This document shows, piece by piece, positions 1-64,000 of a DNA stretch of 64,000 nt. The notes below the pieces were generated by a model. It worked only from the letters and a program-made list of their open reading frames with translations, was not told where the DNA came from and made no database searches. The stretch lies in the IMG/VR virus record IMGVR_UViG_3300011113_000581, positions 1-64,000 of that record; one strand, given 5' to 3'. This stretch comes from a virus. The position numbers were made by a program, and so were the translations under genes. Each line of letters starts with the position of its first letter. Within the stretch, counting starts at the first letter, position 1.

Positions 1-2
1 AC

Positions 3-839
3 TTTACCGAACCATTTGGCGGCAGTGGTGTGGAAGCCATGCTGTGCGGTACACCGTTAATCGCAGTTGACTACGGTGCGTTCACAGAAACAGTTATTGA
101 TGGTGTCACGGGATTTCGTTGTCATACGCTCCAGGATTGGATTGATGCTGTTGATCACACAACAGATATTGATCGTTCTGTTGTGGCCAGTACGGCAAGA
201 TCACGATACAGTCTTGAAGCCTGCGGTAAGAAATACGATAAGATTTTTAAAGACATTAACGCTCTTTGGGACAAAGGTTGGTATCAATTACGTGAAACAA
301 ATCAAATTAATTACACATATCTACACAATGAAGAGCTACCTTTTGCTAAGCGTTTAGCGGCGTGGATCAAAGATAATCTAAATCCACAAAAGGTTTTGGA
401 CCTAGGTTGCGGCCCTGGAACGTATGTAAATTGTTTTCAAGAGCTAGGCATCGACGCCACTGGATATGATACAGATATTCGAGTTGAAAACAATGATCAT
501 TTAATTTGCAAAAGCTTGTTTGACGTAGAAGAAGTAGGCGATGTTGTACTTTGTTTAGAAGTAGCTGAACATATTGAGTCTTGTAAAAATTTAAAAATTA
601 TTGAAGCAATGACAAGAACTTTGGCACCTAAAGGAACGTTAATATGGACCGCAGCAAAACCTGGTCAAGGTGGAGTAGGACACATCAATTGTCAAACAAA
701 AGACTACTGGATTGAGTTGTTTAAATCTCAACCACTAAAACGGTGTAATGGCATGGAATTAATTCTTGCTGAAGAAATGAAAAAAGATTATCACATGGGT
801 TGGTTTGTCCAGAATTTGTTGATCTATACAAAGACATAA
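3..839 (+). CDS. 5'-truncated GT-B (GT4-like) glycosyltransferase fused to a class I SAM-dependent methyltransferase
   Basis: Frame is open from the window edge: EPFGGSGVEAMLCGTP is the GT4 EX7E motif; C-terminal VLDLGCGPG (SAM motif I) and CLEVAEHI. Confidence 0.8.
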   Translation, partial: FTEPFGGSGVEAMLCGTPLIAVDYGAFTETVIDGVTGFRCHTLQDWIDAVDHTTDIDRSVVASTARSRYSLEACGKKYDKIFKDINALWDKGWYQLRETNQINYTYLHNEELPFAKRLAAWIKDNLNPQKVLDLGCGPGTYVNCFQELGIDATGYDTDIRVENNDHLICKSLFDVEEVGDVVLCLEVAEHIESCKNLKIIEAMTRTLAPKGTLIWTAAKPGQGGVGHINCQTKDYWIELFKSQPLKRCNGMELILAEEMKKDYHMGWFVQNLLIYTKT

Positions 840-841
840 AA

Positions 842-868
842 AAACAGCCCCACTGAAGAGGCTGTTTA
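842..868. terminator. Probable bidirectional terminator between convergent genes
   Basis: AAACAGCC...GGCTGTTT hairpin with A/T flanks. Confidence 0.55.
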
Positions 869-884
869 CATTTGATTAATAAAA

Positions 885-1097
885 TTAAACAGCTGCTGCT
901 GCCATCTTTTTGAGATGCTTGCGAACTTTCTCTACATTCCACAAGTAGCTGTCTCGTGACCGGGTAGACGGAAATGCAGCAAAATGGGGTCCCAATTTAA
1001 GGGTACCGTCATCTCGCATCTTGAACAGTTGTTTTTTGTCGAGTCCAAGAAGCTCGCACGCTTTATTGGCTGTGACCCAGCCGGTAGAAGCTGTCAT
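885..1097 (-). CDS. Excisionase/MerR-like HTH DNA-binding protein
   Basis: WVTANKACELLGLDKKQLFKMRDDG resembles the HTH_17 pattern. Confidence 0.6.
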   Translation of the reverse strand: MTASTGWVTANKACELLGLDKKQLFKMRDDGTLKLGPHFAAFPSTRSRDSYLWNVEKVRKHLKKMAAAAV

Positions 1098-1222
1098 AAA
1101 GAACAGGGAGTGTTCAGATATACACTACCGACAAACCGCTATGCGTCAAGGATTTTTAGCAAATCTTAAACTTTGGAGCTTGGCTTAGCAATCTTAAAAT
1201 AAGGTAACGGCAACTTAAGAGT

Positions 1223-1585
1223 ATGTTCAGTGACGAGAACGCACCACTCGCCCTACTGATCGAAGTAACTCCAAGGTTAGCAAAAAAACGGTTTAGAGAT
1301 GATATTTATAAATCCTGGGATTACAAATGTGGCTATTGTGAAGATGTAGCTACAAGTCTTGATCACATTGTTCCAAGGTTTAAATCTGGTTCTAGCAATA
1401 GAAACAATCTGATTCCAGCTTGTCGTCGTTGTAACAGCAACAAGGGAAGTACAGAAGTAGAGACCTGGTACAAACAGCAAGATTTCTTTACTCAAGCTAG
1501 GATGGAAAGAATTAAATCTTGGATGTCGCAAGAAGTTATCGACATCTTCTCTTGTCAATTAGAAGCTTTGCAGGTGGCTGTTTGA
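1223..1585 (+). CDS. HNH endonuclease
   Basis: CGYC...LDHIVPR...NLIPACRRCN. Confidence 0.9.
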   Translation: MFSDENAPLALLIEVTPRLAKKRFRDDIYKSWDYKCGYCEDVATSLDHIVPRFKSGSSNRNNLIPACRRCNSNKGSTEVETWYKQQDFFTQARMERIKSWMSQEVIDIFSCQLEALQVAV

Positions 1586-1586
1586 G

Positions 1587-4199
1587 ATGGGACTTTCATA
1601 TAATCCAGGGGCACGCAAGTGGAATTTAGTATATGAAAAAACGGATTACAAAACTGATAATCCAACGAATCTCCCTGAAACTAAGTTAGTTCAAAAAACT
1701 TTTGCAGATGTTCTTGAGGATCTTCGATCAGATCCTGACATTTATGTTTATAATGACGAGTACGGAGGAGAAAGATATTTTAGTAGATCTCGAGAAAGTT
1801 TTCTTCTCCCGGAAGAGCTACAAGAACGACAAGAAGCTTTAAAAACCGTACCAGATGAAGACAATATAGAAACCAATAAACGAAATAAAGAGTTAAACGA
1901 TTTAAATGCTTCTTTAAATACTGCTAATACAGATAGAAATAAAGCATATGATAAAACATTGCAAACAGTTAATTCAACCCGTGGTGGCGATTATGTTGCA
2001 CAACGTGATTTGATTAGAAATATTGAAGGTATTGATAACACTTTAAAAACAGCTTTAGAAGATTATTACAAAGCTTATTACAGTAACGAAAAACTTCAAC
2101 AATGGGATTCAAATCTTGGAGCCAAACCACCTTACGGTGAGTTTGATCCTTCCTATTACAAAAAGCAAAATCCAGTTGCCGCCCAACAATGGCAAGCTGC
2201 TGTAGCTAATGATGATATTGACATTACTCAAAGATATGGTGAGAATGGTTTTTATTTAAATCACTACACAACACAAGGCAAGCCAGCAGGTGCACGTGGT
2301 AATAAAGAAGAAGCGCTTGTTGCAGCAGAACGATATGTAGAACGCAAACTAACTGATGCTGATTTAGAGCAAGCACGTACAATTCAGCTTGGAGTCAACA
2401 CAGATACTCAAACAGAACGTCTTCTAAAAGTACCAGAGGTTGCCTCCGCCTGGGAAGCTGCCAAAGCTGGTGATTCTTACTGGAAATCAAAAGGAAAAGA
2501 ATTCTTCTTGGATGTAAATAAACCAGATGAATTTGCCGTTCTTTTTCGGATGTCAGATCGGCCGGAAGATAAGGAAGTTGCTTTCAAATACAACATTAAT
2601 GCTGGGTACGGCATTACGGAATTAGAAGACGCACTCAATACTGCGGTTGGCGAAAAAGCAATTGTTGACGTTAAGCGTTTTGGTGCGTTAACTCAAGACG
2701 TTTTAAAAGAAACAATTAAACAAATGAAAAAAGCTAAAGGCATGGAACAAGAGATTGCTATTTTTAACAACTTTGGTGCCTTTGGTGAAATTACAAATAT
2801 CAATCAAGATTTAACAAGTTCGATTCTTGGTGACTCTGGCATTGGTGGCGTACTCTCCTTTATGGGTGGCAATAAAACACAAGAATCATTAGAAAAATCT
2901 TTACGCGGAATTACAGGTATTAATAATGAAGTAACTTACAATTGGCAACAATGGTTTGATAACACACTTAAACAAAAGTATCAAACTGACTTAGAGCTGG
3001 GTCTTACAAAAGAAGAAGCAGAAGAACAAGTAAAAGTGCAAGGACAATTTGCACGTGACTTTATTGATCAATATTTGATTCCTCGATTTAATGAATCTAA
3101 ATCAATGAATGAATTCGTTGATTATCTTGACGTGCGTCAATCAGAACAAAACCCGTTCCAAACACAAGATATTCTCAATGCCGTTAAGCTGGTTGCTGAT
3201 ATAAAAGCCAATCAATACATTGAAGAATTACGCAAGACACCAGAGCGTTATTTTGATTCTCAATTCTATTTCAATCCAACAGGAGACAAAGCCAGGGAAG
3301 CTGCTTATACAACACAAGCAAACACAGTAAATGCTGATTGGGAAGCGGCCAAAGCTGGAGATTCCTATTGGAAGTCACAAGCGTATCGCTTTGGTATAGA
3401 TGTAAACGATAAAGATGCTTTTGCCAGGATGCATTTCCAGGTAAAAGGACAGGGGCAGGGTTATGATCCAGCAGATGATATCCTTACTGCTTCTAAAGTT
3501 AGTGACTACATCTATACAAAAATTCTTCCGGCACTTAACGAAGAAGCTTTGGCACAAGGAACTGTCTTCGGTCAGTTTTTAAAACCAGAAGAATTTGCTG
3601 ATGAGATGTTAAAAGGACTAGATCCAGCGGATAAAAAAACTTGGGACGAGGTATTAAAAACATATGGCCTTGATAATTTTGGTGGCTCTATTGAAGAGTT
3701 AAAAAATTACATCACAGAAGCGGTAAGAACAGGTTCAGCCCAGGACATCAGAGAACAGATCAAGTATTTAAATAAGAAAAAAGAAAAACCAACGCAAGAA
3801 ATTTTAGGTGTTACTTACATCCAAAGAGAAGAAGACTACAAACCAGCTAAAACAATTGAAGGGGAGTCCCAGCTTTACAAGGTGTTTCAATCCGCTGGAT
3901 ATCAAGGAACAGAAGATGAGTTTTATGAAAACTTTTTTCCGGATTTAGATAGGTCTGAGCAAGTTGCTCTTACCAAAGCAGGTACAAATGAAGCATTGAA
4001 AACAACTGGACTTGATTTTTCTGACCCCTTTGCCTCCCTTGGTACCATTGAAAGTTTCTTTGGTGAGAACAAAACAGAAGAAGAACCAGCAAAAACTAGT
4101 TATTTTACAATTGATACAGATGAAGATCTTCCCACTAAAACAAAAGCTGGGCAAGGTTTCTTAGATGAATTCACATCCATGTTTAAAGGGTTTGGTTGA
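1587..4199 (+). CDS. Large hypothetical protein, possibly virion-associated, with an internal repeat
   Basis: 870-aa ORF; WEAAKAGDSYWKS occurs twice. Confidence 0.6.
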   Translation: MGLSYNPGARKWNLVYEKTDYKTDNPTNLPETKLVQKTFADVLEDLRSDPDIYVYNDEYGGERYFSRSRESFLLPEELQERQEALKTVPDEDNIETNKRNKELNDLNASLNTANTDRNKAYDKTLQTVNSTRGGDYVAQRDLIRNIEGIDNTLKTALEDYYKAYYSNEKLQQWDSNLGAKPPYGEFDPSYYKKQNPVAAQQWQAAVANDDIDITQRYGENGFYLNHYTTQGKPAGARGNKEEALVAAERYVERKLTDADLEQARTIQLGVNTDTQTERLLKVPEVASAWEAAKAGDSYWKSKGKEFFLDVNKPDEFAVLFRMSDRPEDKEVAFKYNINAGYGITELEDALNTAVGEKAIVDVKRFGALTQDVLKETIKQMKKAKGMEQEIAIFNNFGAFGEITNINQDLTSSILGDSGIGGVLSFMGGNKTQESLEKSLRGITGINNEVTYNWQQWFDNTLKQKYQTDLELGLTKEEAEEQVKVQGQFARDFIDQYLIPRFNESKSMNEFVDYLDVRQSEQNPFQTQDILNAVKLVADIKANQYIEELRKTPERYFDSQFYFNPTGDKAREAAYTTQANTVNADWEAAKAGDSYWKSQAYRFGIDVNDKDAFARMHFQVKGQGQGYDPADDILTASKVSDYIYTKILPALNEEALAQGTVFGQFLKPEEFADEMLKGLDPADKKTWDEVLKTYGLDNFGGSIEELKNYITEAVRTGSAQDIREQIKYLNKKKEKPTQEILGVTYIQREEDYKPAKTIEGESQLYKVFQSAGYQGTEDEFYENFFPDLDRSEQVALTKAGTNEALKTTGLDFSDPFASLGTIESFFGENKTEEEPAKTSYFTIDTDEDLPTKTKAGQGFLDEFTSMFKGFG

Positions 4200-4498
4200 T
4201 GTCAGATAAACATCAAAAAGCAGCAAAAGCGGCTAAGCTAGCTAAAGATGATATGGCTTGCAACAAGCCTAAAAGGACACCTAATCATCCCACCAAATCA
4301 CACGTTGTAAAAGCGTGTAAAGATGGAGAAGAAAAAATTATTAGGTTTGGCCAACAAGGCGTGGAAGGTGCAGGTAAAAACCCTAAGACTGAAAAAGATA
4401 AAGCCAGACGCAAGTCTTATTACGCACGTCATAATGCTCAAGATGCCAATCCAGACATCATGTCGGCGAGATATTGGAGTCATAAAACGAAATGGTAG
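4196..4498 (+). CDS. Small basic phage protein
   Basis: Lys-rich ORF coupled to the upstream stop; KSHVVKAC...IIRFGQQG...RYWS. Confidence 0.65.
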   Translation: MMSDKHQKAAKAAKLAKDDMACNKPKRTPNHPTKSHVVKACKDGEEKIIRFGQQGVEGAGKNPKTEKDKARRKSYYARHNAQDANPDIMSARYWSHKTKW

Positions 4499-4520
4499 AT
4501 AGCGTTAAGTGGTAAAATAA

Positions 4521-5123
4521 TTGGGTTGCTTGAACCCAATGTCTAACGCAAACAGACGTTTTGTTTCTGTGCAGTGTGAAGTGTGTGCGTGTGATGGGTC
4601 TATTCGCATAGATCAATATAAGCGTCGACAAGGACTATGGAAGTGCAGATCTTGCAATAAAAAGGGGCAAGTACCAAGTAATAAAGGCACCGGGGTAAAG
4701 AATAATCCTGAACTTTTAAGAACGCGTTCTAGTTATGACAAAGCAAAATATCGTTGCAAGACAGGTCACAGAGGATACTACGTAAATGTTGAATTTCGTT
4801 TTACGTCTCTTCAACAATTAATCGATGAGATTGGGACAAGGCCAAAAGGGCATAGTTTAGATCGTATTAATAATTTGGGTCATTATGAACCTGGTAATGT
4901 AAGATGGGCTACCCACAAAGAACAATGTAGAAATAAACGAAACAATATATTAGTTGAATACAAAGGTAAAATAATGTGCTTAACAGATGCAGCAAAAATT
5001 TCTGGTTTGAATCTTAATACTTTACAAAGAAGGCTTAAAGCTGGTTGTCCATCAAGCCATCTTTTCATGAAAGGACGATGGCGCTATAAAAATGGAAAAT
5101 TAGCTGAACTTAAATTGGAATAA
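4521..5123 (+). CDS. HNH-type homing endonuclease-like protein
   Basis: SLDRINNLGHYEPGNVRWAT plus C-terminal HTH-like segment; true start probably ATG 4539. Confidence 0.8.
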   Translation: MGCLNPMSNANRRFVSVQCEVCACDGSIRIDQYKRRQGLWKCRSCNKKGQVPSNKGTGVKNNPELLRTRSSYDKAKYRCKTGHRGYYVNVEFRFTSLQQLIDEIGTRPKGHSLDRINNLGHYEPGNVRWATHKEQCRNKRNNILVEYKGKIMCLTDAAKISGLNLNTLQRRLKAGCPSSHLFMKGRWRYKNGKLAELKLE

Positions 5124-5145
5124 ATAATTATAAATGGTAATCTAA

Positions 5146-5274
5146 ATGGGAAAAGTAAAAGGCAACACTTCAATCAAGAAAGAGTCTCGTCCTAAGCTAA
5201 CAAAACAAGGACAAGGACAAAACTCCAAACCTTCTCATGGACGCAAGAAGTCTCGTGGGCAAGGCAAAGGCTAA
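5146..5274 (+). CDS. 42-aa basic protein (not in ORF track)
   Basis: Manual translation MGKVKGNTSIKKESRPKLTKQGQGQNSKPSHGRKKSRGQGKG; fills the intergenic gap. Confidence 0.65.
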   Translation: MGKVKGNTSIKKESRPKLTKQGQGQNSKPSHGRKKSRGQGKG

Positions 5275-5323
5275 CAGTTTGTTTTAATTAAGACTATTAT
5301 GGGAAATAGCTGAACTATTTCTC

Positions 5324-5989
5324 ATGTCCGATTTTTCGCGGGCAATTAAACTTATTAAAAAATATGAGGGGTTTAGCGAAAAAGCTTACCCAGATCCTTG
5401 TACTGGAATAGCTCCCTACACTATTGGGTTTGGTACACAATATTACCCCGATGGTACACCAGTAAAAAAAGAACACTGCTGCACAGAACGTAAAGCATTG
5501 GAGTATTTGAACCACGAAGTGGAAGTCATCAATGATGAATTGATGCGACTTAATCTTGGGCTTGATGAGTCAATGCTTAATGCGTTGATTTCTTTTGTGC
5601 ATTCCATCGGATGGGAACCCTTTTTATATAGCCCCATCATTGACGCAATTGAGATTGAAGATTGGCGTGAAGCGGCAGAACAAATTACGCAATGGGTCTT
5701 TGATCCTTATTACAAAGTAGTTGGCGGCCTCTTGGATCGACGCAGAGAAGAATCGTCGCTTTTCTTATCGGAAATACGTTCTTCCTTGTCGCCCACGGGG
5801 GGCATCTTGCTGAGAGCTTTCTCAAACTTTGGTGGTGCTGAACATCAAATCAAAGCTGTTGAAGCCCTAGAACAAAAAATCAATCCTTATGTATTGGCTG
5901 AATTTGCCAACCAGTACGATCTGGAAACTTGTTTTGATTTTTGCCGGGAATATCCATGGAAGGATTCAGTATTTGAATCTTGGGATTAG
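5324..5989 (+). CDS. Lysozyme (GH24, T4-like muramidase)
   Basis: YEGFSEKAYPDP...YTIGFG catalytic region and GLLDRRREE. Confidence 0.85.
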   Translation: MSDFSRAIKLIKKYEGFSEKAYPDPCTGIAPYTIGFGTQYYPDGTPVKKEHCCTERKALEYLNHEVEVINDELMRLNLGLDESMLNALISFVHSIGWEPFLYSPIIDAIEIEDWREAAEQITQWVFDPYYKVVGGLLDRRREESSLFLSEIRSSLSPTGGILLRAFSNFGGAEHQIKAVEALEQKINPYVLAEFANQYDLETCFDFCREYPWKDSVFESWD

Positions 5990-6013
5990 AATATTTAAAG
6001 CCAAACGAATGAA

Positions 6014-6313
6014 ATGGAAAACTCAGTGCAGCCCCGTGAGTTAGAACTTCCTCTTCAGTTGCAGTTTGCAATGCGTAAAGCTGAACTTGAAGCCCAGGAA
6101 ATGACCTGGGACCAACTTTACGCAGCTCTTTTAAACCTGTACCAACGTCGTTTAATTGAGTGGGCTGCCGTGAAAGACATCCTTCAAGACGAAAATATTG
6201 AACTTGAATTTGACTGCCCGACTCAACTTGAACTTATGGAATTGGCCATGATGTGCCAAGGTGATGACGATGATGAAGAAGAAGATGATGACGAACCGAT
6301 GTCAGTCTTCTAA
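6014..6313 (+). CDS. nblA: NblA-like phycobilisome degradation adaptor with acidic tail
   Basis: LPLQLQFAMR...QEMTWDQLYAALLNLYQRR matches the NblA pattern LxLEQxF...xMSxDQ...LxxLY. Confidence 0.65.
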   Translation: MENSVQPRELELPLQLQFAMRKAELEAQEMTWDQLYAALLNLYQRRLIEWAAVKDILQDENIELEFDCPTQLELMELAMMCQGDDDDEEEDDDEPMSVF

Positions 6314-6715
6314 AAACTGAATCAATCGACCCAAGTACCACTGAGCTTTTTTGAGGGACTCAACACCACCCTTGTGACGCTCCCTCCATAAATATTTCAC
6401 GCAATTTCCTTTCAAATAACCACGATATTCTTCTGCGGTTAGCTGCGCTTCAATAGCTTCAATAGTTTCAATACCACCTTTTGTGTAGTGCGGGGGGTGG
6501 TTCACCACATCTACAGTTTTACGTTGAGGCATGGGACAGAAACCGTCCTTGCATCCGTCTTCCGAATCTACCGGCTCAAACCACGTCTTTTCTTCGACAA
6601 TTCGATCTCGCTCTCCGGCATCCCCTCCAGTTCCAAGACTAAAGACCTGGGCTTCGGATTGGCGCCCATCTTCATCCCTTCTTCCATACTCGGAATATAC
6701 CCCGTCAGTCCGCAT
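6302..6715 (-). CDS. DUF3310 (SaV/T7 gp1.7-like) protein
   Basis: DVVNHPPHYTKGGIETIEAI...GNCVKYLWR...KGGVESLKKAQWYL; start uncertain. Confidence 0.85.
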   Translation of the reverse strand: MRTDGVYSEYGRRDEDGRQSEAQVFSLGTGGDAGERDRIVEEKTWFEPVDSEDGCKDGFCPMPQRKTVDVVNHPPHYTKGGIETIEAIEAQLTAEEYRGYLKGNCVKYLWRERHKGGVESLKKAQWYLGRLIQFLED

Positions 6716-6930
6716 CGCTCTCCTCCTTCAAGTTGTAGGTTCTGGCGCTCACGGCCTTCTTGGGTGAGCACTAAACCCCGATTATAAAGGTCTTGAAGTG
6801 GAACGTCGTGTTTTTCGTTGTCTAGTTCTTGACCAAAATCCATCAGGCTTAAACACCTGTTTTTTACTTCATTATTCGTAACAATGAAGTTATCTAAGAA
6901 GTCGCTCATAGATGACGCAGCGTGCATCAT
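6568..6930 (-). CDS. Hypothetical protein
   Basis: 120-aa ORF overlapping the 5' part of the DUF3310 ORF. Confidence 0.5.
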   Translation of the reverse strand: MMHAASSMSDFLDNFIVTNNEVKNRCLSLMDFGQELDNEKHDVPLQDLYNRGLVLTQEGRERQNLQLEGGERCGLTGYIPSMEEGMKMGANPKPRSLVLELEGMPESEIELSKKRRGLSR

Positions 6931-6971
6931 TGTTATATCTTGGCCTGAATTCCTTCAAGTAAAATAATAAC

Positions 6972-7364
6972 ATGGCAAGATTTTTAGACCCCACATACGA
7001 TCCCAGGAATCAGTCCGGTACCTCTGGAGCTGAGGTAACAGACCTTAATCCTGAGCAAGCGTATGATACCGATATTCGTCGTCTTGATGAAACAGGACGA
7101 GCAATTGCAGAAGAAACTGACGTAAGAAATGTCAGGCAACAAGAACGAGTTGCCAAGTTTATGGCAGCAGCTAAAACCGCTGGTGCATATAAACAAAAAG
7201 CTTCGATTGACGAACCACAGATCCGTGGTAGAACCCCTAGAAACGAAGCAAATATTGATGGTGTAGTTCTTCCCAGCCAGGGGGACTCCGGTGGTAAAGC
7301 AGGTGGTGTCAGTTACGCACGGAAGCCCCAACCATCTGCTGGTACCTTTAGAGGTTTCAGTTAA
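6972..7364 (+). CDS. Hypothetical protein
   Basis: 130-aa ORF preceded by TAAAAT. Confidence 0.6.
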   Translation: MARFLDPTYDPRNQSGTSGAEVTDLNPEQAYDTDIRRLDETGRAIAEETDVRNVRQQERVAKFMAAAKTAGAYKQKASIDEPQIRGRTPRNEANIDGVVLPSQGDSGGKAGGVSYARKPQPSAGTFRGFS

Positions 7365-7948
7365 ACCTGACTGAATACAACTTCTTTCTTTTGGTCTTGG
7401 TACTTGCCTTTCCTCATTTGGTAATCAGTTTCACACTCATTACCACGGAAGAACAGCAACTGGCAGATACCCTCGTTTGCATAGATGCGATTAAAGAGAG
7501 CAGTGCAATTACTGATCTCAAGAGTTAAGTGTCCTTTCCACCGTGCTTCTGCAGGTGTAATATTTGCCATAATCCCCGATCGGGCATACGTACTTTTCCC
7601 TACGGCAACTACAGTCACATCTTTAGGTAGCTCTAGGTATTCTTCTGCAACACCCAGGCAATAACCAAAAGGAGGGAGTAGAAAGTACTGACCTTTCTCA
7701 TCTTCCAGCAATTCGGCTGGCTTAAGAATATTTGCATCAAATGCTTTGGGATCACAATCTCCTGATTGAGTGCGACCAAAAATCAAACACTGCTTAGGCG
7801 AAAGACGAATATCGTATCCGTACGAACTCAACCCATAGCTCAGTAAACGGCGACCATCTTGTTCATTAATCAACCGATCCTGGAATGGCTGAATCATTCC
7901 CTCTTCAAGGGCAAGCTGCTTGATTTCTTTGTCTGAAAGAATGCTCAT
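7361..7948 (-). CDS. dcd: dCTP deaminase
   Basis: LSYGLSSYGYDIRL, GKSTYARSG, TLEISN, YANEGICQLLF, GKYQDQ. Confidence 0.95.
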   Translation of the reverse strand: MSILSDKEIKQLALEEGMIQPFQDRLINEQDGRRLLSYGLSSYGYDIRLSPKQCLIFGRTQSGDCDPKAFDANILKPAELLEDEKGQYFLLPPFGYCLGVAEEYLELPKDVTVVAVGKSTYARSGIMANITPAEARWKGHLTLEISNCTALFNRIYANEGICQLLFFRGNECETDYQMRKGKYQDQKKEVVFSQV

Positions 7949-7980
7949 AACGTCAACTAAGCTTTCAAAGTGTAGCTTAC

Positions 7981-8574
7981 TTAGACAAGAACGCGGCCCT
8001 TGGGACTGTAAATCTCAACAAAATTTTCCGTCGCTTCCGTCACGTTTGTCTTGGGTTGAAGATATACAACAAAAGAAGCACACGTGTTCCTCACTTTGAT
8101 TTCACCTGTGTTAATGAAATGCTGATGTAGCATCGGTCTTGTCTTTAAGATACAGACCGGATGATCAAAAATGTCCTGGCAATACAAGAACATATCAGGT
8201 GCATTAGCAAAATAAACACCTTGTTCAATTTCACCAGAAAGCCACTTTCTTTTCAAAGCTCGCCACCAAAGTGCATAAGCGGAAGTCAACGTGGGAGATA
8301 AACCTCTAGTCATCTTCCACCGCTGGGACTTTTCATGCCAAAAATAAGAATGGCGTGGTGGAAATACGTACACATTTCCGTACCACTCCATCTCGTTTAA
8401 ACCATCCTCCTTAGGTGTATAGAATTTTTTTGCATTGACATACTCATTTGCTTTTGCTGAACTTGCTGGATCAAGATCAATACCTCCCATAAGTAAATGG
8501 GCGGAGTCAATCATGTCACGATTGCTGATCCATTCGTAATTTTCAACTTTTTTGTTGCCGAGAAAACCAGGCAT
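7981..8574 (-). CDS. Phage N6-adenine DNA methyltransferase-like protein with altered catalytic motif
   Basis: EW...IDLDPASS...FYTPKEDGL..W.GNVYV; FPPR replaces NPPY. Confidence 0.7.
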   Translation of the reverse strand: MPGFLGNKKVENYEWISNRDMIDSAHLLMGGIDLDPASSAKANEYVNAKKFYTPKEDGLNEMEWYGNVYVFPPRHSYFWHEKSQRWKMTRGLSPTLTSAYALWWRALKRKWLSGEIEQGVYFANAPDMFLYCQDIFDHPVCILKTRPMLHQHFINTGEIKVRNTCASFVVYLQPKTNVTEATENFVEIYSPKGRVLV

Positions 8575-8972
8575 CAGTCTTTAATCACTCCATCTTTAGC
8601 TTGGTCATATGCTATTTCCAAATAGCGAATACCATCTTGATCGTTTAAGACGTAACCAGCCTTTTCTTCTGGATCAATCTTTTGTGCAGCATTAAGAATG
8701 CGCCTGAAAGTCTCGGCTAGGTCACCATTATTCTCGCGTTCACACTCTTCTTGTGCAGCGTGAAGCTCCTTAAGCGTCAAATAGAACATAGAACGTTCTA
8801 CTTGCTGTGGCTGGAAACACATAACCCCAGGTCCTTCCGTTTCCCAAAATTTTGCAAACATGCCGCCCATATCTCCAAGAATTAAACGGAGCGTTGTATC
8901 CAGCATCTTTGCTTTATCTTCTTCCAGCTCTGGGCCAATTACAGAGGCAATTAATTTTTCACGTCTATTCAT
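8574..8972 (-). CDS. Hypothetical protein
   Basis: Coupled ORF in minus-strand operon. Confidence 0.7.
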   Translation of the reverse strand: MNRREKLIASVIGPELEEDKAKMLDTTLRLILGDMGGMFAKFWETEGPGVMCFQPQQVERSMFYLTLKELHAAQEECERENNGDLAETFRRILNAAQKIDPEEKAGYVLNDQDGIRYLEIAYDQAKDGVIKD

Positions 8973-9430
8973 TTTTTTACCAGTCCCTGACGAATAAGTG
9001 TATCACGCATCTTGGGTAATGGTTGGTAAATGACCACCAACTTACCAAGAACACCGCGTTTCTTTAGTAATTTACCGTTTTCGTCCCTCATCTTGTCAAA
9101 TTCTCCAGCCCTGATAAGGTATTCCGCTACGCAACGTAATCTTCTTTTTAAAGGAAGATCTGCATTAGGGAATTTCCCGCAAATTGTATCAGGCGTCATG
9201 TCCTGGAACGCCATTCGCAACCTGTTTGCCAGAGTCATAGCAAAACTGGGGTCCTCTTCTTCATAGTTTTTTAAGTTTTCCAAGTATCTGCGTAGAGTCG
9301 GTTCATCAAAAGAGCCTGAGGGAGGCAGAAACATCTCAACTTGGACTGCAAGAGACTCGGGTAAAGTTTCTTTATAATTTTTTAAGGTTACGATGCTGAT
9401 TTCTAAGTCTGTAAAACGGTTCTTCATCAA
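8969..9430 (-). CDS. Hypothetical protein
   Basis: Coupled ORF (4-nt overlaps on both sides). Confidence 0.7.
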   Translation of the reverse strand: MMKNRFTDLEISIVTLKNYKETLPESLAVQVEMFLPPSGSFDEPTLRRYLENLKNYEEEDPSFAMTLANRLRMAFQDMTPDTICGKFPNADLPLKRRLRCVAEYLIRAGEFDKMRDENGKLLKKRGVLGKLVVIYQPLPKMRDTLIRQGLVKK

Positions 9431-9912
9431 CCCTCCTCGTTTAAATCTTCATCAAAATCTGGGGTTTTAGGTACCGTAGGGTCTGGAATGTGCTCGTCTT
9501 TCCGATCTCGAGCGTAAGTATCGTATAAAGTGTTACCACCACTGCCCGAAAAAGTTAAATAACTTGGTTTTGTGTCTCGAATAAATGTTTGAATCAACCG
9601 ATTCCAAGGAATACGGATCGTCTGTTTGCGTCCCTTGGTGGCTTCAATATTGATATAGTGAACGCCATAGATCCAGCCTTTTTCAGGATTCTTTTTACCA
9701 GCAAGAATCCAATTACGAATCGTTTGGTCTGAAATACCCAGCCTGCGAGCACATTCTTCAGTAGAAATGTACTCATCTGCGTAAACTTCAGGGGATATAC
9801 GGTCGGTTTCTCCATCTTGGTACCGTGCATGCCACATAGCCGCAAGAATATGCTTAATACTTTGAAGCTCATGCGCAATGTCTTCAAGTCCTTTCCGTAA
9901 TCCGTGTGTCAT
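9427..9912 (-). CDS. HTH DNA-binding protein
   Basis: YISTEECARRLGISDQTIRNWI. Confidence 0.75.
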   Translation of the reverse strand: MTHGLRKGLEDIAHELQSIKHILAAMWHARYQDGETDRISPEVYADEYISTEECARRLGISDQTIRNWILAGKKNPEKGWIYGVHYINIEATKGRKQTIRIPWNRLIQTFIRDTKPSYLTFSGSGGNTLYDTYARDRKDEHIPDPTVPKTPDFDEDLNEEG

Positions 9913-9967
9913 ACCAACAATTAATCTGATTAAATGCTAGTCTTTTTACAGATAATCTGCTTGTTTC

Positions 9968-10354
9968 ATGGAAGATCTTTTTTCCGCTCCTGCCAATAGT
10001 CAAGAGCCGCCGCAATCACAGATTCCAATTGGAGCGGGCGTCCGATTTGACGGCCGTGCCGTACCCAGTCAAATCACTCCTGAAGACCTGGAACGCATGA
10101 AACAACAGGCCCGTGAACTAGCTGTGGCACAGTATTACGCTCAACAACAAGCCCAAGAATCAAAACCCAAAGTTACATATGAAATTAATCCGCCGCTGCA
10201 GATTCCTGAAAAAATTGTTTATGTTCGCCGTAACCTAACGATTGCAGAGCTTCTGGTTATTTTTGCAGTTTCCTGTGGTTTGGTTTACGGTGTACCAGCA
10301 GCCTGGAACTTTGTCTCACAAAATTTACCGCGAATTGAAGTACGCGTAAAGTAA
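9968..10354 (+). CDS. Hypothetical membrane protein
   Basis: One C-terminal hydrophobic segment. Confidence 0.6.
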   Translation: MEDLFSAPANSQEPPQSQIPIGAGVRFDGRAVPSQITPEDLERMKQQARELAVAQYYAQQQAQESKPKVTYEINPPLQIPEKIVYVRRNLTIAELLVIFAVSCGLVYGVPAAWNFVSQNLPRIEVRVK

Positions 10355-10401
10355 GAAGTTAGATCTCCTATAATCACTTATAAGGCTTCGTATTTTTATA
10401 A

Positions 10402-11472
10402 GTGGCAAACAGGAGAATTACCGAACTGCCCTCAATTGCAGGAGCAGATTTAAGCGAGTTAGATCTGCTCACTCTCGTTCGGGTGTTTGAAGTTGACCCG
10501 ACTTTAAAAAATAAAAAAATTACTCTTTCAGAATTTAGTAATTACCTTAACACAAAGTATTTAACGCTTAGTGGCGGGACCATGACTGGTCCGCTTACTA
10601 TCAACGCACCATTAACGGTTACTGGTCTTACCACTCTCAACACTGTCACTTCTACCGGTGTAGCAAACTTCAGTGGGGTTTACGTTCAAACCACACTAAA
10701 CGTCAGTGGGACTTTAAGCGGTGTCACGATTACCGGTACAACGGTAAACGCAACAAACGCAACGTTCCAAAATTTAACCACCAGTGGACATAACATTCAA
10801 GGAAACTTGACTGTCTCTGGTACTCTTTTAACTCGCGGAAATGCAACTTTTTCTTCTGGCGTAACAGTCACAGGTGCTTTAACTGGCACTACGGTTACTG
10901 GCACAATTGCTAACTTTTCTTCTGGTGTGTTTACTGAGCAAATTTCAGGAGCTACTATTACTGGTAACTCTGGAAGATTTACACAACTATCCGGAATTTC
11001 CGGAATATTTACAAATCAAATTTCAGGTGCCACTATTACAGGTAATTTAGTTCAAGGTACGTCTGGTGCTTTTGCAAATCTTCAAGCAACAAACCTTTCT
11101 TTTGCTTCTGCCACAATTAGCGGAGACTTTTTTGTACTTGGATCTGGTTATGTTAGCTCAGGATTTAGTGTCACTGGAACTATCTCAGGACAAACAATTA
11201 CTGGAACTACGGGGAGATTTAATTCTGTAACAGGGAATACAGCGGGTTTTACCACAATTACAGGAGTTACCGTCACTGGAACTACTGGAAACTTTATTAC
11301 AGCATCGGGTGCAACAGTTACTGGTAACACGGGTCTTTTTACAAACATTACAGGAAGCACTCTTTATATAACCATGCCTCCTGATGGACCTGCAGCAATT
11401 GTATGTACAGGTGTTGTTTCTGGAGATGCTACAGGATTTCAAATTCGAGGGCCATTAATTATTTTGCCCTGA
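10402..11472 (+). CDS. Tail fibre-like structural protein
   Basis: G/T/S-rich beta repeats (ISGATITG); N-terminal RRITELP. Confidence 0.7.
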   Translation: MANRRITELPSIAGADLSELDLLTLVRVFEVDPTLKNKKITLSEFSNYLNTKYLTLSGGTMTGPLTINAPLTVTGLTTLNTVTSTGVANFSGVYVQTTLNVSGTLSGVTITGTTVNATNATFQNLTTSGHNIQGNLTVSGTLLTRGNATFSSGVTVTGALTGTTVTGTIANFSSGVFTEQISGATITGNSGRFTQLSGISGIFTNQISGATITGNLVQGTSGAFANLQATNLSFASATISGDFFVLGSGYVSSGFSVTGTISGQTITGTTGRFNSVTGNTAGFTTITGVTVTGTTGNFITASGATVTGNTGLFTNITGSTLYITMPPDGPAAIVCTGVVSGDATGFQIRGPLIILP

Positions 11473-11505
11473 GTTACAATTAAAGAAAGATTTTTGTAGA
11501 GACAA

Positions 11506-13404
11506 ATGCCATACGGTATCATCAAAGTTGATCAAGTTACGTTCACTAATGCTGGCGTAGATCAGACTATCTCTGTTTCTGGAATTGTTGCTTCTATTTC
11601 GGGGAATATTACTGCAACCGGAACGATTTCTGGTAACGTGATTCGCGGTGGTACCACAGTTTCTGGTGCAACCGTTACTGGTACTGCAGGTCAATTTGGT
11701 ACCATCACAGGTAACACTGCAGGATTTACTACTGTCACCGGGACGACCGTTACTGGAATTACAGCAACGTTTACCTCAGGCGTATTTACCAATATTAGTG
11801 GTGGAACTCATACGATTACCTCTGGTGTGTTTGCTTCGGGTACTGCTGCTAACCCAAGTATTACTTTCCAAGGTGACGTTAATACAGGTATTTACAGTCC
11901 TGGCGCAGAACAAGTAGCCATCAGCACTAATGGGTCGGGGAGGCTGTTTGTTAATAGTCTGGGTAATATCGGAGTTGGATCGTCTCCGACATCGATTGGA
12001 AGTAATATCTCAACTATTCATGCTAAAGGAATTAATGGTGCTGGTATTGGACTTGGCTCAACCAGTTATGATCAGTCTCTTGTGCTCTTTACCAATGGTG
12101 ATGGTGCAGCCGGCTATTTAGGTACTTATGCCAATATGCCGTTGGTTTTTACAACAAACAGCACAGAGCGCCTTCGCATCACCTCCACCGGCAACGTCGG
12201 CATTGGGACGAGTGCTCCGGGCGTTGCACTCGACGTAGTAGGCGAGGGTCGCTTTTATTCAACCAGCAGCAACATTAATCTGCAGGTGGGGCGACTGGGT
12301 GACGCTTTGTTTAACAATAGTTTCAGCATTTACAGTGGTTATGTAACCACAGCGGCGTCATACCTTATTCAGACTGATCTGAATGGAGTCAACACAAATT
12401 ACTTTGGCGCTCTGAGGTTTAATCAGTATTCGTCTGGCACAACATTCACCGAACGCCTCCGCATCGACAACTCTGGTCGCCTCTTAGTTGGTACGTCTAC
12501 GGCGCGAAGCAATTTCTTCAACACTACACAGTCAGCAAACATTCAACTTGAAGGAACCTCTGGCACTGCGTTGATGTCGTTGGTATCAAACGCCAATGAC
12601 GTAGGTAGCAATGCTGCTTTAATACTTGGCAAAACAAGAGGAACAGCAGTTGGAAGCACAACCGTTGTTCAATCGGGCGATGTCCTTGGTCGAATCACAT
12701 TCCAAGGATCAGATGGCACTGAGTTTGTGCAAGCTGCTGATATTTACGCAGAAGTAGACGGCCCCCCTGGCGCTAATGACATGCCAGGCCGTCTAGTGTT
12801 CTCCACTACCGCCGACGGGGCGAGTTCTCCGACGGAGCGGATGAGGCTGGACAATGCTGGGGAGGTCAACATTTTTGCCGCCACAGGTCGAACGGTATTT
12901 GGCGCAAGAAGCGCAACAGGTGCTGGCACCACTGATCGCACTATTACTGGTATTCACAGTGCCACATCAACAACAGCTACAGGAACAATTTCATTCCAAG
13001 TATTCACAAACGGCAACACCCAGAACACCAACAACAGCTATGCTGGCATTTCGGACATCAAGCTAAAAGAAAACATTGTTGATTCTGGCTCTCAATGGGC
13101 CGACATCAAGGCGCTACAAGTTCGTAAGTACAACTTCAAGGAAGAGACAGGCCAAGAGACTCACACTCAAATTGGCCTTGTCGCTCAGGAGGTTGAGCTG
13201 GTCTCGCCAGGCATCGTTTTTGAGTCCCCCGACCGCGACGCCGAAGGCAACGAGCTTGGCACCGTCACCAAGAGCGTCAACTATTCGGTGCTCTACATGA
13301 AAGCCGTCAAGGCACTGCAGGAAGCAATGGAGCGGATCGAAACTCTTGAGGCGAGCAATGCCGATCTGCTGGTACGAGTTTCTGCACTTGAATCAAAGCC
13401 GTAA
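11506..13404 (+). CDS. Tail fibre with C-terminal intramolecular chaperone (peptidase S74)
   Basis: ERLRI..GNVGIGT repeats; SDIKLKENI cleavage motif; GLVAQEVE; C-terminal coiled coil. Confidence 0.9.
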   Translation: MPYGIIKVDQVTFTNAGVDQTISVSGIVASISGNITATGTISGNVIRGGTTVSGATVTGTAGQFGTITGNTAGFTTVTGTTVTGITATFTSGVFTNISGGTHTITSGVFASGTAANPSITFQGDVNTGIYSPGAEQVAISTNGSGRLFVNSLGNIGVGSSPTSIGSNISTIHAKGINGAGIGLGSTSYDQSLVLFTNGDGAAGYLGTYANMPLVFTTNSTERLRITSTGNVGIGTSAPGVALDVVGEGRFYSTSSNINLQVGRLGDALFNNSFSIYSGYVTTAASYLIQTDLNGVNTNYFGALRFNQYSSGTTFTERLRIDNSGRLLVGTSTARSNFFNTTQSANIQLEGTSGTALMSLVSNANDVGSNAALILGKTRGTAVGSTTVVQSGDVLGRITFQGSDGTEFVQAADIYAEVDGPPGANDMPGRLVFSTTADGASSPTERMRLDNAGEVNIFAATGRTVFGARSATGAGTTDRTITGIHSATSTTATGTISFQVFTNGNTQNTNNSYAGISDIKLKENIVDSGSQWADIKALQVRKYNFKEETGQETHTQIGLVAQEVELVSPGIVFESPDRDAEGNELGTVTKSVNYSVLYMKAVKALQEAMERIETLEASNADLLVRVSALESKP

Positions 13405-13947
13405 GTCCCCTTCACCTGTGACCCTGGCTCGGTGTAACAAACCATTTTGTTGACCCTACCAAAATGGTCTACCGGGCCCAGTAGTCTTTGACGTTACCGA
13501 TCAGGATTAAAAGCTATAAATCCTGGCACAAACCTAAAAACTATTACCGCTCGGGAACTCCTAATTTGGTTAAAATTAGGAGGTAATTAGGAGTTGGCAT
13601 GAACGATCCTGTTGACGATCTTCTTAATGATCTGTTTGACATGTATGCAGAACCAGGGACCTTTGGCCTGGAGATGAATCGAAACGAATTTATTGCTGCA
13701 TGTGAAGATCTCTTGGAACGCATTAAAGATTTATGACCGAACAACAAAAGGCTGTGCTGACCGCCGCAGTAGATCTTGTTAATGGTGGGCAAGACATGGA
13801 AGAAGCACTCGGTTGTTATCGGGTCATTTCCCAGTATGTGTTGAATACCGTACCGCCAGACGCAGAAGACCTTGATGCACTAGGGTTGACCAAGTAGTGT
13901 AACCCACTTTTATTTAAGCTATAATTATACAGAGGTTTTGTTTTTTT

Positions 13948-14250
13948 ATGGCTACCACAACTACCTGGCATATTGCTCAACTCGAGAGGGAGACGAGTGA
14001 CGGTTACGTTTTTACCGCTCACTATACAATTGATTCCAAAAATGAGGCGTATAGTGCTGGAGCCTATGGAAGTATTGGTTTCCAGCGTCCCGAAAACCTC
14101 ATTCCATACTCAGATTTGACTGAAGATCTGGTCATCTCTTGGGTAAAAGAAACTCTCGGTGACGACAAAGTTACCGAAATTGAAGCTGCTCTCCAGGCTC
14201 AACTGGATGAACAAGCACATCCCACCAAACAAGCTGGTGTTCCCTGGTAA
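13948..14250 (+). CDS. Tail-fibre-associated small protein
   Basis: IPYSDLTEDLVISWVK...GVPW, downstream of the fibre gene. Confidence 0.6.
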   Translation: MATTTTWHIAQLERETSDGYVFTAHYTIDSKNEAYSAGAYGSIGFQRPENLIPYSDLTEDLVISWVKETLGDDKVTEIEAALQAQLDEQAHPTKQAGVPW

Positions 14251-14269
14251 TTACTGACACATAATTAAG

Positions 14270-14293
14270 TGCGGTCCAAGAGGCCGCATTTTT
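14270..14293 (+). terminator. Rho-independent terminator
   Basis: GCGGTC-CAAGA-GGCCGC hairpin followed by a T run. Confidence 0.7.
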
Positions 14294-14335
14294 TATTGGT
14301 CATTTTATAGTAGTAATGACCTGGTACAAGGGAAT

Positions 14336-15448
14336 ATGACGATTAATTTACTAGATGCTGTTCGTTATTTCAAAGGTTTGTCGCACCAGGTAGATGCTTT
14401 TGTGTGGTTAGATAAACAACTAAGTCCAGAACAAAAGGTTGAATTTGCACGTCTGTATCGAGAAGAAAAAAATCCACCGAAAGAAACAGTTACCAATGAT
14501 TGGGCAGGAATCTTAGGAGCTGCACGTAAAGCCGGTGCAAAATTTCCAGAAGTTGTTGCTGCTCAATGGGCACTTGAATCGGGATATGGTAAGCACACCT
14601 CAGGTAAAAATAATTTCTTTGGCTTGAAAGGAACAGGAAGTGCAGTAGGAACTAAAGAATTTATTAATGATCGTTGGATTGAAATTACAGCAAGCTTTAT
14701 TGATTTTCCAACTATTCAAACCTGTGTTCAATACCTTGTTGACCGCTGGTACAAAGACTACCGACATTTCAAAGGTGTCAACAGGGCCAACAACAGAAAT
14801 GAATGCGCAAATCTTCTTGTAGCAGAACGCTACGCAACTGATCCTGATTACGCAACCAAGCTGATTCAAATCATGGATCGGGAAATTGGTACAGTACCGA
14901 ACGCACCAGAAGTAATTACAGATAAATCTTTAGTTGTACCTTACTTTTATCAACTAGACAACTCAAGCGGGACTGGTTATCGCGAATGTTTCTCGTCATC
15001 TTGTGCGATGATTGCCGCTTATTACGGTTTAATCGGCTCAGATGACGAATACAACAACATTCGTAAAAAGTTTGGTGATACAACTGATAACACTGTCCAA
15101 TTAAAAACACTCAGGCACCTGGGACTAACAGCAAGATTTATCACCAATGGAAATGCTGCTGTTCTTGAAAATGAAATTCGCAATGGTAGACCAGTTGCTG
15201 TCGGTTGGTTACATCACGGGAATGTAAGCAGGCCAACAGGTGGCGGACATTGGACAGTAGTTCGTGGATTCACACCAACACACTTTGTTCACAATGATCC
15301 CTATGGAGAATGTGACATGGTAAACGGTGGATATATCTCAACCAAATCTAAAGCTGGTAACGGAATTAAGTATTCGCGTAAAAATTGGTTACGTCGCTGG
15401 GAAGTCGATGGTCCTAGTACGGGATGGGCAATTCTTGTAAACAAATGA
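14336..15448 (+). CDS. Endolysin: GH73 glucosaminidase plus C39-like peptidase
   Basis: AQWALESGYG, NNFFGLK, YATDPDY; VPYFYQLDN..C..SSCAM, GGHWTVV, NDPYG. Confidence 0.85.
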   Translation: MTINLLDAVRYFKGLSHQVDAFVWLDKQLSPEQKVEFARLYREEKNPPKETVTNDWAGILGAARKAGAKFPEVVAAQWALESGYGKHTSGKNNFFGLKGTGSAVGTKEFINDRWIEITASFIDFPTIQTCVQYLVDRWYKDYRHFKGVNRANNRNECANLLVAERYATDPDYATKLIQIMDREIGTVPNAPEVITDKSLVVPYFYQLDNSSGTGYRECFSSSCAMIAAYYGLIGSDDEYNNIRKKFGDTTDNTVQLKTLRHLGLTARFITNGNAAVLENEIRNGRPVAVGWLHHGNVSRPTGGGHWTVVRGFTPTHFVHNDPYGECDMVNGGYISTKSKAGNGIKYSRKNWLRRWEVDGPSTGWAILVNK

Positions 15449-15603
15449 AAGTAAAAAGAGATCCACCTATCAAAGTAAATATCTGTTGGGAAGTAGGTGA
15501 TGAAAAAAAATGCGTAACACTTCCAAAAGAGGAAGCGTACGCAACAAGGGATTGGGCTGAACGAGAAGGTGGTGTAGTGTTCTGGTTTCAACCAGTTAAC
15601 TGA
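15445..15603 (+). CDS. 52-aa hypothetical protein (not in ORF track)
   Basis: ATGA overlap with endolysin stop; MKVKRDPPIKVNICWEV... Confidence 0.55.
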   Translation: MKVKRDPPIKVNICWEVGDEKKCVTLPKEEAYATRDWAEREGGVVFWFQPVN

Positions 15604-15768
15604 TTAACGTTGTTTGGCACGTCCAATAACAAGACCAAGGACTTCAATTACTTTGTACAACTTACCAACCAATTTATCATCGGAAGGAGTTGGGGTCAAA
15701 GCGCAAATAGCAGATGCTGCTGCATGAATAGCAAGAGCAACTTCTAGGTATTCATTAAGTTTATGCAT
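15604..15768 (-). CDS. Putative holin-like small membrane protein (not in ORF track)
   Basis: MHKLNEYLEVALAIHAAASAICALTPTPSDDKLVGKLYKVIEVLGLVIGRAKQR; two hydrophobic segments, close to endolysin. Confidence 0.6.
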   Translation of the reverse strand: MHKLNEYLEVALAIHAAASAICALTPTPSDDKLVGKLYKVIEVLGLVIGRAKQR

Positions 15769-15789
15769 GAGTATTCAGTAACTCTTCTT

Positions 15790-16233
15790 TTATTCTACGT
15801 ACCTTTGTTTATAGAAGGTGTAACACTTTAATTCTGGATTTCCAACCCATTGGTACTGAGCATCTTTACGTGCCAGCCATTTACCCCACACTCGATACTG
15901 CTTATCAGGATTGGCACTCTCACAACGGAAAGCAATCATATCCCCTGGCTCTAACTCCTCACACCACTTGCGAAGAGTATCAATAACAGTACGGTAATAA
16001 TGAAGAGTAACTTTACCGGTCAAATTTAGTCCCAAGCGCCTTACGCATGTTCTCCTCCCACGCTTCTCCAGCCAATCGTTTATCTGGCGCATACTCTTTC
16101 CAGTGGCTAATGAGGCAAGCCATATCGTCTCCGTATTGTTTCGTAGATAAGGAACCAGTCTCATCTTCAATAGCCAATTGTTCGGCAATTGTTTTGTTAA
16201 CAGCTTTTTCTTTGGCCTGGGACATCTGCTCAT
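15790..16233 (-). CDS. Hypothetical protein
   Basis: ORF overlaps the upstream gene; start uncertain. Confidence 0.45.
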   Translation of the reverse strand: MSRCPRPKKKLLTKQLPNNWLLKMRLVPYLRNNTETIWLASLATGKSMRQINDWLEKRGRRTCVRRLGLNLTGKVTLHYYRTVIDTLRKWCEELEPGDMIAFRCESANPDKQYRVWGKWLARKDAQYQWVGNPELKCYTFYKQRYVE

Positions 16234-16903
16234 TTTCTTTTTCTACTGGAGTTTTCCAAAAGTAATCGTCGCATTCGCCCAAGCGGCCCCATTTTAACGC
16301 TTTCTCGGAGTCAAAGTAACGAGTAGATACTTTAAAATCAGGCGTCTTGAGATCATGATAGGTCAGTGATGGGTCAACCATTCGACAGCGATTATTAGGA
16401 TAAGCCCCAATTTGGCCGTTGTCCAAAGCCACAATGTTGTGAGATTTGTGTTCATCTGGAAACTCCGAGAAATAAAAATCGGGTTCGTTACGATGTGGAT
16501 GGTAGTTGTCAATTGTAAATAAGTATGTGCCCTGCATTACACCATGCTCTCTTGTCAGCACCTCAAAACGCATATTGTAAATTAAATTCTTTTCAACAAT
16601 GGTTAGGCCGTGGTCAAAACCATTCCAGTACTGAAGATCTGTTAGCGGAAGATCGGGCGTGGGTTCAACAGGTTTATCTGGGTTGTCTGAGTCCCAAGAT
16701 AAAAATGCACTGATAGGTAACTTATCGTATAAAGCGCCGTACTCGGTTAAATAAGTTTCGAAATACAGTGCTCTACCCGTAAGAGATTTGCAAGTAACCC
16801 AGTAGCCAGGAGTGTACTCACCATGCCCCTTCTGGAGATCATACAAATATTCTTTTCTAATCCACACCTTAACGGGTGGTACATTGGCTACAAGTGTAGT
16901 CAT
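16013..16903 (-). CDS. Hypothetical phage protein
   Basis: 296-aa ORF, ANVPPVKVWIRKEYLYD...YLFTIDN...EHKSHN...YPNNR. Confidence 0.75.
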   Translation of the reverse strand: MTTLVANVPPVKVWIRKEYLYDLQKGHGEYTPGYWVTCKSLTGRALYFETYLTEYGALYDKLPISAFLSWDSDNPDKPVEPTPDLPLTDLQYWNGFDHGLTIVEKNLIYNMRFEVLTREHGVMQGTYLFTIDNYHPHRNEPDFYFSEFPDEHKSHNIVALDNGQIGAYPNNRCRMVDPSLTYHDLKTPDFKVSTRYFDSEKALKWGRLGECDDYFWKTPVEKENEQMSQAKEKAVNKTIAEQLAIEDETGSLSTKQYGDDMACLISHWKEYAPDKRLAGEAWEENMRKALGTKFDR

Positions 16904-16936
16904 AAATCTCTTTTCTGTTGAAAAGAGTCTAGCAAC

Positions 16937-17860
16937 TTATTGGCGGGTAACAAGCGGAATGAATACGTCCGGGAACCTATCCGTATCCTGGTGTTCACGC
17001 TCCCATGCTTCACGCCATTCCGTTAGCGAATGTTCGTGAATTGAGTTAAAATCGTAAGTAGGAGAAGGATCCAGAAGGAATTTATCCTGGGGTTCCTGTG
17101 CTGGTGGAACAACATCACCGATTAACCAAGTGGATCCAGTGGGAATTTCAACAGTCACACCAAATGCAATTGTTGCAAGTGTTTTAGTGAAGCCATTGAA
17201 GCCAGCAGGAAGAGTGTAATTAACAGAAAAAACAGGTCCAATTTCAACCGTATTAGCTGTATCAATACCATCCTCTAGGCAAAGGAAACTACCATCTGGA
17301 TCTTCTAAAAGAATAAATAAGTCTTCAGTAGGAAACTCAATTACAACACCAACGTTGTAATCAAGAGGTTCGTTGCGAGTACTGGAAACACAAATTAAAT
17401 ACTTACCAGCCCCCAGGGGATAGTAACGATCATCCCCTTTATCAAGTCGGTATTGATTAAAAGTGTTGTAAAGATCAGACTGAGCACCCATCGCATGACC
17501 AACATAAGGATGATAAACCTCATCCTCTGCGTCATAGAAGAAATCTCCACGTACACTATCAGCCTGGAAGATTGACCTTCCTTGAATAGGAACTTGATTT
17601 AGGTCATAGAAAGAAATCTGAACATACTTAGAACGATCCCCATCTTTTGACAAGATAATCCAAGCGGGGTTAGTAATTTCAACAGAGAACCAATGGTTGT
17701 AAGTACCACCACCCCAGCCATCTTTTTGAACGTAGTAAGTGGCTTCTAGGGTTCCTTGGAGATAACGTAAAGATGTTTCAGAAAACGTACCAAGAAACAA
17801 AGGATTGTTTCGAGTACGTGCTCTTTGTGTTAAGCCAACTTGATTGCTATAACGAGCCAT
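16937..17860 (-). CDS. Hypothetical protein, possibly structural
   Basis: 307-aa beta-rich ORF. Confidence 0.65.
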   Translation of the reverse strand: MARYSNQVGLTQRARTRNNPLFLGTFSETSLRYLQGTLEATYYVQKDGWGGGTYNHWFSVEITNPAWIILSKDGDRSKYVQISFYDLNQVPIQGRSIFQADSVRGDFFYDAEDEVYHPYVGHAMGAQSDLYNTFNQYRLDKGDDRYYPLGAGKYLICVSSTRNEPLDYNVGVVIEFPTEDLFILLEDPDGSFLCLEDGIDTANTVEIGPVFSVNYTLPAGFNGFTKTLATIAFGVTVEIPTGSTWLIGDVVPPAQEPQDKFLLDPSPTYDFNSIHEHSLTEWREAWEREHQDTDRFPDVFIPLVTRQ

Positions 17861-17883
17861 CTATTTTTATCTTTTTTTCTATT

Positions 17884-18528
17884 TTACTCTTCGGGATACT
17901 CCACCAAAGTTGGGTAGGTAATTGATTTTTTAAATTGAAGCTGGGTTGGTACATCAAGTGCAAACCCTTGAGTCTCACGAGACGCAGCATGAGCAAGTTT
18001 TGCGTACTCGAACGTCGTGAAGAAAGGTGTTATCCGATCAGGAGGGACATTGTTGTTCCATTTTGAGACCATATGGAGAGGATTGAGACAGTCAGGATTT
18101 GCACACAATCGCTTGACCGTAAGGGAACCAACGTCTCCCCAGGCGCACTGGTACACCAACTTATGAGTACATACGTTCTCTGATTTCTGCTTGCTCCAGG
18201 AGGACCTGTAGGAGGGGAAGCAGAAGCGTGGCTTGATCTCCTGCTTGTCCCAACAGTCGCTGAAGGAGCCGATCTGGAGGCGCTTCCAGAGGGTCTCGTA
18301 CTTGACCTTGTAATCGACGTGGAAGTAGTTGATGTCGAACCCACAGACGTTGCTGACGATCTTCTGGACGCAGTGGTAGCACCAGTGATCGTTCACATCT
18401 CTGATGACGTGACCGTGTGTACAGGGTGCTCCACGGTAGTACAGATGTTTCCTTAGCTCCAGAGTAGACAGCCCGTCGATCCCTGGGACAAAACGGAAGA
18501 GTGAGTTGTAGGCGGGTGTTTTTTTCAT
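17884..18528 (-). CDS. Cys/His-rich His-Me-finger (HNH-like) protein next to the inverted repeat
   Basis: CTHGH, CYHC, THKLVY...RLCANPDCLNPLH. Confidence 0.65.
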   Translation of the reverse strand: MKKTPAYNSLFRFVPGIDGLSTLELRKHLYYRGAPCTHGHVIRDVNDHWCYHCVQKIVSNVCGFDINYFHVDYKVKYETLWKRLQIGSFSDCWDKQEIKPRFCFPSYRSSWSKQKSENVCTHKLVYQCAWGDVGSLTVKRLCANPDCLNPLHMVSKWNNNVPPDRITPFFTTFEYAKLAHAASRETQGFALDVPTQLQFKKSITYPTLVEYPEE

Positions 18529-18541
18529 GAGTTGGGTGCGG

Positions 18542-18863
18542 AGGTCGGACTTTGGCCGAAAAGTCGGACTTGACCCCCCTTTTTATCTTTATAGCACCGA
18601 AATTAAAATTTTACCCTTTTTGTACGTACTAGCAGTATGCCTGTACTACTGATAGTACACCTTTACCACTACCAATGAAAATTTCACCCTTTTTGTACGA
18701 GACCCCCTTCCTCCTTCGGAATGATGCAACGTAGTTAACCATTAGCAGTGTGCAACCAGGACATCCGTACTATTAACACGTACAAAAAGGGTAAAATTTT
18801 AATTTCGCTGTACTAAAGATAAAAAGACCCCCAAAGTCCGACTTTTTGCCCAAAGTCCGACCT
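18542..18863. repeat. 86-bp imperfect inverted repeat with internal iterons; candidate replication origin
   Basis: Arms 18542-18627 and 18778-18863; each has two GTCGGACTT units and CGAAATTAAAATTTTACCCTTTTTGTACGT; partial third copy at 18678-18699. Confidence 0.9.
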
Positions 18864-18937
18864 GGACCCCACTCAATCTCAATATCGTCTCAATTCCGTA
18901 TCACAACGAGACACCCTCCTCCCCCTCTGGTACGCAC

Positions 18938-18964
18938 AAAAAAAGACCCCGCCGAAGCGAGGTC
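18938..18964 (-). terminator. Rho-independent terminator with UUCG loop
   Basis: Minus strand GACCTCGC-TTCG-GCGGGGTC-TTTTTTT after the glycosyltransferase. Confidence 0.85.
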
Positions 18965-18988
18965 CCACCCTTCACACCCGAAACATCC

Positions 18989-20305
18989 TTACACAGCCAC
19001 CAACTCCCCGGCACTTCCTTTACGTTTCTTTCCTTTCTTACTCTTCTTCTCAAATGCGACAGGTGATACCGCCTGGGGGGTGTCATCAAACGTACCCTCC
19101 AGCACCTCCTGAAACACCTTGTGAAACTCAGCAGCCACCGTTCCCCATTCAAAGCACACGTCCGTAACCCGCTGATAGCAGAGATCTCCAACCCTCTTCA
19201 ACCTCTCCCGATCCTGGTACAGACCGTCCAGAAGCTCTGCCAGGTGGTCATCAGAGGGGCAGGGCATCTCTCGTGCGTAGTTCACGTCCACGTTGATGTG
19301 ATCGCATCTGATTAGCTCCCCATACCCTTCAAAGATCTCCTTACAAGATGTGTGATCCGGAACAATTTGAGCAACTTTGCAACCGGCATGTTCAAAATTA
19401 CAAAGTCCCCAACCTTCTCCAGTAGCAGTGTTGACCCCAACGTCACATGCGTTGTAGATTGTATTAAGCATTTCGACAGAAACAGAAGGAGGATTAGGCC
19501 CCGGTGCCGTCATGATGATCCTTCCGTTTGGATCTAAACCCTGCTTTACCATTTCTCTACCAAACAGTTCAAGAATATCCCACCCTTGGTCCTTAAGACC
19601 CATGTGAAGATAGAGTTTTACGTCAGGCTTACCAACGGCAAACTTTGCAAAACCTGAGATCGTAATGTCAATCCTTTTTCTTGGCTGGTTCCTGTTCCCG
19701 TTAAACACAATAAAATCATCGGGTTGAAGATTAAGTGCTTTACGCGCCTCTTGTTTATCCATAGGATAAAATTGACCCGCAGTAAGTCCGTGTGGAATAA
19801 CGCTTATCGGTTTGCGCACACCACCCTTGATAAATTCGTACGCACCAAACTCTGTGTATGAGACAAGTGCGTCCCAATCATTGGCCGTATCCGAAATAGC
19901 ACCAATCCAGTTGTAGCTATCCATAGGGCAGTACCCCACAAACTTAAATTTCCCAGCTTTGTGTAGATCTTGGATGCGCCTGTACTGCTCGTTAACAATC
20001 CAAATATCATTCATTGTAAAAACAATATCCGGATTTTCACGTTCTACAATCTCTCGAATTCGATCTTCTCCAAACGGAGCCTGTTGAAACCGGTTTGTAG
20101 CCGGGTACATTTTGTATTCAGACTGCAAAGCATCTGGATCTCCGTGCCAGTTGCACCCGAGCACTACAATTTCATATTCATCTTTTAAACGCTCAAGTAC
20201 ATTTTCAGTAACACGAGCAAAACCAGTGGTGGCAATAATGTCGCCGATCCAAAGCAGTTTTTGTTTTTGAGGCATGACGATATGCAATCTTTCTGTACTA
20301 TACAA
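18989..20305 (-). CDS. GT-B (GT4-like) glycosyltransferase
   Basis: TGFARV, NRNQPRKRID, GEGWGLCNFE (EX7E); probable start MPQKQK at 20276. Confidence 0.9.
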   Translation of the reverse strand: MYSTERLHIVMPQKQKLLWIGDIIATTGFARVTENVLERLKDEYEIVVLGCNWHGDPDALQSEYKMYPATNRFQQAPFGEDRIREIVERENPDIVFTMNDIWIVNEQYRRIQDLHKAGKFKFVGYCPMDSYNWIGAISDTANDWDALVSYTEFGAYEFIKGGVRKPISVIPHGLTAGQFYPMDKQEARKALNLQPDDFIVFNGNRNQPRKRIDITISGFAKFAVGKPDVKLYLHMGLKDQGWDILELFGREMVKQGLDPNGRIIMTAPGPNPPSVSVEMLNTIYNACDVGVNTATGEGWGLCNFEHAGCKVAQIVPDHTSCKEIFEGYGELIRCDHINVDVNYAREMPCPSDDHLAELLDGLYQDRERLKRVGDLCYQRVTDVCFEWGTVAAEFHKVFQEVLEGTFDDTPQAVSPVAFEKKSKKGKKRKGSAGELVAV

Positions 20306-20320
20306 AATTAAACAGCTTTG

Positions 20321-20773
20321 TTAAGTCTTTTGTAAATATTGAGAGGCAGTTAACAGATACATAGCGTTGTCTTGAAACAGTCCCAAACCTCGGTTGCAGT
20401 TTGAACATAAAATTCCTCTTACTTTTCCCGTCTTATGGCAATGATCAACATCCCACTCTCTGCCTCTTGTATTAATTTTACTTTTGCAGATAGCGCAACA
20501 GTATCCTTGTGTCACAAATAATGCATTTTTTTCTTGTGTAGTTATTCCGAATTTTCTTTTTGTTTTTGTATTTTTAACTTTATCTTTATTGTTTAAATAC
20601 CAGTTTTTGTTTGTTTTTTTAACTTTTTCTTTATTGGTCGTGTAATAATTTCTGTTACGTTGAGAACAACACTCTTTACATTTGCTTCTTAAACCGTTGC
20701 CGTTCTTGTAAAAATTTGTTTTTGCTAACTTTTTTTTACATCCTGAGCAGGTTTTTAGCTCTAAAATACTCAT
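20321..20773 (-). CDS. Endonuclease VII-like HNH endonuclease
   Basis: CAIC...VDHCHKTGKVRGILCSNCNRGLG. Confidence 0.9.
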   Translation of the reverse strand: MSILELKTCSGCKKKLAKTNFYKNGNGLRSKCKECCSQRNRNYYTTNKEKVKKTNKNWYLNNKDKVKNTKTKRKFGITTQEKNALFVTQGYCCAICKSKINTRGREWDVDHCHKTGKVRGILCSNCNRGLGLFQDNAMYLLTASQYLQKT

Positions 20774-20872
20774 GTGACCATCTGGTTGGTTGCCGTGGGC
20801 AGGGAGTTGGCGCTCCGCTGCCCTTATATTTTACCAGTTTTAACAGGAAAATCGGAACTTATCCGAGTATAC

Positions 20873-21265
20873 CTAACTATTCAAACATGTTGACCTAAGT
20901 AATTCCCGTTCTACCGCAGTCTTCGCCTGTAACTTCTCTTTCCAATATTCGACAGCTCTCCTTGTATTCATATTCTCTCCGCAGGTATACACATCTAACG
21001 CCGCATACTCTTCCTGGGGCCAGGTATGAATAGACGCATGAGACTCAGCCAGTAGTGCCAATAGCGTCACACCTTGCGGTTCAAACTTATGGCCAGCTAA
21101 ATTCAACATGTGTGCATTAGCCAAACTCATGGCATCACACATAACCTCATACAAGTAGTCATAGTCATCCAAGACGTACGGATCACAGCCGTACAAATCA
21201 AGGATGACATGATGCCCCTGGTTACCCATCAAACATATTTTCGTCAATATCTTCCATTCTCGCAT
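20873..21265 (-). CDS. speD: S-adenosylmethionine decarboxylase proenzyme family
   Basis: HKFEPQGVT...LAESHASIHTWP...DVYTCG; probable start near 21229. Confidence 0.9.
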   Translation of the reverse strand: MREWKILTKICLMGNQGHHVILDLYGCDPYVLDDYDYLYEVMCDAMSLANAHMLNLAGHKFEPQGVTLLALLAESHASIHTWPQEEYAALDVYTCGENMNTRRAVEYWKEKLQAKTAVERELLRSTCLNS

Positions 21266-23849
21266 TAGGATCCGCTTTTATCTTCACTCCATAATCCAAT
21301 TCAAATTTATCCGGGTTGGCAGCCACCGTTACAGCACTTGGATAGTTCTCATACTTTGGATCTGAATCCCTTACTACCACATTGAATACCCTCATTCCTT
21401 TCGTATTCCGTTTGCTGTAAACATTCAGATTCAACTGATGCCTACAAATATCAAGGAACAGTGGCTCAAATCGGTTTCTTGACATGACGTTCACATTACA
21501 CTGTTTACAGAACTCTGCGTAACTGGCATACAACCACTTATCTTGATTTGTATACAGATGTGAACTCCCCTGTGGCGCAGGCTTCACAAACCCAACAGCA
21601 GCCGACACCCCTGGTTCGTAAACAACCCTATGTTCCATCCAATCCAGGATTGAGTTAGAACGCAGGTTTTGTGTATGCGAATACTTCTTAAAGAACTCCA
21701 CTTTTTGGTTGGTTTCCATCAGATACTCCCGCATTTCCGCTTCGGTCATATCCAATAACCAGTTCACCAACCCTGGCAACAGAGCAGCAAATTCACCTTG
21801 CGGTTCACCCTTAGTGTTGAACTTAATCAAATCACGCTGCTCCCTGGAACTACCAGTAAATGGACGATCGAATGGAACAGTAAGCCTCCGTCGTGCCAGA
21901 CCAGATGTGTAATCAGTTGACTGGATGGCCTCATTAGCTGTAACAATTACCAACCCCTTGAACTGAAAGGGTTCATAATTCTCGTTCTGATACTTACGTT
22001 CTGCACGAATCCAGTCGTTACCCGTAATCGCTTTTAACCTAGAGACCGAACCACCCCACCTATCCGCATCCTGGAACAACAGTAGTTTTTTACCCATGTA
22101 ACTAGCTGCTTCAAAACGGTTCTTCTCCAGATTCTCAAAGTCTGTCGAGTACACGTTCTTCTTTCCAACCAGTGCTACAGCCAAGTTTGCATAAGTAGAC
22201 TTACCTGATTTTCCCGGACCGACAATCTCAATAAACTTCTGGATTTCATAGGTACTCAATAGTGTGGCTCTTAACCAAGCCCTTAGTACTTGAGTCCTTT
22301 GCCAGTTATCAAACTGTGTATGCTTCAGCCACTTAACGATTGGTTCACAAGTAGCTGCAGGGTTATAGGCATACGGAATCTGCTGGGTCAAATAAAGATC
22401 CCTTCTAAATGGAAGAAGTTCTCTCGTTTCAACATCCAACACCCCATTAGTAAACAACAGATACCTATTCCCTTCATACCAATCTTTCATACACAGAACC
22501 GCCTGGAGCTGCTCATGTATGTCGTTTAGCATCCGCGCAGTAAACCCTTTTGGCAACAAGCTTTTTATTCCAGGACTTTGTAACTTGTCACGAATATCTC
22601 CAATCATTTCCACTTTCATAATTGGAGACCAAAGACCAGCACGTTCCCTTTGATACATAAAGAACTGGCCGTGTGGGATGCTATACCTCAGATCCCCTTT
22701 ATAACTACTTAACAAAAGATCAGAAATTTCACTAGCTGATTTATTTTCTGTTTTACTATCTTTCTCATTTTCTTCTCTACCTTTTATCCGTTTTTGCTGT
22801 TTAGTTTCTTTTACCTCTTTTACTGCAGGCTCCATATTGGATTCAACTTCCTCTAAAACTTTGGTGATACGATCAAGCATGTCATCAGACACATTAAGTG
22901 CCGCAGGGTGTTCTTCTTTGGGTTGCCAGCCAGTCTCTTTAGCAATGTGGATAAGAGAGCCAATACCCCTGCCACCACCTTTTGAAAAAGACTTCCATCT
23001 CCTCTGGCACTCGCCAGGTTTGTACTTATCACTCTGCTTGGACCAATCATCCCAAACATCAAGGAGTGATTCATCAAGTGAATGAAGTGCTTGCCCTGCT
23101 GTAATCCAGATGTCATAATCATCTGCTGCCTCTGGAGGCATTGCCCAAGTAGCTTCAATTGCTAATTGAATGTCCCTCTCCAACGAGATCCGAGTATTAA
23201 TAGCGAACCCTGGACCTACAACACGACCATTCTCTTCTGCTGGTAAACCTTGCTTTTCGTTCTTACTCTTAATCCCTTCCAGAATCCAGGATGGCAGTTC
23301 AGGAATCCTGGAACACCACTCAAAACCCAACCCTTCTGGCGTAAAGTAACCATCAGTCTGCGGGTGAGAACCCATCAACACCCCCTGGTGCCGCTTCCAA
23401 AGGATCTCTAATTTTTCTTTTTCTTTTTCTGCATGCCAGACGTACTTATTACGGACAACATGAACCCAATCTTTTTGTAGCAATTTATACAGTCGGCGTT
23501 CCCTACCTTCCTTACCGCTACAAATTGTTAGGGTCGGCGGGAGTGCTTGTTCAAACACATAGCCCGACACTTCTTCAACTAACTGATAAACACTCGGTCC
23601 ATCTACGTCAACCCAAATAAAACCATAAGGATTGTTGTAGCAAGGACCACCAATCAAACCAACTGCATGGCAATTACCGCCTTCAATTTCTGCAGCAATT
23701 TCTTCTTTGGTTTGTGGTTTATTCTGCCACCCAGTCAGATATGGATTTTTATTTTCACCCAACGGAGTAAGGGGCCATTCCATTGGCACCCAATCCAAAT
23801 TAATTTCCCCAGGTAGTAACTTCATACTATTAGCGTTAGTCATACGCAT
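21222..23849 (-). CDS. Primase-polymerase/PriCT-2/SF3 (D5-like) helicase
   Basis: N-terminal K.P...W...DVD; YDIWITAGQALH...WDDWS..SDKY; Walker A GPGKSGKST. Confidence 0.9.
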   Translation of the reverse strand: MRMTNANSMKLLPGEINLDWVPMEWPLTPLGENKNPYLTGWQNKPQTKEEIAAEIEGGNCHAVGLIGGPCYNNPYGFIWVDVDGPSVYQLVEEVSGYVFEQALPPTLTICSGKEGRERRLYKLLQKDWVHVVRNKYVWHAEKEKEKLEILWKRHQGVLMGSHPQTDGYFTPEGLGFEWCSRIPELPSWILEGIKSKNEKQGLPAEENGRVVGPGFAINTRISLERDIQLAIEATWAMPPEAADDYDIWITAGQALHSLDESLLDVWDDWSKQSDKYKPGECQRRWKSFSKGGGRGIGSLIHIAKETGWQPKEEHPAALNVSDDMLDRITKVLEEVESNMEPAVKEVKETKQQKRIKGREENEKDSKTENKSASEISDLLLSSYKGDLRYSIPHGQFFMYQRERAGLWSPIMKVEMIGDIRDKLQSPGIKSLLPKGFTARMLNDIHEQLQAVLCMKDWYEGNRYLLFTNGVLDVETRELLPFRRDLYLTQQIPYAYNPAATCEPIVKWLKHTQFDNWQRTQVLRAWLRATLLSTYEIQKFIEIVGPGKSGKSTYANLAVALVGKKNVYSTDFENLEKNRFEAASYMGKKLLLFQDADRWGGSVSRLKAITGNDWIRAERKYQNENYEPFQFKGLVIVTANEAIQSTDYTSGLARRRLTVPFDRPFTGSSREQRDLIKFNTKGEPQGEFAALLPGLVNWLLDMTEAEMREYLMETNQKVEFFKKYSHTQNLRSNSILDWMEHRVVYEPGVSAAVGFVKPAPQGSSHLYTNQDKWLYASYAEFCKQCNVNVMSRNRFEPLFLDICRHQLNLNVYSKRNTKGMRVFNVVVRDSDPKYENYPSAVTVAANPDKFELDYGVKIKADPNARMEDIDENMFDG

Positions 23850-24028
23850 GCCTCCTGGGAAGTAACTTGTACTTTAAAATCTTTCCCTTGAAACTGTGTT
23901 TCTTTTAATAGATTGAAAGCATGGAGGTGCATTTCAGTCGGGAGAAGAAAACAATCTCCTTCCATCGCATTATTCATGCGAAGACAAAGGGATTGCATCC
24001 ACTCCCCAGTTGCAACATGGATGTTCAT
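23840..24028 (-). CDS. Hypothetical protein
   Basis: 62-aa ORF in operon. Confidence 0.5.
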   Translation of the reverse strand: MNIHVATGEWMQSLCLRMNNAMEGDCFLLPTEMHLHAFNLLKETQFQGKDFKVQVTSQEACV

Positions 24029-24032
24029 TTTT

Positions 24033-24476
24033 TTAAAAGTTTTTGTTTAAATACTGAATTGCTTGAAATAAAATTTCATCATTATCTTTAAAAAACCCAA
24101 GACCCCGGTTGCAGTTTAAACACAATAAACCTCTTATTTCACCTGTTGTGTGACAATGGTCTACTGCAAATCTTTTTATGTGACCGCCCCCTGGCACATT
24201 TGTTTTACAGATTGCACATTTATTGTCTTGTTTTTTTAATTGTTTATTATATTCAACAAGTGAAAAATTATAACGTTTTTTAAGTTGCGCATTGGTTTGT
24301 GTTTTTAAATATTTTTCTTTATTTTTAATACGATATTCTTTTGATTCTTTAGCTGCACATTTTTTACATTCTGATCTATGTTTTTTATCTCTACTATGAA
24401 AACCGTATTCATTAAGATTTTTTTCTTGCCCGCAAAGACGACAAATTTTTAGCAGACCGACATCGGCTGTTTCCAT
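24033..24476 (-). CDS. Endonuclease VII-like HNH endonuclease
   Basis: CAIC...VDHCHTTGEIRGLLCLNCNRGLG. Confidence 0.9.
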   Translation of the reverse strand: METADVGLLKICRLCGQEKNLNEYGFHSRDKKHRSECKKCAAKESKEYRIKNKEKYLKTQTNAQLKKRYNFSLVEYNKQLKKQDNKCAICKTNVPGGGHIKRFAVDHCHTTGEIRGLLCLNCNRGLGFFKDNDEILFQAIQYLNKNF

Positions 24477-24585
24477 GGGGCGGATTTGTTTTCAGTCTCT
24501 TTATCCTACGTCTCCCAACCTTATGGGAACCTTATAACTTAACTAAGATCAGCAAGTCTTATTAGACTCAATTCTGGATGAGGAT

Positions 24586-24903
24586 TCAACTGCCAGTTGT
24601 ATTTTCATTTGTTTCTCCTCTTCCGTTAAGTTTTTCCACTTCTGCTTCAGCCTCTGCAACCCATTTGGCAACGAGTCGCATTTCTCCTCCGAGCAACCGT
24701 GACTCTCCTGTTTGCAATTCATTGTCAACTTCCTTCTCCTGGTAGATCGGTTCAAATCTTTCCTTTCGTTCTTGCTCTGATTCCCACTGGTTCTCAAGTT
24801 CGATCATCTTGAGACGAGCCGTTAGTTTGGCTTCAAACCAAACTTTCTTCCACCATTTAATTACTTCTTTCCAAATCTCAAACCAGATCTGGGTCATAAT
24901 CAT
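24586..24903 (-). CDS. Hypothetical protein
   Basis: 105-aa ORF coupled to the exonuclease. Confidence 0.55.
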   Translation of the reverse strand: MIMTQIWFEIWKEVIKWWKKVWFEAKLTARLKMIELENQWESEQERKERFEPIYQEKEVDNELQTGESRLLGGEMRLVAKWVAEAEAEVEKLNGRGETNENTTGS

Positions 24904-25729
24904 CTACCTCTTTAATTTGATCATAGTATTCTTTTACTACCTTCAACCACTTTTCCCTCATAATATTGAGATGATTCCTGGTGATAATGAAGAGTTGCGT
25001 ACGTTCTTCCGTTGCGACCAAAATGGCCCCCTGCTGGACCTTCATCCCCAACGTTTGTTCAATCCCAAGGTCATATGCACCCAATTGAAGACAACACTTA
25101 TTAAATTTCATATATCCGCCCAGCCCTTGTCTCCATTCAGGCGAACCTTTCTCCAGATGTTTAGGCCATCGCCTGTGGTACGGACCAGTCGAAGTTTTTA
25201 GATCTGCTAACGTCAGTTTATTTCCAGCCACTCCAATAATATCTGGTGATCCAGCCCATGCTCTTCCGTCATCATCACAACCCCACACCCTACCAACACC
25301 ATCATCTGATAATGCAAACTTATGTTTTTCCCACAGCGGCGTCTCAGCCCAGATAACTTCCTGGAACTGATCCAACATTGGTGGCATCCCATCCCAAAAC
25401 TTTGCATACTCCTCTGGTACAGAGAATTCTTCCCGCTTGAGGTAGTGCTCCATACAAGAGTGAATTGAAGTACCACGCTCTGCAGCCGCTTCTTTTACCC
25501 CTGGATTATTTTTAGCCCACATCTCCAACTTTTTCTTGTTGGCTTCTGATGCAGTTTGTCCAATAATGGTCGTAACCGATGGTGCTGGACCAGTTAGGAA
25601 AGGAGTATGATAATGGCGCTTACCATTTATTTCTACTCGCGCAGGCTTAGCGTTTAACTCTTCAAGAAGCTCAGGTTCTTCAACGTAACGCTGGTACCAA
25701 GGTTCGGTCGGAATATCAGCTACAACCAT
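24878..25729 (-). CDS. PD-(D/E)XK exonuclease (phage RecB/Cas4-like superfamily)
   Basis: PSVTTII, RGTSIH, AGSPD...ADLKTS, QLGAY. Confidence 0.85.
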   Translation of the reverse strand: MVVADIPTEPWYQRYVEEPELLEELNAKPARVEINGKRHYHTPFLTGPAPSVTTIIGQTASEANKKKLEMWAKNNPGVKEAAAERGTSIHSCMEHYLKREEFSVPEEYAKFWDGMPPMLDQFQEVIWAETPLWEKHKFALSDDGVGRVWGCDDDGRAWAGSPDIIGVAGNKLTLADLKTSTGPYHRRWPKHLEKGSPEWRQGLGGYMKFNKCCLQLGAYDLGIEQTLGMKVQQGAILVATEERTQLFIITRNHLNIMREKWLKVVKEYYDQIKEVDDYDPDLV

Positions 25730-25961
25730 GAAAGATTGTGTGTATTCCTTACATTCTAATTCTTTTTTAAAATTTTGCGCTACGCTATAGGCACTGGGAC
25801 TCCAGAAAAATGACCACCAATTTTACCCGTTTTTACTACGAGGACTTAACAGATGAGCCCCCTCGTCTAGATCAAGTGTTTGAAGATATTGACAAAGAAG
25901 AGGCAGATGCACACGAAGCAATGCTCATCAACCAAAAAATTGATTACATTCGTATTGAATT

Positions 25962-26807
25962 GTGATGGCTACTGTTGCAGTCCTTGCTCTTTGGCGTGAT
26001 TCCGAATCCTATCTCAAGTATTCCCTTGCACAATTTGATGCAATGGAAGAAGCCCTCCTGGAGAAAGGAATCAATACTATTTACGCATTTTTTGAAAATG
26101 ATTCAACGGACAAAACTCCTCAACTCCTCCAATCCTGGCTGCAAGACCGAATGGGTTTTGTAATTTCAGAGCATATTGGCGCACCCAAATGGGGAAGTGT
26201 TGCCTCCCTGGAGCGTGTTCGTTACCAAGCTAGGTACCGAAACATGGCACTTCAACTTGTAACCAATTATTACAACTTTGATTATCTCTTGGTTGCAGAC
26301 AGTGATGTGCAATGGGAACCGTCTCTCATCACTGGAATGATTGAACACCTGGATTCGAATGAAAACTGGGGGATGGTCTCACCTAATACCACGCAAAATG
26401 TGCGTGATTTCATTGAGGATACAGATCGTCCCTCCTACTTTGACAGTTGGTCCCTCCTTGATTCCCATGGGACACAGTGTATGACATTTGCTGCCAACCC
26501 ATTTCTTACCAAAGAAGATCGCGACTTGTGGGATCAAGGCAAACCAGTTGCTTGCAATAGTGCATTTGGTTCTATTGCCATGGTTAAAGCAGAAGCTCTT
26601 GATGAAGTGGACTGGTCGGTCATCGACGGCGTGGAGCATTGGGAATTTTGTAAGGGTATCCGTTTGAATGGCTACCTTGTCATTGCAGACCCCACCCTCC
26701 ATGCCAAAGTAACCCACAAAAAAGAGGTGGTTCCCCACCCCGATGTAGTACGAAGGCACCAGGAAAGGCTCTCAAGTAGCCTCATGGCAACATTCGTCAG
26801 ACGTTAA
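25962..26807 (+). CDS. GT-A fold glycosyltransferase
   Basis: FENDSTD, RYQARYRN, VADSD (DxD), SAFG, EHWEF. Confidence 0.8.
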   Translation: MMATVAVLALWRDSESYLKYSLAQFDAMEEALLEKGINTIYAFFENDSTDKTPQLLQSWLQDRMGFVISEHIGAPKWGSVASLERVRYQARYRNMALQLVTNYYNFDYLLVADSDVQWEPSLITGMIEHLDSNENWGMVSPNTTQNVRDFIEDTDRPSYFDSWSLLDSHGTQCMTFAANPFLTKEDRDLWDQGKPVACNSAFGSIAMVKAEALDEVDWSVIDGVEHWEFCKGIRLNGYLVIADPTLHAKVTHKKEVVPHPDVVRRHQERLSSSLMATFVRR

Positions 26808-27828
26808 CTTGCCGAAGATCGTGGTCAACCATTTCAAACACCAACTCATCCAACGAAATTTCTGGCACCCAACCAAGCAATTCTTCTGCTTGTTTTGAAT
26901 CCCCAAGGAGTGTATCTACTTCTGCTGGACGATAGTACTCAGGATTAATCTTAATTACTTCTTTACCCAGTCGATAACAGTACCCAACTTCATCAACACC
27001 TTTTCCTCGCCAACTCAGATCAAGACCCGCAGCTTTAAACGCTTTCTCACAAAAGGAACGAACACTAGTCTGAATCCCAGTTGCCACAACGTAATCCAAC
27101 GGTCCCTCTTCCCTCTGGAGCATGAGGTACATTGCTCTCACATAGTCTTTTGCATGACCCCAATCCCTACGTGCATCTAAATTTCCCAACTCAATCCAAT
27201 CCCTGGTACCAGACCAAACATCTGCTACACCCTTTGTAATCTTCCGAGTAACAAACTCTTCCCCCCTAATCGGAGACTCGTGATTAAAGAGGATGCCATT
27301 ACATCCGAACAATCCGTAGCTCTCTCGATAATTGACCGTCAACCAATACCCAAATAACTTGGCGACACCATATGGACTACGCGGATGGAAGTACGTCCCC
27401 TCATTCTGTGGCACTTCTCTTACCTTACCAAACATCTCCGATGTCGACGCCTGGTAAAACTTAGGCATGTGTTTTGTATTACGACATGCTTCCAAAATAT
27501 TGAGAACGCCAAGTGCATTGATGTGTGCCGTACTACCTGGAGACTTAAAGCTGACACCAACATGACTCTGGGCCGCCAAATTGTACACCTCATCTGGACC
27601 AAAAGAATCCACAAGCCGATGCATTGATGTTGCATCAGTCATATCCGAATATTCAAACTGCACTTCCTGTGGGATAGACCCATCAAAGATCCATTTCAAT
27701 TTATTCAATTTGCCTGGATTTGCATTATTCCTAACCAACCCCATCACCTGGTAGCCTTCATCCACCAACAACTTGGTTAAATAAGCACCATCTTGGCCAG
27801 TAATTCCTGTCACCAAAGCTTTTTTCAT
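26797..27828 (-). CDS. gmd: GDP-mannose 4,6-dehydratase
   Basis: TGITGQDGAYL, NLAAQSHV, QASTSE, SPYGVAK, FNHESP, RDWGHA, YRPAEVD. Confidence 0.97.
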   Translation of the reverse strand: MKKALVTGITGQDGAYLTKLLVDEGYQVMGLVRNNANPGKLNKLKWIFDGSIPQEVQFEYSDMTDATSMHRLVDSFGPDEVYNLAAQSHVGVSFKSPGSTAHINALGVLNILEACRNTKHMPKFYQASTSEMFGKVREVPQNEGTYFHPRSPYGVAKLFGYWLTVNYRESYGLFGCNGILFNHESPIRGEEFVTRKITKGVADVWSGTRDWIELGNLDARRDWGHAKDYVRAMYLMLQREEGPLDYVVATGIQTSVRSFCEKAFKAAGLDLSWRGKGVDEVGYCYRLGKEVIKINPEYYRPAEVDTLLGDSKQAEELLGWVPEISLDELVFEMVDHDLRQVNV

Positions 27829-27878
27829 TGGAATTATTCCTTATACTGGCAGTATAACGAATGAAAAAGGTTTGAGGA

Positions 27879-29051
27879 ATGACCAAATTTAATTGGCCCC
27901 TCCAAAAAAACACTATTGGTTTTGACGAGAAGTTTGCACTAATCAAATTTATTCTTACCTCTAGCCGTTTTACCAACGGTCCTAAGTGCCGTCAATTTGA
28001 AGAAGCCTGGTCCAAATGGCAAGGACGTAAATATTCCTTGTTTGTCAGCAGTGGCACAACAGCCAACACCCTCCTCCTGGATGCAGTACGCGATTTGTAT
28101 TTTGGTAAGAAACGCAAATTAAAAATCTTGTGCCCTGCCGTCAACTGGGCAACCAACATCTCAACGTTTAAGCAGCAAGGTCACGATATTTTCTTTTATG
28201 ACATTGATTACACCAACTACTCACCTACCTATTCTTCTCTCAAAAGATACCATGATGTAGGCATTGAACCAGATGTTGTGTACGTAACACACATCATGGG
28301 GTTTGCCAATGAACTAGCTAACGTCAAAAAGTTCTGGCCCGATGCCATCATCCTGGAAGACTGCTGTGAATCCCATGGAGCAGAGAATAGCAATTTTAAA
28401 AAAGTAGGTAATGAAGGATTAGGTTCAACTTTCTCCTTTTACTTTGGTCATCATATGACAACAATTGAAGGAGGCATGGTCTGTACAGATGACCAGGATC
28501 TTTACAATCTAATGAGAGCCAAACGATCTCATGGCATGTCTCGTGAGATGCTTGGTAACTACCGTGACCTGGAGGAACGCCTAGCACCCGACATTGATCC
28601 GTCCTTCCTCTTCCCAACCGAAGGATACAACTTCCGCAACACTGAGATTGGAGCTGTCCTTGGCCTGGTTCAACTTAAAAAACTCGATTTATTTATCCAG
28701 AAAAGACAAGATAACTACACGCTTTTCTTGGATTGTTTAGTTGGCCATCCCTGGATTAAATCTTTACCTTCTCCTATTGGCAACAGTGCAATGACACTTC
28801 CATTCCATTGCAAGTCACCTGAAACAAAACAAATTCTTAAAAGCAGGCTCAAAGAGATGGGTGTAGAAACACGTCCGTTTCTTGTTGGTAATCTACTCAG
28901 ACAGCCTTTTATGTCTGACTACAAACAACAACCATACTTACCCAACAGTGAAGAAATTCACACCCATGCTTTCTACATTGGTAACAACCATTTTGTAAAT
29001 CAATTTCAAATTCTTTCTCTTAGCGAGGAGCTTTACAAATGCGTTTCTTGA
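27879..29051 (+). CDS. DegT/DnrJ-fold PLP enzyme, ColD-type 3-dehydratase candidate
   Basis: EDCCESHG; FSFYFGHHMTTIEGG has His where aminotransferases have the Schiff-base Lys. Confidence 0.8.
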   Translation: MTKFNWPLQKNTIGFDEKFALIKFILTSSRFTNGPKCRQFEEAWSKWQGRKYSLFVSSGTTANTLLLDAVRDLYFGKKRKLKILCPAVNWATNISTFKQQGHDIFFYDIDYTNYSPTYSSLKRYHDVGIEPDVVYVTHIMGFANELANVKKFWPDAIILEDCCESHGAENSNFKKVGNEGLGSTFSFYFGHHMTTIEGGMVCTDDQDLYNLMRAKRSHGMSREMLGNYRDLEERLAPDIDPSFLFPTEGYNFRNTEIGAVLGLVQLKKLDLFIQKRQDNYTLFLDCLVGHPWIKSLPSPIGNSAMTLPFHCKSPETKQILKSRLKEMGVETRPFLVGNLLRQPFMSDYKQQPYLPNSEEIHTHAFYIGNNHFVNQFQILSLSEELYKCVS

Positions 29052-29773
29052 TTTCCACCATCATTCGCAACCGTGGCATCCACATCCCAACCTGGTGTGA
29101 GCAATTAATTTCTCTTACCAAACACAACAAACAACATCAATTTGACTTATATGTATTTGAGAATGATTCAACAGACAACACCAAACAAGTTCTCAACCTA
29201 ATCCAAAAAAAATTAAAACCGTACTTTGGAGTTCTCTCAATTGAGATTGAGGATTGTGGTTGGCCATACTTTGGTTCAATCAAAGCAGAAGAACGTGTCC
29301 GTTACTTAGCTAAGGCAAGGAACCGCACTCTTGAAAAAGCTAACGAACTTGTTGGCCTGGAGGAATATGACAAAGTAATATGCATTGAACCAGACATTTC
29401 CTATTCTCCCAAAGAGGTTAGTTTGCTTCTTGATACATCTCATCACATTGTTTCTGGATACAGCGTTCTCCCCCCTGGTCACGGAGTACCTGATTGGATC
29501 TACGATAGCTGGGCCACAAGAATTAACCCAGAAGACTCAGAGTATTTTGGTCCAAAAATTTCTGATCTCCCAATTGCCCTAAAAACTGCATCAACCTTTA
29601 ATTGTTTTTGTGTGTATGACGCAAAACCATTTATGATTGGATTGCGTTTTTCGGATATTAACCCATTAACAAATCAGTGGGATTGCGACACTACAAACAT
29701 TTGTTTCGCATTTACCGCACTTGGATGCGACGATATTGTTATGTATAGGATTCCTATACTACATAAAGTTTGA
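29039..29773 (+). CDS. GT-A fold glycosyltransferase, paralog of 25962..26807
   Basis: FENDSTD, ERVRYLAKARN, IEPD, YDSWAT, STFN. Confidence 0.75.
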   Translation: MRFLISTIIRNRGIHIPTWCEQLISLTKHNKQHQFDLYVFENDSTDNTKQVLNLIQKKLKPYFGVLSIEIEDCGWPYFGSIKAEERVRYLAKARNRTLEKANELVGLEEYDKVICIEPDISYSPKEVSLLLDTSHHIVSGYSVLPPGHGVPDWIYDSWATRINPEDSEYFGPKISDLPIALKTASTFNCFCVYDAKPFMIGLRFSDINPLTNQWDCDTTNICFAFTALGCDDIVMYRIPILHKV

Positions 29774-29786
29774 TCGTTGACATCAA

Positions 29787-30041
29787 GTGCTCACAAATAC
29801 GATTATATTAAAAGCACCGAGCGAATCTCAAATGTCTCTTAGCACTCAAGTAAAAGAATCTATTAATCAAGCAGCAACTCATTTACGTGATGCCCTTGCA
29901 TTTGCTGCACGCTCTGAGCATCCAATTTGTATTACTACTATTTCTGAGTTGTTGATGCGCGTGGAATCTATTGAACAGATGGACGAGATTATGCAGAAGT
30001 TTGGTGGCACTAATAAATCTTCTGGACCTACTCCCCATTAA
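29787..30041 (+). CDS. Hypothetical protein
   Basis: Probable start MSLSTQV at 29832. Confidence 0.6.
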   Translation: MLTNTIILKAPSESQMSLSTQVKESINQAATHLRDALAFAARSEHPICITTISELLMRVESIEQMDEIMQKFGGTNKSSGPTPH

Positions 30042-30074
30042 CCTCAGGTACAATAAATACATAGTTGGTTAAAT

Positions 30075-30365
30075 TTGTGCGTGGCACAAGACGATAGTAA
30101 GTATACAAAACCAGAGTTACGTGAGCGCATCAAAGATCGCGTAATGGCTGGTACCCGTGGCGGTAAAGCAGGTCAATGGAGTGCCCGCAAGGCCCAGCTT
30201 GTGGCACAAGAATACAAAGAAGCAGGCGGTGGGTACAAAGGTGGTAAAGGTGAGAAACAAAAAGATTTAGAGAAATGGGGCCAAGAGAAATGGTCCACTA
30301 AAGATGAATATGAGAAACGGCAGAAAGCTAAATCTGCTGCCAAAAAATACAAGGAGTCAAAGTAA
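30075..30365 (+). CDS. Basic phage protein (DUF5872-like)
   Basis: YTKPELRERIK...GQWSARKAQ...YKEAGGGY. Confidence 0.7.
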   Translation: MCVAQDDSKYTKPELRERIKDRVMAGTRGGKAGQWSARKAQLVAQEYKEAGGGYKGGKGEKQKDLEKWGQEKWSTKDEYEKRQKAKSAAKKYKESK

Positions 30366-30574
30366 TGGCTGCTGACAAAGCTATACAACCTGGGTATACC
30401 AAACGGTATTTACCAGAAAAAGCATGGGCTTCTTTATCAAAAGAAGAACGTGAAAAAACTGATCGCAAGAAGAGAGAAGCTAGTAAGTCCGGCAAACAAT
30501 TTGTACCTAACACAAAGGCTGCCAAAGAAGCTGGTAAAAAAGCAAGACAATCTAAACCAACAAAGAAAAAGTAA
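30365..30574 (+). CDS. Basic phage protein
   Basis: RYLPEKAWASLS...GKQFVPN; coupled to previous ORF. Confidence 0.7.
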   Translation: MAADKAIQPGYTKRYLPEKAWASLSKEEREKTDRKKREASKSGKQFVPNTKAAKEAGKKARQSKPTKKK

Positions 30575-30603
30575 CCTATAATTAAAAGAGAATAAATATT
30601 CCA

Positions 30604-30774
30604 ATGGAAAAGAAAAAAGCTGTTGCTCCTAAGGGTAAAGCAATGCCTGCCAAGGGTAAAGAAGCTGCTGCCCCCAAGGGTAAGGGTGGTGCATCCAAAG
30701 GTCAAATGGAAGCACGCGACAAGTTTAAAGAAATGATTGCCAAGAAAAAAGAAGCTGCAGCCAAGAAAAAATAA
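30604..30774 (+). CDS. 56-aa Lys/Ala-rich protein (not in ORF track)
   Basis: MEKKKAVAPKGKAMPAKGKEAAAPKGKGG...KKKEAAAKKK. Confidence 0.6.
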   Translation: MEKKKAVAPKGKAMPAKGKEAAAPKGKGGASKGQMEARDKFKEMIAKKKEAAAKKK

Positions 30775-30823
30775 GGTATACTTAACCTGCTCAAAATCCT
30801 AAGGAGGGATTCCGAAAGTTGAT

Positions 30824-30860
30824 ATCCTGGCTTGAGCAACCAGGATTTTTTTGTTATAAT
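30824..30860 (+). promoter_or_regulatory. Terminator hairpin overlapping a sigma70-type promoter
   Basis: ATCCTGG/CCAGGAT stem plus T run; TTGAGC (30832)-17 bp-TATAAT (30855) with TGn extension. Confidence 0.7.
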
Positions 30861-30871
30861 TTGAAAGATAG

Positions 30872-31203
30872 AGGCCAGGTCCCTGTGCGCGTTGGGCACA
30901 TAGCTCAGAAGGCGACACACCTGGTCCATCTATCCGTCACTCATCACGTACGAGAGGGTTGCGCTTGTTGGCCTTACTGACAAGCCCAGTGGGGATGGGA
31001 CCCGCAAACCGCCCCTACCGCTCTGCCGGTAGGGTTCCAGCTCAGATACGCTTTATCGTTTTTGAGTCTGTGGTTCCCGCTCTGCACGTACTGGAAATTT
31101 CTGGTCGAAGCATCGGGCTAAGTCCTGTGTTTGCAGGCCGGGGATTTGATCACCCCCGCGTTGACCCCCTATGCCTCTCAACGATGCACAAACCTGGGGG
31201 CAC
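30872..31203 (+). ncRNA. Putative multi-domain structured ncRNA(s)
   Basis: GC-rich intergenic block with nested stems GGCCAGGT/ACCTGGTC, GCTTGTTGG/CTGACAAGC, GGGAcCCGCA/TGTGGtTCCC, CCCTACCG/CGGTAGGG, GGTCGA/TTGACC. Confidence 0.6.
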
Positions 31204-31205
31204 AC

Positions 31206-31277
31206 CGACCGTTAGTCTATTGGTAAGGACACCCCGACAAGGGAGTTGGATAGCTGGTTCGATTCCAGCCCGGTCGA
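31206..31277 (+). tRNA. tRNA-like element with non-canonical anticodon arm
   Basis: Acceptor CGACCG/CGGTCG, D arm GTCT-ATTGGTAA-GGAC, T arm GCTGG-TTCGATT-CCAGC; anticodon loop is 6 nt (AAGGGA). Confidence 0.65.
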
Positions 31278-31281
31278 TTAT

Positions 31282-32100
31282 TTAGTTACCAAGAAAAGAT
31301 ATAAAATCTTGTGGATTATCAACAGTTGCATATACATATTTATCAGCTGCAATGGGTTTTTTAATTTTTTGCAATCTTGATAAACCTTGTTTAGCAACGT
31401 CAAGCGCCGTAACAGGATCTGTATATAAAAGATCTGCAACCACTCCATTAAATATCATTGCTTCTTCTTTTAAGCCTGCTGCATGCAAACCTTGTGAAAC
31501 AGCTAAAGAAAGACTAGCTGCTTTTTGTCTTTCATTTTTAATTTGTCCAGCCATACCAAAATCTAATTGTATAGGCCTTCCTGTCATTTTATTAAACATG
31601 ACATTGCCAGGATGCCGGTCACCTAGGTTGATGTTATTAAGAGCAAGTAAACTCATTTGTTTTGCTTGATTTAATCGTTGTTTGTTAGTTAATTGATCTG
31701 TTGTTATATCTGCGGTTCCAGCGTGTGTATAATTTGATCGTAAATCTTGCATTATAATTTCACCACGCATATTAGGATTTATTCCTGGCTCTAAAACAAT
31801 TGTTTTTTCTCCAATTTTTGGGGGCATTAAAAATGCTTCTGTAATTTGAGGTGCAACACCTAATTCAGCAGCTCTTGCTTGTGCATTAATTTCATTTAAA
31901 AGATTTTGTTTTTTTTCTAAAGTAATTTCTTTAGTAACTAAACCCGGTGCAGTTTCATAGACTTGACCAAATTGACCGCTACCAATTCTTTGTTGTGCAC
32001 GTTTAGCCGCTTCTGCAGCCATCGCACGAACTTCTTCAGGACCAACACCAGAAGTAACAGGTCTTTTTTTTGCTAGAATATTTTTAACTACGTTAAACAC
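31282..32100 (-). CDS. Protein kinase-like enzyme
   Basis: IGSGQFGQVY (Gly loop), VTK, NE (helix C), GDRHPGN, LDFG. Confidence 0.85.
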   Translation of the reverse strand: MFNVVKNILAKKRPVTSGVGPEEVRAMAAEAAKRAQQRIGSGQFGQVYETAPGLVTKEITLEKKQNLLNEINAQARAAELGVAPQITEAFLMPPKIGEKTIVLEPGINPNMRGEIIMQDLRSNYTHAGTADITTDQLTNKQRLNQAKQMSLLALNNINLGDRHPGNVMFNKMTGRPIQLDFGMAGQIKNERQKAASLSLAVSQGLHAAGLKEEAMIFNGVVADLLYTDPVTALDVAKQGLSRLQKIKKPIAADKYVYATVDNPQDFISFLGN

Positions 32101-32138
32101 TGTGTTGTTATTAGATCTATTTTAATTATATTTTGTTT

Positions 32139-32240
32139 ACATTTAGTCTAAGTTAATTAAACAAGACGGCACCTACTAACGTACTAGACGCAGTACTATA
32201 AGTAGACAATGCAATGTAGGTTCAAATCCTAGCTAGATGT
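32139..32240 (+). ncRNA. Degenerate tRNA-like element with extended central arm
   Basis: ACATTTAGT/GCTAGATGT closing stem, TAGG-TTCAAAT-CCTA T arm, CTACT/AGTAG and GTACT/AGTAC inner stems. Confidence 0.45.
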
Positions 32241-32576
32241 TTACTTACCAAACAATCGCTTAACGCAATTAATAGCATCCATTACACGTCCTGTAATATT
32301 GACGCTACGTTTCCAACTACCTAACTCTGGTTGATAACAAATAATTTCCCAGTCAGGAAAGTTGTGATCATTATCAAATTTACCAGTAAATTGATCATAT
32401 GATCTGTAGTATGCCATTCCTAATTCCCAGTATTTACCCCAACCTAAGTAAAAAGATCCATCATCACACCCATCTGGATTAAACCAAGTTAACTCTAATT
32501 GTCCAAGTTTAATCTTCCCATAATCTGCCCCTGGGTCAATACGCAGAAATAGTAAGTAGGTGTCTTCAGATTCCAT
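32241..32576 (-). CDS. Hypothetical protein
   Basis: 111-aa ORF. Confidence 0.55.
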   Translation of the reverse strand: MESEDTYLLFLRIDPGADYGKIKLGQLELTWFNPDGCDDGSFYLGWGKYWELGMAYYRSYDQFTGKFDNDHNFPDWEIICYQPELGSWKRSVNITGRVMDAINCVKRLFGK

Positions 32577-32620
32577 GTGAATAAAGTAGCTATACTCAGT
32601 GTACTTGTTTTAAGAAGTTT

Positions 32621-32866
32621 GTGCCATCCACCAAAAGCACACTTCAGAAAAATAAAAAAAAAATGCTGGAGTACAAAAAAACGTTGTGTTGCAAACGATG
32701 TGGAACAGATGATTATCGACTGTTAGATTTTCATCACGAAAGAGAAAAGGATAACAAAGTATCAGCTCTTTTACATGGAGGATACGCTTGGCAGCGCATC
32801 CAAAAAGAAATTGATAAATGTATTCCTTTATGTGCTAACTGTCATAGGCTTGAGCACTGGCAATGA
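32621..32866 (+). CDS. Small HNH endonuclease-like protein
   Basis: CKRC...LDFHH...EIDKCIPLCANCHR. Confidence 0.75.
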   Translation: MPSTKSTLQKNKKKMLEYKKTLCCKRCGTDDYRLLDFHHEREKDNKVSALLHGGYAWQRIQKEIDKCIPLCANCHRLEHWQ

Positions 32867-32895
32867 TAAAATATTCGTAGTTAAAATTTTTCGTA

Positions 32896-33351
32896 ATGTC
32901 AAAAAAAGTTTGCAGTGTCTGCAATGAACTAAAACTACTTGAAGATTTTTACAAAGAATCAAGGGTAAAAGATGGACGAGCAAGACGTTGCAAGCTTTGT
33001 CATACAAAAATAACAAATGAATATCGCAAAAAAAATCCTGAAATATATCGCAAAGCAAGTTTAAAGCATTGGCATGGTCTAAATCAAAAGGAAAAACAAG
33101 AAAAATGGATAAAACGTTATGGGTTATCAGCTAAAGAATATTACAAAATGCTTGAAAAACAAAAAGAAGTATGTAAAATATGCAACAAAAAATGTTCAAG
33201 TAAACAAACTTTATCCGTAGATCATTGCCACAAAACAGGAAAAGTAAGAGGGTTATTGTGTATAAAATGTAATACTTCTTTAGGAATGCTTAATGATGAT
33301 GTAAGTTTATTTTACTCAGCCATTAAGTATCTTAAGAGTTTCGAAGAGTAG
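32896..33351 (+). CDS. Endonuclease VII-like HNH endonuclease
   Basis: CKIC...VDHCHKTGKVRGLLCIKCN. Confidence 0.9.
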   Translation: MSKKVCSVCNELKLLEDFYKESRVKDGRARRCKLCHTKITNEYRKKNPEIYRKASLKHWHGLNQKEKQEKWIKRYGLSAKEYYKMLEKQKEVCKICNKKCSSKQTLSVDHCHKTGKVRGLLCIKCNTSLGMLNDDVSLFYSAIKYLKSFEE

Positions 33352-33883
33352 CTTTAATCATCCATGCCGCTTTAAACGCTTCCCCACACAGCTCAGCCAT
33401 GTAATTCTGGATATCAATGGCACCTACCTTGGCAGCAATAGGCTCTAGTTTTTTAGTCTTCATGCCCAACTCCTCAAGATTTTTGTAGTACACACCTAGC
33501 ATCTCAGTTGCTTTATAGCTGGTGCAGTGCTTGAACTCTGGGCTTGCTTCCATCAAACCGTTGTGGCAGGAAGGGAGCAGATAGTCCATGCTGCGAATAA
33601 ATTCCCCAAGTTTATCAAACTGTTCGATGTGTGCTTCATATTGATCTTTTAAAAACTTGTGTACACCTAAAAAATTTGACCCTTCTATATTCAAATGAAT
33701 CAAATGACTTTGCACCTGGAGCTGGTGCACATAAGCCATCAGTGAAATCAACTGCTGAATAAAAGAACCAACGTCCCCACCCTTAGATTTGCCAGGTGCT
33801 TTGGGTTTTTCTTGTGCCTGAGGAACCGCTTGAAGGGGAGGGGTTTGTGGTTCTTGCACCAGTTGAGGACCGGGGGTATACAT
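33332..33883 (-). CDS. Dps/ferritin-like protein
   Basis: HLNIEGSNFLGVHKFLKDQYE...DKLGEFIR...AWMI. Confidence 0.8.
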   Translation of the reverse strand: MYTPGPQLVQEPQTPPLQAVPQAQEKPKAPGKSKGGDVGSFIQQLISLMAYVHQLQVQSHLIHLNIEGSNFLGVHKFLKDQYEAHIEQFDKLGEFIRSMDYLLPSCHNGLMEASPEFKHCTSYKATEMLGVYYKNLEELGMKTKKLEPIAAKVGAIDIQNYMAELCGEAFKAAWMIKATLRNS

Positions 33884-33924
33884 AATCTTTAGTCGGTAGT
33901 TCCAGTTTATCAGCCGTTAACACC

Positions 33925-35244
33925 TCATCTTGATATTTCCTCCCAATCCATAGATGCAAGAACATCAGCACCAGCAGAAGCACTGCTGCACACCAAGGTT
34001 AATTCTGTAGGAGTACTGGTAAGACCATTACGTTCCAGCTGGAATGCAAACAATGCTTCTTTCAAGATATCAATAACGGTTGAGCCTTGGTTAGAGCCAA
34101 TAGCAAAACCACCAGCTAAAGAACGTCCTGTGCCAACAGCAAAGGATGTGCCAGTAATGTTGTATTCAACAGAAGAATTTGCAGAGGTGGTATCCCAAGA
34201 TCCGCCAGTGGTTGTACCACCAACAATTACTTTCCAGTTGTAGTTTGCATTATTTGTAATACCCAAAATTGACAAAGCAGTTAAAATAACAATCGCATCA
34301 AGACGAGTTGACTTAAGACGAATCGAGATAACAGGATAATCAGTTGACGCGTTTGTTAAATCACGCGGAGATGCAACCGGAGTTCCAACTGTTGACTGGG
34401 CACCACGCAATTCATATCCACCTTCCGACAATACGGTTGAGCAAACTTGCTTTAAGGTACTGCTACTTGCCGTAGTACCTACATTAGTAATTTCATAACG
34501 CAACGGCAAGGATGCCGTTGTAATGTAGGTGGATGTGATTAAGTTGGCATGGTGAAATGAATGGCAGTGAATAAACGCACCATTAATTACAAATCCTGCA
34601 CGCACAGTACCAAGGCCAAGCCATTCAATATCAAACCAAAGGATTTGAGCCTTAGTAATATCAAGCGTAAATCCTGATGGTCCACTGCCGTTTAATGTAT
34701 CAATATTCCAATTAGTTTGTAGTACTCGTGTTTCGGCAAGGCTTCCACTTACTGAACTACGCTCAACAAAAGCTGGGCCCGTAGTTCCACTGACCTCCAG
34801 GTACATACCATTAGCAGCGCCGTAGTAACCAACTCGCTGCCGCAGGTTGGCTTTTGCAGGATTCATTACAAAGGTTGACATAAACAACAAGGATTTTCCT
34901 GGTTGATATGAACAAACTTTGTTAGTTTCTCGGATGATTTCAGATCCAGATGTAGTTGTTACATTAAGATCAACCAGGCCTTGGTTTGCATTAAATGCGT
35001 ACGTAGCACCAGTGCCACTGGAAGTAGACCACAGACCATTATCGTTGTAACGATGGCTTGAATCAAATAAAGTTAAAGGTGCTGATACACGTGTCCTACC
35101 AAATGCATCACCCGCCATACCAGCAGGTTGACTATACACAGTATTACCGCTTGAAGTTGTTACCTCAAGCGGCCTTCCACTGCACGTTTGTACTTTAATT
35201 ACTTCATACAGATTGGTATCTGTCGGATCTCTATATAACGGCAT
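33925..35244 (-). CDS. Putative virion structural protein
   Basis: DAFGRTRVS, YQPGKS, EWLGLG, LPLRYEI; S/T/G-rich. Confidence 0.6.
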   Translation of the reverse strand: MPLYRDPTDTNLYEVIKVQTCSGRPLEVTTSSGNTVYSQPAGMAGDAFGRTRVSAPLTLFDSSHRYNDNGLWSTSSGTGATYAFNANQGLVDLNVTTTSGSEIIRETNKVCSYQPGKSLLFMSTFVMNPAKANLRQRVGYYGAANGMYLEVSGTTGPAFVERSSVSGSLAETRVLQTNWNIDTLNGSGPSGFTLDITKAQILWFDIEWLGLGTVRAGFVINGAFIHCHSFHHANLITSTYITTASLPLRYEITNVGTTASSSTLKQVCSTVLSEGGYELRGAQSTVGTPVASPRDLTNASTDYPVISIRLKSTRLDAIVILTALSILGITNNANYNWKVIVGGTTTGGSWDTTSANSSVEYNITGTSFAVGTGRSLAGGFAIGSNQGSTVIDILKEALFAFQLERNGLTSTPTELTLVCSSASAGADVLASMDWEEISR

Positions 35245-35445
35245 GTAACTAAGTCAAGTTACATTCATTCTATTTCAACTAAATAACCAAAGTCTCTTGG
35301 TTCAGTCACAGCTACATTTTTTGTACCGCATACATCACACGTATTCATGTGATAAGTAGCACAATGTGTTTTGGGAAATAACCCTCCAGGTTGGTACCAC
35401 TTACCATACTTAACACCACAGTCGTTGCAGACCCAGTCAACTTGT

Positions 35446-35817
35446 TTACTTTTCATTAAGCTTAAACCGAAGAGTTGTTTTAAGGTTGTTGTAAAAATTT
35501 TCTTTGCTTTTGTAAAACTGACGTTGTTCTTCTAGTGATTCAATAAGTGCTTTAGCAATTTCTTCTTCAGTAAACATGTCTTCTGCAATAGCAAGCGTGT
35601 CACAAAAGCCATCCATCATTTGCTTGTAGCCAGTTGCTTTAAGATCCATTGATGTTAACTCTTGAATAGTTTGCATAACATTAGTTGTATCATGCATGTG
35701 TTCACGTAGATGTTTAGCATCCCCTGGAGCAGCCGTCGCAGGATTCCCCAATCGTTTTGTTGCGTTGTACTCTTGGATTAAATCCGAGTCTTTGAGTTTC
35801 ATTAATAAAATCCTCAA
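35446..35817 (-). CDS. Hypothetical protein
   Basis: ORF in the minus-strand arm. Confidence 0.55.
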   Translation of the reverse strand: MRILLMKLKDSDLIQEYNATKRLGNPATAAPGDAKHLREHMHDTTNVMQTIQELTSMDLKATGYKQMMDGFCDTLAIAEDMFTEEEIAKALIESLEEQRQFYKSKENFYNNLKTTLRFKLNEK

Positions 35818-36002
35818 TACATTTGTGGTATCCCTGAAGGAATTCTTCAGGATAAGGAACTTCGTCGTCAGGCGGATACCCTACGTACGAAAGAAAGTTA
35901 AGATCAAGAGTTTGTGTGATTCTTTTTAATACTTGTTCAGTAGTAAGTTCATTCATAAGCCTGGTTCAAACTAGGCCCACCTTACGATGGGCCATTAATT
36001 TG

Positions 36003-36263
36003 TCAAGTAGTAATTGTTTCTTTTAATGATTGTTCATAAGCATCTACGGCAGCTTTAAATTCAAAGTACTGATCGCGCATAGCGGGACCAGCTTCTTGTA
36101 TACAAAAGTCTTGCCAGAGCCCAGTGTATAAGCTGTGCATTGGATGGCTTTTGTTTTGCCGTCCAGAACAATTGTACATGTGCTCGAGGAAATCAGATCG
36201 TTGTTGTTCTTTTTCAACGCTCCAATTGTCGAGGATTACTTGATAGTCAAATGAGTTAGACAT
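36003..36263 (-). CDS. Hypothetical protein
   Basis: FLEHMYNCSGR...HSLYTGLW. Confidence 0.6.
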   Translation of the reverse strand: MSNSFDYQVILDNWSVEKEQQRSDFLEHMYNCSGRQNKSHPMHSLYTGLWQDFCIQEAGPAMRDQYFEFKAAVDAYEQSLKETITT

Positions 36264-36482
36264 TAGCGCTCTTGAGTTTGCATACGGTAAATCTCTTGAA
36301 CTTCTGGACGTGCATCTCGGATGGCATCATGAATGTCATCTTCTACCATCTGAATGAATTGTTCCTTGGTACGCCCTTTAAAAGCGTCCCATTCAATCTC
36401 CAGATCAATAGTGAGCCTTAGATCCAAAAGGTTCTTAACAGGTGCTTCCATTTCTAGAAGTGAGGTACCTGATTAGGCTACA

Positions 36483-36746
36483 TCATTTTTCTAGTAAACG
36501 CTCAAGTGAGTGCATTTGATTTTGCTGGTAGTACCCAAGTCGTTCTTGGATTATGTGTGTGTAATTGATGGCTGCATCAACCATTTCTGTTGCATCCATA
36601 GAAGCAGCAAGGTTTTCATTGGCTAACATTGCAGCAGTTAATACTGTTGTTTGCCATTCCAACTTACTTCCAATTAGTGCGGGTAAAGGAGTACCACCTT
36701 GCGTAAACGATTCAATTAATCGCATTAATCCATCGTCCGTAGCCAT
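36483..36746 (-). CDS. Hypothetical protein
   Basis: 87-aa ORF. Confidence 0.6.
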   Translation of the reverse strand: MATDDGLMRLIESFTQGGTPLPALIGSKLEWQTTVLTAAMLANENLAASMDATEMVDAAINYTHIIQERLGYYQQNQMHSLERLLEK

Positions 36747-37020
36747 GGTACTCCTTACTTTTTCTTTAGTTTACCGCGATCAGTTTTTACCTTTCATCAA
36801 GTAATACCAATAAGCATTTCTTGAATTTTGGTGGAACCGTTTGCCGCTAAGCAACTTAAGCTTTCGTTCTTCCAGCTCTTGTGCTTTTGATTCGTTATAC
36901 GGAAGTGTATCTCCGTTATCACAAAGCATTGCCAACTCCAAATCAACCATCTCAATCTGAAGCTGGAAGTCATCTACTGCTTGCTCATGACAGCGACACA
37001 TGATGTGCGCATCCTCAAGA

Positions 37021-37761
37021 TCAGTCGGTGGCGTCAGATTCTGATAAAAGCTCTTTTGGATATTCGGATGAAAGATCGTCCATTCCCTTGGTGTGGACAA
37101 TTCGATTTCGTTTGATGTTGTAGTCCTGGTAGATTTTGACGCCTTGGGGGAGGTTGATTCCTTCTTGGTAAGCACAGCAGAGTTTGTCGACATTTAAAAT
37201 AATTTCGGTTTTTGTGACAGGTTTAATAGTTTGTTCAACCATCTCCCCTTCCATAGAAGTTACCACAACTTCTTTCGTAGTTCTGATCGTTTGTTTTAAA
37301 CAGTACTTAACCTGGTCCTGCTCGTCCCACTCCTCTACAGGAATGGACAGTTCAACGGTCAGCTCTTTCTTTTTACTTAACACAAACTCATAGTTTTTTC
37401 CAACAATACGATTTGAATCTAGTGGTGCAGAACGACGTAACCAGTTAATCAAACCTTTGATTTGATTGACTTGAGACTCGTGATGTTTACGAGCAGCCAT
37501 TAAAAGATCTTGCTCTTTCTTGGCACGCTCTACTGCATCCTCGTGGTGCGCCCATGCATAGTACAGTCGATCTATTTTTTCAGATCGAAGATTCCTGCAT
37601 TGCTCAAGCTCAGCCTGCACCAACTCCTGGGACTCAAGAGATAGCAAAGGAGCAGAGCGTTCCAGGGTAACATGATGCTCGTACAGTTTTAATATGGATA
37701 GTTCATTTAGTTTAGTTTGTGTAACTTGTTTTTGTTGAGTTAAGTTCATTGATTTAAGCAA
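37021..37761 (-). CDS. Siphovirus Gp157-like protein
   Basis: Coiled-coil N-half (EKIDRL...) and C-terminal DKL...G..LPQGV. Confidence 0.55.
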   Translation of the reverse strand: MLKSMNLTQQKQVTQTKLNELSILKLYEHHVTLERSAPLLSLESQELVQAELEQCRNLRSEKIDRLYYAWAHHEDAVERAKKEQDLLMAARKHHESQVNQIKGLINWLRRSAPLDSNRIVGKNYEFVLSKKKELTVELSIPVEEWDEQDQVKYCLKQTIRTTKEVVVTSMEGEMVEQTIKPVTKTEIILNVDKLCCAYQEGINLPQGVKIYQDYNIKRNRIVHTKGMDDLSSEYPKELLSESDATD

Positions 37762-37890
37762 AATGATTTGTAAGTTTGTTCATTACATAGGCCAGCATTG
37801 CTCCGCATGCTGCCCAAAGAATGTCCTTGAGAACAGGAATAACAATACCAAGAAGCGTTTCAAACATTAATCTGTGTTGTGTTAGTTGGA

Positions 37891-37919
37891 TAGGCAGTTT
37901 AACGTCATACCCAGGACGT
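37891..37919 (-). ncRNA. Family A pseudoknot element, copy 1
   Basis: ACGUC-C-UGGGUA-U-GACGU-UAAAC-UGCCUA. Confidence 0.8.
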
Positions 37920-38415
37920 TAGCTTACTCTTTAATTTGCTTAGCTTCTTCTTCCATAGTTTCTTCAAAAGTATATCGACGCCGTTTAATAGCGTCAGGGT
38001 TCTTTTCTTTTTGAATTACACGTGCATCTTCTGATGCAGCATACAACACCTCCTGGAAAGAATCCCAAACAAACTTAGGATCTTTTAAGTATCCAGTAAA
38101 TCCAAAAGCATCTAATGTAATAACATGTTGTTTAAGTAGTTCACAAAGCAAATCAGATTTACTTTGAACCAAATGCTTAAACTGTTCTTCGGGTAAATCG
38201 TAAGTATCAAGATTCATAACTAAAATCCTCATCAGGAAAAGCTTTTTCAATAGCAGCAGTTAATGCATCTATCATGAATTGTTTTTGCAATTGTTCTCCA
38301 AGGTTTGTCCACCACTGAAGGTCTGCATCTGTTTCATCCCATTCAATTTGAATAGTACCAGATCCATCTTCTTCAGAAGTGTATTTAATATTGAGTTTAA
38401 AAATAGAGTTTGAAT

Positions 38416-39435
38416 CTACGGTTGAGGCACAAAGTTCTGCTCTGTATTCTTTTTGGTTTTCCATGCATTAGATAGTTGAGGTAAGGCTGTCCCTGGGAAA
38501 GGAACAAAGCCATTGTCTAACATGTTATCAAAAAGATCCCATGCATTGTGTTGCGTAAATACTTCTTTAGGTTTGTAGGTTTTCCATGCAGGCAACGGAG
38601 CCATAGAACCATGTTTGGTATACAGAACAAGGAATCGACCTTTATCTGATTTACCTTCTGGTGGTGCGTACCACCAAGCCGTAGCATCTCTTGGTGCTTG
38701 ACCACGGCAATTGTTACGTACCTCAGTCCTTTTAACAAGAAGCTGACGATAACGTTTCATCCAAGTTAAGTGAATACACCAAGGTTGATACCCTTCAATC
38801 TCAGCCTGGAACTCAGACAAATTATTTAGTTGTCTTTGGAAAGAACCGCAAGAGCAGTATGGTGTTTTCTGAAGTTCTTTATTGCAATTAACTTCATTGC
38901 TTTCATTATCCTCACTTGGATCCAAATAGCTTTCATTAATGATGTGGAAACCGTCAGGGGCAACCAAATGTCCCAGGTCAGCCTGATCACTCTGTAAAAG
39001 TGTCTCAAGTTTAATCCGATCCGATATGTGAATAAATTTATCTGCCCACGAACGCTGAGCTTGCGCCGCAAACGAGAGGTGCCCAAGTGCGTGGCTGTAG
39101 TGCCAACCCTTGAACATGATGTATGCATTGTTATGCCAAATGGATGGACCACGGTAGTTAGGACCTAGGTAAGAGAAAAAGTCTTTAAGGCGAAAAGTAA
39201 ATTGCTGGTATGCAGCCTTGACTAAGTTCCTGTCATAAGTTTGCTCAGTACCATCGTTACGCACCACGATAACAGAATCATCTCGCAAATAAATTGCGGA
39301 GATTTCCGTGTCATCAAATTCCGGAAACGCACGTCTGATGTTACTCCGTGTGTAAATAATTTGTTGAGCCTGGTTAAGTTCTTTGATGAGTTTAGTGGTC
39401 ATAATTGAATTGAGTTTGTGTTGATTTCCTGACAT
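38416..39435 (-). CDS. SWIM zinc-finger protein
   Basis: CSCGSF...WCIH. Confidence 0.6.
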   Translation of the reverse strand: MSGNQHKLNSIMTTKLIKELNQAQQIIYTRSNIRRAFPEFDDTEISAIYLRDDSVIVVRNDGTEQTYDRNLVKAAYQQFTFRLKDFFSYLGPNYRGPSIWHNNAYIMFKGWHYSHALGHLSFAAQAQRSWADKFIHISDRIKLETLLQSDQADLGHLVAPDGFHIINESYLDPSEDNESNEVNCNKELQKTPYCSCGSFQRQLNNLSEFQAEIEGYQPWCIHLTWMKRYRQLLVKRTEVRNNCRGQAPRDATAWWYAPPEGKSDKGRFLVLYTKHGSMAPLPAWKTYKPKEVFTQHNAWDLFDNMLDNGFVPFPGTALPQLSNAWKTKKNTEQNFVPQP

Positions 39436-39651
39436 GCTCAGGATTTGGATTTAAATTTTTCAGCCTGGTACACACCGGTAGTAATTTTGTATGTACCAAA
39501 GACTGCTGTTGCAAGGGCGATGGGCGTGCCAATCATAGCAGCAATTCCACCTGCAATCAAACCAGTTGCAACTCCTGTAACAAACGCAACTTTTTCTTCA
39601 TGTTTCATTTGATTATTGTGAGTAGAATTAATTATCTTCAAATAAAAACTT

Positions 39652-39906
39652 ATGGAAGAAACTTACATTCCACTGCATAAGTTTGAAATAGATCCTTCAA
39701 TGGATGATTTGTTTTGGGAAGAAAAAATTAAACGTACAATTCAAGAGTGTAATTCGGTTAGTACTTTAAAAGAAATGGCAACCCTCTTGGCGAGGATTGC
39801 CACGCAACGTCAAGGTGTAATTCGTGGGTTAATCAAAGACATTCACGTTTTTAACAATATGTTAATTGATGTAAATGAAATTGCTAACCCAGAAATTAAA
39901 CCTTAG
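39652..39906 (+). CDS. Hypothetical protein, lone plus-strand gene in the early arm
   Basis: 84-aa ORF. Confidence 0.55.
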   Translation: MEETYIPLHKFEIDPSMDDLFWEEKIKRTIQECNSVSTLKEMATLLARIATQRQGVIRGLIKDIHVFNNMLIDVNEIANPEIKP

Positions 39907-41030
39907 AAACTGTAGTTTTCACCAGTATCAGGATCTTGTGCAGATGCAAGAGCTTTCACTTCGACATCTACATCTGCAGTTCTAGACACCGGAAGAATTT
40001 GTACACCTTCTTTGATTCCGTAAGCACCACCAAGACGTTGTGCATCTTGATATGCATGTTGGTTAATGTAGTCTACAAATATTTCTTGGCATTTCCAAGT
40101 TGATTCACGATCTTCATCAGGAATTGAAAGACGATTCAGTGATTCAATTGCATTTTCTTGAGAACTGTAATCAGGAATTTCAAAAGATTCGATAGCGCAG
40201 ATTTCAACATTATTAGCACCGCGCATTTCATTAGCAAGTACAGGTATAAACACCGTAGTAGCATAAAACTTTTCGTTAAATGCTAAAGGTACTTCAGCTC
40301 CTAACGCTTTACTTAAACACTTAGACATTTCTTTTTCATACAACTTAATTTTATCTGCTGCATCAGTACCATTCAAACCTTTGAGTGTTAGTACAATTGG
40401 AATCTTGTGCGCACGTTTGTTGTCCTGGGTCAGGATATAAACTAGATATTTAGTACGAACACTATACTTACGGCGGTACATTTCACCTTTGCTGTTAGCA
40501 AGATCAGATGCAACTTTATCTGCATCCCAAAGTTTTTTGATTTCAGGATCATCAAATGAACCAATTGTCTGTTTCATCCCTGTGGTTTCTTCTACCATCA
40601 AAGGAGAACGTAACAAAATTTGCATGCGTGGCTCAGTAAAATTCAAGCCTTCTTCAACAGAAGTATTAGGTGCTATACCAAAGGTTTGTTTGTAATTCCA
40701 GATAACTGAATCTTTAGCAAATTGATCTTCTGTTGCAGTCCATCCGCATGTATCTAAATCAATTTTGCGGACAAACCATCCACGTACTTTAGATTTGTTT
40801 AAAGGTTGAATTGTAACAATACCTTGATAGCCAGTAATAAACTCTTTAGATTGAAAAAGTTTAAAGGAATCAAGCCCTCTAGTTGCAATCGCAGATGTTT
40901 CCTTAGTAGCAAGTGCAGATGTTTTCTTAGTAGTCATAACTTTAGTCGGAAGTTTTTCAGAAATAGTTTCTTTGGTAGGCTCTTCAGTTGGATCAGGTTT
41001 TTTTAGTAGATCAAGGACTGATTCAGTCAT
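39903..41030 (-). CDS. Hypothetical protein, possibly replication/recombination related
   Basis: 375-aa ORF near SSB with acidic tail DPDTGE. Confidence 0.7.
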   Translation of the reverse strand: MTESVLDLLKKPDPTEEPTKETISEKLPTKVMTTKKTSALATKETSAIATRGLDSFKLFQSKEFITGYQGIVTIQPLNKSKVRGWFVRKIDLDTCGWTATEDQFAKDSVIWNYKQTFGIAPNTSVEEGLNFTEPRMQILLRSPLMVEETTGMKQTIGSFDDPEIKKLWDADKVASDLANSKGEMYRRKYSVRTKYLVYILTQDNKRAHKIPIVLTLKGLNGTDAADKIKLYEKEMSKCLSKALGAEVPLAFNEKFYATTVFIPVLANEMRGANNVEICAIESFEIPDYSSQENAIESLNRLSIPDEDRESTWKCQEIFVDYINQHAYQDAQRLGGAYGIKEGVQILPVSRTADVDVEVKALASAQDPDTGENYSF

Positions 41031-41050
41031 TGTGTTGTTGAGTTGGTGAG

Positions 41051-41079
41051 TGGGCAGTTTAACGTCGTACCTAGGACGT
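41051..41079 (-). ncRNA. Family A pseudoknot element, copy 2
   Basis: ACGUC-C-UAGGUA-C-GACGU-UAAAC-UGCCCA. Confidence 0.8.
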
Positions 41080-41354
41080 GCCTCACTCTAGATCAAGGTC
41101 AAGGTTTGGCTTAGGAAGATTAAAGGTTTTTAACAATTCATTGTTACGCTTTTCTTCTAAATCAAAATATTCTTCTGAGATAGAAGACATGTGTTCATAA
41201 ATTGCTTTGTTGTAATGACCACAACCAAGAAGAAAACAAACAAATTGATCAATGACATCAGTAACATACATAGAAGTAAGTGTATGTATTGTTGATCTAT
41301 CACCGTCAATATGTTTGAATTCAAAGTAATTAAACTGTTCTGTTTCAGTCATAA

Positions 41355-42170
41355 TCAAAAGGGAGGTTCGCCATCGTCATCTGTAGGAGAGTTTAGTGTA
41401 TAGCCTGGGAGGTCAGGCAGGTTGGTTCCCGTTTGGGCACCCCAAGGTTCAGCAAGATCTTCAGCGACCTTACCGCCCCACAGGCTAGCTACTCCAGTGC
41501 CAGATGCAACAGTTGTTTGTGGTTGAATAGATTTATTTTCGCTATTGTCTTTAGGTGACAAAGTCATAGATACCAATTGAATCTTGGTAGCAACTTTGCG
41601 CTCTTTAGTTTCTTTATCAGTCCAAGCATCAGTTACCAATCTGCCCTGGATCGTAAGACCTACACCTTTACGCGTGAAGTTAACAAGAAGTTCAGCATTG
41701 TTTAACTTATCTTCTGCAGTATTAATTGCATAGAAGTTAAACAGATCTGACTGATTTCTACCCATATAAACACCAAGGGTTTGATTGCAAATCATTAACC
41801 CATCCGGTGTAGTTTTAAATGCACGTGCATCATTTTGGTCGATGTCTTTAACACACCTTCCACTGAGAATGATTGTATTAAGGATTGGGAATGATGCGTC
41901 AACTTGTGTAACAATTCCTCCATGCAAGGAATACGTTTTTGTATTGATGTCGTATCGCAGCTTGGCGCCGTGAATGTAGATTTGTGCATTTGCTGGTACA
42001 CGGGCAAACCGTTCAGCAGCCTTGCCATAAACATTTAGTTGAATTGGAGTTGGTGCTTTATTACCTACTGGAGGCAACAACACATTACATACAGTTGCAA
42101 AAGAGCTTTCGCTAATTGCTTTTTCTTTAGGTGCTTCAGTTGTCTGGGCACAAAGGAATGAAAGATTCAT
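41355..42170 (-). CDS. ssb: Single-stranded DNA-binding protein with two OB-fold-like halves
   Basis: IILSGR, RKGVGLTIQGRLVTDAWTDKET, acidic tail DDDGEPPF; start moved to ATG 42170. Confidence 0.8.
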   Translation of the reverse strand: MNLSFLCAQTTEAPKEKAISESSFATVCNVLLPPVGNKAPTPIQLNVYGKAAERFARVPANAQIYIHGAKLRYDINTKTYSLHGGIVTQVDASFPILNTIILSGRCVKDIDQNDARAFKTTPDGLMICNQTLGVYMGRNQSDLFNFYAINTAEDKLNNAELLVNFTRKGVGLTIQGRLVTDAWTDKETKERKVATKIQLVSMTLSPKDNSENKSIQPQTTVASGTGVASLWGGKVAEDLAEPWGAQTGTNLPDLPGYTLNSPTDDDGEPPF

Positions 42171-42190
42171 TAGATTAAACAGTTGGTGGT

Positions 42191-42219
42191 AAAACAGTTT
42201 AACGTCATACCTGGGACGG
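42191..42219 (-). ncRNA. Family A pseudoknot element, copy 3 (upstream of ssb)
   Basis: CGUC-C-CAGGUA-U-GACG-UUAAAC-UGUUUU; weak stem 2. Confidence 0.7.
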
Positions 42220-42223
42220 TACA

Positions 42224-44089
42224 TCAGTGTGTATCAAACCAGGTGTAGCCTACCTTAGCATCGCCATCGATAGGACAACGGAAGTTAAAGAAGTGTTGAG
42301 CTTTTGGAAAAGCTTCCAATGCTACAGACTTAAGTGTATCCGTTAGCTCTGGTTTGCAAGCCAACTGGACTTCATCATGGATCATAGCTGCTTGTTGCCA
42401 ATCAATACCATGGACATAACCAAGTTCATCCATATCTGTATGAATGTTAATAACAACTTGTTTCATAATTAATGCACCTGCTGATTGCAATAAAACATTC
42501 AATGCTTTGAAATCAGACCTGCAATAAAGAATACGTTTATCTAAACCACGCAACCAGTTATTTTGTTGTAGTGTTTTTGCAAGATGTTCTTTAAGTTTAC
42601 GTAGTGCTGGGACACCATCCATGAATGAATTAATTGCAGTACTACCTAGTTTGCGCAGTATTATTTCATTTTTTTCATTCGGATCAATAACAGTTCCTGC
42701 TTTAAGTGCACCGGCTCCATAGGCTACAGCGTATAGAAGACGCTTTGAAATATCTCTGGTAGCTACACCAAAACGTTCTTGATTATAAACATGAATGTCG
42801 ATTGATTCATCTGTTACTACACGTGCGTACTCACCGTTATCCCAGTATGCAAGATAACCAGCAAGACACCTAAGTTCCAAAGCTTTGGCATCTACACCAA
42901 TTAACTCCCAACCATCTGGTGCATGAAACAAAGATCTACATTCTTTACCATAGGGTGAATATGCTGCTGGCACTTGAGCCATATTTGGATCACGATGGCT
43001 ACAACGTCCAGTAATACAACCATTAGTTATTACATCACCATGTACACAACCAGTGTCATTATTAACTAACTTAAGCCAAGCATTTTTACCATCAGCAATT
43101 TGACCAAGACGTTTCTCAATCAACATATATTCAGCTAAAGGTTTGGCTTCTGGATACGGAAGCTTTTCAAGTACGTCATCATCAAGGACAGGGTTTCCTT
43201 TTTCAGTTGACTTACTTGGTTTCCATCCATATTTTTGTTGGAGCCGCTGAACAATTTGCTGTCTGGATCCAGGATTAAATTCTTCCAGTCGAACTTTTTC
43301 AAACGGAACTCCTTTTACATAACCACGTGCTTTGTTATTAACCTTTGGTATAAATACTTCTTTATGTTCAATAGGTGGAAAAATTTCTTTTAGATGTGTT
43401 TGTAGTTCTGTTTCTTTTGCTCTGAGACTATCCACCAGATCAAGAGCTGCATCCACATCAAAAGGAAAACCTGCTCGCACTTGTGACTCAATACATCTAG
43501 CAAAGTCATGTTCAAGCTTAAGTGCTGGCTCTGGATAGTTTTGATTTTGAATTTTTTCAAATAATTTTGTAGTAACTGCAACGTCTTGCCTACAATACTC
43601 AGCCATTGCTTCCGAGTATTCTGAGAAGTCTTTGAAGTCAATCTTGTAATCAGCCAACCGATAGCCCCATGCCTTAAGTGAGGCTGAACCACGGAGATTC
43701 TTTGGAACCTCCGTATATTGTTCTTCATCAAGTTCATAAAGTTTTTCTTTGGGCCAAATGAGTCGAGTACAAATGAGTGTGTCAATAACTCGTGCAGCTT
43801 TAAACGTATAAAACGGATAGAGCTTACGAATTACAGGCAAGTCGTAGAACAAGATGTTATGGCCAATGAGCACATGAGCCCGAGCCAAATGCTCGAGACC
43901 ACTAGCAATATCATCAGGCCCATAAGTAAAAGTTTGTTTTCGCTGGACATCATACAGTACCAAGCAATGTATCTTTGTAACCTTGTCATAAAGATTATCA
44001 GTTTCTAAATCAAACACATACCAGTTCTCAACCTCTGAACTTGCCTTCAGCGGAAACTTCAAGGTTTTGACTAGCGAGGTCTGTGTCAT
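42224..44089 (-). CDS. polA: Family A DNA polymerase, T7-like, with 3'-5' exonuclease
   Basis: FDLETD, GHNILFYD, YCRQDV, DAKALELR, KRLLYAVAYGAG, HDE. Confidence 0.95.
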   Translation of the reverse strand: MTQTSLVKTLKFPLKASSEVENWYVFDLETDNLYDKVTKIHCLVLYDVQRKQTFTYGPDDIASGLEHLARAHVLIGHNILFYDLPVIRKLYPFYTFKAARVIDTLICTRLIWPKEKLYELDEEQYTEVPKNLRGSASLKAWGYRLADYKIDFKDFSEYSEAMAEYCRQDVAVTTKLFEKIQNQNYPEPALKLEHDFARCIESQVRAGFPFDVDAALDLVDSLRAKETELQTHLKEIFPPIEHKEVFIPKVNNKARGYVKGVPFEKVRLEEFNPGSRQQIVQRLQQKYGWKPSKSTEKGNPVLDDDVLEKLPYPEAKPLAEYMLIEKRLGQIADGKNAWLKLVNNDTGCVHGDVITNGCITGRCSHRDPNMAQVPAAYSPYGKECRSLFHAPDGWELIGVDAKALELRCLAGYLAYWDNGEYARVVTDESIDIHVYNQERFGVATRDISKRLLYAVAYGAGALKAGTVIDPNEKNEIILRKLGSTAINSFMDGVPALRKLKEHLAKTLQQNNWLRGLDKRILYCRSDFKALNVLLQSAGALIMKQVVINIHTDMDELGYVHGIDWQQAAMIHDEVQLACKPELTDTLKSVALEAFPKAQHFFNFRCPIDGDAKVGYTWFDTH

Positions 44090-44261
44090 TTTCAAGAATC
44101 CATTGCAAGATCTGCGCTGCACCAACGCGATACGGATGACAAAAAACTTTTGACAAATCCGAATCAGATTCTACAGGAATCAAAACAAATTTGTTTGTTT
44201 CTAAATCAGCACGTACACAGTAATTAACACCATCTTTACATGTTGAAATAACGTACGACAT
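44028..44261 (-). CDS. Hypothetical protein
   Basis: 77-aa ORF. Confidence 0.55.
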   Translation of the reverse strand: MSYVISTCKDGVNYCVRADLETNKFVLIPVESDSDLSKVFCHPYRVGAAQILQWILENDTDLASQNLEVSAEGKFRG

Positions 44262-44337
44262 AAAAATTCCAAAAGAAAGAACAGTTAAATAATACTGTCT
44301 TTCTTTTGGAATGCAAGAATGTCAGCCAATAAATATT

Positions 44338-45108
44338 TTATTTTTTGTAACCAGTCCATTGACCATTCTTACGTCTAGCTGCCAATGCTTTGGATGCTTC
44401 GGAGCCAGCACGCTGAACATTATGAACAAGTAAAGCAAAAGAGCTGGGACCAAAGCAATGACTGTCATCGTGGTCAATCTCAAGTCCCATTTGCTCAGCT
44501 TGTTTTTCTGTGTATACAACATAAGCTACACGATAAAAAACTTCTGGATACCTGGGAATTAAATAGTCAAGCGTACCGCCAACCGATGCAGTCAAATAAA
44601 AGTTATCCGGGATTACATGACGTGATTCATACCACATACCCAAAGATTTTGTGTAGGCATAAAACTTGATATCAGGATTTTGCCTAGCAACCTGGAGCCA
44701 GGCACGGAAATACAATTCAGTATAAAAATCACCACTCTCATGCACACGTACAAGATCACAAGGTTCACGTACAGGTTGTGCAGCTTGAATAGAGTCATGA
44801 ATAAGTTGAGTTAGTAATGTAAGTTTTTCTTCTGGTCGATCAACAGAATACATTACTTCTTTAATCAGATCCCAGTTACTCCAACGTGATTCGCGTACGC
44901 CTGGCCTAGTTTCTGCCATTGCAGCAAAGCAACGATAGTCTTGCCAGCTTGGCCCGTTCTCTTGTGGCAGATCAGTAATCTTCCCTGTGGTGCGATCAGC
45001 CATTGTCTTACACACACCAGCGTGTGGACAAGAATAACCTGCTGGCAAACTAAAAATCAAACGTTTACCAAGTTTGGCATTACCTGTGGAAAAGTTAAGT
45101 AAGTTCAT
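44338..45108 (-). CDS. Gene product 88 (GP88)-like protein
   Basis: GNAKL..FSLPAGYSCP, CFA, RVHESGDFY, FYAYTKS. Confidence 0.75.
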   Translation of the reverse strand: MNLLNFSTGNAKLGKRLIFSLPAGYSCPHAGVCKTMADRTTGKITDLPQENGPSWQDYRCFAAMAETRPGVRESRWSNWDLIKEVMYSVDRPEEKLTLLTQLIHDSIQAAQPVREPCDLVRVHESGDFYTELYFRAWLQVARQNPDIKFYAYTKSLGMWYESRHVIPDNFYLTASVGGTLDYLIPRYPEVFYRVAYVVYTEKQAEQMGLEIDHDDSHCFGPSSFALLVHNVQRAGSEASKALAARRKNGQWTGYKK

Positions 45109-45129
45109 AGTTGTGTTGAGTTGAGTGAA

Positions 45130-45157
45130 CAGGTAGTTTAATGTCATACCCAGGACA
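45130..45157 (-). ncRNA. Family A pseudoknot element, copy 4
   Basis: UGUC-C-UGGGUA-U-GACA-UUAAAC-UACCUG; compensatory changes. Confidence 0.8.
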
Positions 45158-45179
45158 AGTCAATTAAATTTTATACAAC

Positions 45180-45527
45180 TTAAATATGTTTCCAAGCATC
45201 ATATCTGAGTATGCGATTGATATGTGATTGAGACATCCCAAAAACTTTTGCAAGTTCTGTAGATGTTGCACCTTGTTTAGACATTGTTCTTAATCGAATA
45301 ACATCTTGTTCTTGTAATACAGCGGCATGGTTACTAACACTCTGTTGCTTTTGTGTTACAACTTTATGTTTATTAAGTATGTCAGCTTTAACTAAATAAT
45401 ACTTTTCAATAGTTCTAAATTTAAATTTACAATTGTTACAAACTAACCAACGATGAATTTCTGTTGGTGTTTGTTCTGTTGATTTAGTACGTGTCTTTTG
45501 TTGACACTTTGGACAAGTTAAGTTCAT
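45180..45527 (-). CDS. Zn-ribbon (NrdR/Ogr-like) plus HTH protein
   Basis: CPKC...CNNCKFKFRTIE; ELAKVFGMSQSHINRI. Confidence 0.7.
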   Translation of the reverse strand: MNLTCPKCQQKTRTKSTEQTPTEIHRWLVCNNCKFKFRTIEKYYLVKADILNKHKVVTQKQQSVSNHAAVLQEQDVIRLRTMSKQGATSTELAKVFGMSQSHINRILRYDAWKHI

Positions 45528-45799
45528 TAATTGCTCCGTCTACGAGGGCGGCCCCAGCGGGCTAAGACGGCGCGGGCGAAGGCAACGGCAGTCGCGTTCA
45601 TGCTGTCGCCAGGCAGCTTTAGAAGTGCTCTCCCGAACTCTTCCTCTAGCTTCTCATCCGTCGGCCCCTCCGGCTCGGGCTCGGCCAAAGCAGCGCAGGC
45701 GCGGTCAATGGCACGTTGTACCCCTGGCGGCTTGTACTGATTTGCGTCAAGCACTTCCTCGACCAGATTCTCAAGCAGTGTACGGAAGTCAGTGGTCAT
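45527..45799 (-). CDS. Hypothetical protein (GC-rich block)
   Basis: Coupled ORF. Confidence 0.6.
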   Translation of the reverse strand: MTTDFRTLLENLVEEVLDANQYKPPGVQRAIDRACAALAEPEPEGPTDEKLEEEFGRALLKLPGDSMNATAVAFARAVLARWGRPRRRSN

Positions 45800-46053
45800 T
45801 GCGCACCCTCCAGCTCGGCGGCGATGGCTTGCAGTTGGTGGTGAACGATTTGCTTGGCGTCTCTGAAGCCTTCCATGTATTCATTCATGGGGTAGCGCCC
45901 TGGGAAAGGCGCGACTTCATGCGCAGCAGCACGCAGGGCGGCGGCGGCAATCTCGTCAGCGGGGGCTGGGCAGATTTCAGTGACTACATCCAACACCGCC
46001 TGCGCGGCGGGACTCAGTGGGGTGGGGTTAGTCATCAAGTTGCTCCAGGGCAC
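45796..46053 (-). CDS. Hypothetical protein (GC-rich block)
   Basis: LSPAAQAVL...AIAAELEG. Confidence 0.6.
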   Translation of the reverse strand: MPWSNLMTNPTPLSPAAQAVLDVVTEICPAPADEIAAAALRAAAHEVAPFPGRYPMNEYMEGFRDAKQIVHHQLQAIAAELEGAQ

Positions 46054-46405
46054 AGAGAATAATTTTGTACTTGGCTCTTAAATCAGCGTTGACATTGATG
46101 CCTTCAATCAATACAGGATCAATGCGCATTGATTGTAACGCTTCCAGCGCCTGCTCTTTCAAGCTCAACGGCTTCGGGCGGCGGGCGGCGCGGAGATGCT
46201 TAGCGGCCTCTTGAGAGTCGTCAACGTCTGTGTTGTCCAACCACTCACAGCAAGCCTCCAGCTCCTGGTCGGCGCCAGTGCAAAAACCATCCCTCCAGGC
46301 GCAGTCCAACACATGATCAACGTTGTCTCGTTCGTTGAGGATGTTGTCTTCCCACTGCTTGAACAGCTCCGGCGGTGGGATGATCGAATGTTGTTGGTTA
46401 GTCAT
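46028..46405 (-). CDS. Hypothetical protein (GC-rich block)
   Basis: PPPEL...GADQELEACCEWL...RRPKPLSLKEQAL. Confidence 0.65.
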   Translation of the reverse strand: MTNQQHSIIPPPELFKQWEDNILNERDNVDHVLDCAWRDGFCTGADQELEACCEWLDNTDVDDSQEAAKHLRAARRPKPLSLKEQALEALQSMRIDPVLIEGINVNADLRAKYKIILCALEQLDD

Positions 46406-46692
46406 CGGTCGAAGTCCTTTCCACTTGTGGGTTTAGGAAGGTTGTCAAAACCATTAGGATTGATTGGATCAGGTAAGCCATCCTGGGGAAAGTTAAAAAA
46501 CTTTTCTACCCTGTAAACTTCATACTCAAAACATTCAGCAACCGCAAACGAATCTAGTTCATACTTGAAAGCTAATTCGTGTAGATCAAATGCTGTTATG
46601 TCTCGCATTTTGTTAAGCATGAATGTGCGAACAATTTGTTTTCCTTGATTTGATAAGGCCATTAGTCGCTTTCTCTTGTGTGTGTGGTTAAG

Positions 46693-47046
46693 TTACTCAA
46701 TTGCATTGCGGTAATCCTGGAGCACACCAGCTAGTTCATGTTCGTGGCACAAACGGAATTGTGCATGTGTTGATGACCTGCCATTGTCCCAAGCTACATC
46801 GTAGTAAGTGTAGGTGTGCTTGCGTGCATCTTTCTTTTCAAATACATTGGTTACAACACCAATGCGTTGAGTTGAATTATGCAATACAACAATTGCTTTC
46901 TCTGGTCTAATTGTTGGAATGTAATTGTCTTTTGGTTTTTCGGCAACGCGATCACCAACTTTGAATCGAATAATCTTGACGTGTTTAGACATGAGCCCAG
47001 ACTTTGTGGTTGACAATTCGTGATACATGACCACGGTTGATTCCAT
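46693..47046 (-). CDS. Hypothetical SH3/KOW-like protein
   Basis: FKVGDRV...GVV...YDVAWD. Confidence 0.5.
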   Translation of the reverse strand: MESTVVMYHELSTTKSGLMSKHVKIIRFKVGDRVAEKPKDNYIPTIRPEKAIVVLHNSTQRIGVVTNVFEKKDARKHTYTYYDVAWDNGRSSTHAQFRLCHEHELAGVLQDYRNAIE

Positions 47047-47323
47047 AAATTACAGAGATTGCAAAGTTTGATTTGCCTTCTGTTTTTAATTTACGGATAT
47101 CTAAAATGTTTTGTTCAGTTAAAACTGCATTACCATTTTTAGATCCTTGTGTGTCAGCTAGGTTACCACCACGTTTAGGACCACGGTGGTACTTGACGTA
47201 ACGCTCAATAGTTTGAAACTTTTGATTGCAATCAAGGCATCGGCAATAACGTTTAGTGTTTGTTTCTGAATGAACAGTGCAAGTAACACGGGTGTTTTTA
47301 CTGTCACACTTCAGACATTTCAT
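46985..47323 (-). CDS. Zn-ribbon (NrdR/Ogr-like) plus HTH protein, paralog of 45180..45527
   Basis: CLKC...RYCRCLDCNQKFQTIE; GNAVLTE; YGINRGHVSRIV..KVWAHV. Confidence 0.7.
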   Translation of the reverse strand: MKCLKCDSKNTRVTCTVHSETNTKRYCRCLDCNQKFQTIERYVKYHRGPKRGGNLADTQGSKNGNAVLTEQNILDIRKLKTEGKSNFAISVIYGINRGHVSRIVNHKVWAHV

Positions 47324-47594
47324 TAGTAGTTACAGGAACTTTGTTGAGTTGAAGTGAATCTAATGTGTGTACTGCTATGTCAATACCAACGAATGAAACA
47401 AGATCTTGAATGATCTCATCTTTGTGCTCGTGGTAGTACTCAGACAGTGACAGCTCTGCAAGCTTAAACAAAGTATTGAGATCCATTAGATCTACAATCT
47501 GTGCAATAGCTGCATCTCTTACTAGATCCCATGTGTGCTCAGGAATGTTGTCATTGATTTGTTGAATGAGTTGTTGTAGTTCTTCAGGTTGCAT

Positions 47595-47623
47595 AAAAGA
47601 AAGACCCCCGTTTACACGGGGGC
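47595..47623 (-). terminator. Rho-independent terminator
   Basis: Minus strand CCCCCG-TGTAAA-CGGGGG then TCTTTCTTTT. Confidence 0.7.
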
Positions 47624-47646
47624 TGGCTTGCACTTCGTTAGTTAGT

Positions 47647-48003
47647 TTAAGCTGCTTGAGCACTGGTGTCAATGATGTTATCCATCATGCCAGCCTCACG
47701 CATTTTATCTAGCATTGCGCACATAACAGTTGCATGCTCATGTGTTTTATCCATAAAAGCTTTGGCACGTTCAGCAGTAATGGTATGAACGGTACCATTA
47801 GCTTCAATGTATTGCCAGCTACCATCAGGCATTGGCTGCCCTTGGAGCGCAAGACGTTCTGAGTTACGTACGTACCTGAACTCAAGATTGTGACAATCAG
47901 TAAGACCGTCTACATCAGTCCAAGTTAGGCCAAGATTGTAACGCTTATCCTCATCCATGTAACCATGGGGCTGAGGAATAAGATGTTTGAAGTAGGAAAG
48001 CAT
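47647..48003 (-). CDS. Hypothetical protein
   Basis: 118-aa ORF between a family B element and a terminator. Confidence 0.7.
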   Translation of the reverse strand: MLSYFKHLIPQPHGYMDEDKRYNLGLTWTDVDGLTDCHNLEFRYVRNSERLALQGQPMPDGSWQYIEANGTVHTITAERAKAFMDKTHEHATVMCAMLDKMREAGMMDNIIDTSAQAA

Positions 48004-48031
48004 GGTTTTAAATTAAGTGTGGATTGGTACC

Positions 48032-48059
48032 CTGGGACTTATACCTTACGGATGCCCAG
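48032..48059 (-). ncRNA. Family B internal-loop hairpin, copy 1
   Basis: CUGGG-CAU-CC-GUAA-GG-UAUAAGU-CCCAG. Confidence 0.75.
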
Positions 48060-48062
48060 TTT

Positions 48063-48563
48063 TTATGTTACATATTTATTATTAAGAATATAATGCAATG
48101 TTCCTTTAGAACTAATATTAAATTTTTCCATTAAAGCTTTATATCCTAAACCATTTGAATGATCGTTTTTAATCTGATTAATTTGATCTTTTGTGTATTT
48201 GCGTATACAACTTGATGCTTTAATTGCATGATTCAATCGTTGTTTTGAACATCTGTCTAACATGTTTTCTGTTTGAGTTCCAATGCAAATATTGTCAAAC
48301 GAATTATCTTTACTATTTCCATTTAAATGTCTAACAACTATGCCAACTTCAAATAATTTTTCTTGATATTTTTCATACGCAACTAAACGATGCAGAAATA
48401 CTTTATGTGTTTTTGTACTTATTTTTAAATTAAAAAATAAATAGCCAGACTGAGAGCAACTTAATTTTAAAGGTTCTTTCTTGCGAATACCATAAACAAT
48501 ATTATTTTTTACTCGATAGCCTTTTCGATAAGCACATATTAAAGCGGTTTGAGCTTGATTCAT
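48063..48563 (-). CDS. HNH homing endonuclease
   Basis: HRLVA...VRHLNGNSKDNSFDNI.IGTQTEN; start ATG 48563 just after the tRNA. Confidence 0.85.
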   Translation of the reverse strand: MNQAQTALICAYRKGYRVKNNIVYGIRKKEPLKLSCSQSGYLFFNLKISTKTHKVFLHRLVAYEKYQEKLFEVGIVVRHLNGNSKDNSFDNICIGTQTENMLDRCSKQRLNHAIKASSCIRKYTKDQINQIKNDHSNGLGYKALMEKFNISSKGTLHYILNNKYVT

Positions 48564-48578
48564 AAATAATAAAAAGAC

Positions 48579-48653
48579 TGCCGACGACAGGATTCGAACC
48601 TGCACTTGAGTGATTTTAAGTCACTTACCTTCTTCCAATTGGGTTACGTCGGC
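48579..48653 (-). tRNA. trnL: tRNA-Leu(UAA), short variable loop, CCA not encoded
   Basis: GCCGACG/CGTCGGC acceptor, AGTGA-CTTAAAA-TCACT anticodon arm, GCAGG-TTCGAAT-CCTGT T arm, discriminator A. Confidence 0.9.
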
Positions 48654-48911
48654 ATTACTTGGATTTACACTCACATCTATTGATGTGTGATACCAAGTGT
48701 GATCATGAGGTAATGGTTCACAGCCGTAGTCCCACGTATCGTAATCATCTTCGTTACGTGGATCCTCAATCAATATGTATTGAGGTGAATGATCATGGAT
48801 GTATTCACCAAGGTTTGCCATGGCCATGGCAAGTAATTGTTCGTCTGTGTAGTTAGTCATTGGGTGTGACCCGCCCTATTGTCGAGGATAGGACGGGTCA
48901 GCCTGTGGGGG

Positions 48912-50666
48912 CTATGCAGATGCTAGCGCAGATTCGCGTTTGGTCAACGCTTTACTGAAAGCAGTTGTGTAAAGCTCACGTTCCTCATCCGTAAGCCTGG
49001 CATTACCAATACCAGCGATCTGTTTGACAGACATCATACCCATGTTTACTTCTAGTTGAATGGTAAACATTGGTTTGCCATCAATCATGCACAACACAAT
49101 GAAGTGTTTCTTTTTACGAACACCATCTGCATAACCACTGGCACTACCGACGCAATTACGTACGGCTTGTCCCCAAGCAGCTAGTTGATGCGTGTCAACT
49201 GGCTGGAAGAATGTCCACTTGCTGGAACCAAGTTCAAGTTTGACTGGTTCAGGAAACAAATCTTGGGGTAGTGATTCATTTTTGTTCTTAACTTTCCAGG
49301 CAACAGATTGGATGTGATCATGGAACTCCATAAGTCTCCAACGTTTTGGAACGTCAAGAGTCAATGGTTCTGTTGCGCACTCGTTGTGTGCAAGTACAGT
49401 ATCTAACATTGAAATAGTATCACCCCAGTTGGAATAATAAAAACGTGGATGCTGCAATTCTTCATCGTAAGTAAAACGAGTACGTGTGCTATTCATTTCT
49501 TTATCATATTCTTTTTCAAGGATAGAAAAGAAAGAAGCAACAGGCATATGTTTGTTTAACCAAGCTTGTGTTAGAAGTGAGCCATAACGTGTTGATTGAA
49601 AACTCAACAATTGATTAATGTGAGATTGATAATAATCAATAGGGCAGTTAGGCCAAACTTCATACACCCAATTAATCGTATTAAACAAAACATGGATTTG
49701 AGACCATGGTGCACGAATAGATTTAAGCAGTTGATTTTTAGAATTATAAAAGCTTGCATTAACTTCATCACATTTTGCTTGAATCCATTTTTTGAAGAAT
49801 GGAGTAGCAATAATGTGTAGTAGTTTATTTAGCCTTCGATAAATATCACCGTCATAACCACTACCGTGTGCATAGTGAGTAATAAGTTTGAACAATAAGT
49901 CATATGAAATTACAGCTTTAGTAATGTCATGTTGCTGCCAATAATCTTTGCATTGGTGTCCGTAACGATAGTCATTAGTAAAGATTACGCAAGCTGGATT
50001 GATTGCCTGGAGCCGAGCAAAGGTTGATCGACTATCAGACCACATAGGAATAGTGTTAAACAGTTGATCTTCAAATCCTTTTAGTTGTTGAGACAAGTTG
50101 CCAGACTTTTTATAATAGCTTTGAACACTTGGAATGTTCCAGTTTTTAGCATCGTGACCATCAATAATATCTTGTTTAGTTACTAGTTCGTTGTATGTAA
50201 AATATTGAACTCGACCAACATGATATGTAAATAGTTTGTTTGGATTGTCAATATTTAAATGTTGACGAATCTTATGTGGAAGCATCCTGTGTGCAGATGC
50301 ATTGTCTTTGAATGCATATGAGTAGCCATAAACATATTGATTTTCTTGTCCTTTGGGTGGTAACCATGCTGCATACCACACTTGCTCAAAGTGATACAAG
50401 ATTGCGTACGGTGTTACTACACGATCAATAATTCGTGTGAACAGTTGATAACGATCAGGTGCTGCCTGTGAGTTAATATTGTCAATAGCATCGTTATACA
50501 ATGATGCTGGCAATACTTCAGTTGGAATAAGTTGATTAGGTTTACCTAGTGGATGTGTAGCTTTCTTAGTTTTGTTAGTTGTTTTCTGCTGTTTAGCCAA
50601 TGCTTTAAGAGCTGGGTCATACGCCATCAACTCTTGTTGCAGTTGAGCAGGAAGACGGAATTGCAT
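48912..50666 (-). CDS. PcfJ-like domain protein
   Basis: C-terminal EFHD...GQAVRNCVGS..Y...FTIQL...QIAG..N. Confidence 0.65.
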   Translation of the reverse strand: MQFRLPAQLQQELMAYDPALKALAKQQKTTNKTKKATHPLGKPNQLIPTEVLPASLYNDAIDNINSQAAPDRYQLFTRIIDRVVTPYAILYHFEQVWYAAWLPPKGQENQYVYGYSYAFKDNASAHRMLPHKIRQHLNIDNPNKLFTYHVGRVQYFTYNELVTKQDIIDGHDAKNWNIPSVQSYYKKSGNLSQQLKGFEDQLFNTIPMWSDSRSTFARLQAINPACVIFTNDYRYGHQCKDYWQQHDITKAVISYDLLFKLITHYAHGSGYDGDIYRRLNKLLHIIATPFFKKWIQAKCDEVNASFYNSKNQLLKSIRAPWSQIHVLFNTINWVYEVWPNCPIDYYQSHINQLLSFQSTRYGSLLTQAWLNKHMPVASFFSILEKEYDKEMNSTRTRFTYDEELQHPRFYYSNWGDTISMLDTVLAHNECATEPLTLDVPKRWRLMEFHDHIQSVAWKVKNKNESLPQDLFPEPVKLELGSSKWTFFQPVDTHQLAAWGQAVRNCVGSASGYADGVRKKKHFIVLCMIDGKPMFTIQLEVNMGMMSVKQIAGIGNARLTDEERELYTTAFSKALTKRESALASA

Positions 50667-50693
50667 AGTGAGTTCGGAGTGAGTGTGTGGTGT

Positions 50694-50723
50694 TGAGCAG
50701 TTTAACGTCATGCTCAGGACGTT
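50694..50723 (-). ncRNA. Family A pseudoknot element, copy 5
   Basis: AACGUC-C-UGAGCA-U-GACGUU-AAAC-UGCUCA; both stems fully Watson-Crick. Confidence 0.85.
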
Positions 50724-51494
50724 GGATCAGATGCGCATTATTTCTTCACCATTACGGGTAAAGACAATGGCATCATCATAATCATCCATGTACTCTTGCA
50801 AAGTCATGGTCTTGTCTGGTGTAAAGACAGGCATCTGGTTTGCAAACCCAAATGCACTATATACACGACCTTTAGGACCACGGATAACAAGGTACCAACG
50901 TTTAAATTCAATAGAGAAACCAATCATGATTAATAGTAATCAGAGTTGTCTACAACGATAGGATGCCACTGGAGACCCAAGCTGTTAAGGTAGTCAATAA
51001 AGCTGCCTTCGTTAGTTGGAATAGTTTGGTCAGCATCAACATAGAAAGATGCTTGACATAATCCAGGAACATATTCAGGTGGATCAATATGCGTTGCTTG
51101 ATATTTGAGATGTGCATCTTCAACCATTGCAGTAACTGTGACATGATCATCTTTGATGGTTGTTTCTTCAATTGAAATAATTGACATGAGTAGTGTGAAT
51201 AGATGAAGTGTTGTTGTTACTAATAGTATCTACGTGGTACAGGTTTTGAGGGGGGTCCTAGGGGGGATTATTTGTTTGCAGTAGTTAGTTGCTCTGTTTT
51301 AGCAAACATTCCATTAGGACCATACTTCTCAACAACATCAGGAAATGTGTCGAGTAAACGCTGACGGTTTTTAGGATCTGCATATCGGAGAGCAAGTCCC
51401 AATGCAGAGATGAATGAACCACCCATAGTTTCCATACGGGTGACAAGTTCAGTGAATTGAATTGGTGTCATAGTTGTTAAGGTTGAGGTGAATG

Positions 51495-51533
51495 CTGGGA
51501 CTTACACACTATACTTACGTTAGTGATGCCCAG
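51495..51533 (-). ncRNA. Family B internal-loop hairpin, copy 2
   Basis: CUGGG-CAU-CACUA...UAGUG-UGUAAGU-CCCAG. Confidence 0.75.
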
Positions 51534-51540
51534 TGTTTCT

Positions 51541-51744
51541 TTAAAATAATTTAATATTTCGTTTACTCAATCCTGTGCCTGGGATACTAATAGATCCAAG
51601 GACACCAGATTTGCGAGCGTTAAGTGTTAGCTGGAATGGACCAAGTTTGAATGATTTGGTATACGATTTGATACCATGTTCAGTTAAGTTAAAGCCAGCG
51701 ATAGTGCGGTCAAAGTTAATAGGTGATTTCTTTGTCATTACCAA
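51541..51744 (-). CDS. Small basic protein (DUF4236-like)
   Basis: KSFKLGPFQLTL...SISIPGTGLS. Confidence 0.55.
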   Translation of the reverse strand: MVMTKKSPINFDRTIAGFNLTEHGIKSYTKSFKLGPFQLTLNARKSGVLGSISIPGTGLSKRNIKLF

Positions 51745-52660
51745 TCTCCATTACTAAAAGATTGAGTTACAACAAATGAAAGACTAAAAGCTTCTTCTTC
51801 AATTTCATTATCATCTGGTGTATAGTATCGAGCTTCAAAGCCACCAGATCCTGTTGTCTTACATTCAATAGCTCGATATAAAAGATTACGACATGAATTT
51901 TTCATGCGATTAATAGTTGGTACAGAGTGACCAGGCTCACCAATTGTATTAACCCATTTCCAATCCAAGGCATGCATTGTAATCAAAACTTTCTCAAAGT
52001 TAAAACGTTCGAGAAGATCTTCGATGAGTTCGGATTGATGATCAGTAATTGTGAAAGTCATACTGATTTAATGAATTGAATGATTAAGTATGTGCCACAT
52101 ATAAAGAATGTGCACAATACAAATGCTTCAGGCCAGCTCATGGTTTGTTGTAGATAGTTCCTTTACGTTTGTAAAGGTCAAACCCTTCCATTGTCTTGGT
52201 GTCAAGAAATGTCCAAGGCCCAATGTTGGCACAGCCAATTAAGTAGTAGAACCGATAGAAGCCTGGGTTTTCATCCCACTCTTCATCGGTACACATGAGT
52301 TTAGATCCAACGCCAAGACTATTCTTGCGTTGGGTAACCCATATGTCACCTGGCTGAGCAGGCAGGTGACGTGTATTAGGTTGAGTCTTTGTTTGAGTCT
52401 TTGGTTTAGTTATGGTCATTGCAGATCTCCAGGTATGAGTGCATTGGTGTCTTCATCAGACATATTTGTCATAACAAATTTATTTCCATCGGCGTCTACA
52501 AAGCCGCCGACAAAACCAATACCATGTCGATCAGCAGATTCTTTCATCTTGGCAACGATTGACATAGCTTGCAATCGCTGACTATCAATTGCATCAGGGA
52601 TGCGTGGTTTAGGTGCGTCGTTAAGTGCGGTCATAGTGAATTAAGTGTGGAATAGTTGAG

Positions 52661-52705
52661 CAAGCTGGGACTTACACGCTTTCTGTCAGAACGATGCCCA
52701 GCTTG
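52661..52705 (-). ncRNA. Family B internal-loop hairpin, copy 3
   Basis: CAAGCUGGG-CAU-CG...CG-UGUAAGU-CCCAGCUUG. Confidence 0.75.
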
Positions 52706-52803
52706 TGTTCATAAGCTTACTACTCTCTGTCAAGGGTAAGCACCCCGTTCATGAGTTGTAACACTCACGTTGAGGGTGAAAGCTTATTGAGAATAGTTCG
52801 CAA

Positions 52804-53127
52804 TTACCGATGCATCTCTTGATGTTCTTTCCATGCAGCGGCATGCATCTCAGCCATGGTAATAGGTGGTTCACCATAAGAATCTTCTGGCTCACCAGGC
52901 CATTCAATTGCTTTCTCTAGGTAGCCAATAGCTTCCAATAGATATTCATCTGAACCATACGGAAGATCGTTGTATCCCATAGGACGTTTCTCTTCTCGTT
53001 GGTAGATAGCTTTAAGTTCTTCGATGATTAGCGTGATGCGCATATCATCGTTGAGGCGTGGGGTGTATTCACTGCCATCGTGACGAGTATACGTCTGGCT
53101 AGTGAAGTAAAGTTCGTGTTTGCCCAT
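52804..53127 (-). CDS. Hypothetical protein
   Basis: GEPPITMAEMH..AWK. Confidence 0.65.
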   Translation of the reverse strand: MGKHELYFTSQTYTRHDGSEYTPRLNDDMRITLIIEELKAIYQREEKRPMGYNDLPYGSDEYLLEAIGYLEKAIEWPGEPEDSYGEPPITMAEMHAAAWKEHQEMHR

Positions 53128-53155
53128 AGTGTGATTGCTGTAGGTTTGGGTTGAT

Positions 53156-53196
53156 GCTGGGACTTACACCACGTACTTATGTAGTGGATGCCCAGC
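53156..53196 (-). ncRNA. Family B internal-loop hairpin, copy 4
   Basis: GCUGGG-CAU-CCAC...GUGG-UGUAAGU-CCCAGC. Confidence 0.75.
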
Positions 53197-53261
53197 TTGT
53201 AGTATTGGCACTATTACCAATACATGGGTAGTATTGGCAAATCTTACGTGCTATTCAATAT

Positions 53262-53615
53262 TTAAATTAGACCAAGCAATGAGAGCCAGGAGTCTGGATG
53301 GTCGGGTTCTACTTCGTCATCACCTGGGGTGAAACAGACTGAGTCGAACGCCCACTCCTCAATGTCCTCGTTGCTTGGGATTTCGTACCAACCCTGGAGG
53401 TCTTCGTCAGCGTACTTGGGTTTCCAGTAGAGCTGGAGTACGCCATGCTTGTCGCGGTAAACGCTGCCGTTTTTGGGGTAGGTGCTGAGGTCTCCAAGCT
53501 TGATTCCCTTTGGATCAAAGGTGATGTCAGCTTGGAACTGCTCTGTTCCTTCTTCTTCTGAGAAGGGAACATAACCGAAGGACTCAGCGATTTGTTGGGT
53601 GACGGGGTGAAGCAT
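53262..53615 (-). CDS. Hypothetical protein
   Basis: EEW..DSVC.TP..D.VEPD...SWL..LGLI. Confidence 0.65.
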   Translation of the reverse strand: MLHPVTQQIAESFGYVPFSEEEGTEQFQADITFDPKGIKLGDLSTYPKNGSVYRDKHGVLQLYWKPKYADEDLQGWYEIPSNEDIEEWAFDSVCFTPGDDEVEPDHPDSWLSLLGLI

Positions 53616-53910
53616 AAGATTAGTTCTGTGATAAGGATGGAAATGATTGCGATGATGTGAATAAACACATCGTCTTCATGTTGTGTAATTGGTTGATTAG
53701 TCATAGTTAGAAATTACGTAACGTTCGTTGTAATAATCACAAGCATTGCGTTCGGCACTAGAGATTTCATCAATGCCATCCCATTCGCTTTGCTCGGATT
53801 CACGCATAGCTTGCTCTTGCTGGTACGCAAAATCAGCCCATGCATCTAGAAAATCTGCATTGTAGTTCTCATCAAATGGTTGAGTTGTCATGCAATGAAT
53901 TGACAAAGGA

Positions 53911-53939
53911 CTAAGCAGTTTAACGTCATACTCAGGACG
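53911..53939 (-). ncRNA. Family A pseudoknot element, copy 6
   Basis: CGUC-C-UGAGUA-U-GACG-UUAAAC-UGCUUA. Confidence 0.8.
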
Positions 53940-55454
53940 AGTATCAGGAACATGAATAAATGACGTTTATCAGGATTACAAGTAATAGTTAATCAAATGG
54001 CACAAAATCTGTATCTTCTATAAGTTTTGAAATGTGGATACAATCTTCTTTAATAGCTTCTTCATCACCATCCCATTCGCTAGTCTGGTTCTCAATTACT
54101 TCGCATCCAATATCTTCCAGTTGATCAGTAAATGATTTCCAACTGTTTGAGTTGCCGTAAACATGAGCGTAGCGCCCAGTTTGATCAGCAACAAGTGCTA
54201 CGTATGTCATAGGTTGAGTTTCTGGTAGTGTGAATGGTCTTTGTTCAAAGGCCATTAACTTTGCAGTGATGGCTCGTAGATCATGATCAGATAGTTCTCC
54301 GTTAGATCTCCATTTCAACGAGGTGTTGTTGCATTGTGTCGTTGTGTTGACCACTGGAGTAACGGTTTGGTGAAATCGGTACCAAGCATAGCGCCCGTTA
54401 ATACAAACACAATGCCAGTAACAATGGTCACAGATAAGAAGTTACAAAAGTAACGACTTAGTCTGTGCTGCTGGTACTCAGGGTACATATCAGTGTGAAT
54501 GAATTGTTTGGGTCCAAGTTTAGTAATCTGTTTCATAATAGTTGTGTCAATGTAAAGGGAATCAACCTGACGGTTGATGGGGGGACTAGTACTACTGTAC
54601 TACGTTGCGGTAGGCAGGAGGGGAGGGGAGATCTCCTGCAGAAAACCCACTCATCATTGATGAGAAGGGTTAAGTGCAGGAATCAATCGTCAAGATGCTC
54701 TTGTTCCCATTTAATAAGAGCGTGGTTTAATCTCACCTTTCGTTCAAGTACCACGCAAAAAGGAACAATATCTTGAAATTCTGTTAGGCCATCTTGCCAT
54801 TTATAAAAGATCTCTAATGCAGCTTGGCGCTGCTGTTCAATCTCCTGGTCAATAACATTGTCTCTACGTGCAAGAAGACGAGCTTCTTGGGTGAGGAGAC
54901 GTTCAACAGCTTTAGGAGTCATGATGAATCCAGGTGGAGTTGCGTTAAGTTGTGCAGATGTAAAGTCTGCAGAAACCCATCTTGTTACAGATGGGAAATT
55001 GCAGACATTGTGTTAGTCGGCCATTGCTTGACGCCGTTCACACTCCATAGTTTGGCAATAGTTGTAGTAATCCACCATCGCAGCATGCATCTCTGACATG
55101 CCACTGGGAATACCACTGCCAAGAGTCTGAACAGCTCGATCCCACCAATGTCCATCAATGCATTGTTGCTCGTAATGAAGCTGAGTTGATTCACCACCAT
55201 ACCAGACGACACGATCGCTGGAATTAACAAGAGGTTGATAGATAAACATGAGTTGAGTAAGTAAATTAACGATGAACAGGGGGGACTTTCGGCATAATCG
55301 CATTAGCAAGTGCAAAGCGAACAGCCTTGATTGTTGTTCCCACCTTCTCTTTGCTTTGGTCACGCTCCAGCCTATTAGCTGTAGCTACCAGTAATGACGC
55401 AATTGATTTGCGAATAGCCATGAGTAACATAAGCCACTCTTAGTGAGTGGCAAT

Positions 55455-55501
55455 AACTGCCAGGGGAGTTGAACCCCTGGTACGGCCTAGAACCGTCAGT
55501 T
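55455..55501 (-). ncRNA. Family C tRNA-mimic element, copy 1
   Basis: AACUG-[ACGG/CCGU hairpin]-CCAGGGG-UUCAACU-CCCCUGG-CAGUU. Confidence 0.75.
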
Positions 55502-55701
55502 TGTGCGATAGCCATTAGCTGCGCACCAAGCCATATGGACTTGATGCTTATCAGCAGGCCATGCATGTGTGCTGCATTGTTGTGCAGTAGCTTTGTCAAG
55601 CTGGTGCACGGTTACTTGTGATGCAATACCAAAGATTGCAAGTGTAATAGCAATTGACTTGATCATTGAGTTGAAGTAAGCCACACTCAGTGTGTAGCAA
55701 T

Positions 55702-55748
55702 AACTGTGGGAGGGTTTGCACCTCCCAACCCGCTTTAACGGATCAGTT
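55702..55748 (-). ncRNA. Family C tRNA-mimic element, copy 2
   Basis: AACUG-AUCCGU-UAAA-GCGGGU-UGGGAGG-UGCAAAC-CCUCCCA-CAGUU. Confidence 0.8.
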
Positions 55749-55895
55749 GCGAACTAATTCCTCACTAACGAGGAACCGTTCACCTTCCCCTGGTTCTTGG
55801 GATTGAACATATTTGTCAGCCGCTTCACGGCTAGCAAATACACCCAAGAAGTGATCCTGGTACAGATCACAGAGGATAACAACGTAAACCGACAT
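55743..55895 (-). CDS. 50-aa early protein (not in ORF track)
   Basis: AGGAG SD 6 nt before ATG; MSVYVVILCDLYQDHFLGVFASREAADKY...LVRN. Confidence 0.65.
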   Translation of the reverse strand: MSVYVVILCDLYQDHFLGVFASREAADKYVQSQEPGEGERFLVSEELVRN

Positions 55896-55938
55896 GGTTT
55901 ACTCCTGTTATGCGGTACCCATCTCCGCTGGGGGTAAT

Positions 55939-55985
55939 AACTGGGACAGGGTTTGCACCTGTCCACCCGCTTTAACGGATCAGTT
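55939..55985 (-). ncRNA. Family C tRNA-mimic element, copy 3
   Basis: AACUG-AUCCGU-UAAA-GCGGGU-GGACAGG-UGCAAAC-CCUGUCC-CAGUU. Confidence 0.8.
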
Positions 55986-56153
55986 GCTACGCACAATGCG
56001 CAGCTTTGGGTCTTGCTTACAAGCAAAAGATATTTGCTGAGGCGTTGCCGCCTCGCAAATGTAGTTGGGGTCACCCCCAAAAAACTTGTTGGTGACGCAT
56101 GTCACCTTCATGTCATCCATACGGATGACAAAGTAAAGATTGTTAAGGTTCAC
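55980..56153 (-). CDS. Small early protein (GTG start)
   Basis: AGGAG SD in repeat; ends RIVRSN-TGA inside the family C element. Confidence 0.55.
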   Translation of the reverse strand: MNLNNLYFVIRMDDMKVTCVTNKFFGGDPNYICEAATPQQISFACKQDPKLRIVRSN

Positions 56154-56196
56154 AGGAATCTCCTGTTGTGCGGTACCCATCTCCGCTGGGGGTAAT

Positions 56197-56235
56197 GCCT
56201 GGGGCTGGAGTCGAACCAGCCCTACACCTTCAGGC
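56197..56235 (-). ncRNA. Family C tRNA-mimic element, copy 4
   Basis: GCCUG-AAGGUGUA-GGGCUGG-UUCGACU-CCAGCCC-CAGGC. Confidence 0.75.
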
Positions 56236-56457
56236 GGGATCAAATGGAGAAACCCATACCAAATCTTGAGGATCCAGTAAATACAAACTGCACATAGCGC
56301 AGTAGATCTTGTGTTCATCCCACTGCGCAGCAGTTGGATCTAGTTTCACCAATTCCATGAACTGATCAACAAACCACTGAGCAGTAACTCCATACACAGG
56401 TGCATCACCAATGGTGTCGCACCCAATAACCTTGTTAGCAATGTTGAGAAGAGTCAT
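56230..56457 (-). CDS. Small early protein
   Basis: 75-aa ORF between family A copy 7 and family C copy 4. Confidence 0.6.
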   Translation of the reverse strand: MTLLNIANKVIGCDTIGDAPVYGVTAQWFVDQFMELVKLDPTAAQWDEHKIYCAMCSLYLLDPQDLVWVSPFDPA

Positions 56458-56485
56458 GATGTTGATAAGTAATTAGAATGAACTT

Positions 56486-56515
56486 GCTACGGTTTAACGT
56501 CCATCAGCTAGACGT
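56486..56515 (-). ncRNA. Family A pseudoknot element, divergent copy 7
   Basis: ACGUC-UAGCUGAUG-GACGU-UAAAC-CGUAGC. Confidence 0.6.
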
Positions 56516-56732
56516 GAATCGCTGAAAACCCTTGCGGCGCAATGGATCTCAACGATTAAACAACGACAGTCATCTCTGAACCGCGGTGTAGCGGGGAGAT
56601 TTCCTGTATCCACACACTTTTCCACAGGCTGTGGAGAACGTAGTCAGATGTGTGGGTTTGCTGACATACGCGTGCAGGTTGAGTGCTGCATGAACCCCTG
56701 CGTCACAAGGACGACAGGGGAAAAGGCAATAG

Positions 56733-57077
56733 TCAGTCCATATAGTTAACGGAGCCAAACTTCCAATCTGGGTAAAAGTGTTTCTCCCACAGATCAGGGG
56801 TTATAGTTCCCTTAGCAAGGACTTGCTGAACAAGTAACTTCGCTCGCTCCGGATTCCTTCCGTCGATTGATAAGCCAAGCTTATCGCTCCAACGGATGTA
56901 AACCCTGGAGCCGAAGCTCCACACCTTTGCGTAATCCTTCAGCCGCCATACGCGGCTAGTGTTGCTGGCGTAAGTTGTTGCTGTTGTCACGGTTGCTGTT
57001 GTCATTGAACTAACTTGCAATGGAATTCCTGCGTTGCACGGATGCGCAGCCCCCGTTACACTTATATACCTACCCAC
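56733..57077 (-). CDS. Small early protein
   Basis: Probable start MTTATV at 57005. Confidence 0.55.
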   Translation of the reverse strand: MGRYISVTGAAHPCNAGIPLQVSSMTTATVTTATTYASNTSRVWRLKDYAKVWSFGSRVYIRWSDKLGLSIDGRNPERAKLLVQQVLAKGTITPDLWEKHFYPDWKFGSVNYMD

Positions 57078-57313
57078 CTATTCTTTTTTTTCTACCCACA
57101 ATTCACTACGTATAGGTGTGTGGAGAACAGTCAGATAATTATTTCCCCAAACAGGTCAAAAAGTTGGCACCCTCATTTGAAATAATAGGTATTTATACTC
57201 AAAAAATATATAAAATACCCATTTGTATGTTAAAAGTCCACTTAGTCCAAATTTTGAGACAAAAATGCCGGGGTTGTTTATGCCCCGGCGTGTTTAATAA
57301 GTTTTAATTATGT

Positions 57314-57526
57314 TTACTTTTGTTTTTTACTCATGTAAGCCTTGGTTACATTCACTGCTTTTTTAAATGCATCTTCATCTGGAAGCTCATATGCCAATTC
57401 TTTCTTTGCTTCTGTTACAAAATCACGTACTTCAAAGGAATCTCGTCCCTCTTTAGCCATATTTAAAGCCCTATTTTTAATTTTTTCCAGGGCTTCGACT
57501 CGTTTTTGGCGCACTCCTGCGTCCAT
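57314..57526 (-). CDS. Hypothetical protein
   Basis: 70-aa ORF followed by GCCGGGG/CCCCGGC hairpin near 57267-57289. Confidence 0.6.
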   Translation of the reverse strand: MDAGVRQKRVEALEKIKNRALNMAKEGRDSFEVRDFVTEAKKELAYELPDEDAFKKAVNVTKAYMSKKQK

Positions 57527-57628
57527 TTCACATATTTACTTCTGTATTTACATAATATACCGTACGTACATTCCAGATTTCTAAACAATAGAATGTAAAA
57601 AGATTAAAAGCTGGTTTAAAAGTAATAA

Positions 57629-60600
57629 ATGGCGCTCTCTCAAGCTGATTTTTACGCTTATAGCCGTGCCACTGGTGCCCCAGTCCCCGAAGATCCCAGG
57701 GAACGGGCTGAAATGGCGCCTGAAGTACTTGCATTTCGCCGTAATCAGCTTAAAGCTCCTGAACAACAGGGTCCAGACCCCCTTTCTGTAGGTATTGGGG
57801 TAGGTTTGGCTCTTGCGGGAGCTGGTGGAGCCTTATTTGGCGCACGTCGTTTGATGCGTGGGAAAACTGTTGTTCCATCTCAAGCAGAATTTGATAGAGC
57901 AAAAGCTGCAACAGAAGAAAGAGTAAAAAGAGCAGCACCAACTACTACTGGTCCGGTTGGAAATGTACTTCGTGATTTGTCGTCTGTTTCCGCTCCACCT
58001 CCTTCTCGAATTGCCACTGCAGATACTCCAGTTAGTCGCCAGCAAGTTCCTTCTGGACAATTTAGTAATGTACCAACACGTGCAAATCAGCCCGGTTCTT
58101 TTAAAGATTTAACAGATATTCAAAGTGAAATTACGGCAGAAGCAAAAACAGATGACTTTTTAAATGCTTATTTAAAAGAACAACAGGAAGAACAGCAGGC
58201 AATTGATAAAGAAAACCGTTTTCAATCACGTATTGTTCAAGGTATCGAAAGCAAAGAAAAAGCTTTAGCTAAAAATATTCTTGCTGATTTGCGTCGAGAA
58301 GAACAAGAAGCTAAACAATTTACACCACGTTCTTATATTGAAGAAACAGGTGCTGTTGAAGCGCGTCCAACAACTACTCCATCAGCCTGGGACGATACAG
58401 AAGATTATCCTGAATTTGTTATTCCTGAAGGATCTAAACCTCCGTTAAGGTCTTCTGATCCTTCTAAGTTTTCTTTATCAAGTCTTGGTCAAGATCCCTG
58501 GTCGGATTTAACAGGTAAACAGCAAAATCAACAAAGTTCTGTTGTGCGTCAACAACAAGAAGCTGTTGACACAGGCTTAGATCAAACAATTCAAAATCTT
58601 AATTCTATTTCTCAACGTGACGTAGCCTCTGTTAAAGCAGGTGGATTTGTTTCTGCATCTGAAAGCCCTGCCAACCCTACACTAACTAGCTTAACAGTTA
58701 ATCCAAATGAATCTGTTGTTGCTCAATTAAACAAACGAAAAGCATTACGCCAACAAGTTTTAAATCAAACACGCACTTCTTTAGATCTTGAAGCAGGAGA
58801 TGCACCTCTTCCTGAAGGATTTGAGTTTCAAACAACTCAAGCTGAAGGACTTCAAGTTGATCCTGGGGCGGTAGGAAAATTAGCTGAACAAAAACTTGAA
58901 GAAGCTAAACAACGACGTCAAACTCCTCCTCCTGCTCCTATTTCTGAAAGTTATCGCCAAGCTTTATTTGATGATAAAGGTTTATTAAAGCCAGAAATTA
59001 TTGCTTTACATTTAGGAGATGAAAATGTATTTCCTGGTGCACTTGGGCAGGAGTTACGTGATTCTCTTACTACTGTTTCAACAATAGAAGCTAGAAAAAC
59101 AGGTAAGTTAGATAAAATTGTTATTGCAAATCCAGGTGCACATTTAAGAGCTACTCAACATGTTCGTAATAATTTGTTAGCGCAAGATAACGCTAATACC
59201 ATTAAAGAGTATTTGATTTCTGGTGGTGAACTTCAAACACCACGTACTAAAGGATTTGGCTATACAGGTACTCGTTCTATGAATACTGAAGTAGTCACAA
59301 TTACAAATAATCAAGGACAACAAAAAATTCTTGTGTCAGGTCCAAAAGCAGCGGCTCGTTATGATCGCAGTGACTTAGAACCTATTTATTATGATCCTGC
59401 AACTAAATCGTATGTACGTAAATCAGATATTGGCGCCACTCAGTCGGTAGAAGGAGAGGCTGGTAGTGGTATTGGTGAAGAGATAGGCCAGGCTATTGGA
59501 TTTGTCCCAAGAGAGCAAGTTGAAAAATTTACCACGCTTCCTGGCACATCGGCATCAGGTAAATATTTAGGAGAAGATCAACCTAAAACCACGTGGTCTG
59601 ATGACTTATTTGAAAATGCAATTAATGAAGAATTAGAAATACAAAATAAAAAACAAGGCGTAGACTATGCTATTGGTGGTGTTAAAGAATTTGGAAGTGG
59701 TAAAGAATCTACCAGTTTAGAAATACAGCCTCGTCCGTTGTTCAATACTCATTACGAAGCTCTTGATGCTAATAAAATTAAAATTACTAACAATGGTAAT
59801 GCATATTTAAAAGTTGACAAGTTAACCTTATTGGCTAACCCTGGTACAGAAAGGTACATTGATCCTCAATATGGAACTCTATTTGTAAATCCTTATACAG
59901 GCCGTCAATTTTCAAGTCCTCAAGAAGCAACAGACACGTATAATCGTTTAACTAACAATTTAAATGTAAAACTAATTGAACGCGCTGAAAAACGAATCAG
60001 TGGTTTAGAGCGTGGTGAAAATTTAAATCTTGAATTAAGTAAGAGTAAAACAGGTCAAAAAAATGTTGTTACTCGATTAAATCCAAATCTTGTTGTTGAA
60101 CAAGTTGTAACACGAGGTCCATCTGGTGAAACAAAAACCAGTAACGTAACTCTTTCTCAGGCTTTACGCAATGAACTTTTAAATGAAGGGTTGCTTCAAG
60201 AACATCGTATTATTAATGAGGATGGATCTGAAGGTGCTCGTTTCTTCAAGCAAACACGATATCAAGTTCCCCAAGATCGCACATATACTGATAAAACTAC
60301 AGGACAACAGAAAGCTTCAGTTCTTAGTTTTAAAGATGCCAATTTACCACCAGTTGATGTTAATAAAAGTGATGAAATTCTTTCGGCAAAAAACAATTAT
60401 TTATTCTTGCAAGGCGTAAATAATGCTCTTGAAAAAATTACGGGGCAACGCGTTAAAGTTATTGACCAAGCAATTACTTTAGGTCAAGATCCAGAAGTAG
60501 AGTTCCTTGGTGGCCCTGGAAAAAACCCTATACTTCGTGAAGCCTTAACGGTTGCAAATACCTTGGCTAATACTTCAGAAACTTCTCGCATCCGCATGCA

Positions 60601-61300
60601 AGAGCCTGGAGTTGATGCTGGGCTTGGAGAACGTTATGGATTAGGTGCACAAGAATCGCGTAGAGCACAGCCGAGTGTACCAAGCAGGGTACAGTCTGTT
60701 GAGTTTCCTGTTGCAAAAGTTGTAACTAGTACAATAAAAGATCCAGTTACAGAAGAACTTGAAGAAGTAAGTTCATTTATTTCAACAGGACAAACAAAAT
60801 CTGTTTCTAACGCTCCCGAAACAATTGGTGCTAAACGTTTAGTTAGTGCACTTAACGATTACAAACAAAGAACAGGTAAAGCTTTAAATAAAGCAAATGT
60901 TTTGCAATTTGCTTCAAGCATTGCTCAACAAGAACAAGCTGATGTTGACGAATTGTTAATACAAGCTTCAATTCTTGCTAAAGGTTCTGGTAAACAAGCA
61001 ACTGTTGGTAGGCAAATGAAGCAAGGGCGTCAAGCCCTTGGTTTAATGGATGTAATTTCTCCTGAAGAAGAAATTGCTCAAACAGTTTTAGAATATGATT
61101 TTGGCGAGACTGTTGGATCAGATTTAGCAGAAGCTTTAGCTGCCACTGAGTCTCAGTCGCCTAGGGCTACAATGACAGAAGCACAACAAAGACGAGCGCA
61201 AGTTGAACCTCCAGGTTTAAGTGCTGAAACTTTAGGTAATGTAATGGAACAATTAAGAGCACAAGCAAGTCGCCGCTCTGGTAAGCGCAGGAGTCGTTAA
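57629..61300 (+). CDS. Very large hypothetical protein, possibly internal virion protein
   Basis: 1223 aa, Q/E/T/P-rich, one N-terminal hydrophobic Gly/Ala segment. Confidence 0.7.
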   Translation: MALSQADFYAYSRATGAPVPEDPRERAEMAPEVLAFRRNQLKAPEQQGPDPLSVGIGVGLALAGAGGALFGARRLMRGKTVVPSQAEFDRAKAATEERVKRAAPTTTGPVGNVLRDLSSVSAPPPSRIATADTPVSRQQVPSGQFSNVPTRANQPGSFKDLTDIQSEITAEAKTDDFLNAYLKEQQEEQQAIDKENRFQSRIVQGIESKEKALAKNILADLRREEQEAKQFTPRSYIEETGAVEARPTTTPSAWDDTEDYPEFVIPEGSKPPLRSSDPSKFSLSSLGQDPWSDLTGKQQNQQSSVVRQQQEAVDTGLDQTIQNLNSISQRDVASVKAGGFVSASESPANPTLTSLTVNPNESVVAQLNKRKALRQQVLNQTRTSLDLEAGDAPLPEGFEFQTTQAEGLQVDPGAVGKLAEQKLEEAKQRRQTPPPAPISESYRQALFDDKGLLKPEIIALHLGDENVFPGALGQELRDSLTTVSTIEARKTGKLDKIVIANPGAHLRATQHVRNNLLAQDNANTIKEYLISGGELQTPRTKGFGYTGTRSMNTEVVTITNNQGQQKILVSGPKAAARYDRSDLEPIYYDPATKSYVRKSDIGATQSVEGEAGSGIGEEIGQAIGFVPREQVEKFTTLPGTSASGKYLGEDQPKTTWSDDLFENAINEELEIQNKKQGVDYAIGGVKEFGSGKESTSLEIQPRPLFNTHYEALDANKIKITNNGNAYLKVDKLTLLANPGTERYIDPQYGTLFVNPYTGRQFSSPQEATDTYNRLTNNLNVKLIERAEKRISGLERGENLNLELSKSKTGQKNVVTRLNPNLVVEQVVTRGPSGETKTSNVTLSQALRNELLNEGLLQEHRIINEDGSEGARFFKQTRYQVPQDRTYTDKTTGQQKASVLSFKDANLPPVDVNKSDEILSAKNNYLFLQGVNNALEKITGQRVKVIDQAITLGQDPEVEFLGGPGKNPILREALTVANTLANTSETSRIRMQEPGVDAGLGERYGLGAQESRRAQPSVPSRVQSVEFPVAKVVTSTIKDPVTEELEEVSSFISTGQTKSVSNAPETIGAKRLVSALNDYKQRTGKALNKANVLQFASSIAQQEQADVDELLIQASILAKGSGKQATVGRQMKQGRQALGLMDVISPEEEIAQTVLEYDFGETVGSDLAEALAATESQSPRATMTEAQQRRAQVEPPGLSAETLGNVMEQLRAQASRRSGKRRSR

Positions 61301-61302
61301 TT

Positions 61303-61524
61303 ATGACCGAAGAAAAAAAGAAAAAAGAAAAGAAGTGGATTCAAGGGATGGAGATGAAGGAGGGTGCCTTCACTGCCAAAGCTAAAAAGAAAGGTATTAC
61401 TTCTGCTCAGCTCCAGGAGAATGTCCTTTCTAATCCTGAGAAGTATGATGAACGCACAGTAAAACAAGCACGCTTGCGTAAAACTCTTGTAGGATTACAC
61501 GGTAAAAAGAAAAATAAAGAATGA
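61303..61524 (+). CDS. Small basic phage protein
   Basis: KWIQ...KEGAFT...KQARLRKTL. Confidence 0.65.
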   Translation: MTEEKKKKEKKWIQGMEMKEGAFTAKAKKKGITSAQLQENVLSNPEKYDERTVKQARLRKTLVGLHGKKKNKE

Positions 61525-62168
61525 AAGATGCACGCCTGGAATTAGGTCGATATATTTCTAATCCTTTTGATAAAAAAGGAAGACGTATACCGTCTCAGTT
61601 AAGTTTTCGTGAATTATTTAGTAATCAATATGCTATTGAACACGGTGGTTCCCCCTGGGTACCATCTCGATATACTTTTGAAGATTTAACTAAAGCTATT
61701 CAAAACCGTAAAATAACTCATAACCCACGTCTTAATTACGTACCTAATTCTCCTTTCTGGGATGACAACAATGAGTTGCCTCCTGAAAAGTATGAGATGT
61801 TTGAGGGCCTGGGACGGTTTAAAAGAGAAGATTATAACTTTGATGAGGGTCGCGCTTTAACACGTGTCCGCCCAGAAGATCAACCAGATTTTGATCCTAG
61901 TTGGGTGGAAGCATATAAGTTAAGTCCTACGGTGCGTCCCGATAAGCGTGCTAAAAATCCTATGCCGCGTACCAGGAATCCAGATCCAAACGGGTTTATT
62001 ATGCAAATGGCAGAAAATCGTGCAGAAAATGAATTTAAAGATAATGTATCTGTTGCACAACTTCTTGCGGATAAAAAATTAAACCCGACAGAAGAGCGTG
62101 TTGGTCAAGAAAAAATTACGGAAGAAGAACAGAACATTTCGCCAGGCAAGACGATTACAACAACGTAA
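61521..62168 (+). CDS. Hypothetical protein
   Basis: 215-aa coupled ORF. Confidence 0.65.
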   Translation: MKDARLELGRYISNPFDKKGRRIPSQLSFRELFSNQYAIEHGGSPWVPSRYTFEDLTKAIQNRKITHNPRLNYVPNSPFWDDNNELPPEKYEMFEGLGRFKREDYNFDEGRALTRVRPEDQPDFDPSWVEAYKLSPTVRPDKRAKNPMPRTRNPDPNGFIMQMAENRAENEFKDNVSVAQLLADKKLNPTEERVGQEKITEEEQNISPGKTITTT

Positions 62169-62198
62169 AATAAATAAAGAATTATAAGTTAGATATTT

Positions 62199-62807
62199 GT
62201 GGCTAACCCGCAAGCTATGAAAGGGTTACTTGGTTTTTTAGCAAAACCAAGTTCTGTTGCGGCAGCTAAAGCAGCTCTCCCTGGTGCGGGACTGAACGCG
62301 CTTATGGGCATGGTGACAGACGGTCCCATGGGGGCGCTTGCATATGGCTTGGGTGACTTTGCTTTGAATTACCCGGCCATTCGTGGCGCACGTCGAGTGT
62401 TCCCTGGTAGAGAAGTAGAAATTAAAAATTTAAAAACCGGAGAAATTGCTAAAGATTATCAACCTTCTTTTGGAGAAAATGCAATTAACTTTGGAGCTTC
62501 TATTGGTTCTAACTATGCAATTTCTAGTTTGATGCCACCGAGGGCACCTTCTGTTCAACCTGATGCTCAACAATTTTTAGCGCAACAAGCTCAACAAGTT
62601 GTTCCTCAAGTTGAATCACAAGTTGCTCAAAACGCTCAACAACTGGCTCAACGTTCTTATGTTAATGAACTACCTCAGGGGCAGTTAAATTTATCTCCTA
62701 ATACCATGTATCAAATGCAAGGTATTGAACATACAGCTTTTCATTATCCAGGTGTAACTCTTCCTCCTGAATTACTTGCACAGTTGAAGGAACAGGGGAT
62801 TATGTAA
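62199..62807 (+). CDS. Hypothetical protein, possibly virion/ejection protein
   Basis: Gly/Ala hydrophobic N-half, Gln-rich C-half. Confidence 0.6.
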   Translation: MANPQAMKGLLGFLAKPSSVAAAKAALPGAGLNALMGMVTDGPMGALAYGLGDFALNYPAIRGARRVFPGREVEIKNLKTGEIAKDYQPSFGENAINFGASIGSNYAISSLMPPRAPSVQPDAQQFLAQQAQQVVPQVESQVAQNAQQLAQRSYVNELPQGQLNLSPNTMYQMQGIEHTAFHYPGVTLPPELLAQLKEQGIM

Positions 62808-62809
62808 CT

Positions 62810-63772
62810 ATGGCTCAACAATATCGTGGTTTTGGTGGTGGTGTTGAAGCTGCTAAACAATCTTTAAAACAATTAGGAACAGGTAAGTCTTATCGTCCAA
62901 AACGTAATATTTTTTACGATCCAGAATTTCGTAAAGATATTAAAGAAGCTGGTATTACAAGGGAAACACCTTTGGCTTTTCTTGGTGCATATGCAACAAG
63001 ACTAGGTGCTGATTTAACTACGGATGAATCACGTTCTTTGTATTGGCAATTTAGCCATCCGCTTGAGATGGCTGATCAAGCAATGCGTAAAATAGTTGAT
63101 CCAAATAAACAGCTTGGTTATGGACGAGGTTTAATTGCGTTAACTGCAGTTGCTCCAGCAGTTGCTCTTACCGGTGCATACAATCCATTAAACATTGGTG
63201 AGTTAGGCAGACCTACCGGATACAAGCAAAACGTTCCCGATTCAGAAGATCCTACAAAAACAGCCGAGCCTGGCACTGAACTATTTCAACGTTTTTTCCA
63301 GGGGAGAACAGGTCGTCCTTTGGCTTTTGAAAAAGCTCGAGAAGAGATTCCTGATCTCACAAAGCAACGGTATGCAAACTATATGAATTTTCTTTATAAC
63401 GATCCAGGTCCTATTGGTAAGGCAACCATGGGTATTGTTAAGGTCACACCAGAGAACCTTCAGGGAGATCCAGAGGCTCGTATTCTCGGTTACCCAGTCA
63501 GTATCCCTTCTGTTACTGCGTTAGCTGGTGGTCTTGCTGGTGCACGCATGGGAGTCCTTTCTTCTCCTACTGTTCAGACAACTATTCAACCAAGCTTACT
63601 TAAGGGTGAAAAAACAATTACTACTCGAACAATGGGAAGAAAAACCCCAGCTATTGTACGTGGCTTAGCAGGTGGAGCACTTGGTTCCGCCGCTGGTGCA
63701 ATTGCAGGTGTTCTTGCCAACCAAGCCATTGCTGCCGCTGGTAATACACAAGATAAACTACCAATGCAATAA
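62810..63772 (+). CDS. Hypothetical protein, possibly virion/ejection protein
   Basis: Glycine-zipper segments GGLAGA and GGALGSAAGAIAG. Confidence 0.65.
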   Translation: MAQQYRGFGGGVEAAKQSLKQLGTGKSYRPKRNIFYDPEFRKDIKEAGITRETPLAFLGAYATRLGADLTTDESRSLYWQFSHPLEMADQAMRKIVDPNKQLGYGRGLIALTAVAPAVALTGAYNPLNIGELGRPTGYKQNVPDSEDPTKTAEPGTELFQRFFQGRTGRPLAFEKAREEIPDLTKQRYANYMNFLYNDPGPIGKATMGIVKVTPENLQGDPEARILGYPVSIPSVTALAGGLAGARMGVLSSPTVQTTIQPSLLKGEKTITTRTMGRKTPAIVRGLAGGALGSAAGAIAGVLANQAIAAAGNTQDKLPMQ

Positions 63773-64000
63773 ATGTTGCTTCTGGTAGAATTTAAACATC
63801 TCAAGAAATATTATTAATATGGACGACGGGTCCTCTTTTGGAAGTTTAAGAAATCTTATAGCATCGCGTGAACGCGGTGGCTTAGGTGTGGATCCACGTT
63901 TAGTGCGTGCTTTGGGTCCAGAAAGGGCAGCACGATTTCAACAGGGCGTTGAAAATATAGGTCCACAAGCAGAAGCAATACGTAAAGGATATATGAAGCA

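Follow-up and report, generated by a model that had tools for sequence, protein, structure and literature searches.

The early/replication arm of a lake cyanophage (IMGVR_UViG_3300011113_000581) raises the question of what purpose is served by the folded RNA elements that lie in the gaps between its genes. In the 64,000-nucleotide stretch of DNA analysed here (the window), genes from 36 to 57.7 kb lie on the minus strand throughout, and every element copy, from 37.9 to 56.6 kb, is co-oriented with them on this coding strand, which confirms the structured RNA modules at cistron junctions described in the initial annotation. We assign a probability of about 0.5 to the reading, drawn from sequence analysis, that these modules are RNA-level punctuation that would set the ends of processed mRNA units and shield them.

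The arm holds at least four families (A, B, T and D; Table 1), T being our new name for the earlier family C. The original count of three was thus too low, as it lacked D and a small pseudoknot that lies behind T1 and T2, followed by AGGAG, which is present in the leaders of both. The partial zoning first described was also seen, with T at 55.5-56.2 kb, B at 48.0-53.2 kb and A throughout. A search of Rfam 15 found no family for A, B, T or D, so the elements are indeed unnamed there; A nevertheless has a close named relative, coremin.

Table 1. Folded RNA elements and the best promoter candidate of the early arm (window coordinates).
Feature	Coordinates	Strand	Model span	Score or basis	Description
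Promoter	57205..57233	-		consensus match only	best sigma-70-like promoter at the arm head, TTAACA-17-TATATT
A1	37891..37918	-	37885-37925	R2 E = 6e-11	coremin-like H-type pseudoknot; small membrane ORF with ATG 24 nt downstream; 5 nt between upstream stop and stem 1
A2	41051..41078	-	41045-41085	R2 E = 4e-5	before DUF5895 gene (39903-41030; Pfam)
A3	42191..42218	-	42185-42225	R2 E = 2e-8	before SSB gene (true start probably the ATG at 42170)
A4	45130..45157	-	45124-45164	R2 E = 4e-9	before GP88-family gene (true start probably 45108)
A5	50694..50721	-	50688-50728	R2 E = 3e-11	before PcfJ-like gene (true start probably 50666)
A6	53912..53939	-	53906-53946	R2 E = 3e-10	before small ORF (ATG at 53891)
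A7	56486..56515	-		R2 scores GACGUUAAAC only, E = 1.7; read by eye	degenerate A copy, directly behind D3
B1	48032..48059	-	48024-48066	R1 E = 9e-13	shortest, CUGGG-CAU-CC GUAA GG-UAUAAGU-CCCAG, just after HNH gene
B2	51495..51533	-	51487-51540	R1 E = 5e-8	long inner stem
B3	52665..52701	-	52657-52708	R1 E = 5e-10	outer stem extended 5 bp
B4	53157..53195	-	53149-53202	R1 E = 7e-10	
T1	56197..56235	-			GCCUG/CAGGC closing stem, 7-bp stem, loop UUCGACU
T2	55939..55985	-			AACUG/CAGUU, loop UGCAAAC
T3	55702..55748	-			53 nt identical in four other contigs
T4	55455..55501	-			loop UUCAACU
D1	54630..54685	-			UGA-UUC-CUGCA-CUUAA-CCC-[hairpin]-GGGUUUUC-UGCAG-GAG; stop codon paired in stem
D2	54967..55004	-			short variant CUGCA-AUUU-CCC...GGGUUUC-UGCAG; second UCUGCA copy downstream
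D3	56517..56557	-		fold	diverged D-like hairpin, AAUCGUUGA ... GGG UUU UCAGCGAUU

Family A is an H-type pseudoknot that reads CGUC-C-[loop]-GACG-UUAAAC. Six of the seven copies first reported are canonical and were recovered in the window by covariance model R2 (E = 4e-5 to 3e-11); the seventh is degenerate, with U as L1, a 9-nt loop and a weaker, shifted stem 2 of 4 bp. The 9-mer ACGTTAAAC has six exact matches on the coding strand within the arm and a single one in the rest of the window. Family B is a hairpin with an invariant CAU / URUAAGU internal loop, and its covariance model returned exactly the four copies already counted (E = 5e-8 to 9e-13 in the window). The four reported tRNA mimics were likewise found, as copies of the tRNA top half: T copies the tRNA acceptor/T-arm stack (5+7 = 12 bp) together with the T-loop, its closing stem incorporates the upstream stop codon, and tRNA models do not recognise it. 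Family D, the CUGCA hairpins, has two copies and one variant in the window.

The coremin motif of RNA viruses (beny-, cucumo- and others), published as GUCCGAAGACGUUAAACUAC and also called xrRNA-C, stalls Xrn1 and blocks scanning ribosomes in vitro. The variant with Watson-Crick pairing, xrRNA-WCC (Dilweg et al.), stalls both Xrn1 and E. coli ribosomes, the latter enough for frameshifting; to stop Xrn1, both require a second hairpin directly downstream (PMC6546385, PMC10520033, PMC10321173). Family A has the first stem of coremin, (C)GUC/GAC(G), closed by a pyrimidine-purine pair, the same bridging C as first loop base acting as L1, the UUAAAC spacer, a BWYV-like H-type layout and an intergenic position, and, like xrRNA-WCC, its loop pairs by Watson-Crick with the segment after the spacer. 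It differs in that its loop has 8 nt and not 4-6, its stem 2 consists of 5-6 Watson-Crick pairs and not of 3 pairs or a non-canonical contact, this stem replaces the UAC end of the spacer, and it sits in a dsDNA phage of a bacterium, where there is no Xrn1. The second hairpin is absent behind the window copies and in all 64 G-poor leaders. Given the longer second stem and the missing hairpin, A is, as far as its sequence and fold can tell, a new coremin variant and not a member. The coremin core gives real support to the idea of a 5'-3' exonuclease roadblock, and the lack, in the window copies, of the hairpin that the viral elements need against Xrn1 counts against punctuation. Family A also recalls the luteovirid (BWYV/PLRV) -1 frameshift and T2/T4 gene 32 pseudoknots (see also the comparison in PMC10321173) in its compact H-type fold with a stem 1 of 4-5 bp, its one-base L1 with a conserved C, its one-base junction and its A-rich loop over stem 1. 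However, the slippery heptamer of the frameshift signals is absent 5-9 nt from A, the knot follows stop codons and does not lie within an overlap, and there are many copies per genome as opposed to one.

Are these elements features of RNA or of DNA? In relatives, the pairings are kept by compensatory changes in more than 100 viral contigs, and the stems of A, B and D covary, in agreement with the initial annotation that copies differ yet keep pairing. In the A alignment 93.7% of cells are paired, and 169 are changed on both sides as compared to 64±14 in shuffles (0/500 reach 169); the P1 extension and P2 of B covary (0/500 shuffles), and the 7-bp stem of T is 99% paired versus 68% with shuffled partners. 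For instance, S-EIVl has a counterpart of A3 in the corresponding position whose stem 2 shows compensatory changes, and the orthologous copy of A4 there has UGUC/GACA and AAGCA/UGCUU. Paired cells hold 130 G:U and 21 A:C, and this excess, together with pairing across the would-be promoter and transcript start, supports RNA-level features over the DNA-only function, such as phage promoters, that had been named as a counter-hypothesis. We therefore hold it very improbable that the elements are DNA signals, be they phage polymerase promoters, operator-like sites or gene-shuffling recombination cassettes like T4-type PeSL, even though they stand before genes in the same orientation, the short B copy resembles the 15-bp Syn5 promoter at 13/14 positions, and module swaps between orthologous genes show movement by recombination. 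Pairing is maintained by compensatory changes between segments that would be uncoupled in a duplex promoter, the preference for G:U over A:C is strong, Syn5 promoters have no counterpart of the 3' half of B, and orthologous copies have diverged with their structure kept. Classical promoters were rejected: the genome holds no T7-like RNA polymerase and sigma-70-like sites are depleted in the arm.

The same gene may carry different modules in different phages. Orthologues of the gene behind A6 have A in 10 relatives and B in 9, those of the gene behind A5 have A in 35 and B in 2, and in another case D is found in 13 and B in 2, which supports modules that are generic and interchangeable (A, B and D) and not gene-specific regulators. 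This bears on the notion that A is a ligand-sensing, riboswitch-like aptamer with a preQ1-I type H-knot layout that tunes early expression. The compact H-type knot, the A-rich third loop and the many invariant unpaired bases would suit such a role, but its copies stand before tRNAs and various unrelated genes, exchange with B and D occurs, and riboswitch models gave zero matches even at E up to 10. At the site of the preQ1-I ligand pocket, A has a single-nucleotide junction, and we give this notion almost no credence.

Distances to the flanking genes were measured on both sides. The interval of about 20-32 nt noted earlier between A or B and the next start codon is 20-30 nt from element to ATG in the window, and in relatives the A distances peak at 20-29 nt and those of B at 25-34 nt. 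The A and B leaders are G-poor and unfolded, as had been described. On the other side, exactly 6 nt separate the upstream stop from GUCC of A in 48/117 cases, and there is almost never less. This spacing would put the A knot at the mRNA entrance of a ribosome with the stop codon in its A site, a placement that draws on established knowledge of -1 frameshift spacers, and it fits a structure that is hard for ribosomes to pass.

An alternative, which we regard as unlikely, is that the modules control or insulate translation as barriers or operators for the translation machinery. They might keep ribosomes from sliding on after termination into the leader that follows, prevent this G-poor leader from pairing with upstream coding RNA, or nucleate a phage protein that spreads over the unstructured leader, a last case akin to gp32 and the T4 gene 32 pseudoknot. 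Family A has the architecture of the T2/T4 gene 32 pseudoknot (1-nt L1, 6-bp stem 2), which favours this alternative, as do the fixed distance of 20-34 nt to start codons, which places the elements immediately beyond the 30S footprint, the presence of A before SSB and other replication genes, and the action of coremin on scanning ribosomes and of xrRNA-WCC on those of E. coli. However, A and B lie directly before or after tRNA genes and A at the starts of non-coding RNAs, where there is no translation, and the exchange of three or four unrelated folds speaks against one sequence-specific protein partner.

The tRNA neighbourhood of A raises another possibility. In one gut-phage lineage A begins 0-1 nt past the CCA of tRNA-Met, elsewhere directly after a discriminator base, and a contig of that lineage (L275) holds an HDV-like ribozyme inside the same tRNA cluster; other A contigs have pistol, twister (twister-P5) or RAGATH-5 in neighbouring gaps. 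Family A, perhaps with B and D, could comprise new small classes of self-cleaving ribozymes with cleavage at, or close to, their own 5' edge and take the role that pistol, twister, hammerhead or HDV-like (theta) ribozymes play elsewhere. The position after tRNA-Met is that of theta ribozymes, an uncleaved knot at a tRNA 3' end would block 3' trimming, many unpaired nucleotides are invariant, and unrelated folds can replace each other, a behaviour familiar from ribozyme classes. As in pistol (RF02679), which occurs on the same phage contigs in gaps next to those of A, A has a 5-bp hairpin whose loop pairs downstream, then a UUAAA-type linker, and resembles the P1 / pseudoknot / AAA-linker part of the pistol consensus. 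Nevertheless, A has no P2, P3 or cleavage strand, matches neither the Rfam pistol model nor any other Rfam ribozyme model, and at ~28 nt is smaller than any known natural self-cleaving class. Tandem A arrays, which do occur, are unusual for ribozymes, and its nearest relative, coremin, is a stable roadblock with no reported cleavage. Self-cleavage seems to us improbable. A second batch of 20 A-bearing loci contained zero Rfam ribozymes, so this neighbourhood is not general, which counts against punctuation.

Returning to punctuation, we propose that the early arm is transcribed into one or few long messages from promoters near 57.2 kb, and that folded modules would punctuate this message, each between the footprint of the terminating ribosome on the upstream gene and that of the initiating ribosome on the next. 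The T elements might be cleaved by RNase P or RNase Z, the host enzymes that process tRNA, a fate that suits a copy of the acceptor/T-arm stack. Family A might act as a mechanical roadblock for enzymes moving 5' to 3' on RNA, such as RNase J in cyanobacteria, so that a protected unit would remain, made up of the cistron behind it and headed at the 5' end by the knot; an equivalent job may fall to B and D, and the polycistronic early transcript would become separately stable, separately translated units. In favour of this reading stand the conserved folds, the sense-strand RNA signal, the exchange of modules between orthologous genes, the coremin core, the 6-nt spacing after stop codons, the tRNA genes next to A on either side and the ribozymes near it, and the RNase J of many host phyla. 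Signals of the tRNA kind are familiar from mitochondrial tRNA punctuation, plant mitochondrial t-elements and MALAT1 mascRNA. Family T shares with them the acceptor/T-arm coaxial stack and T-loop at cistron junctions of a polycistronic RNA, but has no anticodon or D arm of tRNA form and no CCA, contains the upstream stop codon in its closing stem, and is a predicted RNase P/Z substrate at most. The RNase III sites of T7 (R0.3-R1.3) are ~20-bp irregular duplexes of one kind that yield separately stable mRNAs. The analogy to these sites first drawn holds in so far as both are structured and lie where cistrons meet on a long early phage transcript, and it fails on anatomy, as no element has a ~20-bp duplex and the modules are several small folds of 10-12 bp, with no plausible RNase III substrate among them.

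The distribution of A bears on its target. Outside cyanophages it occurs in crAss-like phages and in phages that infect Firmicutes, Actinobacteria and Vibrio, and the hosts of cultured A-bearing phages include Staphylococcus, Bacillus, Mycobacterium, Arthrobacter, Nostoc, Microcystis and Synechococcus, whose phyla have RNase J. Gamma-proteobacteria are not known to have it. Copies in a Vibrio phage and crAss-like phages, with RNase J absent or uncertain in the hosts, count against punctuation, and no single target enzyme explains the distribution; of the RNase J roadblock proposed at the outset, the link to coremin, which stalls Xrn1 in vitro, stands, and RNase J as sole target does not. Close association is no stronger with the downstream unit than with the upstream one, which also speaks against punctuation: only a start is close in 37 copies, only a stop in 25.

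The stems of B and D start at or on the stop codon, a further point against punctuation, since terminating ribosomes must melt them and a switch fits better than a permanent shield. In D, where the stop codon is paired, the 5' strand recurs downstream and permits an alternative hairpin; this looks like a ribosome-driven switch, in line with translation control. The outer stem of D covaries, paired stop codon included, and D3 has an 89% identical copy in another contig (L248).

Folded RNA modules do occupy the gaps between genes of the minus-strand early arm, as the initial annotation had claimed, and we find more of them and of more kinds than it described. The most widespread, the H-type pseudoknot of family A, follows the pattern (C)GUC-C-UGNNNA-U-GAC(G)-UUAAAC-UNNNCA in seven window gaps, and a pattern scan of IMG/VR recovered it in more than 116 contigs. 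A model built from the collected copies scores six window copies as significant; the remaining one of those originally counted matches in part only and is a degenerate member (A7). Among 150 distinct copies the pseudoknot is 93.7% paired, stem 2 carries compensatory changes at five of its six pairs, and two-sided changes fill 169 cells compared to 64+-14 in shuffles, a value reached by 0/500 shuffles; when the partners were slid by 1-3 columns as a register control, the signal was lost. Since the search pattern left stem 2 and the outer pair of stem 1 unconstrained, this covariation does not depend on the way in which copies were collected. Stem 1 itself, (C/U)GUC/GAC(G/A), is 98% paired with a covarying outermost pair (CG 98, UG 21, UA 20). 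In the polar freshwater cyanophage S-EIVl, GP88 and SSB are likewise preceded by A, whose stem 2 there has a different sequence. Copies were verified in cultured Staphylococcus, Mycobacterium, Bacillus and Vibrio phages and in one crAss-like phage, and stem 1 covaries in the cultured-phage copies as well (GAC/GUC and CUC/GAG); in Arthrobacter, Nostoc and Microcystis phages A occurs as BLAST matches alone. Among the paired cells G:U outnumbers A:C by 130 to 21, which identifies the sense-strand RNA as the folded molecule, and we regard a role for the modules at the level of DNA as most improbable. In three other contigs (see table) two or three A-like mini-pseudoknots stand in tandem, their stem 2 just 3-4 bp long and their third loop reading, for example, AUAAAC or GUAAAC; one of these arrays lies in a crAss-like phage.

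None of the modules matches an Rfam family, either at gathering thresholds or at E values up to 10, and our literature search returned no description of these phage elements. The nearest known relative of A that we can point to is coremin, the plant-virus xrRNA-C, whose published motif is GUCCGAAGACGUUAAACUAC and which requires a first hairpin (hp1) of 3-4 bp whose loop is YGAD, then a conserved spacer, and lastly another hairpin (hp2), reported to be indispensable for Xrn1 resistance (PMC6546385, PMC10520033, PMC10321173). For coremin in the BNYVV context an octaloop is functional; in the Watson-Crick variant, xrRNA-WCC, the loop pairs with the spacer, Xrn1 is stalled and E. coli ribosomes frameshift (PMC6546385, PMC10520033, PMC10321173). 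Family A resembles coremin in having an hp1 of 3-5 bp closed by a pyrimidine-purine pair and in its L1, which is C in 6/6 canonical window copies, where coremin also tolerates U; this C is kept in five cultured-phage copies that were found by BLAST and not by pattern, and the degenerate A7 has U. Set against coremin YGAD/YGNNAD, the A loop C-U-G-N-N-N-A-U has ends that fit Y..G...A-D, with an extra U and with its middle bases paired. Of the coremin spacer UUAAACUAC that follows hp1, the UUAAAC part is present in all window A copies, and in place of the last three spacer bases stands the 3' strand of stem 2; AAAAAC and CUAUAAAC occur as variants in other phages. The contact between loop and spacer is non-canonical in xrRNA-C, consists of three Watson-Crick pairs in xrRNA-WCC and of 5-6 Watson-Crick or wobble pairs in A, where compensatory changes support it at five positions. 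A differs from coremin in its 8-nt loop, its 5-6 Watson-Crick pairs and its missing second hairpin: an hp2 of at least 4 bp directly downstream was found in 0/5 window copies folded (the model's top five, a set that excludes A2 and A7) and in 0/64 G-poor leaders, as compared to 28/90 among other contexts. Because Xrn1 resistance reportedly depends strictly on hp2, we do not file A as a member of coremin; from this comparison it would be a new coremin-like variant, perhaps with a similar mode of action.

We put at roughly 0.3 the probability of a stronger proposal, namely that a true relative of the coremin xrRNA occurs in phages whose hosts span many bacterial phyla, and that in the S-EIV1 lineage this element is one letter of a combinatorial punctuation code of A, B, T and D modules. 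If A were a true relative, dsDNA phages would have in common with eukaryotic RNA viruses the use of knots that resist exoribonucleases and ribosomes, and the phage knots would be the first prokaryotic xrRNAs; two later coremin papers, searched with phage terms, mention neither bacteriophages nor prokaryotes (PMC10520033, PMC10321173). Were the code also true, A, B, T and D would be exchangeable ways of ending one message unit and beginning the next.

The placement of the modules is regular. In the window the A and B copies end 20-30 nt before the next ATG, in agreement with the 20-32 nt or so noted earlier, and among relatives the commonest spacing is 20-29 nt behind A and 25-34 nt behind B; the leaders behind A are G-poor and unfolded, as had been described. 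On the upstream side, the stop codon lies exactly 6 nt from the GUCC of A in 48/117 cases, 7-9 nt in 29 and closer in only 3. A spacer of 5 nt sets stem 1 at the mRNA entrance of the ribosome with the stop codon in the A site, the geometry of -1 frameshift signals. Our reading is that genome compaction drives the end of the ORF as near as the ribosome can get to an A knot that would be hard to unwind. The stems of B and D start at or on the stop codon and so would be melted at each termination. Frameshifting or readthrough was considered and rejected, there being no usable slippery site, for which an X XXY YYZ heptamer would have to stand 5-9 nt upstream within a reading frame: no such heptamer precedes A1-A3, A5 or A6, the one before A4 is located past the upstream stop, and, judged by eye, the frames beyond the A1 and A2 stops close within a few codons; ahead of the degenerate A7 there is a GGGTTTT whose end is 9 nt away, a spacing within range.

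One of the main rival explanations is that the modules insulate translation or serve as operators. We clustered the products of the genes that directly follow 284 module copies, and six clusters of orthologous genes were preceded by mixed modules: A:B counts were 35:2, 3:22, 10:9 and 7:3, the D:B count was 13:2 and the D:A count 8:2. That different modules precede orthologous genes indicates that they are generic, and their exchange speaks against their being regulators of particular genes or the binding sites of one protein that reads their sequence. With the regular distances to stop and start codons on one side and this exchange on the other, we consider insulation or operator function doubtful. 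Alternatively, the modules might cleave themselves. Outside the S-EIV1 lineage A stands directly before tRNA genes (gap 1-4 nt), and in one gut-phage lineage it starts 0-1 nt past the CCA of tRNA-Met, a junction kept in about 45 contigs. In contig L275, of the same lineage, the tRNA cluster is headed by a match to the HDV-like ribozyme of Rfam (RF02682, 47.6 bits), followed after 6 nt by a tRNA, after 3 nt by tRNA-Met-CCA and after 1 nt by the A-type pseudoknot; in other contigs pistol, twister-P5 and RAGATH-5 occupy gaps neighbouring A, and a DUF2800 RNA begins right after it. A second batch of 20 A-bearing loci gave no Rfam match, the enrichment being confined to the first, hand-picked batch, so the ribozyme neighbourhood is not general. 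A search for a theta ribozyme after tRNA-Met in sister phages of the A-bearing lineage gave matches almost all from one lineage. The modules themselves matched none of the preQ1, pistol, twister, hammerhead, HDV and hatchet models at E up to 10, and an HDV-like or theta fold for A was rejected when its sequence was read against the published description, since P3, L3, P1.1 and the J4/2 cytosine are absent. We therefore hold self-cleavage to be improbable.

The four B hairpins claimed for the window are exactly those that our covariance model finds. They follow CUGGG-CAU-[variable hairpin]-URUAAGU-CCCAG and are carried by more than 120 contigs, and among 41 short copies the outer-stem extension and the base of the inner stem covary (0/500 shuffles). 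BLAST with the 32-nt B1 gave no match in cultured phages. The resemblance of a short B copy to the 15-bp promoter of phage Syn5 was rejected as a coincidence: Syn5 sites do not have the 3' half of B, and the Syn5-like stretch is its variable hairpin, which argues further against promoter identity.

The four tRNA mimics of the initial annotation, T1-T4 here, do have the acceptor/T-arm stack and T-loop. Each consists of a 5-bp closing stem (which takes in the UG of the preceding gene's UGA), then a small hairpin, and a 7-bp stem with a 7-nt loop, directly after which comes the 3' strand of the closing stem, giving, as in tRNA, a 12-bp stack with a 7-nt T-loop (U-U/G-C-R-A-N-Y); the loops UUCGACU, UGCAAAC (twice) and UUCAACU fit this consensus. 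In relatives found by conserved flanks alone, with pairing not required, the stem is 99% paired compared to 68% with shuffled partners (52 distinct copies, 18 different stems). In contrast to tRNAs, there is no cloverleaf with an anticodon arm and no 3' discriminator plus CCA, the closing stem being followed by AUUGCC or AUUACC, and tRNA models run on the arm (ARAGORN; Rfam, E up to 10) match only the real tRNA-Leu and no T element. The T elements are mimics of the top half of tRNA, not tRNA genes. In some T copies (contig L151) the T-loop is UGUAAGU, a heptamer that also serves as the invariant 3' strand of the B internal loop, and A and B have in common the blocks CUGGGCAU ... U-AA-CCCA; these shared letters hint at what may be one structural core in permuted topologies.

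Three families do not exhaust the arm. Hairpins with CUGCA stems form a separate family D (CUGCA-...-CCC-[hairpin]-GGGUUUUC-UGCAG), with two window copies and one diverged. The D outer stem covaries in 55 relatives, stop codon included (UGA paired with UCA or UUA). Its 5' strand is repeated 6-8 nt downstream, which allows a mutually exclusive hairpin with at least 7/8 pairs in 33/55 relatives, as compared to 5/55 in the control. Behind T1 and T2 there is also a small H-type knot, CCCA-GCGG-AGA-UGGG-UA-CCGC, with AGGAG next, which shows compensatory changes among relatives (e.g., GCCU/AGGC and UGUGG/CCACA); T3 and T4 have a plain hairpin in its place.

In all, the suggestion that copies differ in sequence while keeping their pairing was borne out among relatives, where A stem 2, B, T and D all covary or stay paired. 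The likeness drawn to T7 RNase III sites did not hold, for such sites are hairpins with a duplex of about 20 bp and an internal loop, which no module has: the stack of A is 10-11 bp long, the two stems of B have 5-10 bp and 2-7 bp, and T reaches 12 bp. We consider mRNA processing or protection, as first proposed, to be the best available interpretation, and the link to coremin and the tRNA-like anatomy of T strengthen this proposal. If the modules work in this way, phages without Shine-Dalgarno-driven coupling would make separately stable and separately translated units out of a single long transcript by RNA structure alone, and very small portable parts (28-47 nt) would be at hand to insulate the genes of synthetic operons in cyanobacteria and Gram-positives. 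Exonuclease-resistant RNAs would then extend to bacteriophages, with common descent versus convergence of a 28-nt fold in question.

The source record is a viral contig of 88,133 bp, rated complete, of which the window covers bases 1-64000; its PcfJ-like protein has 43% identity to the S-EIVl counterpart. Every gene between about 36 and 57.7 kb lies on the minus strand; their products include a family-A DNA polymerase, SSB, a GP88-family protein, an HNH endonuclease and the PcfJ-like protein. The arm holds fewer sigma-70-like promoter matches than expected (34, as compared to 50+-8 in shuffles), the best of the minus strand lying at its head, and no T7-like RNA polymerase was found in the genome, a weak negative since the search also missed control genomes. 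Given these three observations, the host polymerase appears to transcribe the arm as a single long unit or as a few. A 1223-aa ORF that diverges from the arm head was rejected as a hidden polymerase, having no Pfam, PHROG or PDB sequence match. Two strong terminator-like hairpins with U tracts lie within the arm, and for this reason it may be split into more than one transcription unit.

Features of the window and of other contigs, with coordinates
Feature	Sequence	Position	Strand	Remark
abiF RNA	window	31165-31277	+	Rfam RF03085, 49.7 bits
Terminator-like hairpin	window	39775-39803	-	in 260-nt gap before DUF5895 gene
SSB ORF, first ATG	window	42224	-	likely true start 42170
Terminator-like hairpin	window	44262-44337	-	after GP88
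GP88 ORF, first ATG	window	45147	-	likely true start 45108
HNH endonuclease ORF	window	48063-48605		B1 after its stop
tRNA-Leu(UAA)	window	48578-48654	-	inside arm
PcfJ-like ORF, first ATG	window	50711	-	likely true start 50666
Conserved gap sequence	window	51188-51267	-	
Conserved gap sequence	window	54537-54632	-	
T elements, four	window	55455-56235	-	three overlap ORF ends
Small H-type knot	window	55905-55938	-	
Small H-type knot	window	56165-56196	-	
Best sigma-70-like promoter match	window	57233-57205	-	at arm head
1223-aa ORF	window	57629-61300	+	
Ribozyme, tRNAs and A-type pseudoknot	L275	3045-3309	-	
Mini-pseudoknot array	L104	~600-700	-	
Mini-pseudoknot array	L045	363-415	+	
Mini-pseudoknot array	L330	360-435		

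The first ATGs of the PcfJ-like, SSB and GP88 ORFs fall within or just before an A knot (A/GCAUGAC), and the true starts are likely the conserved in-frame ATGs further on; automatic callers that take the first ATG would thus over-extend three window genes, which knowledge of the A motif corrects. The predicted GTG start of the HNH endonuclease overlaps the tRNA-Leu. Elsewhere in the window, ARAGORN calls a tRNA-like element that begins 4 nt beyond the abiF RNA and whose anticodon, oddly, has two bases. Two other conserved gap sequences of the arm, common to a few close relatives only, contain C-rich runs, a ACUAGUAC...GUACUAGU hairpin and an AUCAACC-GUCA-GGUUGAU hairpin.

Follow-up and report, generated by a model that had tools for sequence, protein, structure and literature searches.

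What function is served by a short element that recurs just 5' of replication-region genes in a lake cyanophage? The window analysed here is a stretch of 64,000 nucleotides from a virus record of 88,133 bp, and six copies of the element lie within it. An SSB-controlled regulon, a nuclease block and a very small ligand sensor had been offered as functions in the initial annotation. The reading that we favour, at a little under even confidence, is that each copy is a protein-independent roadblock to machines moving 5'→3' on RNA, which would protect and insulate the downstream cistron.

Six copies in the replication region

The window was scanned with the pattern YGTCCNNNNNNYGACRTTAAAC, tolerating at most one mismatch, and the chance expectation was obtained from 100 shuffles. 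Six matches were returned, all on the minus strand and each with 0 mismatches, against a shuffle expectation of 0.00; their cores lie at 37897-37918, 41057-41078, 42197-42218, 45136-45157, 50700-50721 and 53918-53939. On the minus strand, which is the sense strand, all six match NGUC-C-(6 nt)-H-GACN'-UUAAAC-(6 nt complement) exactly, and each element spans 28 nt once the 3' strand of stem 2 is added to the core. The full record holds these six copies only, on one strand. The six family copies of the initial annotation were thus recovered, and five of its start coordinates held, while 53911 was off by one. The elements, the genes behind them and a divergent variant are as follows.

53912..53939, minus strand: pseudoknot copy 1, CGUC-C-UGAGUA-U-GACG-UUAAAC-UGCUUA; covariance model 43.7 bits, E = 6.9e-9; stem 2 6/6 paired, two pairs being G·U
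53697..53911, minus strand: leader (20 nt, 53892-53911) and 64-aa ORF (ATG 53891) with no match in Pfam or PHROG
50694..50721, minus strand: pseudoknot copy 2, CGUC-C-UGAGCA-U-GACG-UUAAAC-UGCUCA; 47.1 bits; stem 2 6/6, all Watson-Crick
48912..50693, minus strand: C/A-rich leader (27 nt, 50667-50693) and 584-aa ORF (ATG 50666) with a PcfJ-like domain (Pfam PF14284, 1.2e-6)
45130..45157, minus strand: pseudoknot copy 3, UGUC-C-UGGGUA-U-GACA-UUAAAC-UACCUG; 36.9 bits; stem 1 outer pair U-A, stem 2 6/6
44338..45129, minus strand: leader (21 nt) and 256-aa ORF (ATG 45108) of the GP88 family (Pfam PF17338, 1.8e-41)
42191..42218, minus strand: pseudoknot copy 4 (ssb copy), CGUC-C-CAGGUA-U-GACG-UUAAAC-UGUUUU; 35.7 bits; stem 2 5/6 paired, three pairs being G·U
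41355..42190, minus strand: leader (20 nt) and SSB gene, 271 aa (ATG 42170); Pfam PF00436 (bacterial OB-fold family) and phrog_44, 3e-26
41051..41078, minus strand: pseudoknot copy 5, CGUC-C-UAGGUA-C-GACG-UUAAAC-UGCCCA; 40.2 bits; stem 2 5/6 paired, one A·C
39903..41050, minus strand: leader (20 nt) and 375-aa DUF5895 ORF (ATG 41030; PF19247, 1.1e-11)
37891..37918, minus strand: pseudoknot copy 6, CGUC-C-UGGGUA-U-GACG-UUAAAC-UGCCUA; 44.7 bits; stem 2 6/6 paired
37754..37890, minus strand: leader (23 nt) and 37-aa hydrophobic ORF (MFETLLGIVI…, ATG 37867), its start kept in relatives
56485..56514, minus strand: divergent variant, CGUC-(9-nt loop UAGCUGAUG)-GACG-UUAAAC-CGUAGCA, 5' of a 75-aa ORF (56230-56457)

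Three copies begin 5 nt past a stop codon: copy 2 behind the TGA of a 66-aa ORF, the ssb copy behind the DNA polymerase gene and copy 6 behind a TAA. Copy 5 begins 4 nt past a TGA. A gene for a small Zn-ribbon/HTH protein (45180-45527) adjoins copy 3.

Structure, placement and spread

Stem 1 of the element is a 4-bp helix (NGUC/GACN'), loop 1 is a single invariant C, and stem 2 pairs the hairpin loop with the 6 nt immediately 3' of UUAAAC over 6 bp. The helix junction contains one unpaired nucleotide, which in the phage lineage is U, C or A but never G, and the invariant UUAAAC crosses stem 1. In a set of 45 instances that was assembled by DNA-polymerase homology, without use of the motif, both UUAAAC and the C at position 5 are present in 45/45. 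Thirteen positions are invariant, including the unpaired C5, A19-A21 and C22 around the helix junction, and the sequence of stem 2 is free. The outer pair of stem 1 is C-G, U-A, G-C or A-U among relatives.

The predicted helices are short and energetically marginal. For covariation, 119 distinct instances, taken without filtering from phages both related and unrelated, were compared with 500 shuffles. Paired cells made up 89.4% against 77.8% in the shuffles and double-sided changes numbered 156 cells against 49.6, with 0/500 shuffles as high in either case; likewise 0/500 equalled the observed covariation score. Both stems covary, compensatory changes occur in all six stem-2 pairs, and with the 3' partner moved 1 to 3 columns out of register only 22-49% were paired. 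G·U or U·G cells outnumbered A·C or C·A cells by 117 to 35, which places the structure on the sense strand. The element is thus a compact H-type RNA pseudoknot, with the 1-nt loop 1, covarying stems and invariant linker that the initial annotation had described; the ssb copy does have the weakest stem 2, as it had also noted.

A seventh copy had been placed at 56486. It is a conserved variant, since it is identical in the closest relative (G006) and a shorter-loop form occurs in a second (G008). It retains CGUC/GACG (strands at 56511-56514 and 56498-56501) and UUAAAC, with GACGUUAAAC at 56492-56501, and lacks the C at position 5. Its stem 2 reaches at most 4 bp (GCUG/UAGC) and has no covariation support in these two relatives, and it escapes the covariance model, scoring 10.9 bits (E = 1.9) where the six copies reach 35.7-47.1 bits.

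Placement was scored in 42 of the 45 distinct instances of this phage lineage. The gap from the upstream stop to the knot was exactly 5 nt in 22/42 and 2-11 nt in 34/42, while the distance from knot to ATG was 19-22 nt in 28/42 and 19-30 nt in 39/42, with 25-30 nt in 11 instances and 47-52 nt in 2. Both distances look like minimum values imposed by the footprint of the ribosome, which would be expected of a knot that has to stay folded. The leaders contain 4.3% G compared with 20.8% genome-wide, and no Shine-Dalgarno sequence was found in those of the served genes; in the window they are 20-27 nt long and C/A-rich. Other Shine-Dalgarno-less genes of the same phage have a different structured cassette or none. 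Among the ssb copies of relatives the leader is always 19-20 nt and the upstream gap ranges from -14 to 76 nt; because the one is fixed and the other variable, the knot belongs to the downstream gene.

The motif is also found in many unrelated phages, in Firmicutes prophages and in anaerobe operons of Omnitrophota, Planctomycetes and Desulfobacterota. At least 5/6 stem-2 pairs were formed in 110/138 IMG/VR matches and 105/127 bacterial-genome matches, where a hand calculation gives a chance level of about 3%. In each of the Firmicutes prophage cases tested (4/4) the gene immediately behind the knot encodes the head scaffold, a protein that, like the phage SSB, is needed in bulk. Between knot and start these prophages have 35-60 nt that contain further hairpins and an ordinary Shine-Dalgarno sequence. 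Prophages of Enterococcus, Ruminococcus, Bacillus and Clostridia have the terminator-like hairpin and T-run of the upstream gene 0-10 nt before the knot, and one bacterial copy (L224) has such a hairpin and T-run directly 3'. At 57 anaerobe loci the motif is internal to a transcript equipped with a promoter, a Shine-Dalgarno sequence and an ORF of its own; this class is followed by Rrf2 regulators and stress-type genes. An outer helix that covaries pairs the 5' flank with the Shine-Dalgarno sequence in Erysipelotrichaceae and Bacilli, and in the former it looks like a switch. No Rfam family matches the motif, and our literature search found no report of it in phages or bacteria.

Likeness to coremin and alternative readings

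Coremin (xrRNA-C), reported as the 20-mer GUCCGAAGACGUUAAACUAC (PMC10520033), comes from RNA viruses of plants and fungi and resists Xrn1; GUCC and GACGUUAAACU are common to it and the phage consensus. In the published model (PMC10321173) it is an H-type pseudoknot: hp1 supplies stem 1, the essential pyrimidine nt 5 forms loop 1, loop nt 6-8 pair with spacer nt 20-18 to give stem 2, and the groove of stem 1 is occupied by adenines; spacer A16-A20 is reported to be essential (PMC6546385). The phage element has the same layout, its equivalent of the nt 6/nt 20 pair covaries, and it is a long-stem-2 version (6 bp) of this fold. According to the same literature coremin needs no protein to stall Xrn1 one nucleotide 5' of hp1 (PMC10520033, PMC10321173), and in the BNYVV context 8-nt loops are still resistant (PMC10520033).

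That the knot acts on ribosomes instead, with nuclease protection secondary or absent, is unlikely, though the least so of the alternatives. It could keep ribosomes that are terminating or scanning from drifting on into the next cistron, which would uncouple neighbouring ORFs, or be a standby or positioning element that loads 30S subunits on the Shine-Dalgarno-less leader just downstream. Coremin, again without protein, is reported to block scanning ribosomes and stimulate -1 frameshifting (PMC10520033, PMC10321173), and a knot exactly 5 nt past the stop would face a terminating ribosome where the mRNA enters it. None of the served genes has a Shine-Dalgarno sequence, and most have their ATG 19-22 nt 3' of the knot, but the spread of longer distances shows a lower bound and no fixed ruler. 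RNase J was not found in 7/15 motif-bearing genomes, and at 55/57 anaerobe loci a conserved small ORF enters the knot and stops inside it, which points to action on ribosomes there. Against this stand the hairpins and normal Shine-Dalgarno sequences behind the prophage knots and the other Shine-Dalgarno-less genes of the same phage, which do without the knot.

An operator for an RNA-binding protein, whether the phage SSB in the manner of T4 gene 32 or another phage or host protein, is improbable. By binding to the invariant GUC/GAC and UUAAAC, such a protein would control the six genes as a regulon, through repression or activation. Thirteen invariant positions beside a free stem-2 sequence are what protein-recognised RNAs have, the T4 gp32 operator also starts with a pseudoknot of about 28 nt (PMC535899), one of the knots does stand before ssb, and a Zn-ribbon/HTH gene is at hand next to copy 3. 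However, the SSB regulon of the initial annotation is not supported, as just 1/6 copies precedes ssb, and this SSB is of the PF00436 type, not the gp32 type. For the T4 operator, an unstructured stretch of over 40 nt that carries UUAAA/UAAA repeats is reported to be necessary (PMC535899), whereas the window leaders are too short and lack UUAAA repeats. The same invariant positions recur in the unrelated phages, prophages and anaerobe operons and also in eukaryotic RNA viruses, for which protein-free action of the element is reported (PMC10520033, PMC6546385). No one phage protein can be shared by all of these.

There is also little to recommend protection of the upstream cistron, in which an endonuclease would cut the leader and the knot, at the fragment's 3' end, would block 3'→5' exonucleases. 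The knot does follow the upstream stop closely, the G-poor single-stranded leader behind it could be cut, and the terminator-like hairpin behind copy L224 fits. Yet it is the distance to the downstream ATG that is kept while the upstream gene and gap vary, and in the prophages named above the upstream gene already has a terminator-like hairpin and T-run of its own before the knot. Coremin activity is, moreover, described as directional, against 5'→3' enzymes (PMC10520033, PMC6546385).

A very small riboswitch, in which a ligand at the helix junction (C5, nt 12, C22) would stabilise the knot in a preQ1-I-type manner, is quite improbable. An H-type pseudoknot of some 30 nt can serve as an aptamer, the invariant unpaired nucleotides encircle the junction, and the outer helix of Erysipelotrichaceae and Bacilli and the Rrf2 and stress-type genes of the anaerobe class would suit a sensor. 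The window copies, however, have no expression platform overlapping the ribosome-binding region, the motif matches no Rfam riboswitch, a phage may carry up to 6-7 copies, and the served genes are unrelated in function (SSB, GP88, PcfJ-like, DUF5895, small ORFs, and scaffold proteins elsewhere). The homologous coremin is reported to need no ligand (PMC10520033, PMC6546385).

An untranscribed DNA promoter element, named in the initial annotation as a possible refutation, is itself largely refuted; in this reading TAAACU would be a -10-like hexamer used by the RNA polymerase of the host or by a phage factor. A conserved 22-bp core 40-55 bp 5' of start codons, the fit of TAAACT to TAnnnT, a consensus hit TTGACT-17-TAAACT at copy 3 and the motif's position after terminator-like hairpins in several Firmicutes prophages favour it. 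But covariation of the loop with the 6 nt after UUAAAC makes no sense at the DNA level, the G·U excess and the copies inside transcripts or a small ORF speak for RNA, and the same core works in RNA-virus genomes. A conserved -35 region is missing (positions -11 to 0 vary), and the 33 promoter-like hits of the region do not exceed the shuffle mean of 44.2.

The proposed roadblock

Of the functions in the initial annotation the nuclease block is the best supported, through the core match to coremin, and it is because of this match that shielding of the downstream message is proposed. A pseudoknot alone is insufficient, since ordinary frameshifting pseudoknots are reported not to stop Xrn1 (PMC10321173). 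Coremin and its Watson-Crick variant strictly require a second hairpin, hp2, just downstream for resistance to Xrn1 (PMC6546385, PMC10321173), whereas no hp2-like hairpin was found just downstream of the six window copies (nested-folding z-scores -1.4 to +0.8, G-poor leaders); the 6-bp stem 2 may substitute for it.

Which enzyme would be blocked was approached through RNase J, scored as TIGR00649 above its cut-off in 15 motif-bearing genomes. It was present in 8/15, among them 5/5 Firmicutes genomes, and in 0/4 Omnitrophota genomes, which are MAGs and may be incomplete. Because it was found in only 8/15, RNase J cannot be the sole or universal target. A flaviviral xrRNA is reported also to halt bacterial RNase J1 in vitro (PMC5760640), and the cyanobacterium Synechocystis is reported to possess RNase J (PMC12464536).

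For this cyanophage, we propose that the knots lie in a polycistronic early/replication mRNA transcribed from the minus strand and form mechanical barriers that need no protein. Decay begun upstream, by RNase J of the cyanobacterial host (5'→3' exonuclease) or by 5'-end-dependent scanning of RNase E, would halt at a knot, and the stable product would consist of the knot, the 20-27-nt unstructured C/A-rich leader and the ORF. Given its placement, neither the upstream terminating nor the downstream initiating ribosome would need to melt the knot, and neighbouring cistrons would therefore be insulated from each other as well.

Copies and covariation of the pseudoknot

The element is a 28-nt H-type RNA pseudoknot, here called the knot. 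The six copies proposed in the initial annotation were recovered as six exact matches on the minus (sense) strand, against 0.00 expected, and a search of the whole 88,133-bp record returned no further exact copies elsewhere. As RNA, each copy has the layout N-GUC / C / 6 nt / U or C / GAC-N' / UUAAAC / 6 nt complementary to the first 6. All six pairs of stem 2 are present in four copies and five of the six in two; the copy ahead of ssb, which had been singled out as the weakest in stem 2, is indeed the weakest, being 5/6 paired with three G·U pairs. The copies referred to individually are:

42191-42218 (-), knot ahead of ssb (the ssb copy)
45130-45157 (-), knot ahead of the GP88-family ORF (copy 3)
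56485-56514 (-), seventh, divergent copy

A lineage search that fixed only NGUC-N8-GACN-UUAAAC, run on this virus, 17 relatives and Synechococcus phage S-EIV1, gave 49 instances, 45 of them distinct in context. Across these 45, positions 2-5, 11, 13-15 and 17-23 were invariant and position 12 was never G. The linker, described initially as an invariant UUAAAC, was constant as UUAAACU in 45/45 instances, while stem 2 was free to vary, with a purine-rich 5' strand facing a pyrimidine-rich 3' strand. Scanning IMG/VR for GTCC-N7-GACGTTAAAC returned at least 136 stretches, and at least 5/6 stem-2 pairs were present in 110 of the 138 matches listed, compared with a chance level of about 3% that we calculated for random sequence.

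Covariation was measured on 189 instances among the matches listed, which reduced to 119 distinct sequences and were left unfiltered. The pairing tested was ((((.[[[[[[.))))......]]]]]].., with 500 shuffles as control. Paired cells amounted to 89.4% (77.8% in shuffles), both-side changes to 156 cells (49.6 in shuffles) and the covariation score to 0.404 (0.185 in shuffles), each value being reached in 0/500 shuffles, a control that takes no account of kinship, applied to sequences drawn from many unrelated contigs. When the 3' partners were slid by 1-3 columns, pairing fell to 22-49%. The compensatory changes claimed for stem 2 occur at all six of its pairs in the 119 sequences, and those claimed for stem 1 are seen at its outer pair (C-G 75, U·G 26, U-A 6, A-U 1, G-C 1). 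Wobble cells numbered 117 for G·U/U·G and 35 for A·C/C·A; since a wobble read from the opposite strand would be a mismatch, it is the sense-strand RNA that folds. When the knot was folded with its leader under a nested model, z-scores were -1.4 to +0.8, but such a model cannot represent pseudoknots and is hence mute on the knot. The case for the predicted pseudoknot is thus a comparative one, not a thermodynamic one. We consider it very probable indeed that the motif is a real structure, namely a pseudoknot like that of coremin, the Xrn1-resistant RNA of eukaryotic RNA viruses.

The seventh copy had been counted with the other six, and the comparison bears this out in part. It keeps CGUC/GACG and UUAAAC; its loop is 9 nt, C5 is missing and stem 2 has at most 4 pairs. 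A covariance model trained on the 119 sequences gave the six copies 35.7-47.1 bits and the seventh 10.9 bits (E = 1.9). The closest relative carries the seventh copy unchanged, and in a second relative its loop is 6 nt long with the GCUG/UAGC pairing kept; no covariation was seen within this copy across the relatives compared. The seventh copy is a conserved variant.

Leaders and genes served in the virus and its relatives

The record, of which the window is the first 64 kb, is rated 100% complete. In a protein search its family-A DNA polymerase was 74.4% identical to that of S-EIV1 (KJ410740), and the next phage matches reached at most 45.5%. The same polymerase was used to fetch the relatives, 17 IMG/VR contigs. 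Megablast with 8.2 kb of window sequence as query gave no match among GenBank phages. Since the closest cultured relative is S-EIV1, which itself carries at least three knot copies, the host is most likely a freshwater cyanobacterium. Contigs of one sequencing run, probably of DNA, held just short pieces of relatives with no ends of use, and have no bearing on expression.

The genes from about 36 to 57.5 kb lie in minus-strand orientation, and within the window the knot copies precede a 64-aa ORF, a 584-aa PcfJ-like protein, a 256-aa GP88-family protein, a 271-aa SSB, a 375-aa DUF5895 protein and a 37-aa hydrophobic ORF. Among the lineage instances, the gap between the upstream stop codon and the knot was exactly 5 nt in 22/42 and 2-11 nt in 34/42. 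The distance from knot to ATG was 19-22 nt in 28/42 and 19-30 nt in 39/42, and the served genes always started with ATG. Leaders contain 4.3% G, compared with 20.8% for the genome, and therefore hold no Shine-Dalgarno sequence. Both distance distributions resemble walls, not rulers; they may mark the closest approach of a terminating or an initiating ribosome to a knot that needs to stay folded. When the genes downstream were compared across relatives, the ssb leader kept to 19-20 nt in every case, but on the upstream side both the gene and the gap (-14 to 76 nt) varied. The knot is thus tied to the gene downstream.

Several further features were observed in the window:

45180-45527 (-), gene for a 115-aa protein, directly upstream of knot copy 3
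48032-48041 (-), 51495-51504 (-), 52665-52674 (-) and 53157-53166 (-), second leader cassette, each with about 40 nt upstream
48579-48653 (-), tRNA gene, 62.6 bits
57629-61300 (+), 1223-aa ORF, first in the gene block of opposite orientation; without a match in Pfam or PHROG
31165-31201 (+), abiF RNA motif match (RF03085), 49.7 bits (gathering score 37)

The 115-aa protein begins with a zinc ribbon and ends with a helix-turn-helix that resembles sigma-70 region 4 (Pfam E = 3e-5, narrowly missing the cut-off). The second cassette runs CUGGGCAUC, variable hairpin, UAAGUCCCAG, and its CUGGG is able to pair with CCCAG; downstream of each lies a C/A-rich leader of about 28 nt without a Shine-Dalgarno sequence, followed by ATG. 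Its TAAGTCCCAG has 4 exact matches, and 10 when one mismatch is allowed (3.27 expected).

Comparison with known RNAs and spread outside the lineage

Searching full texts for the core string led to the coremin literature. In BNYVV, cucumoviruses and many further RNA viruses of eukaryotes, the Xrn1-resistant RNA is coremin (GUCCGAAGACGUUAAACUAC) (PMC10520033, PMC6546385). Carriers of it as xrRNA-C, or of the Watson-Crick variant xrRNA-WCC, include beny-, cucumo-, chryso-, hypo- and other eukaryotic RNA viruses (PMC6546385, PMC10520033, PMC10321173). It stalls Xrn1 one nt before its first hairpin, hp1, in vitro and without protein; the hp1 stem (GUC/GAC) needs 3 bp or more and tolerates swapped pairs, structure outweighing sequence; the loop consensus is YGAD (4 nt) or YGNNAD (6 nt); and A16-A20 of the spacer UUAAACUAC are essential (PMC6546385, PMC10520033). 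Nucleotide 5, which forms loop 1, must be a pyrimidine, normally C with U tolerated, and a small stable hairpin directly 3' of the spacer, hp2, is strictly required for Xrn1 resistance (PMC6546385, PMC10321173). Coremin has been modelled as an H-type pseudoknot in which nt 6-8 pair with nt 20-18 as stem 2 and adenines are placed in the stem 1 groove; the same authors isolated the Watson-Crick variant, which supports the model, and an A20C mutant that creates the nt 20 pair stays resistant (PMC10321173). An octaloop variant is Xrn1-resistant in the BNYVV context (PMC10520033).

The phage element shares with coremin the blocks GUCC and GACGUUAAACU in the same layout. Both have an hp1 of 3-4 bp whose pairs may covary: GUC/GAC of the hp1 type is present in 45/45 homology-derived instances, and the fourth pair is C-G, U-A, G-C or A-U. 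Loop 1 is a single pyrimidine in both, and C5 was found in 45/45 phage instances although the search left that position unconstrained. Common to the two are also the antiparallel pairing of the loop with the nucleotides after UUAAAC and an A-rich linker. Both are often sited a few nt past a stop codon, as in SPlV5, where the coremin copy lies 8 nt after the last ORF (PMC10321173).

One difference lies in stem 2, which has 2-3 partly non-canonical pairs in coremin but six Watson-Crick or wobble pairs in the phage element, being lengthened by a loop 4 nt larger than coremin's. The 8-nt phage loop, C-[U/C]-R-R-R-Y-A-[U/C/A], does not keep YGAD/YGNNAD and has only the first Y and the penultimate A in common with it. 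At the position of coremin's essential A20, the 45 phage instances have G (36), A (7) or U (2), which covaries and pairs with loop nt 10. Unlike coremin, the cyanophage copies lack hp2, no consistent hairpin being present in the six leaders; in several Firmicutes prophage copies hairpins do occur 5-12 nt after the knot. The long stem 2 may stand in for a short stem 2 with a stacked hp2. The setting differs too: the carriers here are a dsDNA phage and bacteria, the site is a 5' leader between cistrons rather than a 3' UTR, and the phage's host has no Xrn1. The literature searched, supplements of the coremin papers aside, held no report of the motif in phages or bacteria; in PMC10520033 the strings 'phage' and 'bacteri' occur 0 times, as do 'bacteri', 'prokaryot' and 'RNase J' in PMC10321173.

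Other RNAs compare less closely. In the pistol self-cleaving ribozyme an A-rich stretch follows the hairpin P1. Pistol has a short P1 whose 6-nt loop forms a 6-bp pseudoknot, and it is frequent near phage genes (PMC4604425), so that it shares with the knot both a P1-like hairpin with a 6-bp loop pseudoknot and the neighbourhood. However, its pseudoknot partner lies between P2 and P3 (PMC4604425), whereas the knot has no P2, P3 or cleavage site. The Rfam pistol model gave no match to copies at E up to 10 (five of our own loci) or 1 (20 IMG/VR loci). More generally, no Rfam 15 family was found at the motif in the window (gathering threshold), in the five own loci (E up to 10), in the 20 IMG/VR loci (E up to 1) or in 20 bacterial loci (gathering threshold), only a neighbouring DUF2800 RNA at two loci. 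A tRNA-like 3' end (NCCA after stem 2) was also considered, as several leaders start with ACCA, and was rejected, since CCA is not fixed in the position-specific counts.

Beyond the lineage, scanning prokaryotes at one genome per species gave at least 127 distinct instances, with at least 5/6 stem-2 pairs in 105 of the 127 listed. In Firmicutes prophages the knot lies directly 5' of a head-scaffold gene (4/4 tested, from two scaffold families), often 0-10 nt behind a terminator-like hairpin with a T-run; a later hairpin and then a normal Shine-Dalgarno sequence follow. Given that upstream hairpin, the prophage knot RNA would need to arise by terminator read-through or processing. A GC-rich hairpin of this kind before the knot and a head-scaffold gene after it were noted at loci L164, L165, L174, L028, L191 and L210. 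In two IMG/VR loci, L140 (151-321, 107.4 bits) and L090 (72.2 bits), the DUF2800 RNA (RF02960) begins 6 nt downstream of the knot, which may be an unrecognised 5' module of that RNA. By eye, the same arrangement was seen in L206, L248, L254, L265 and L267.

In Erysipelotrichaceae and Bacilli MAGs (L167, L168, L200, L223, L232, L240, L247 and L276), a covarying outer helix that encloses the knot pairs the knot's 5' flank with the Shine-Dalgarno sequence, for example AUACCU…AGGUAU, or GUACCUCA…UGAGGUAC. At these loci C·A alternates with U·G at one stem-2 pair, and the 74-76-aa protein whose Shine-Dalgarno sequence is covered had no Pfam or PHROG match.

An anaerobe class makes up 57 of the loci listed (L162-L283), from Omnitrophota, Planctomycetales, Desulfobacterota, Peptococcaceae and others. 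These loci carry a conserved small ORF (…YMLRPVAHCKEGC…, about 25-29 codons), with a TTGACA resembling a promoter element and a palindrome ahead of it. In 55/57, judged from the printed peptides, this ORF extends into the knot and terminates there, at UGA (nt 12-14) or UAA (nt 18-20). By its N-terminus the next gene is Rrf2-like in 31/57, one being confirmed by Pfam (PF02082, 2.7e-32). Other next genes have starts like those of hybrid-cluster protein or desulfoferrodoxin, again from N-termini only. The small ORF and the knot could together be a leader-peptide/knot sensor.

Candidate functions and significance

By analogy with known systems, our preferred but tentative reading, to which we give slightly less than even weight, is that the knot acts as a roadblock and a stabiliser for the downstream cistron. 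It would obstruct machines that move 5'→3' on RNA. The 5' mRNA stabilisers known from Gram-positive bacteria and their phages hold up RNase J1 with terminal hairpins or stalled ribosomes and are not known to have a common sequence. The knot is proposed to work alike, as a structured or occupied 5' edge that would shield the downstream message from 5'→3' decay, and use for highly expressed genes is common to both; unlike the B. subtilis-type stabilisers, it is a conserved pseudoknot with 13 invariant positions across phyla. A flaviviral xrRNA is able to halt the bacterial enzyme RNase J1 in vitro (PMC5760640), and RNase J is reported in a cyanobacterium (PMC12464536). RNase J was found in 5/5 motif-bearing Firmicutes genomes tested; in other motif-bearing genomes it passed the family cut-off in 3/10, including 0/4 Omnitrophota (these being MAGs, in which absence is not proof). 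The case for it as sole target is weakened, 7/15 motif-bearing genomes having no match over the cut-off. Since a match is lacking in so many of them, RNase J is not the general target; in this phage's host it is a plausible one.

The main rival is a role directed at the ribosome. Coremin also blocks scanning ribosomes and stimulates -1 frameshifting (PMC10520033, PMC10321173), and the anaerobe loci show that the motif is transcribed and met by ribosomes. A riboswitch is a weak alternative, since a genome carries six copies ahead of genes that have no relation to one another and the window holds no expression platform. Protection of the 3' end of the upstream gene is likewise improbable, for the knot is associated with the downstream gene and separate terminators lie upstream.

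The initial annotation had raised, among other readings, an SSB regulon on the model of T4 gene 32. Like the phage element, the gene 32 pseudoknot crosses a long stem 2 with a loop 1 of one nucleotide. That operator and the window's ssb copy both place a pseudoknot of about 28 nt before a phage ssb gene, where an unstructured leader begins. Past its pseudoknot, the T4 operator (of the T4/RB69 gene 32 type) requires over 40 nt of unstructured RNA, in which UUAAA/UAAA repeats extend to the ribosome-binding site, and it serves gene 32 only (PMC535899). By contrast, the leaders here are 20-27 nt, C/A-rich and without Shine-Dalgarno or UUAAA repeats; 5/6 window copies serve genes other than ssb; the window SSB is PF00436 and phrog_44, not of the gp32 type; and the motif has spread far past SSB-encoding phages. 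With ssb behind 1/6 copies, and neither the long UUAAA-repeat leader nor the restriction to gene 32 seen here, the regulon is not supported.

An untranscribed promoter element, also raised at the outset, is contradicted by the 117 G·U against 35 A·C cells, by the lack of a conserved -35 or upstream hexamer and by the motif lying inside transcripts and ORFs in bacteria; promoter-like sequences in the region were not above shuffles. The NtcA site is GTA-N8-TAC. A similar site in the motif (GTC-N8-GAC) was set aside as unlikely, because the distance to any -10 element is much less than activation needs and the covariation at the RNA level is against such a site.

Returning to the roadblock reading, its widest form is somewhat more doubtful again. 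The coremin fold would not be confined to eukaryotic RNA viruses but be an ancient portable roadblock that dsDNA phages and bacteria have too, and the first class of exoribonuclease- and ribosome-resistant RNA in prokaryotes. Phages would use it to punctuate operons into separately stable, separately translated messages (SSB; the Firmicutes head-scaffold), and anaerobes as a leader-peptide ribosome-stalling sensor before Rrf2-type regulators.

The hundreds of natural variants with a 6-pair stem 2 provide covariation evidence for the pseudoknot that is missing from the plant-virus work. They raise the question of how the same 15-nt core reached both plant and fungal RNA viruses and dsDNA phages. 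The finding suggests that phages and bacteria control segmental mRNA stability and insulate cistrons with a 28-nt module, which, if so, would be a useful compact stabiliser or insulator part.
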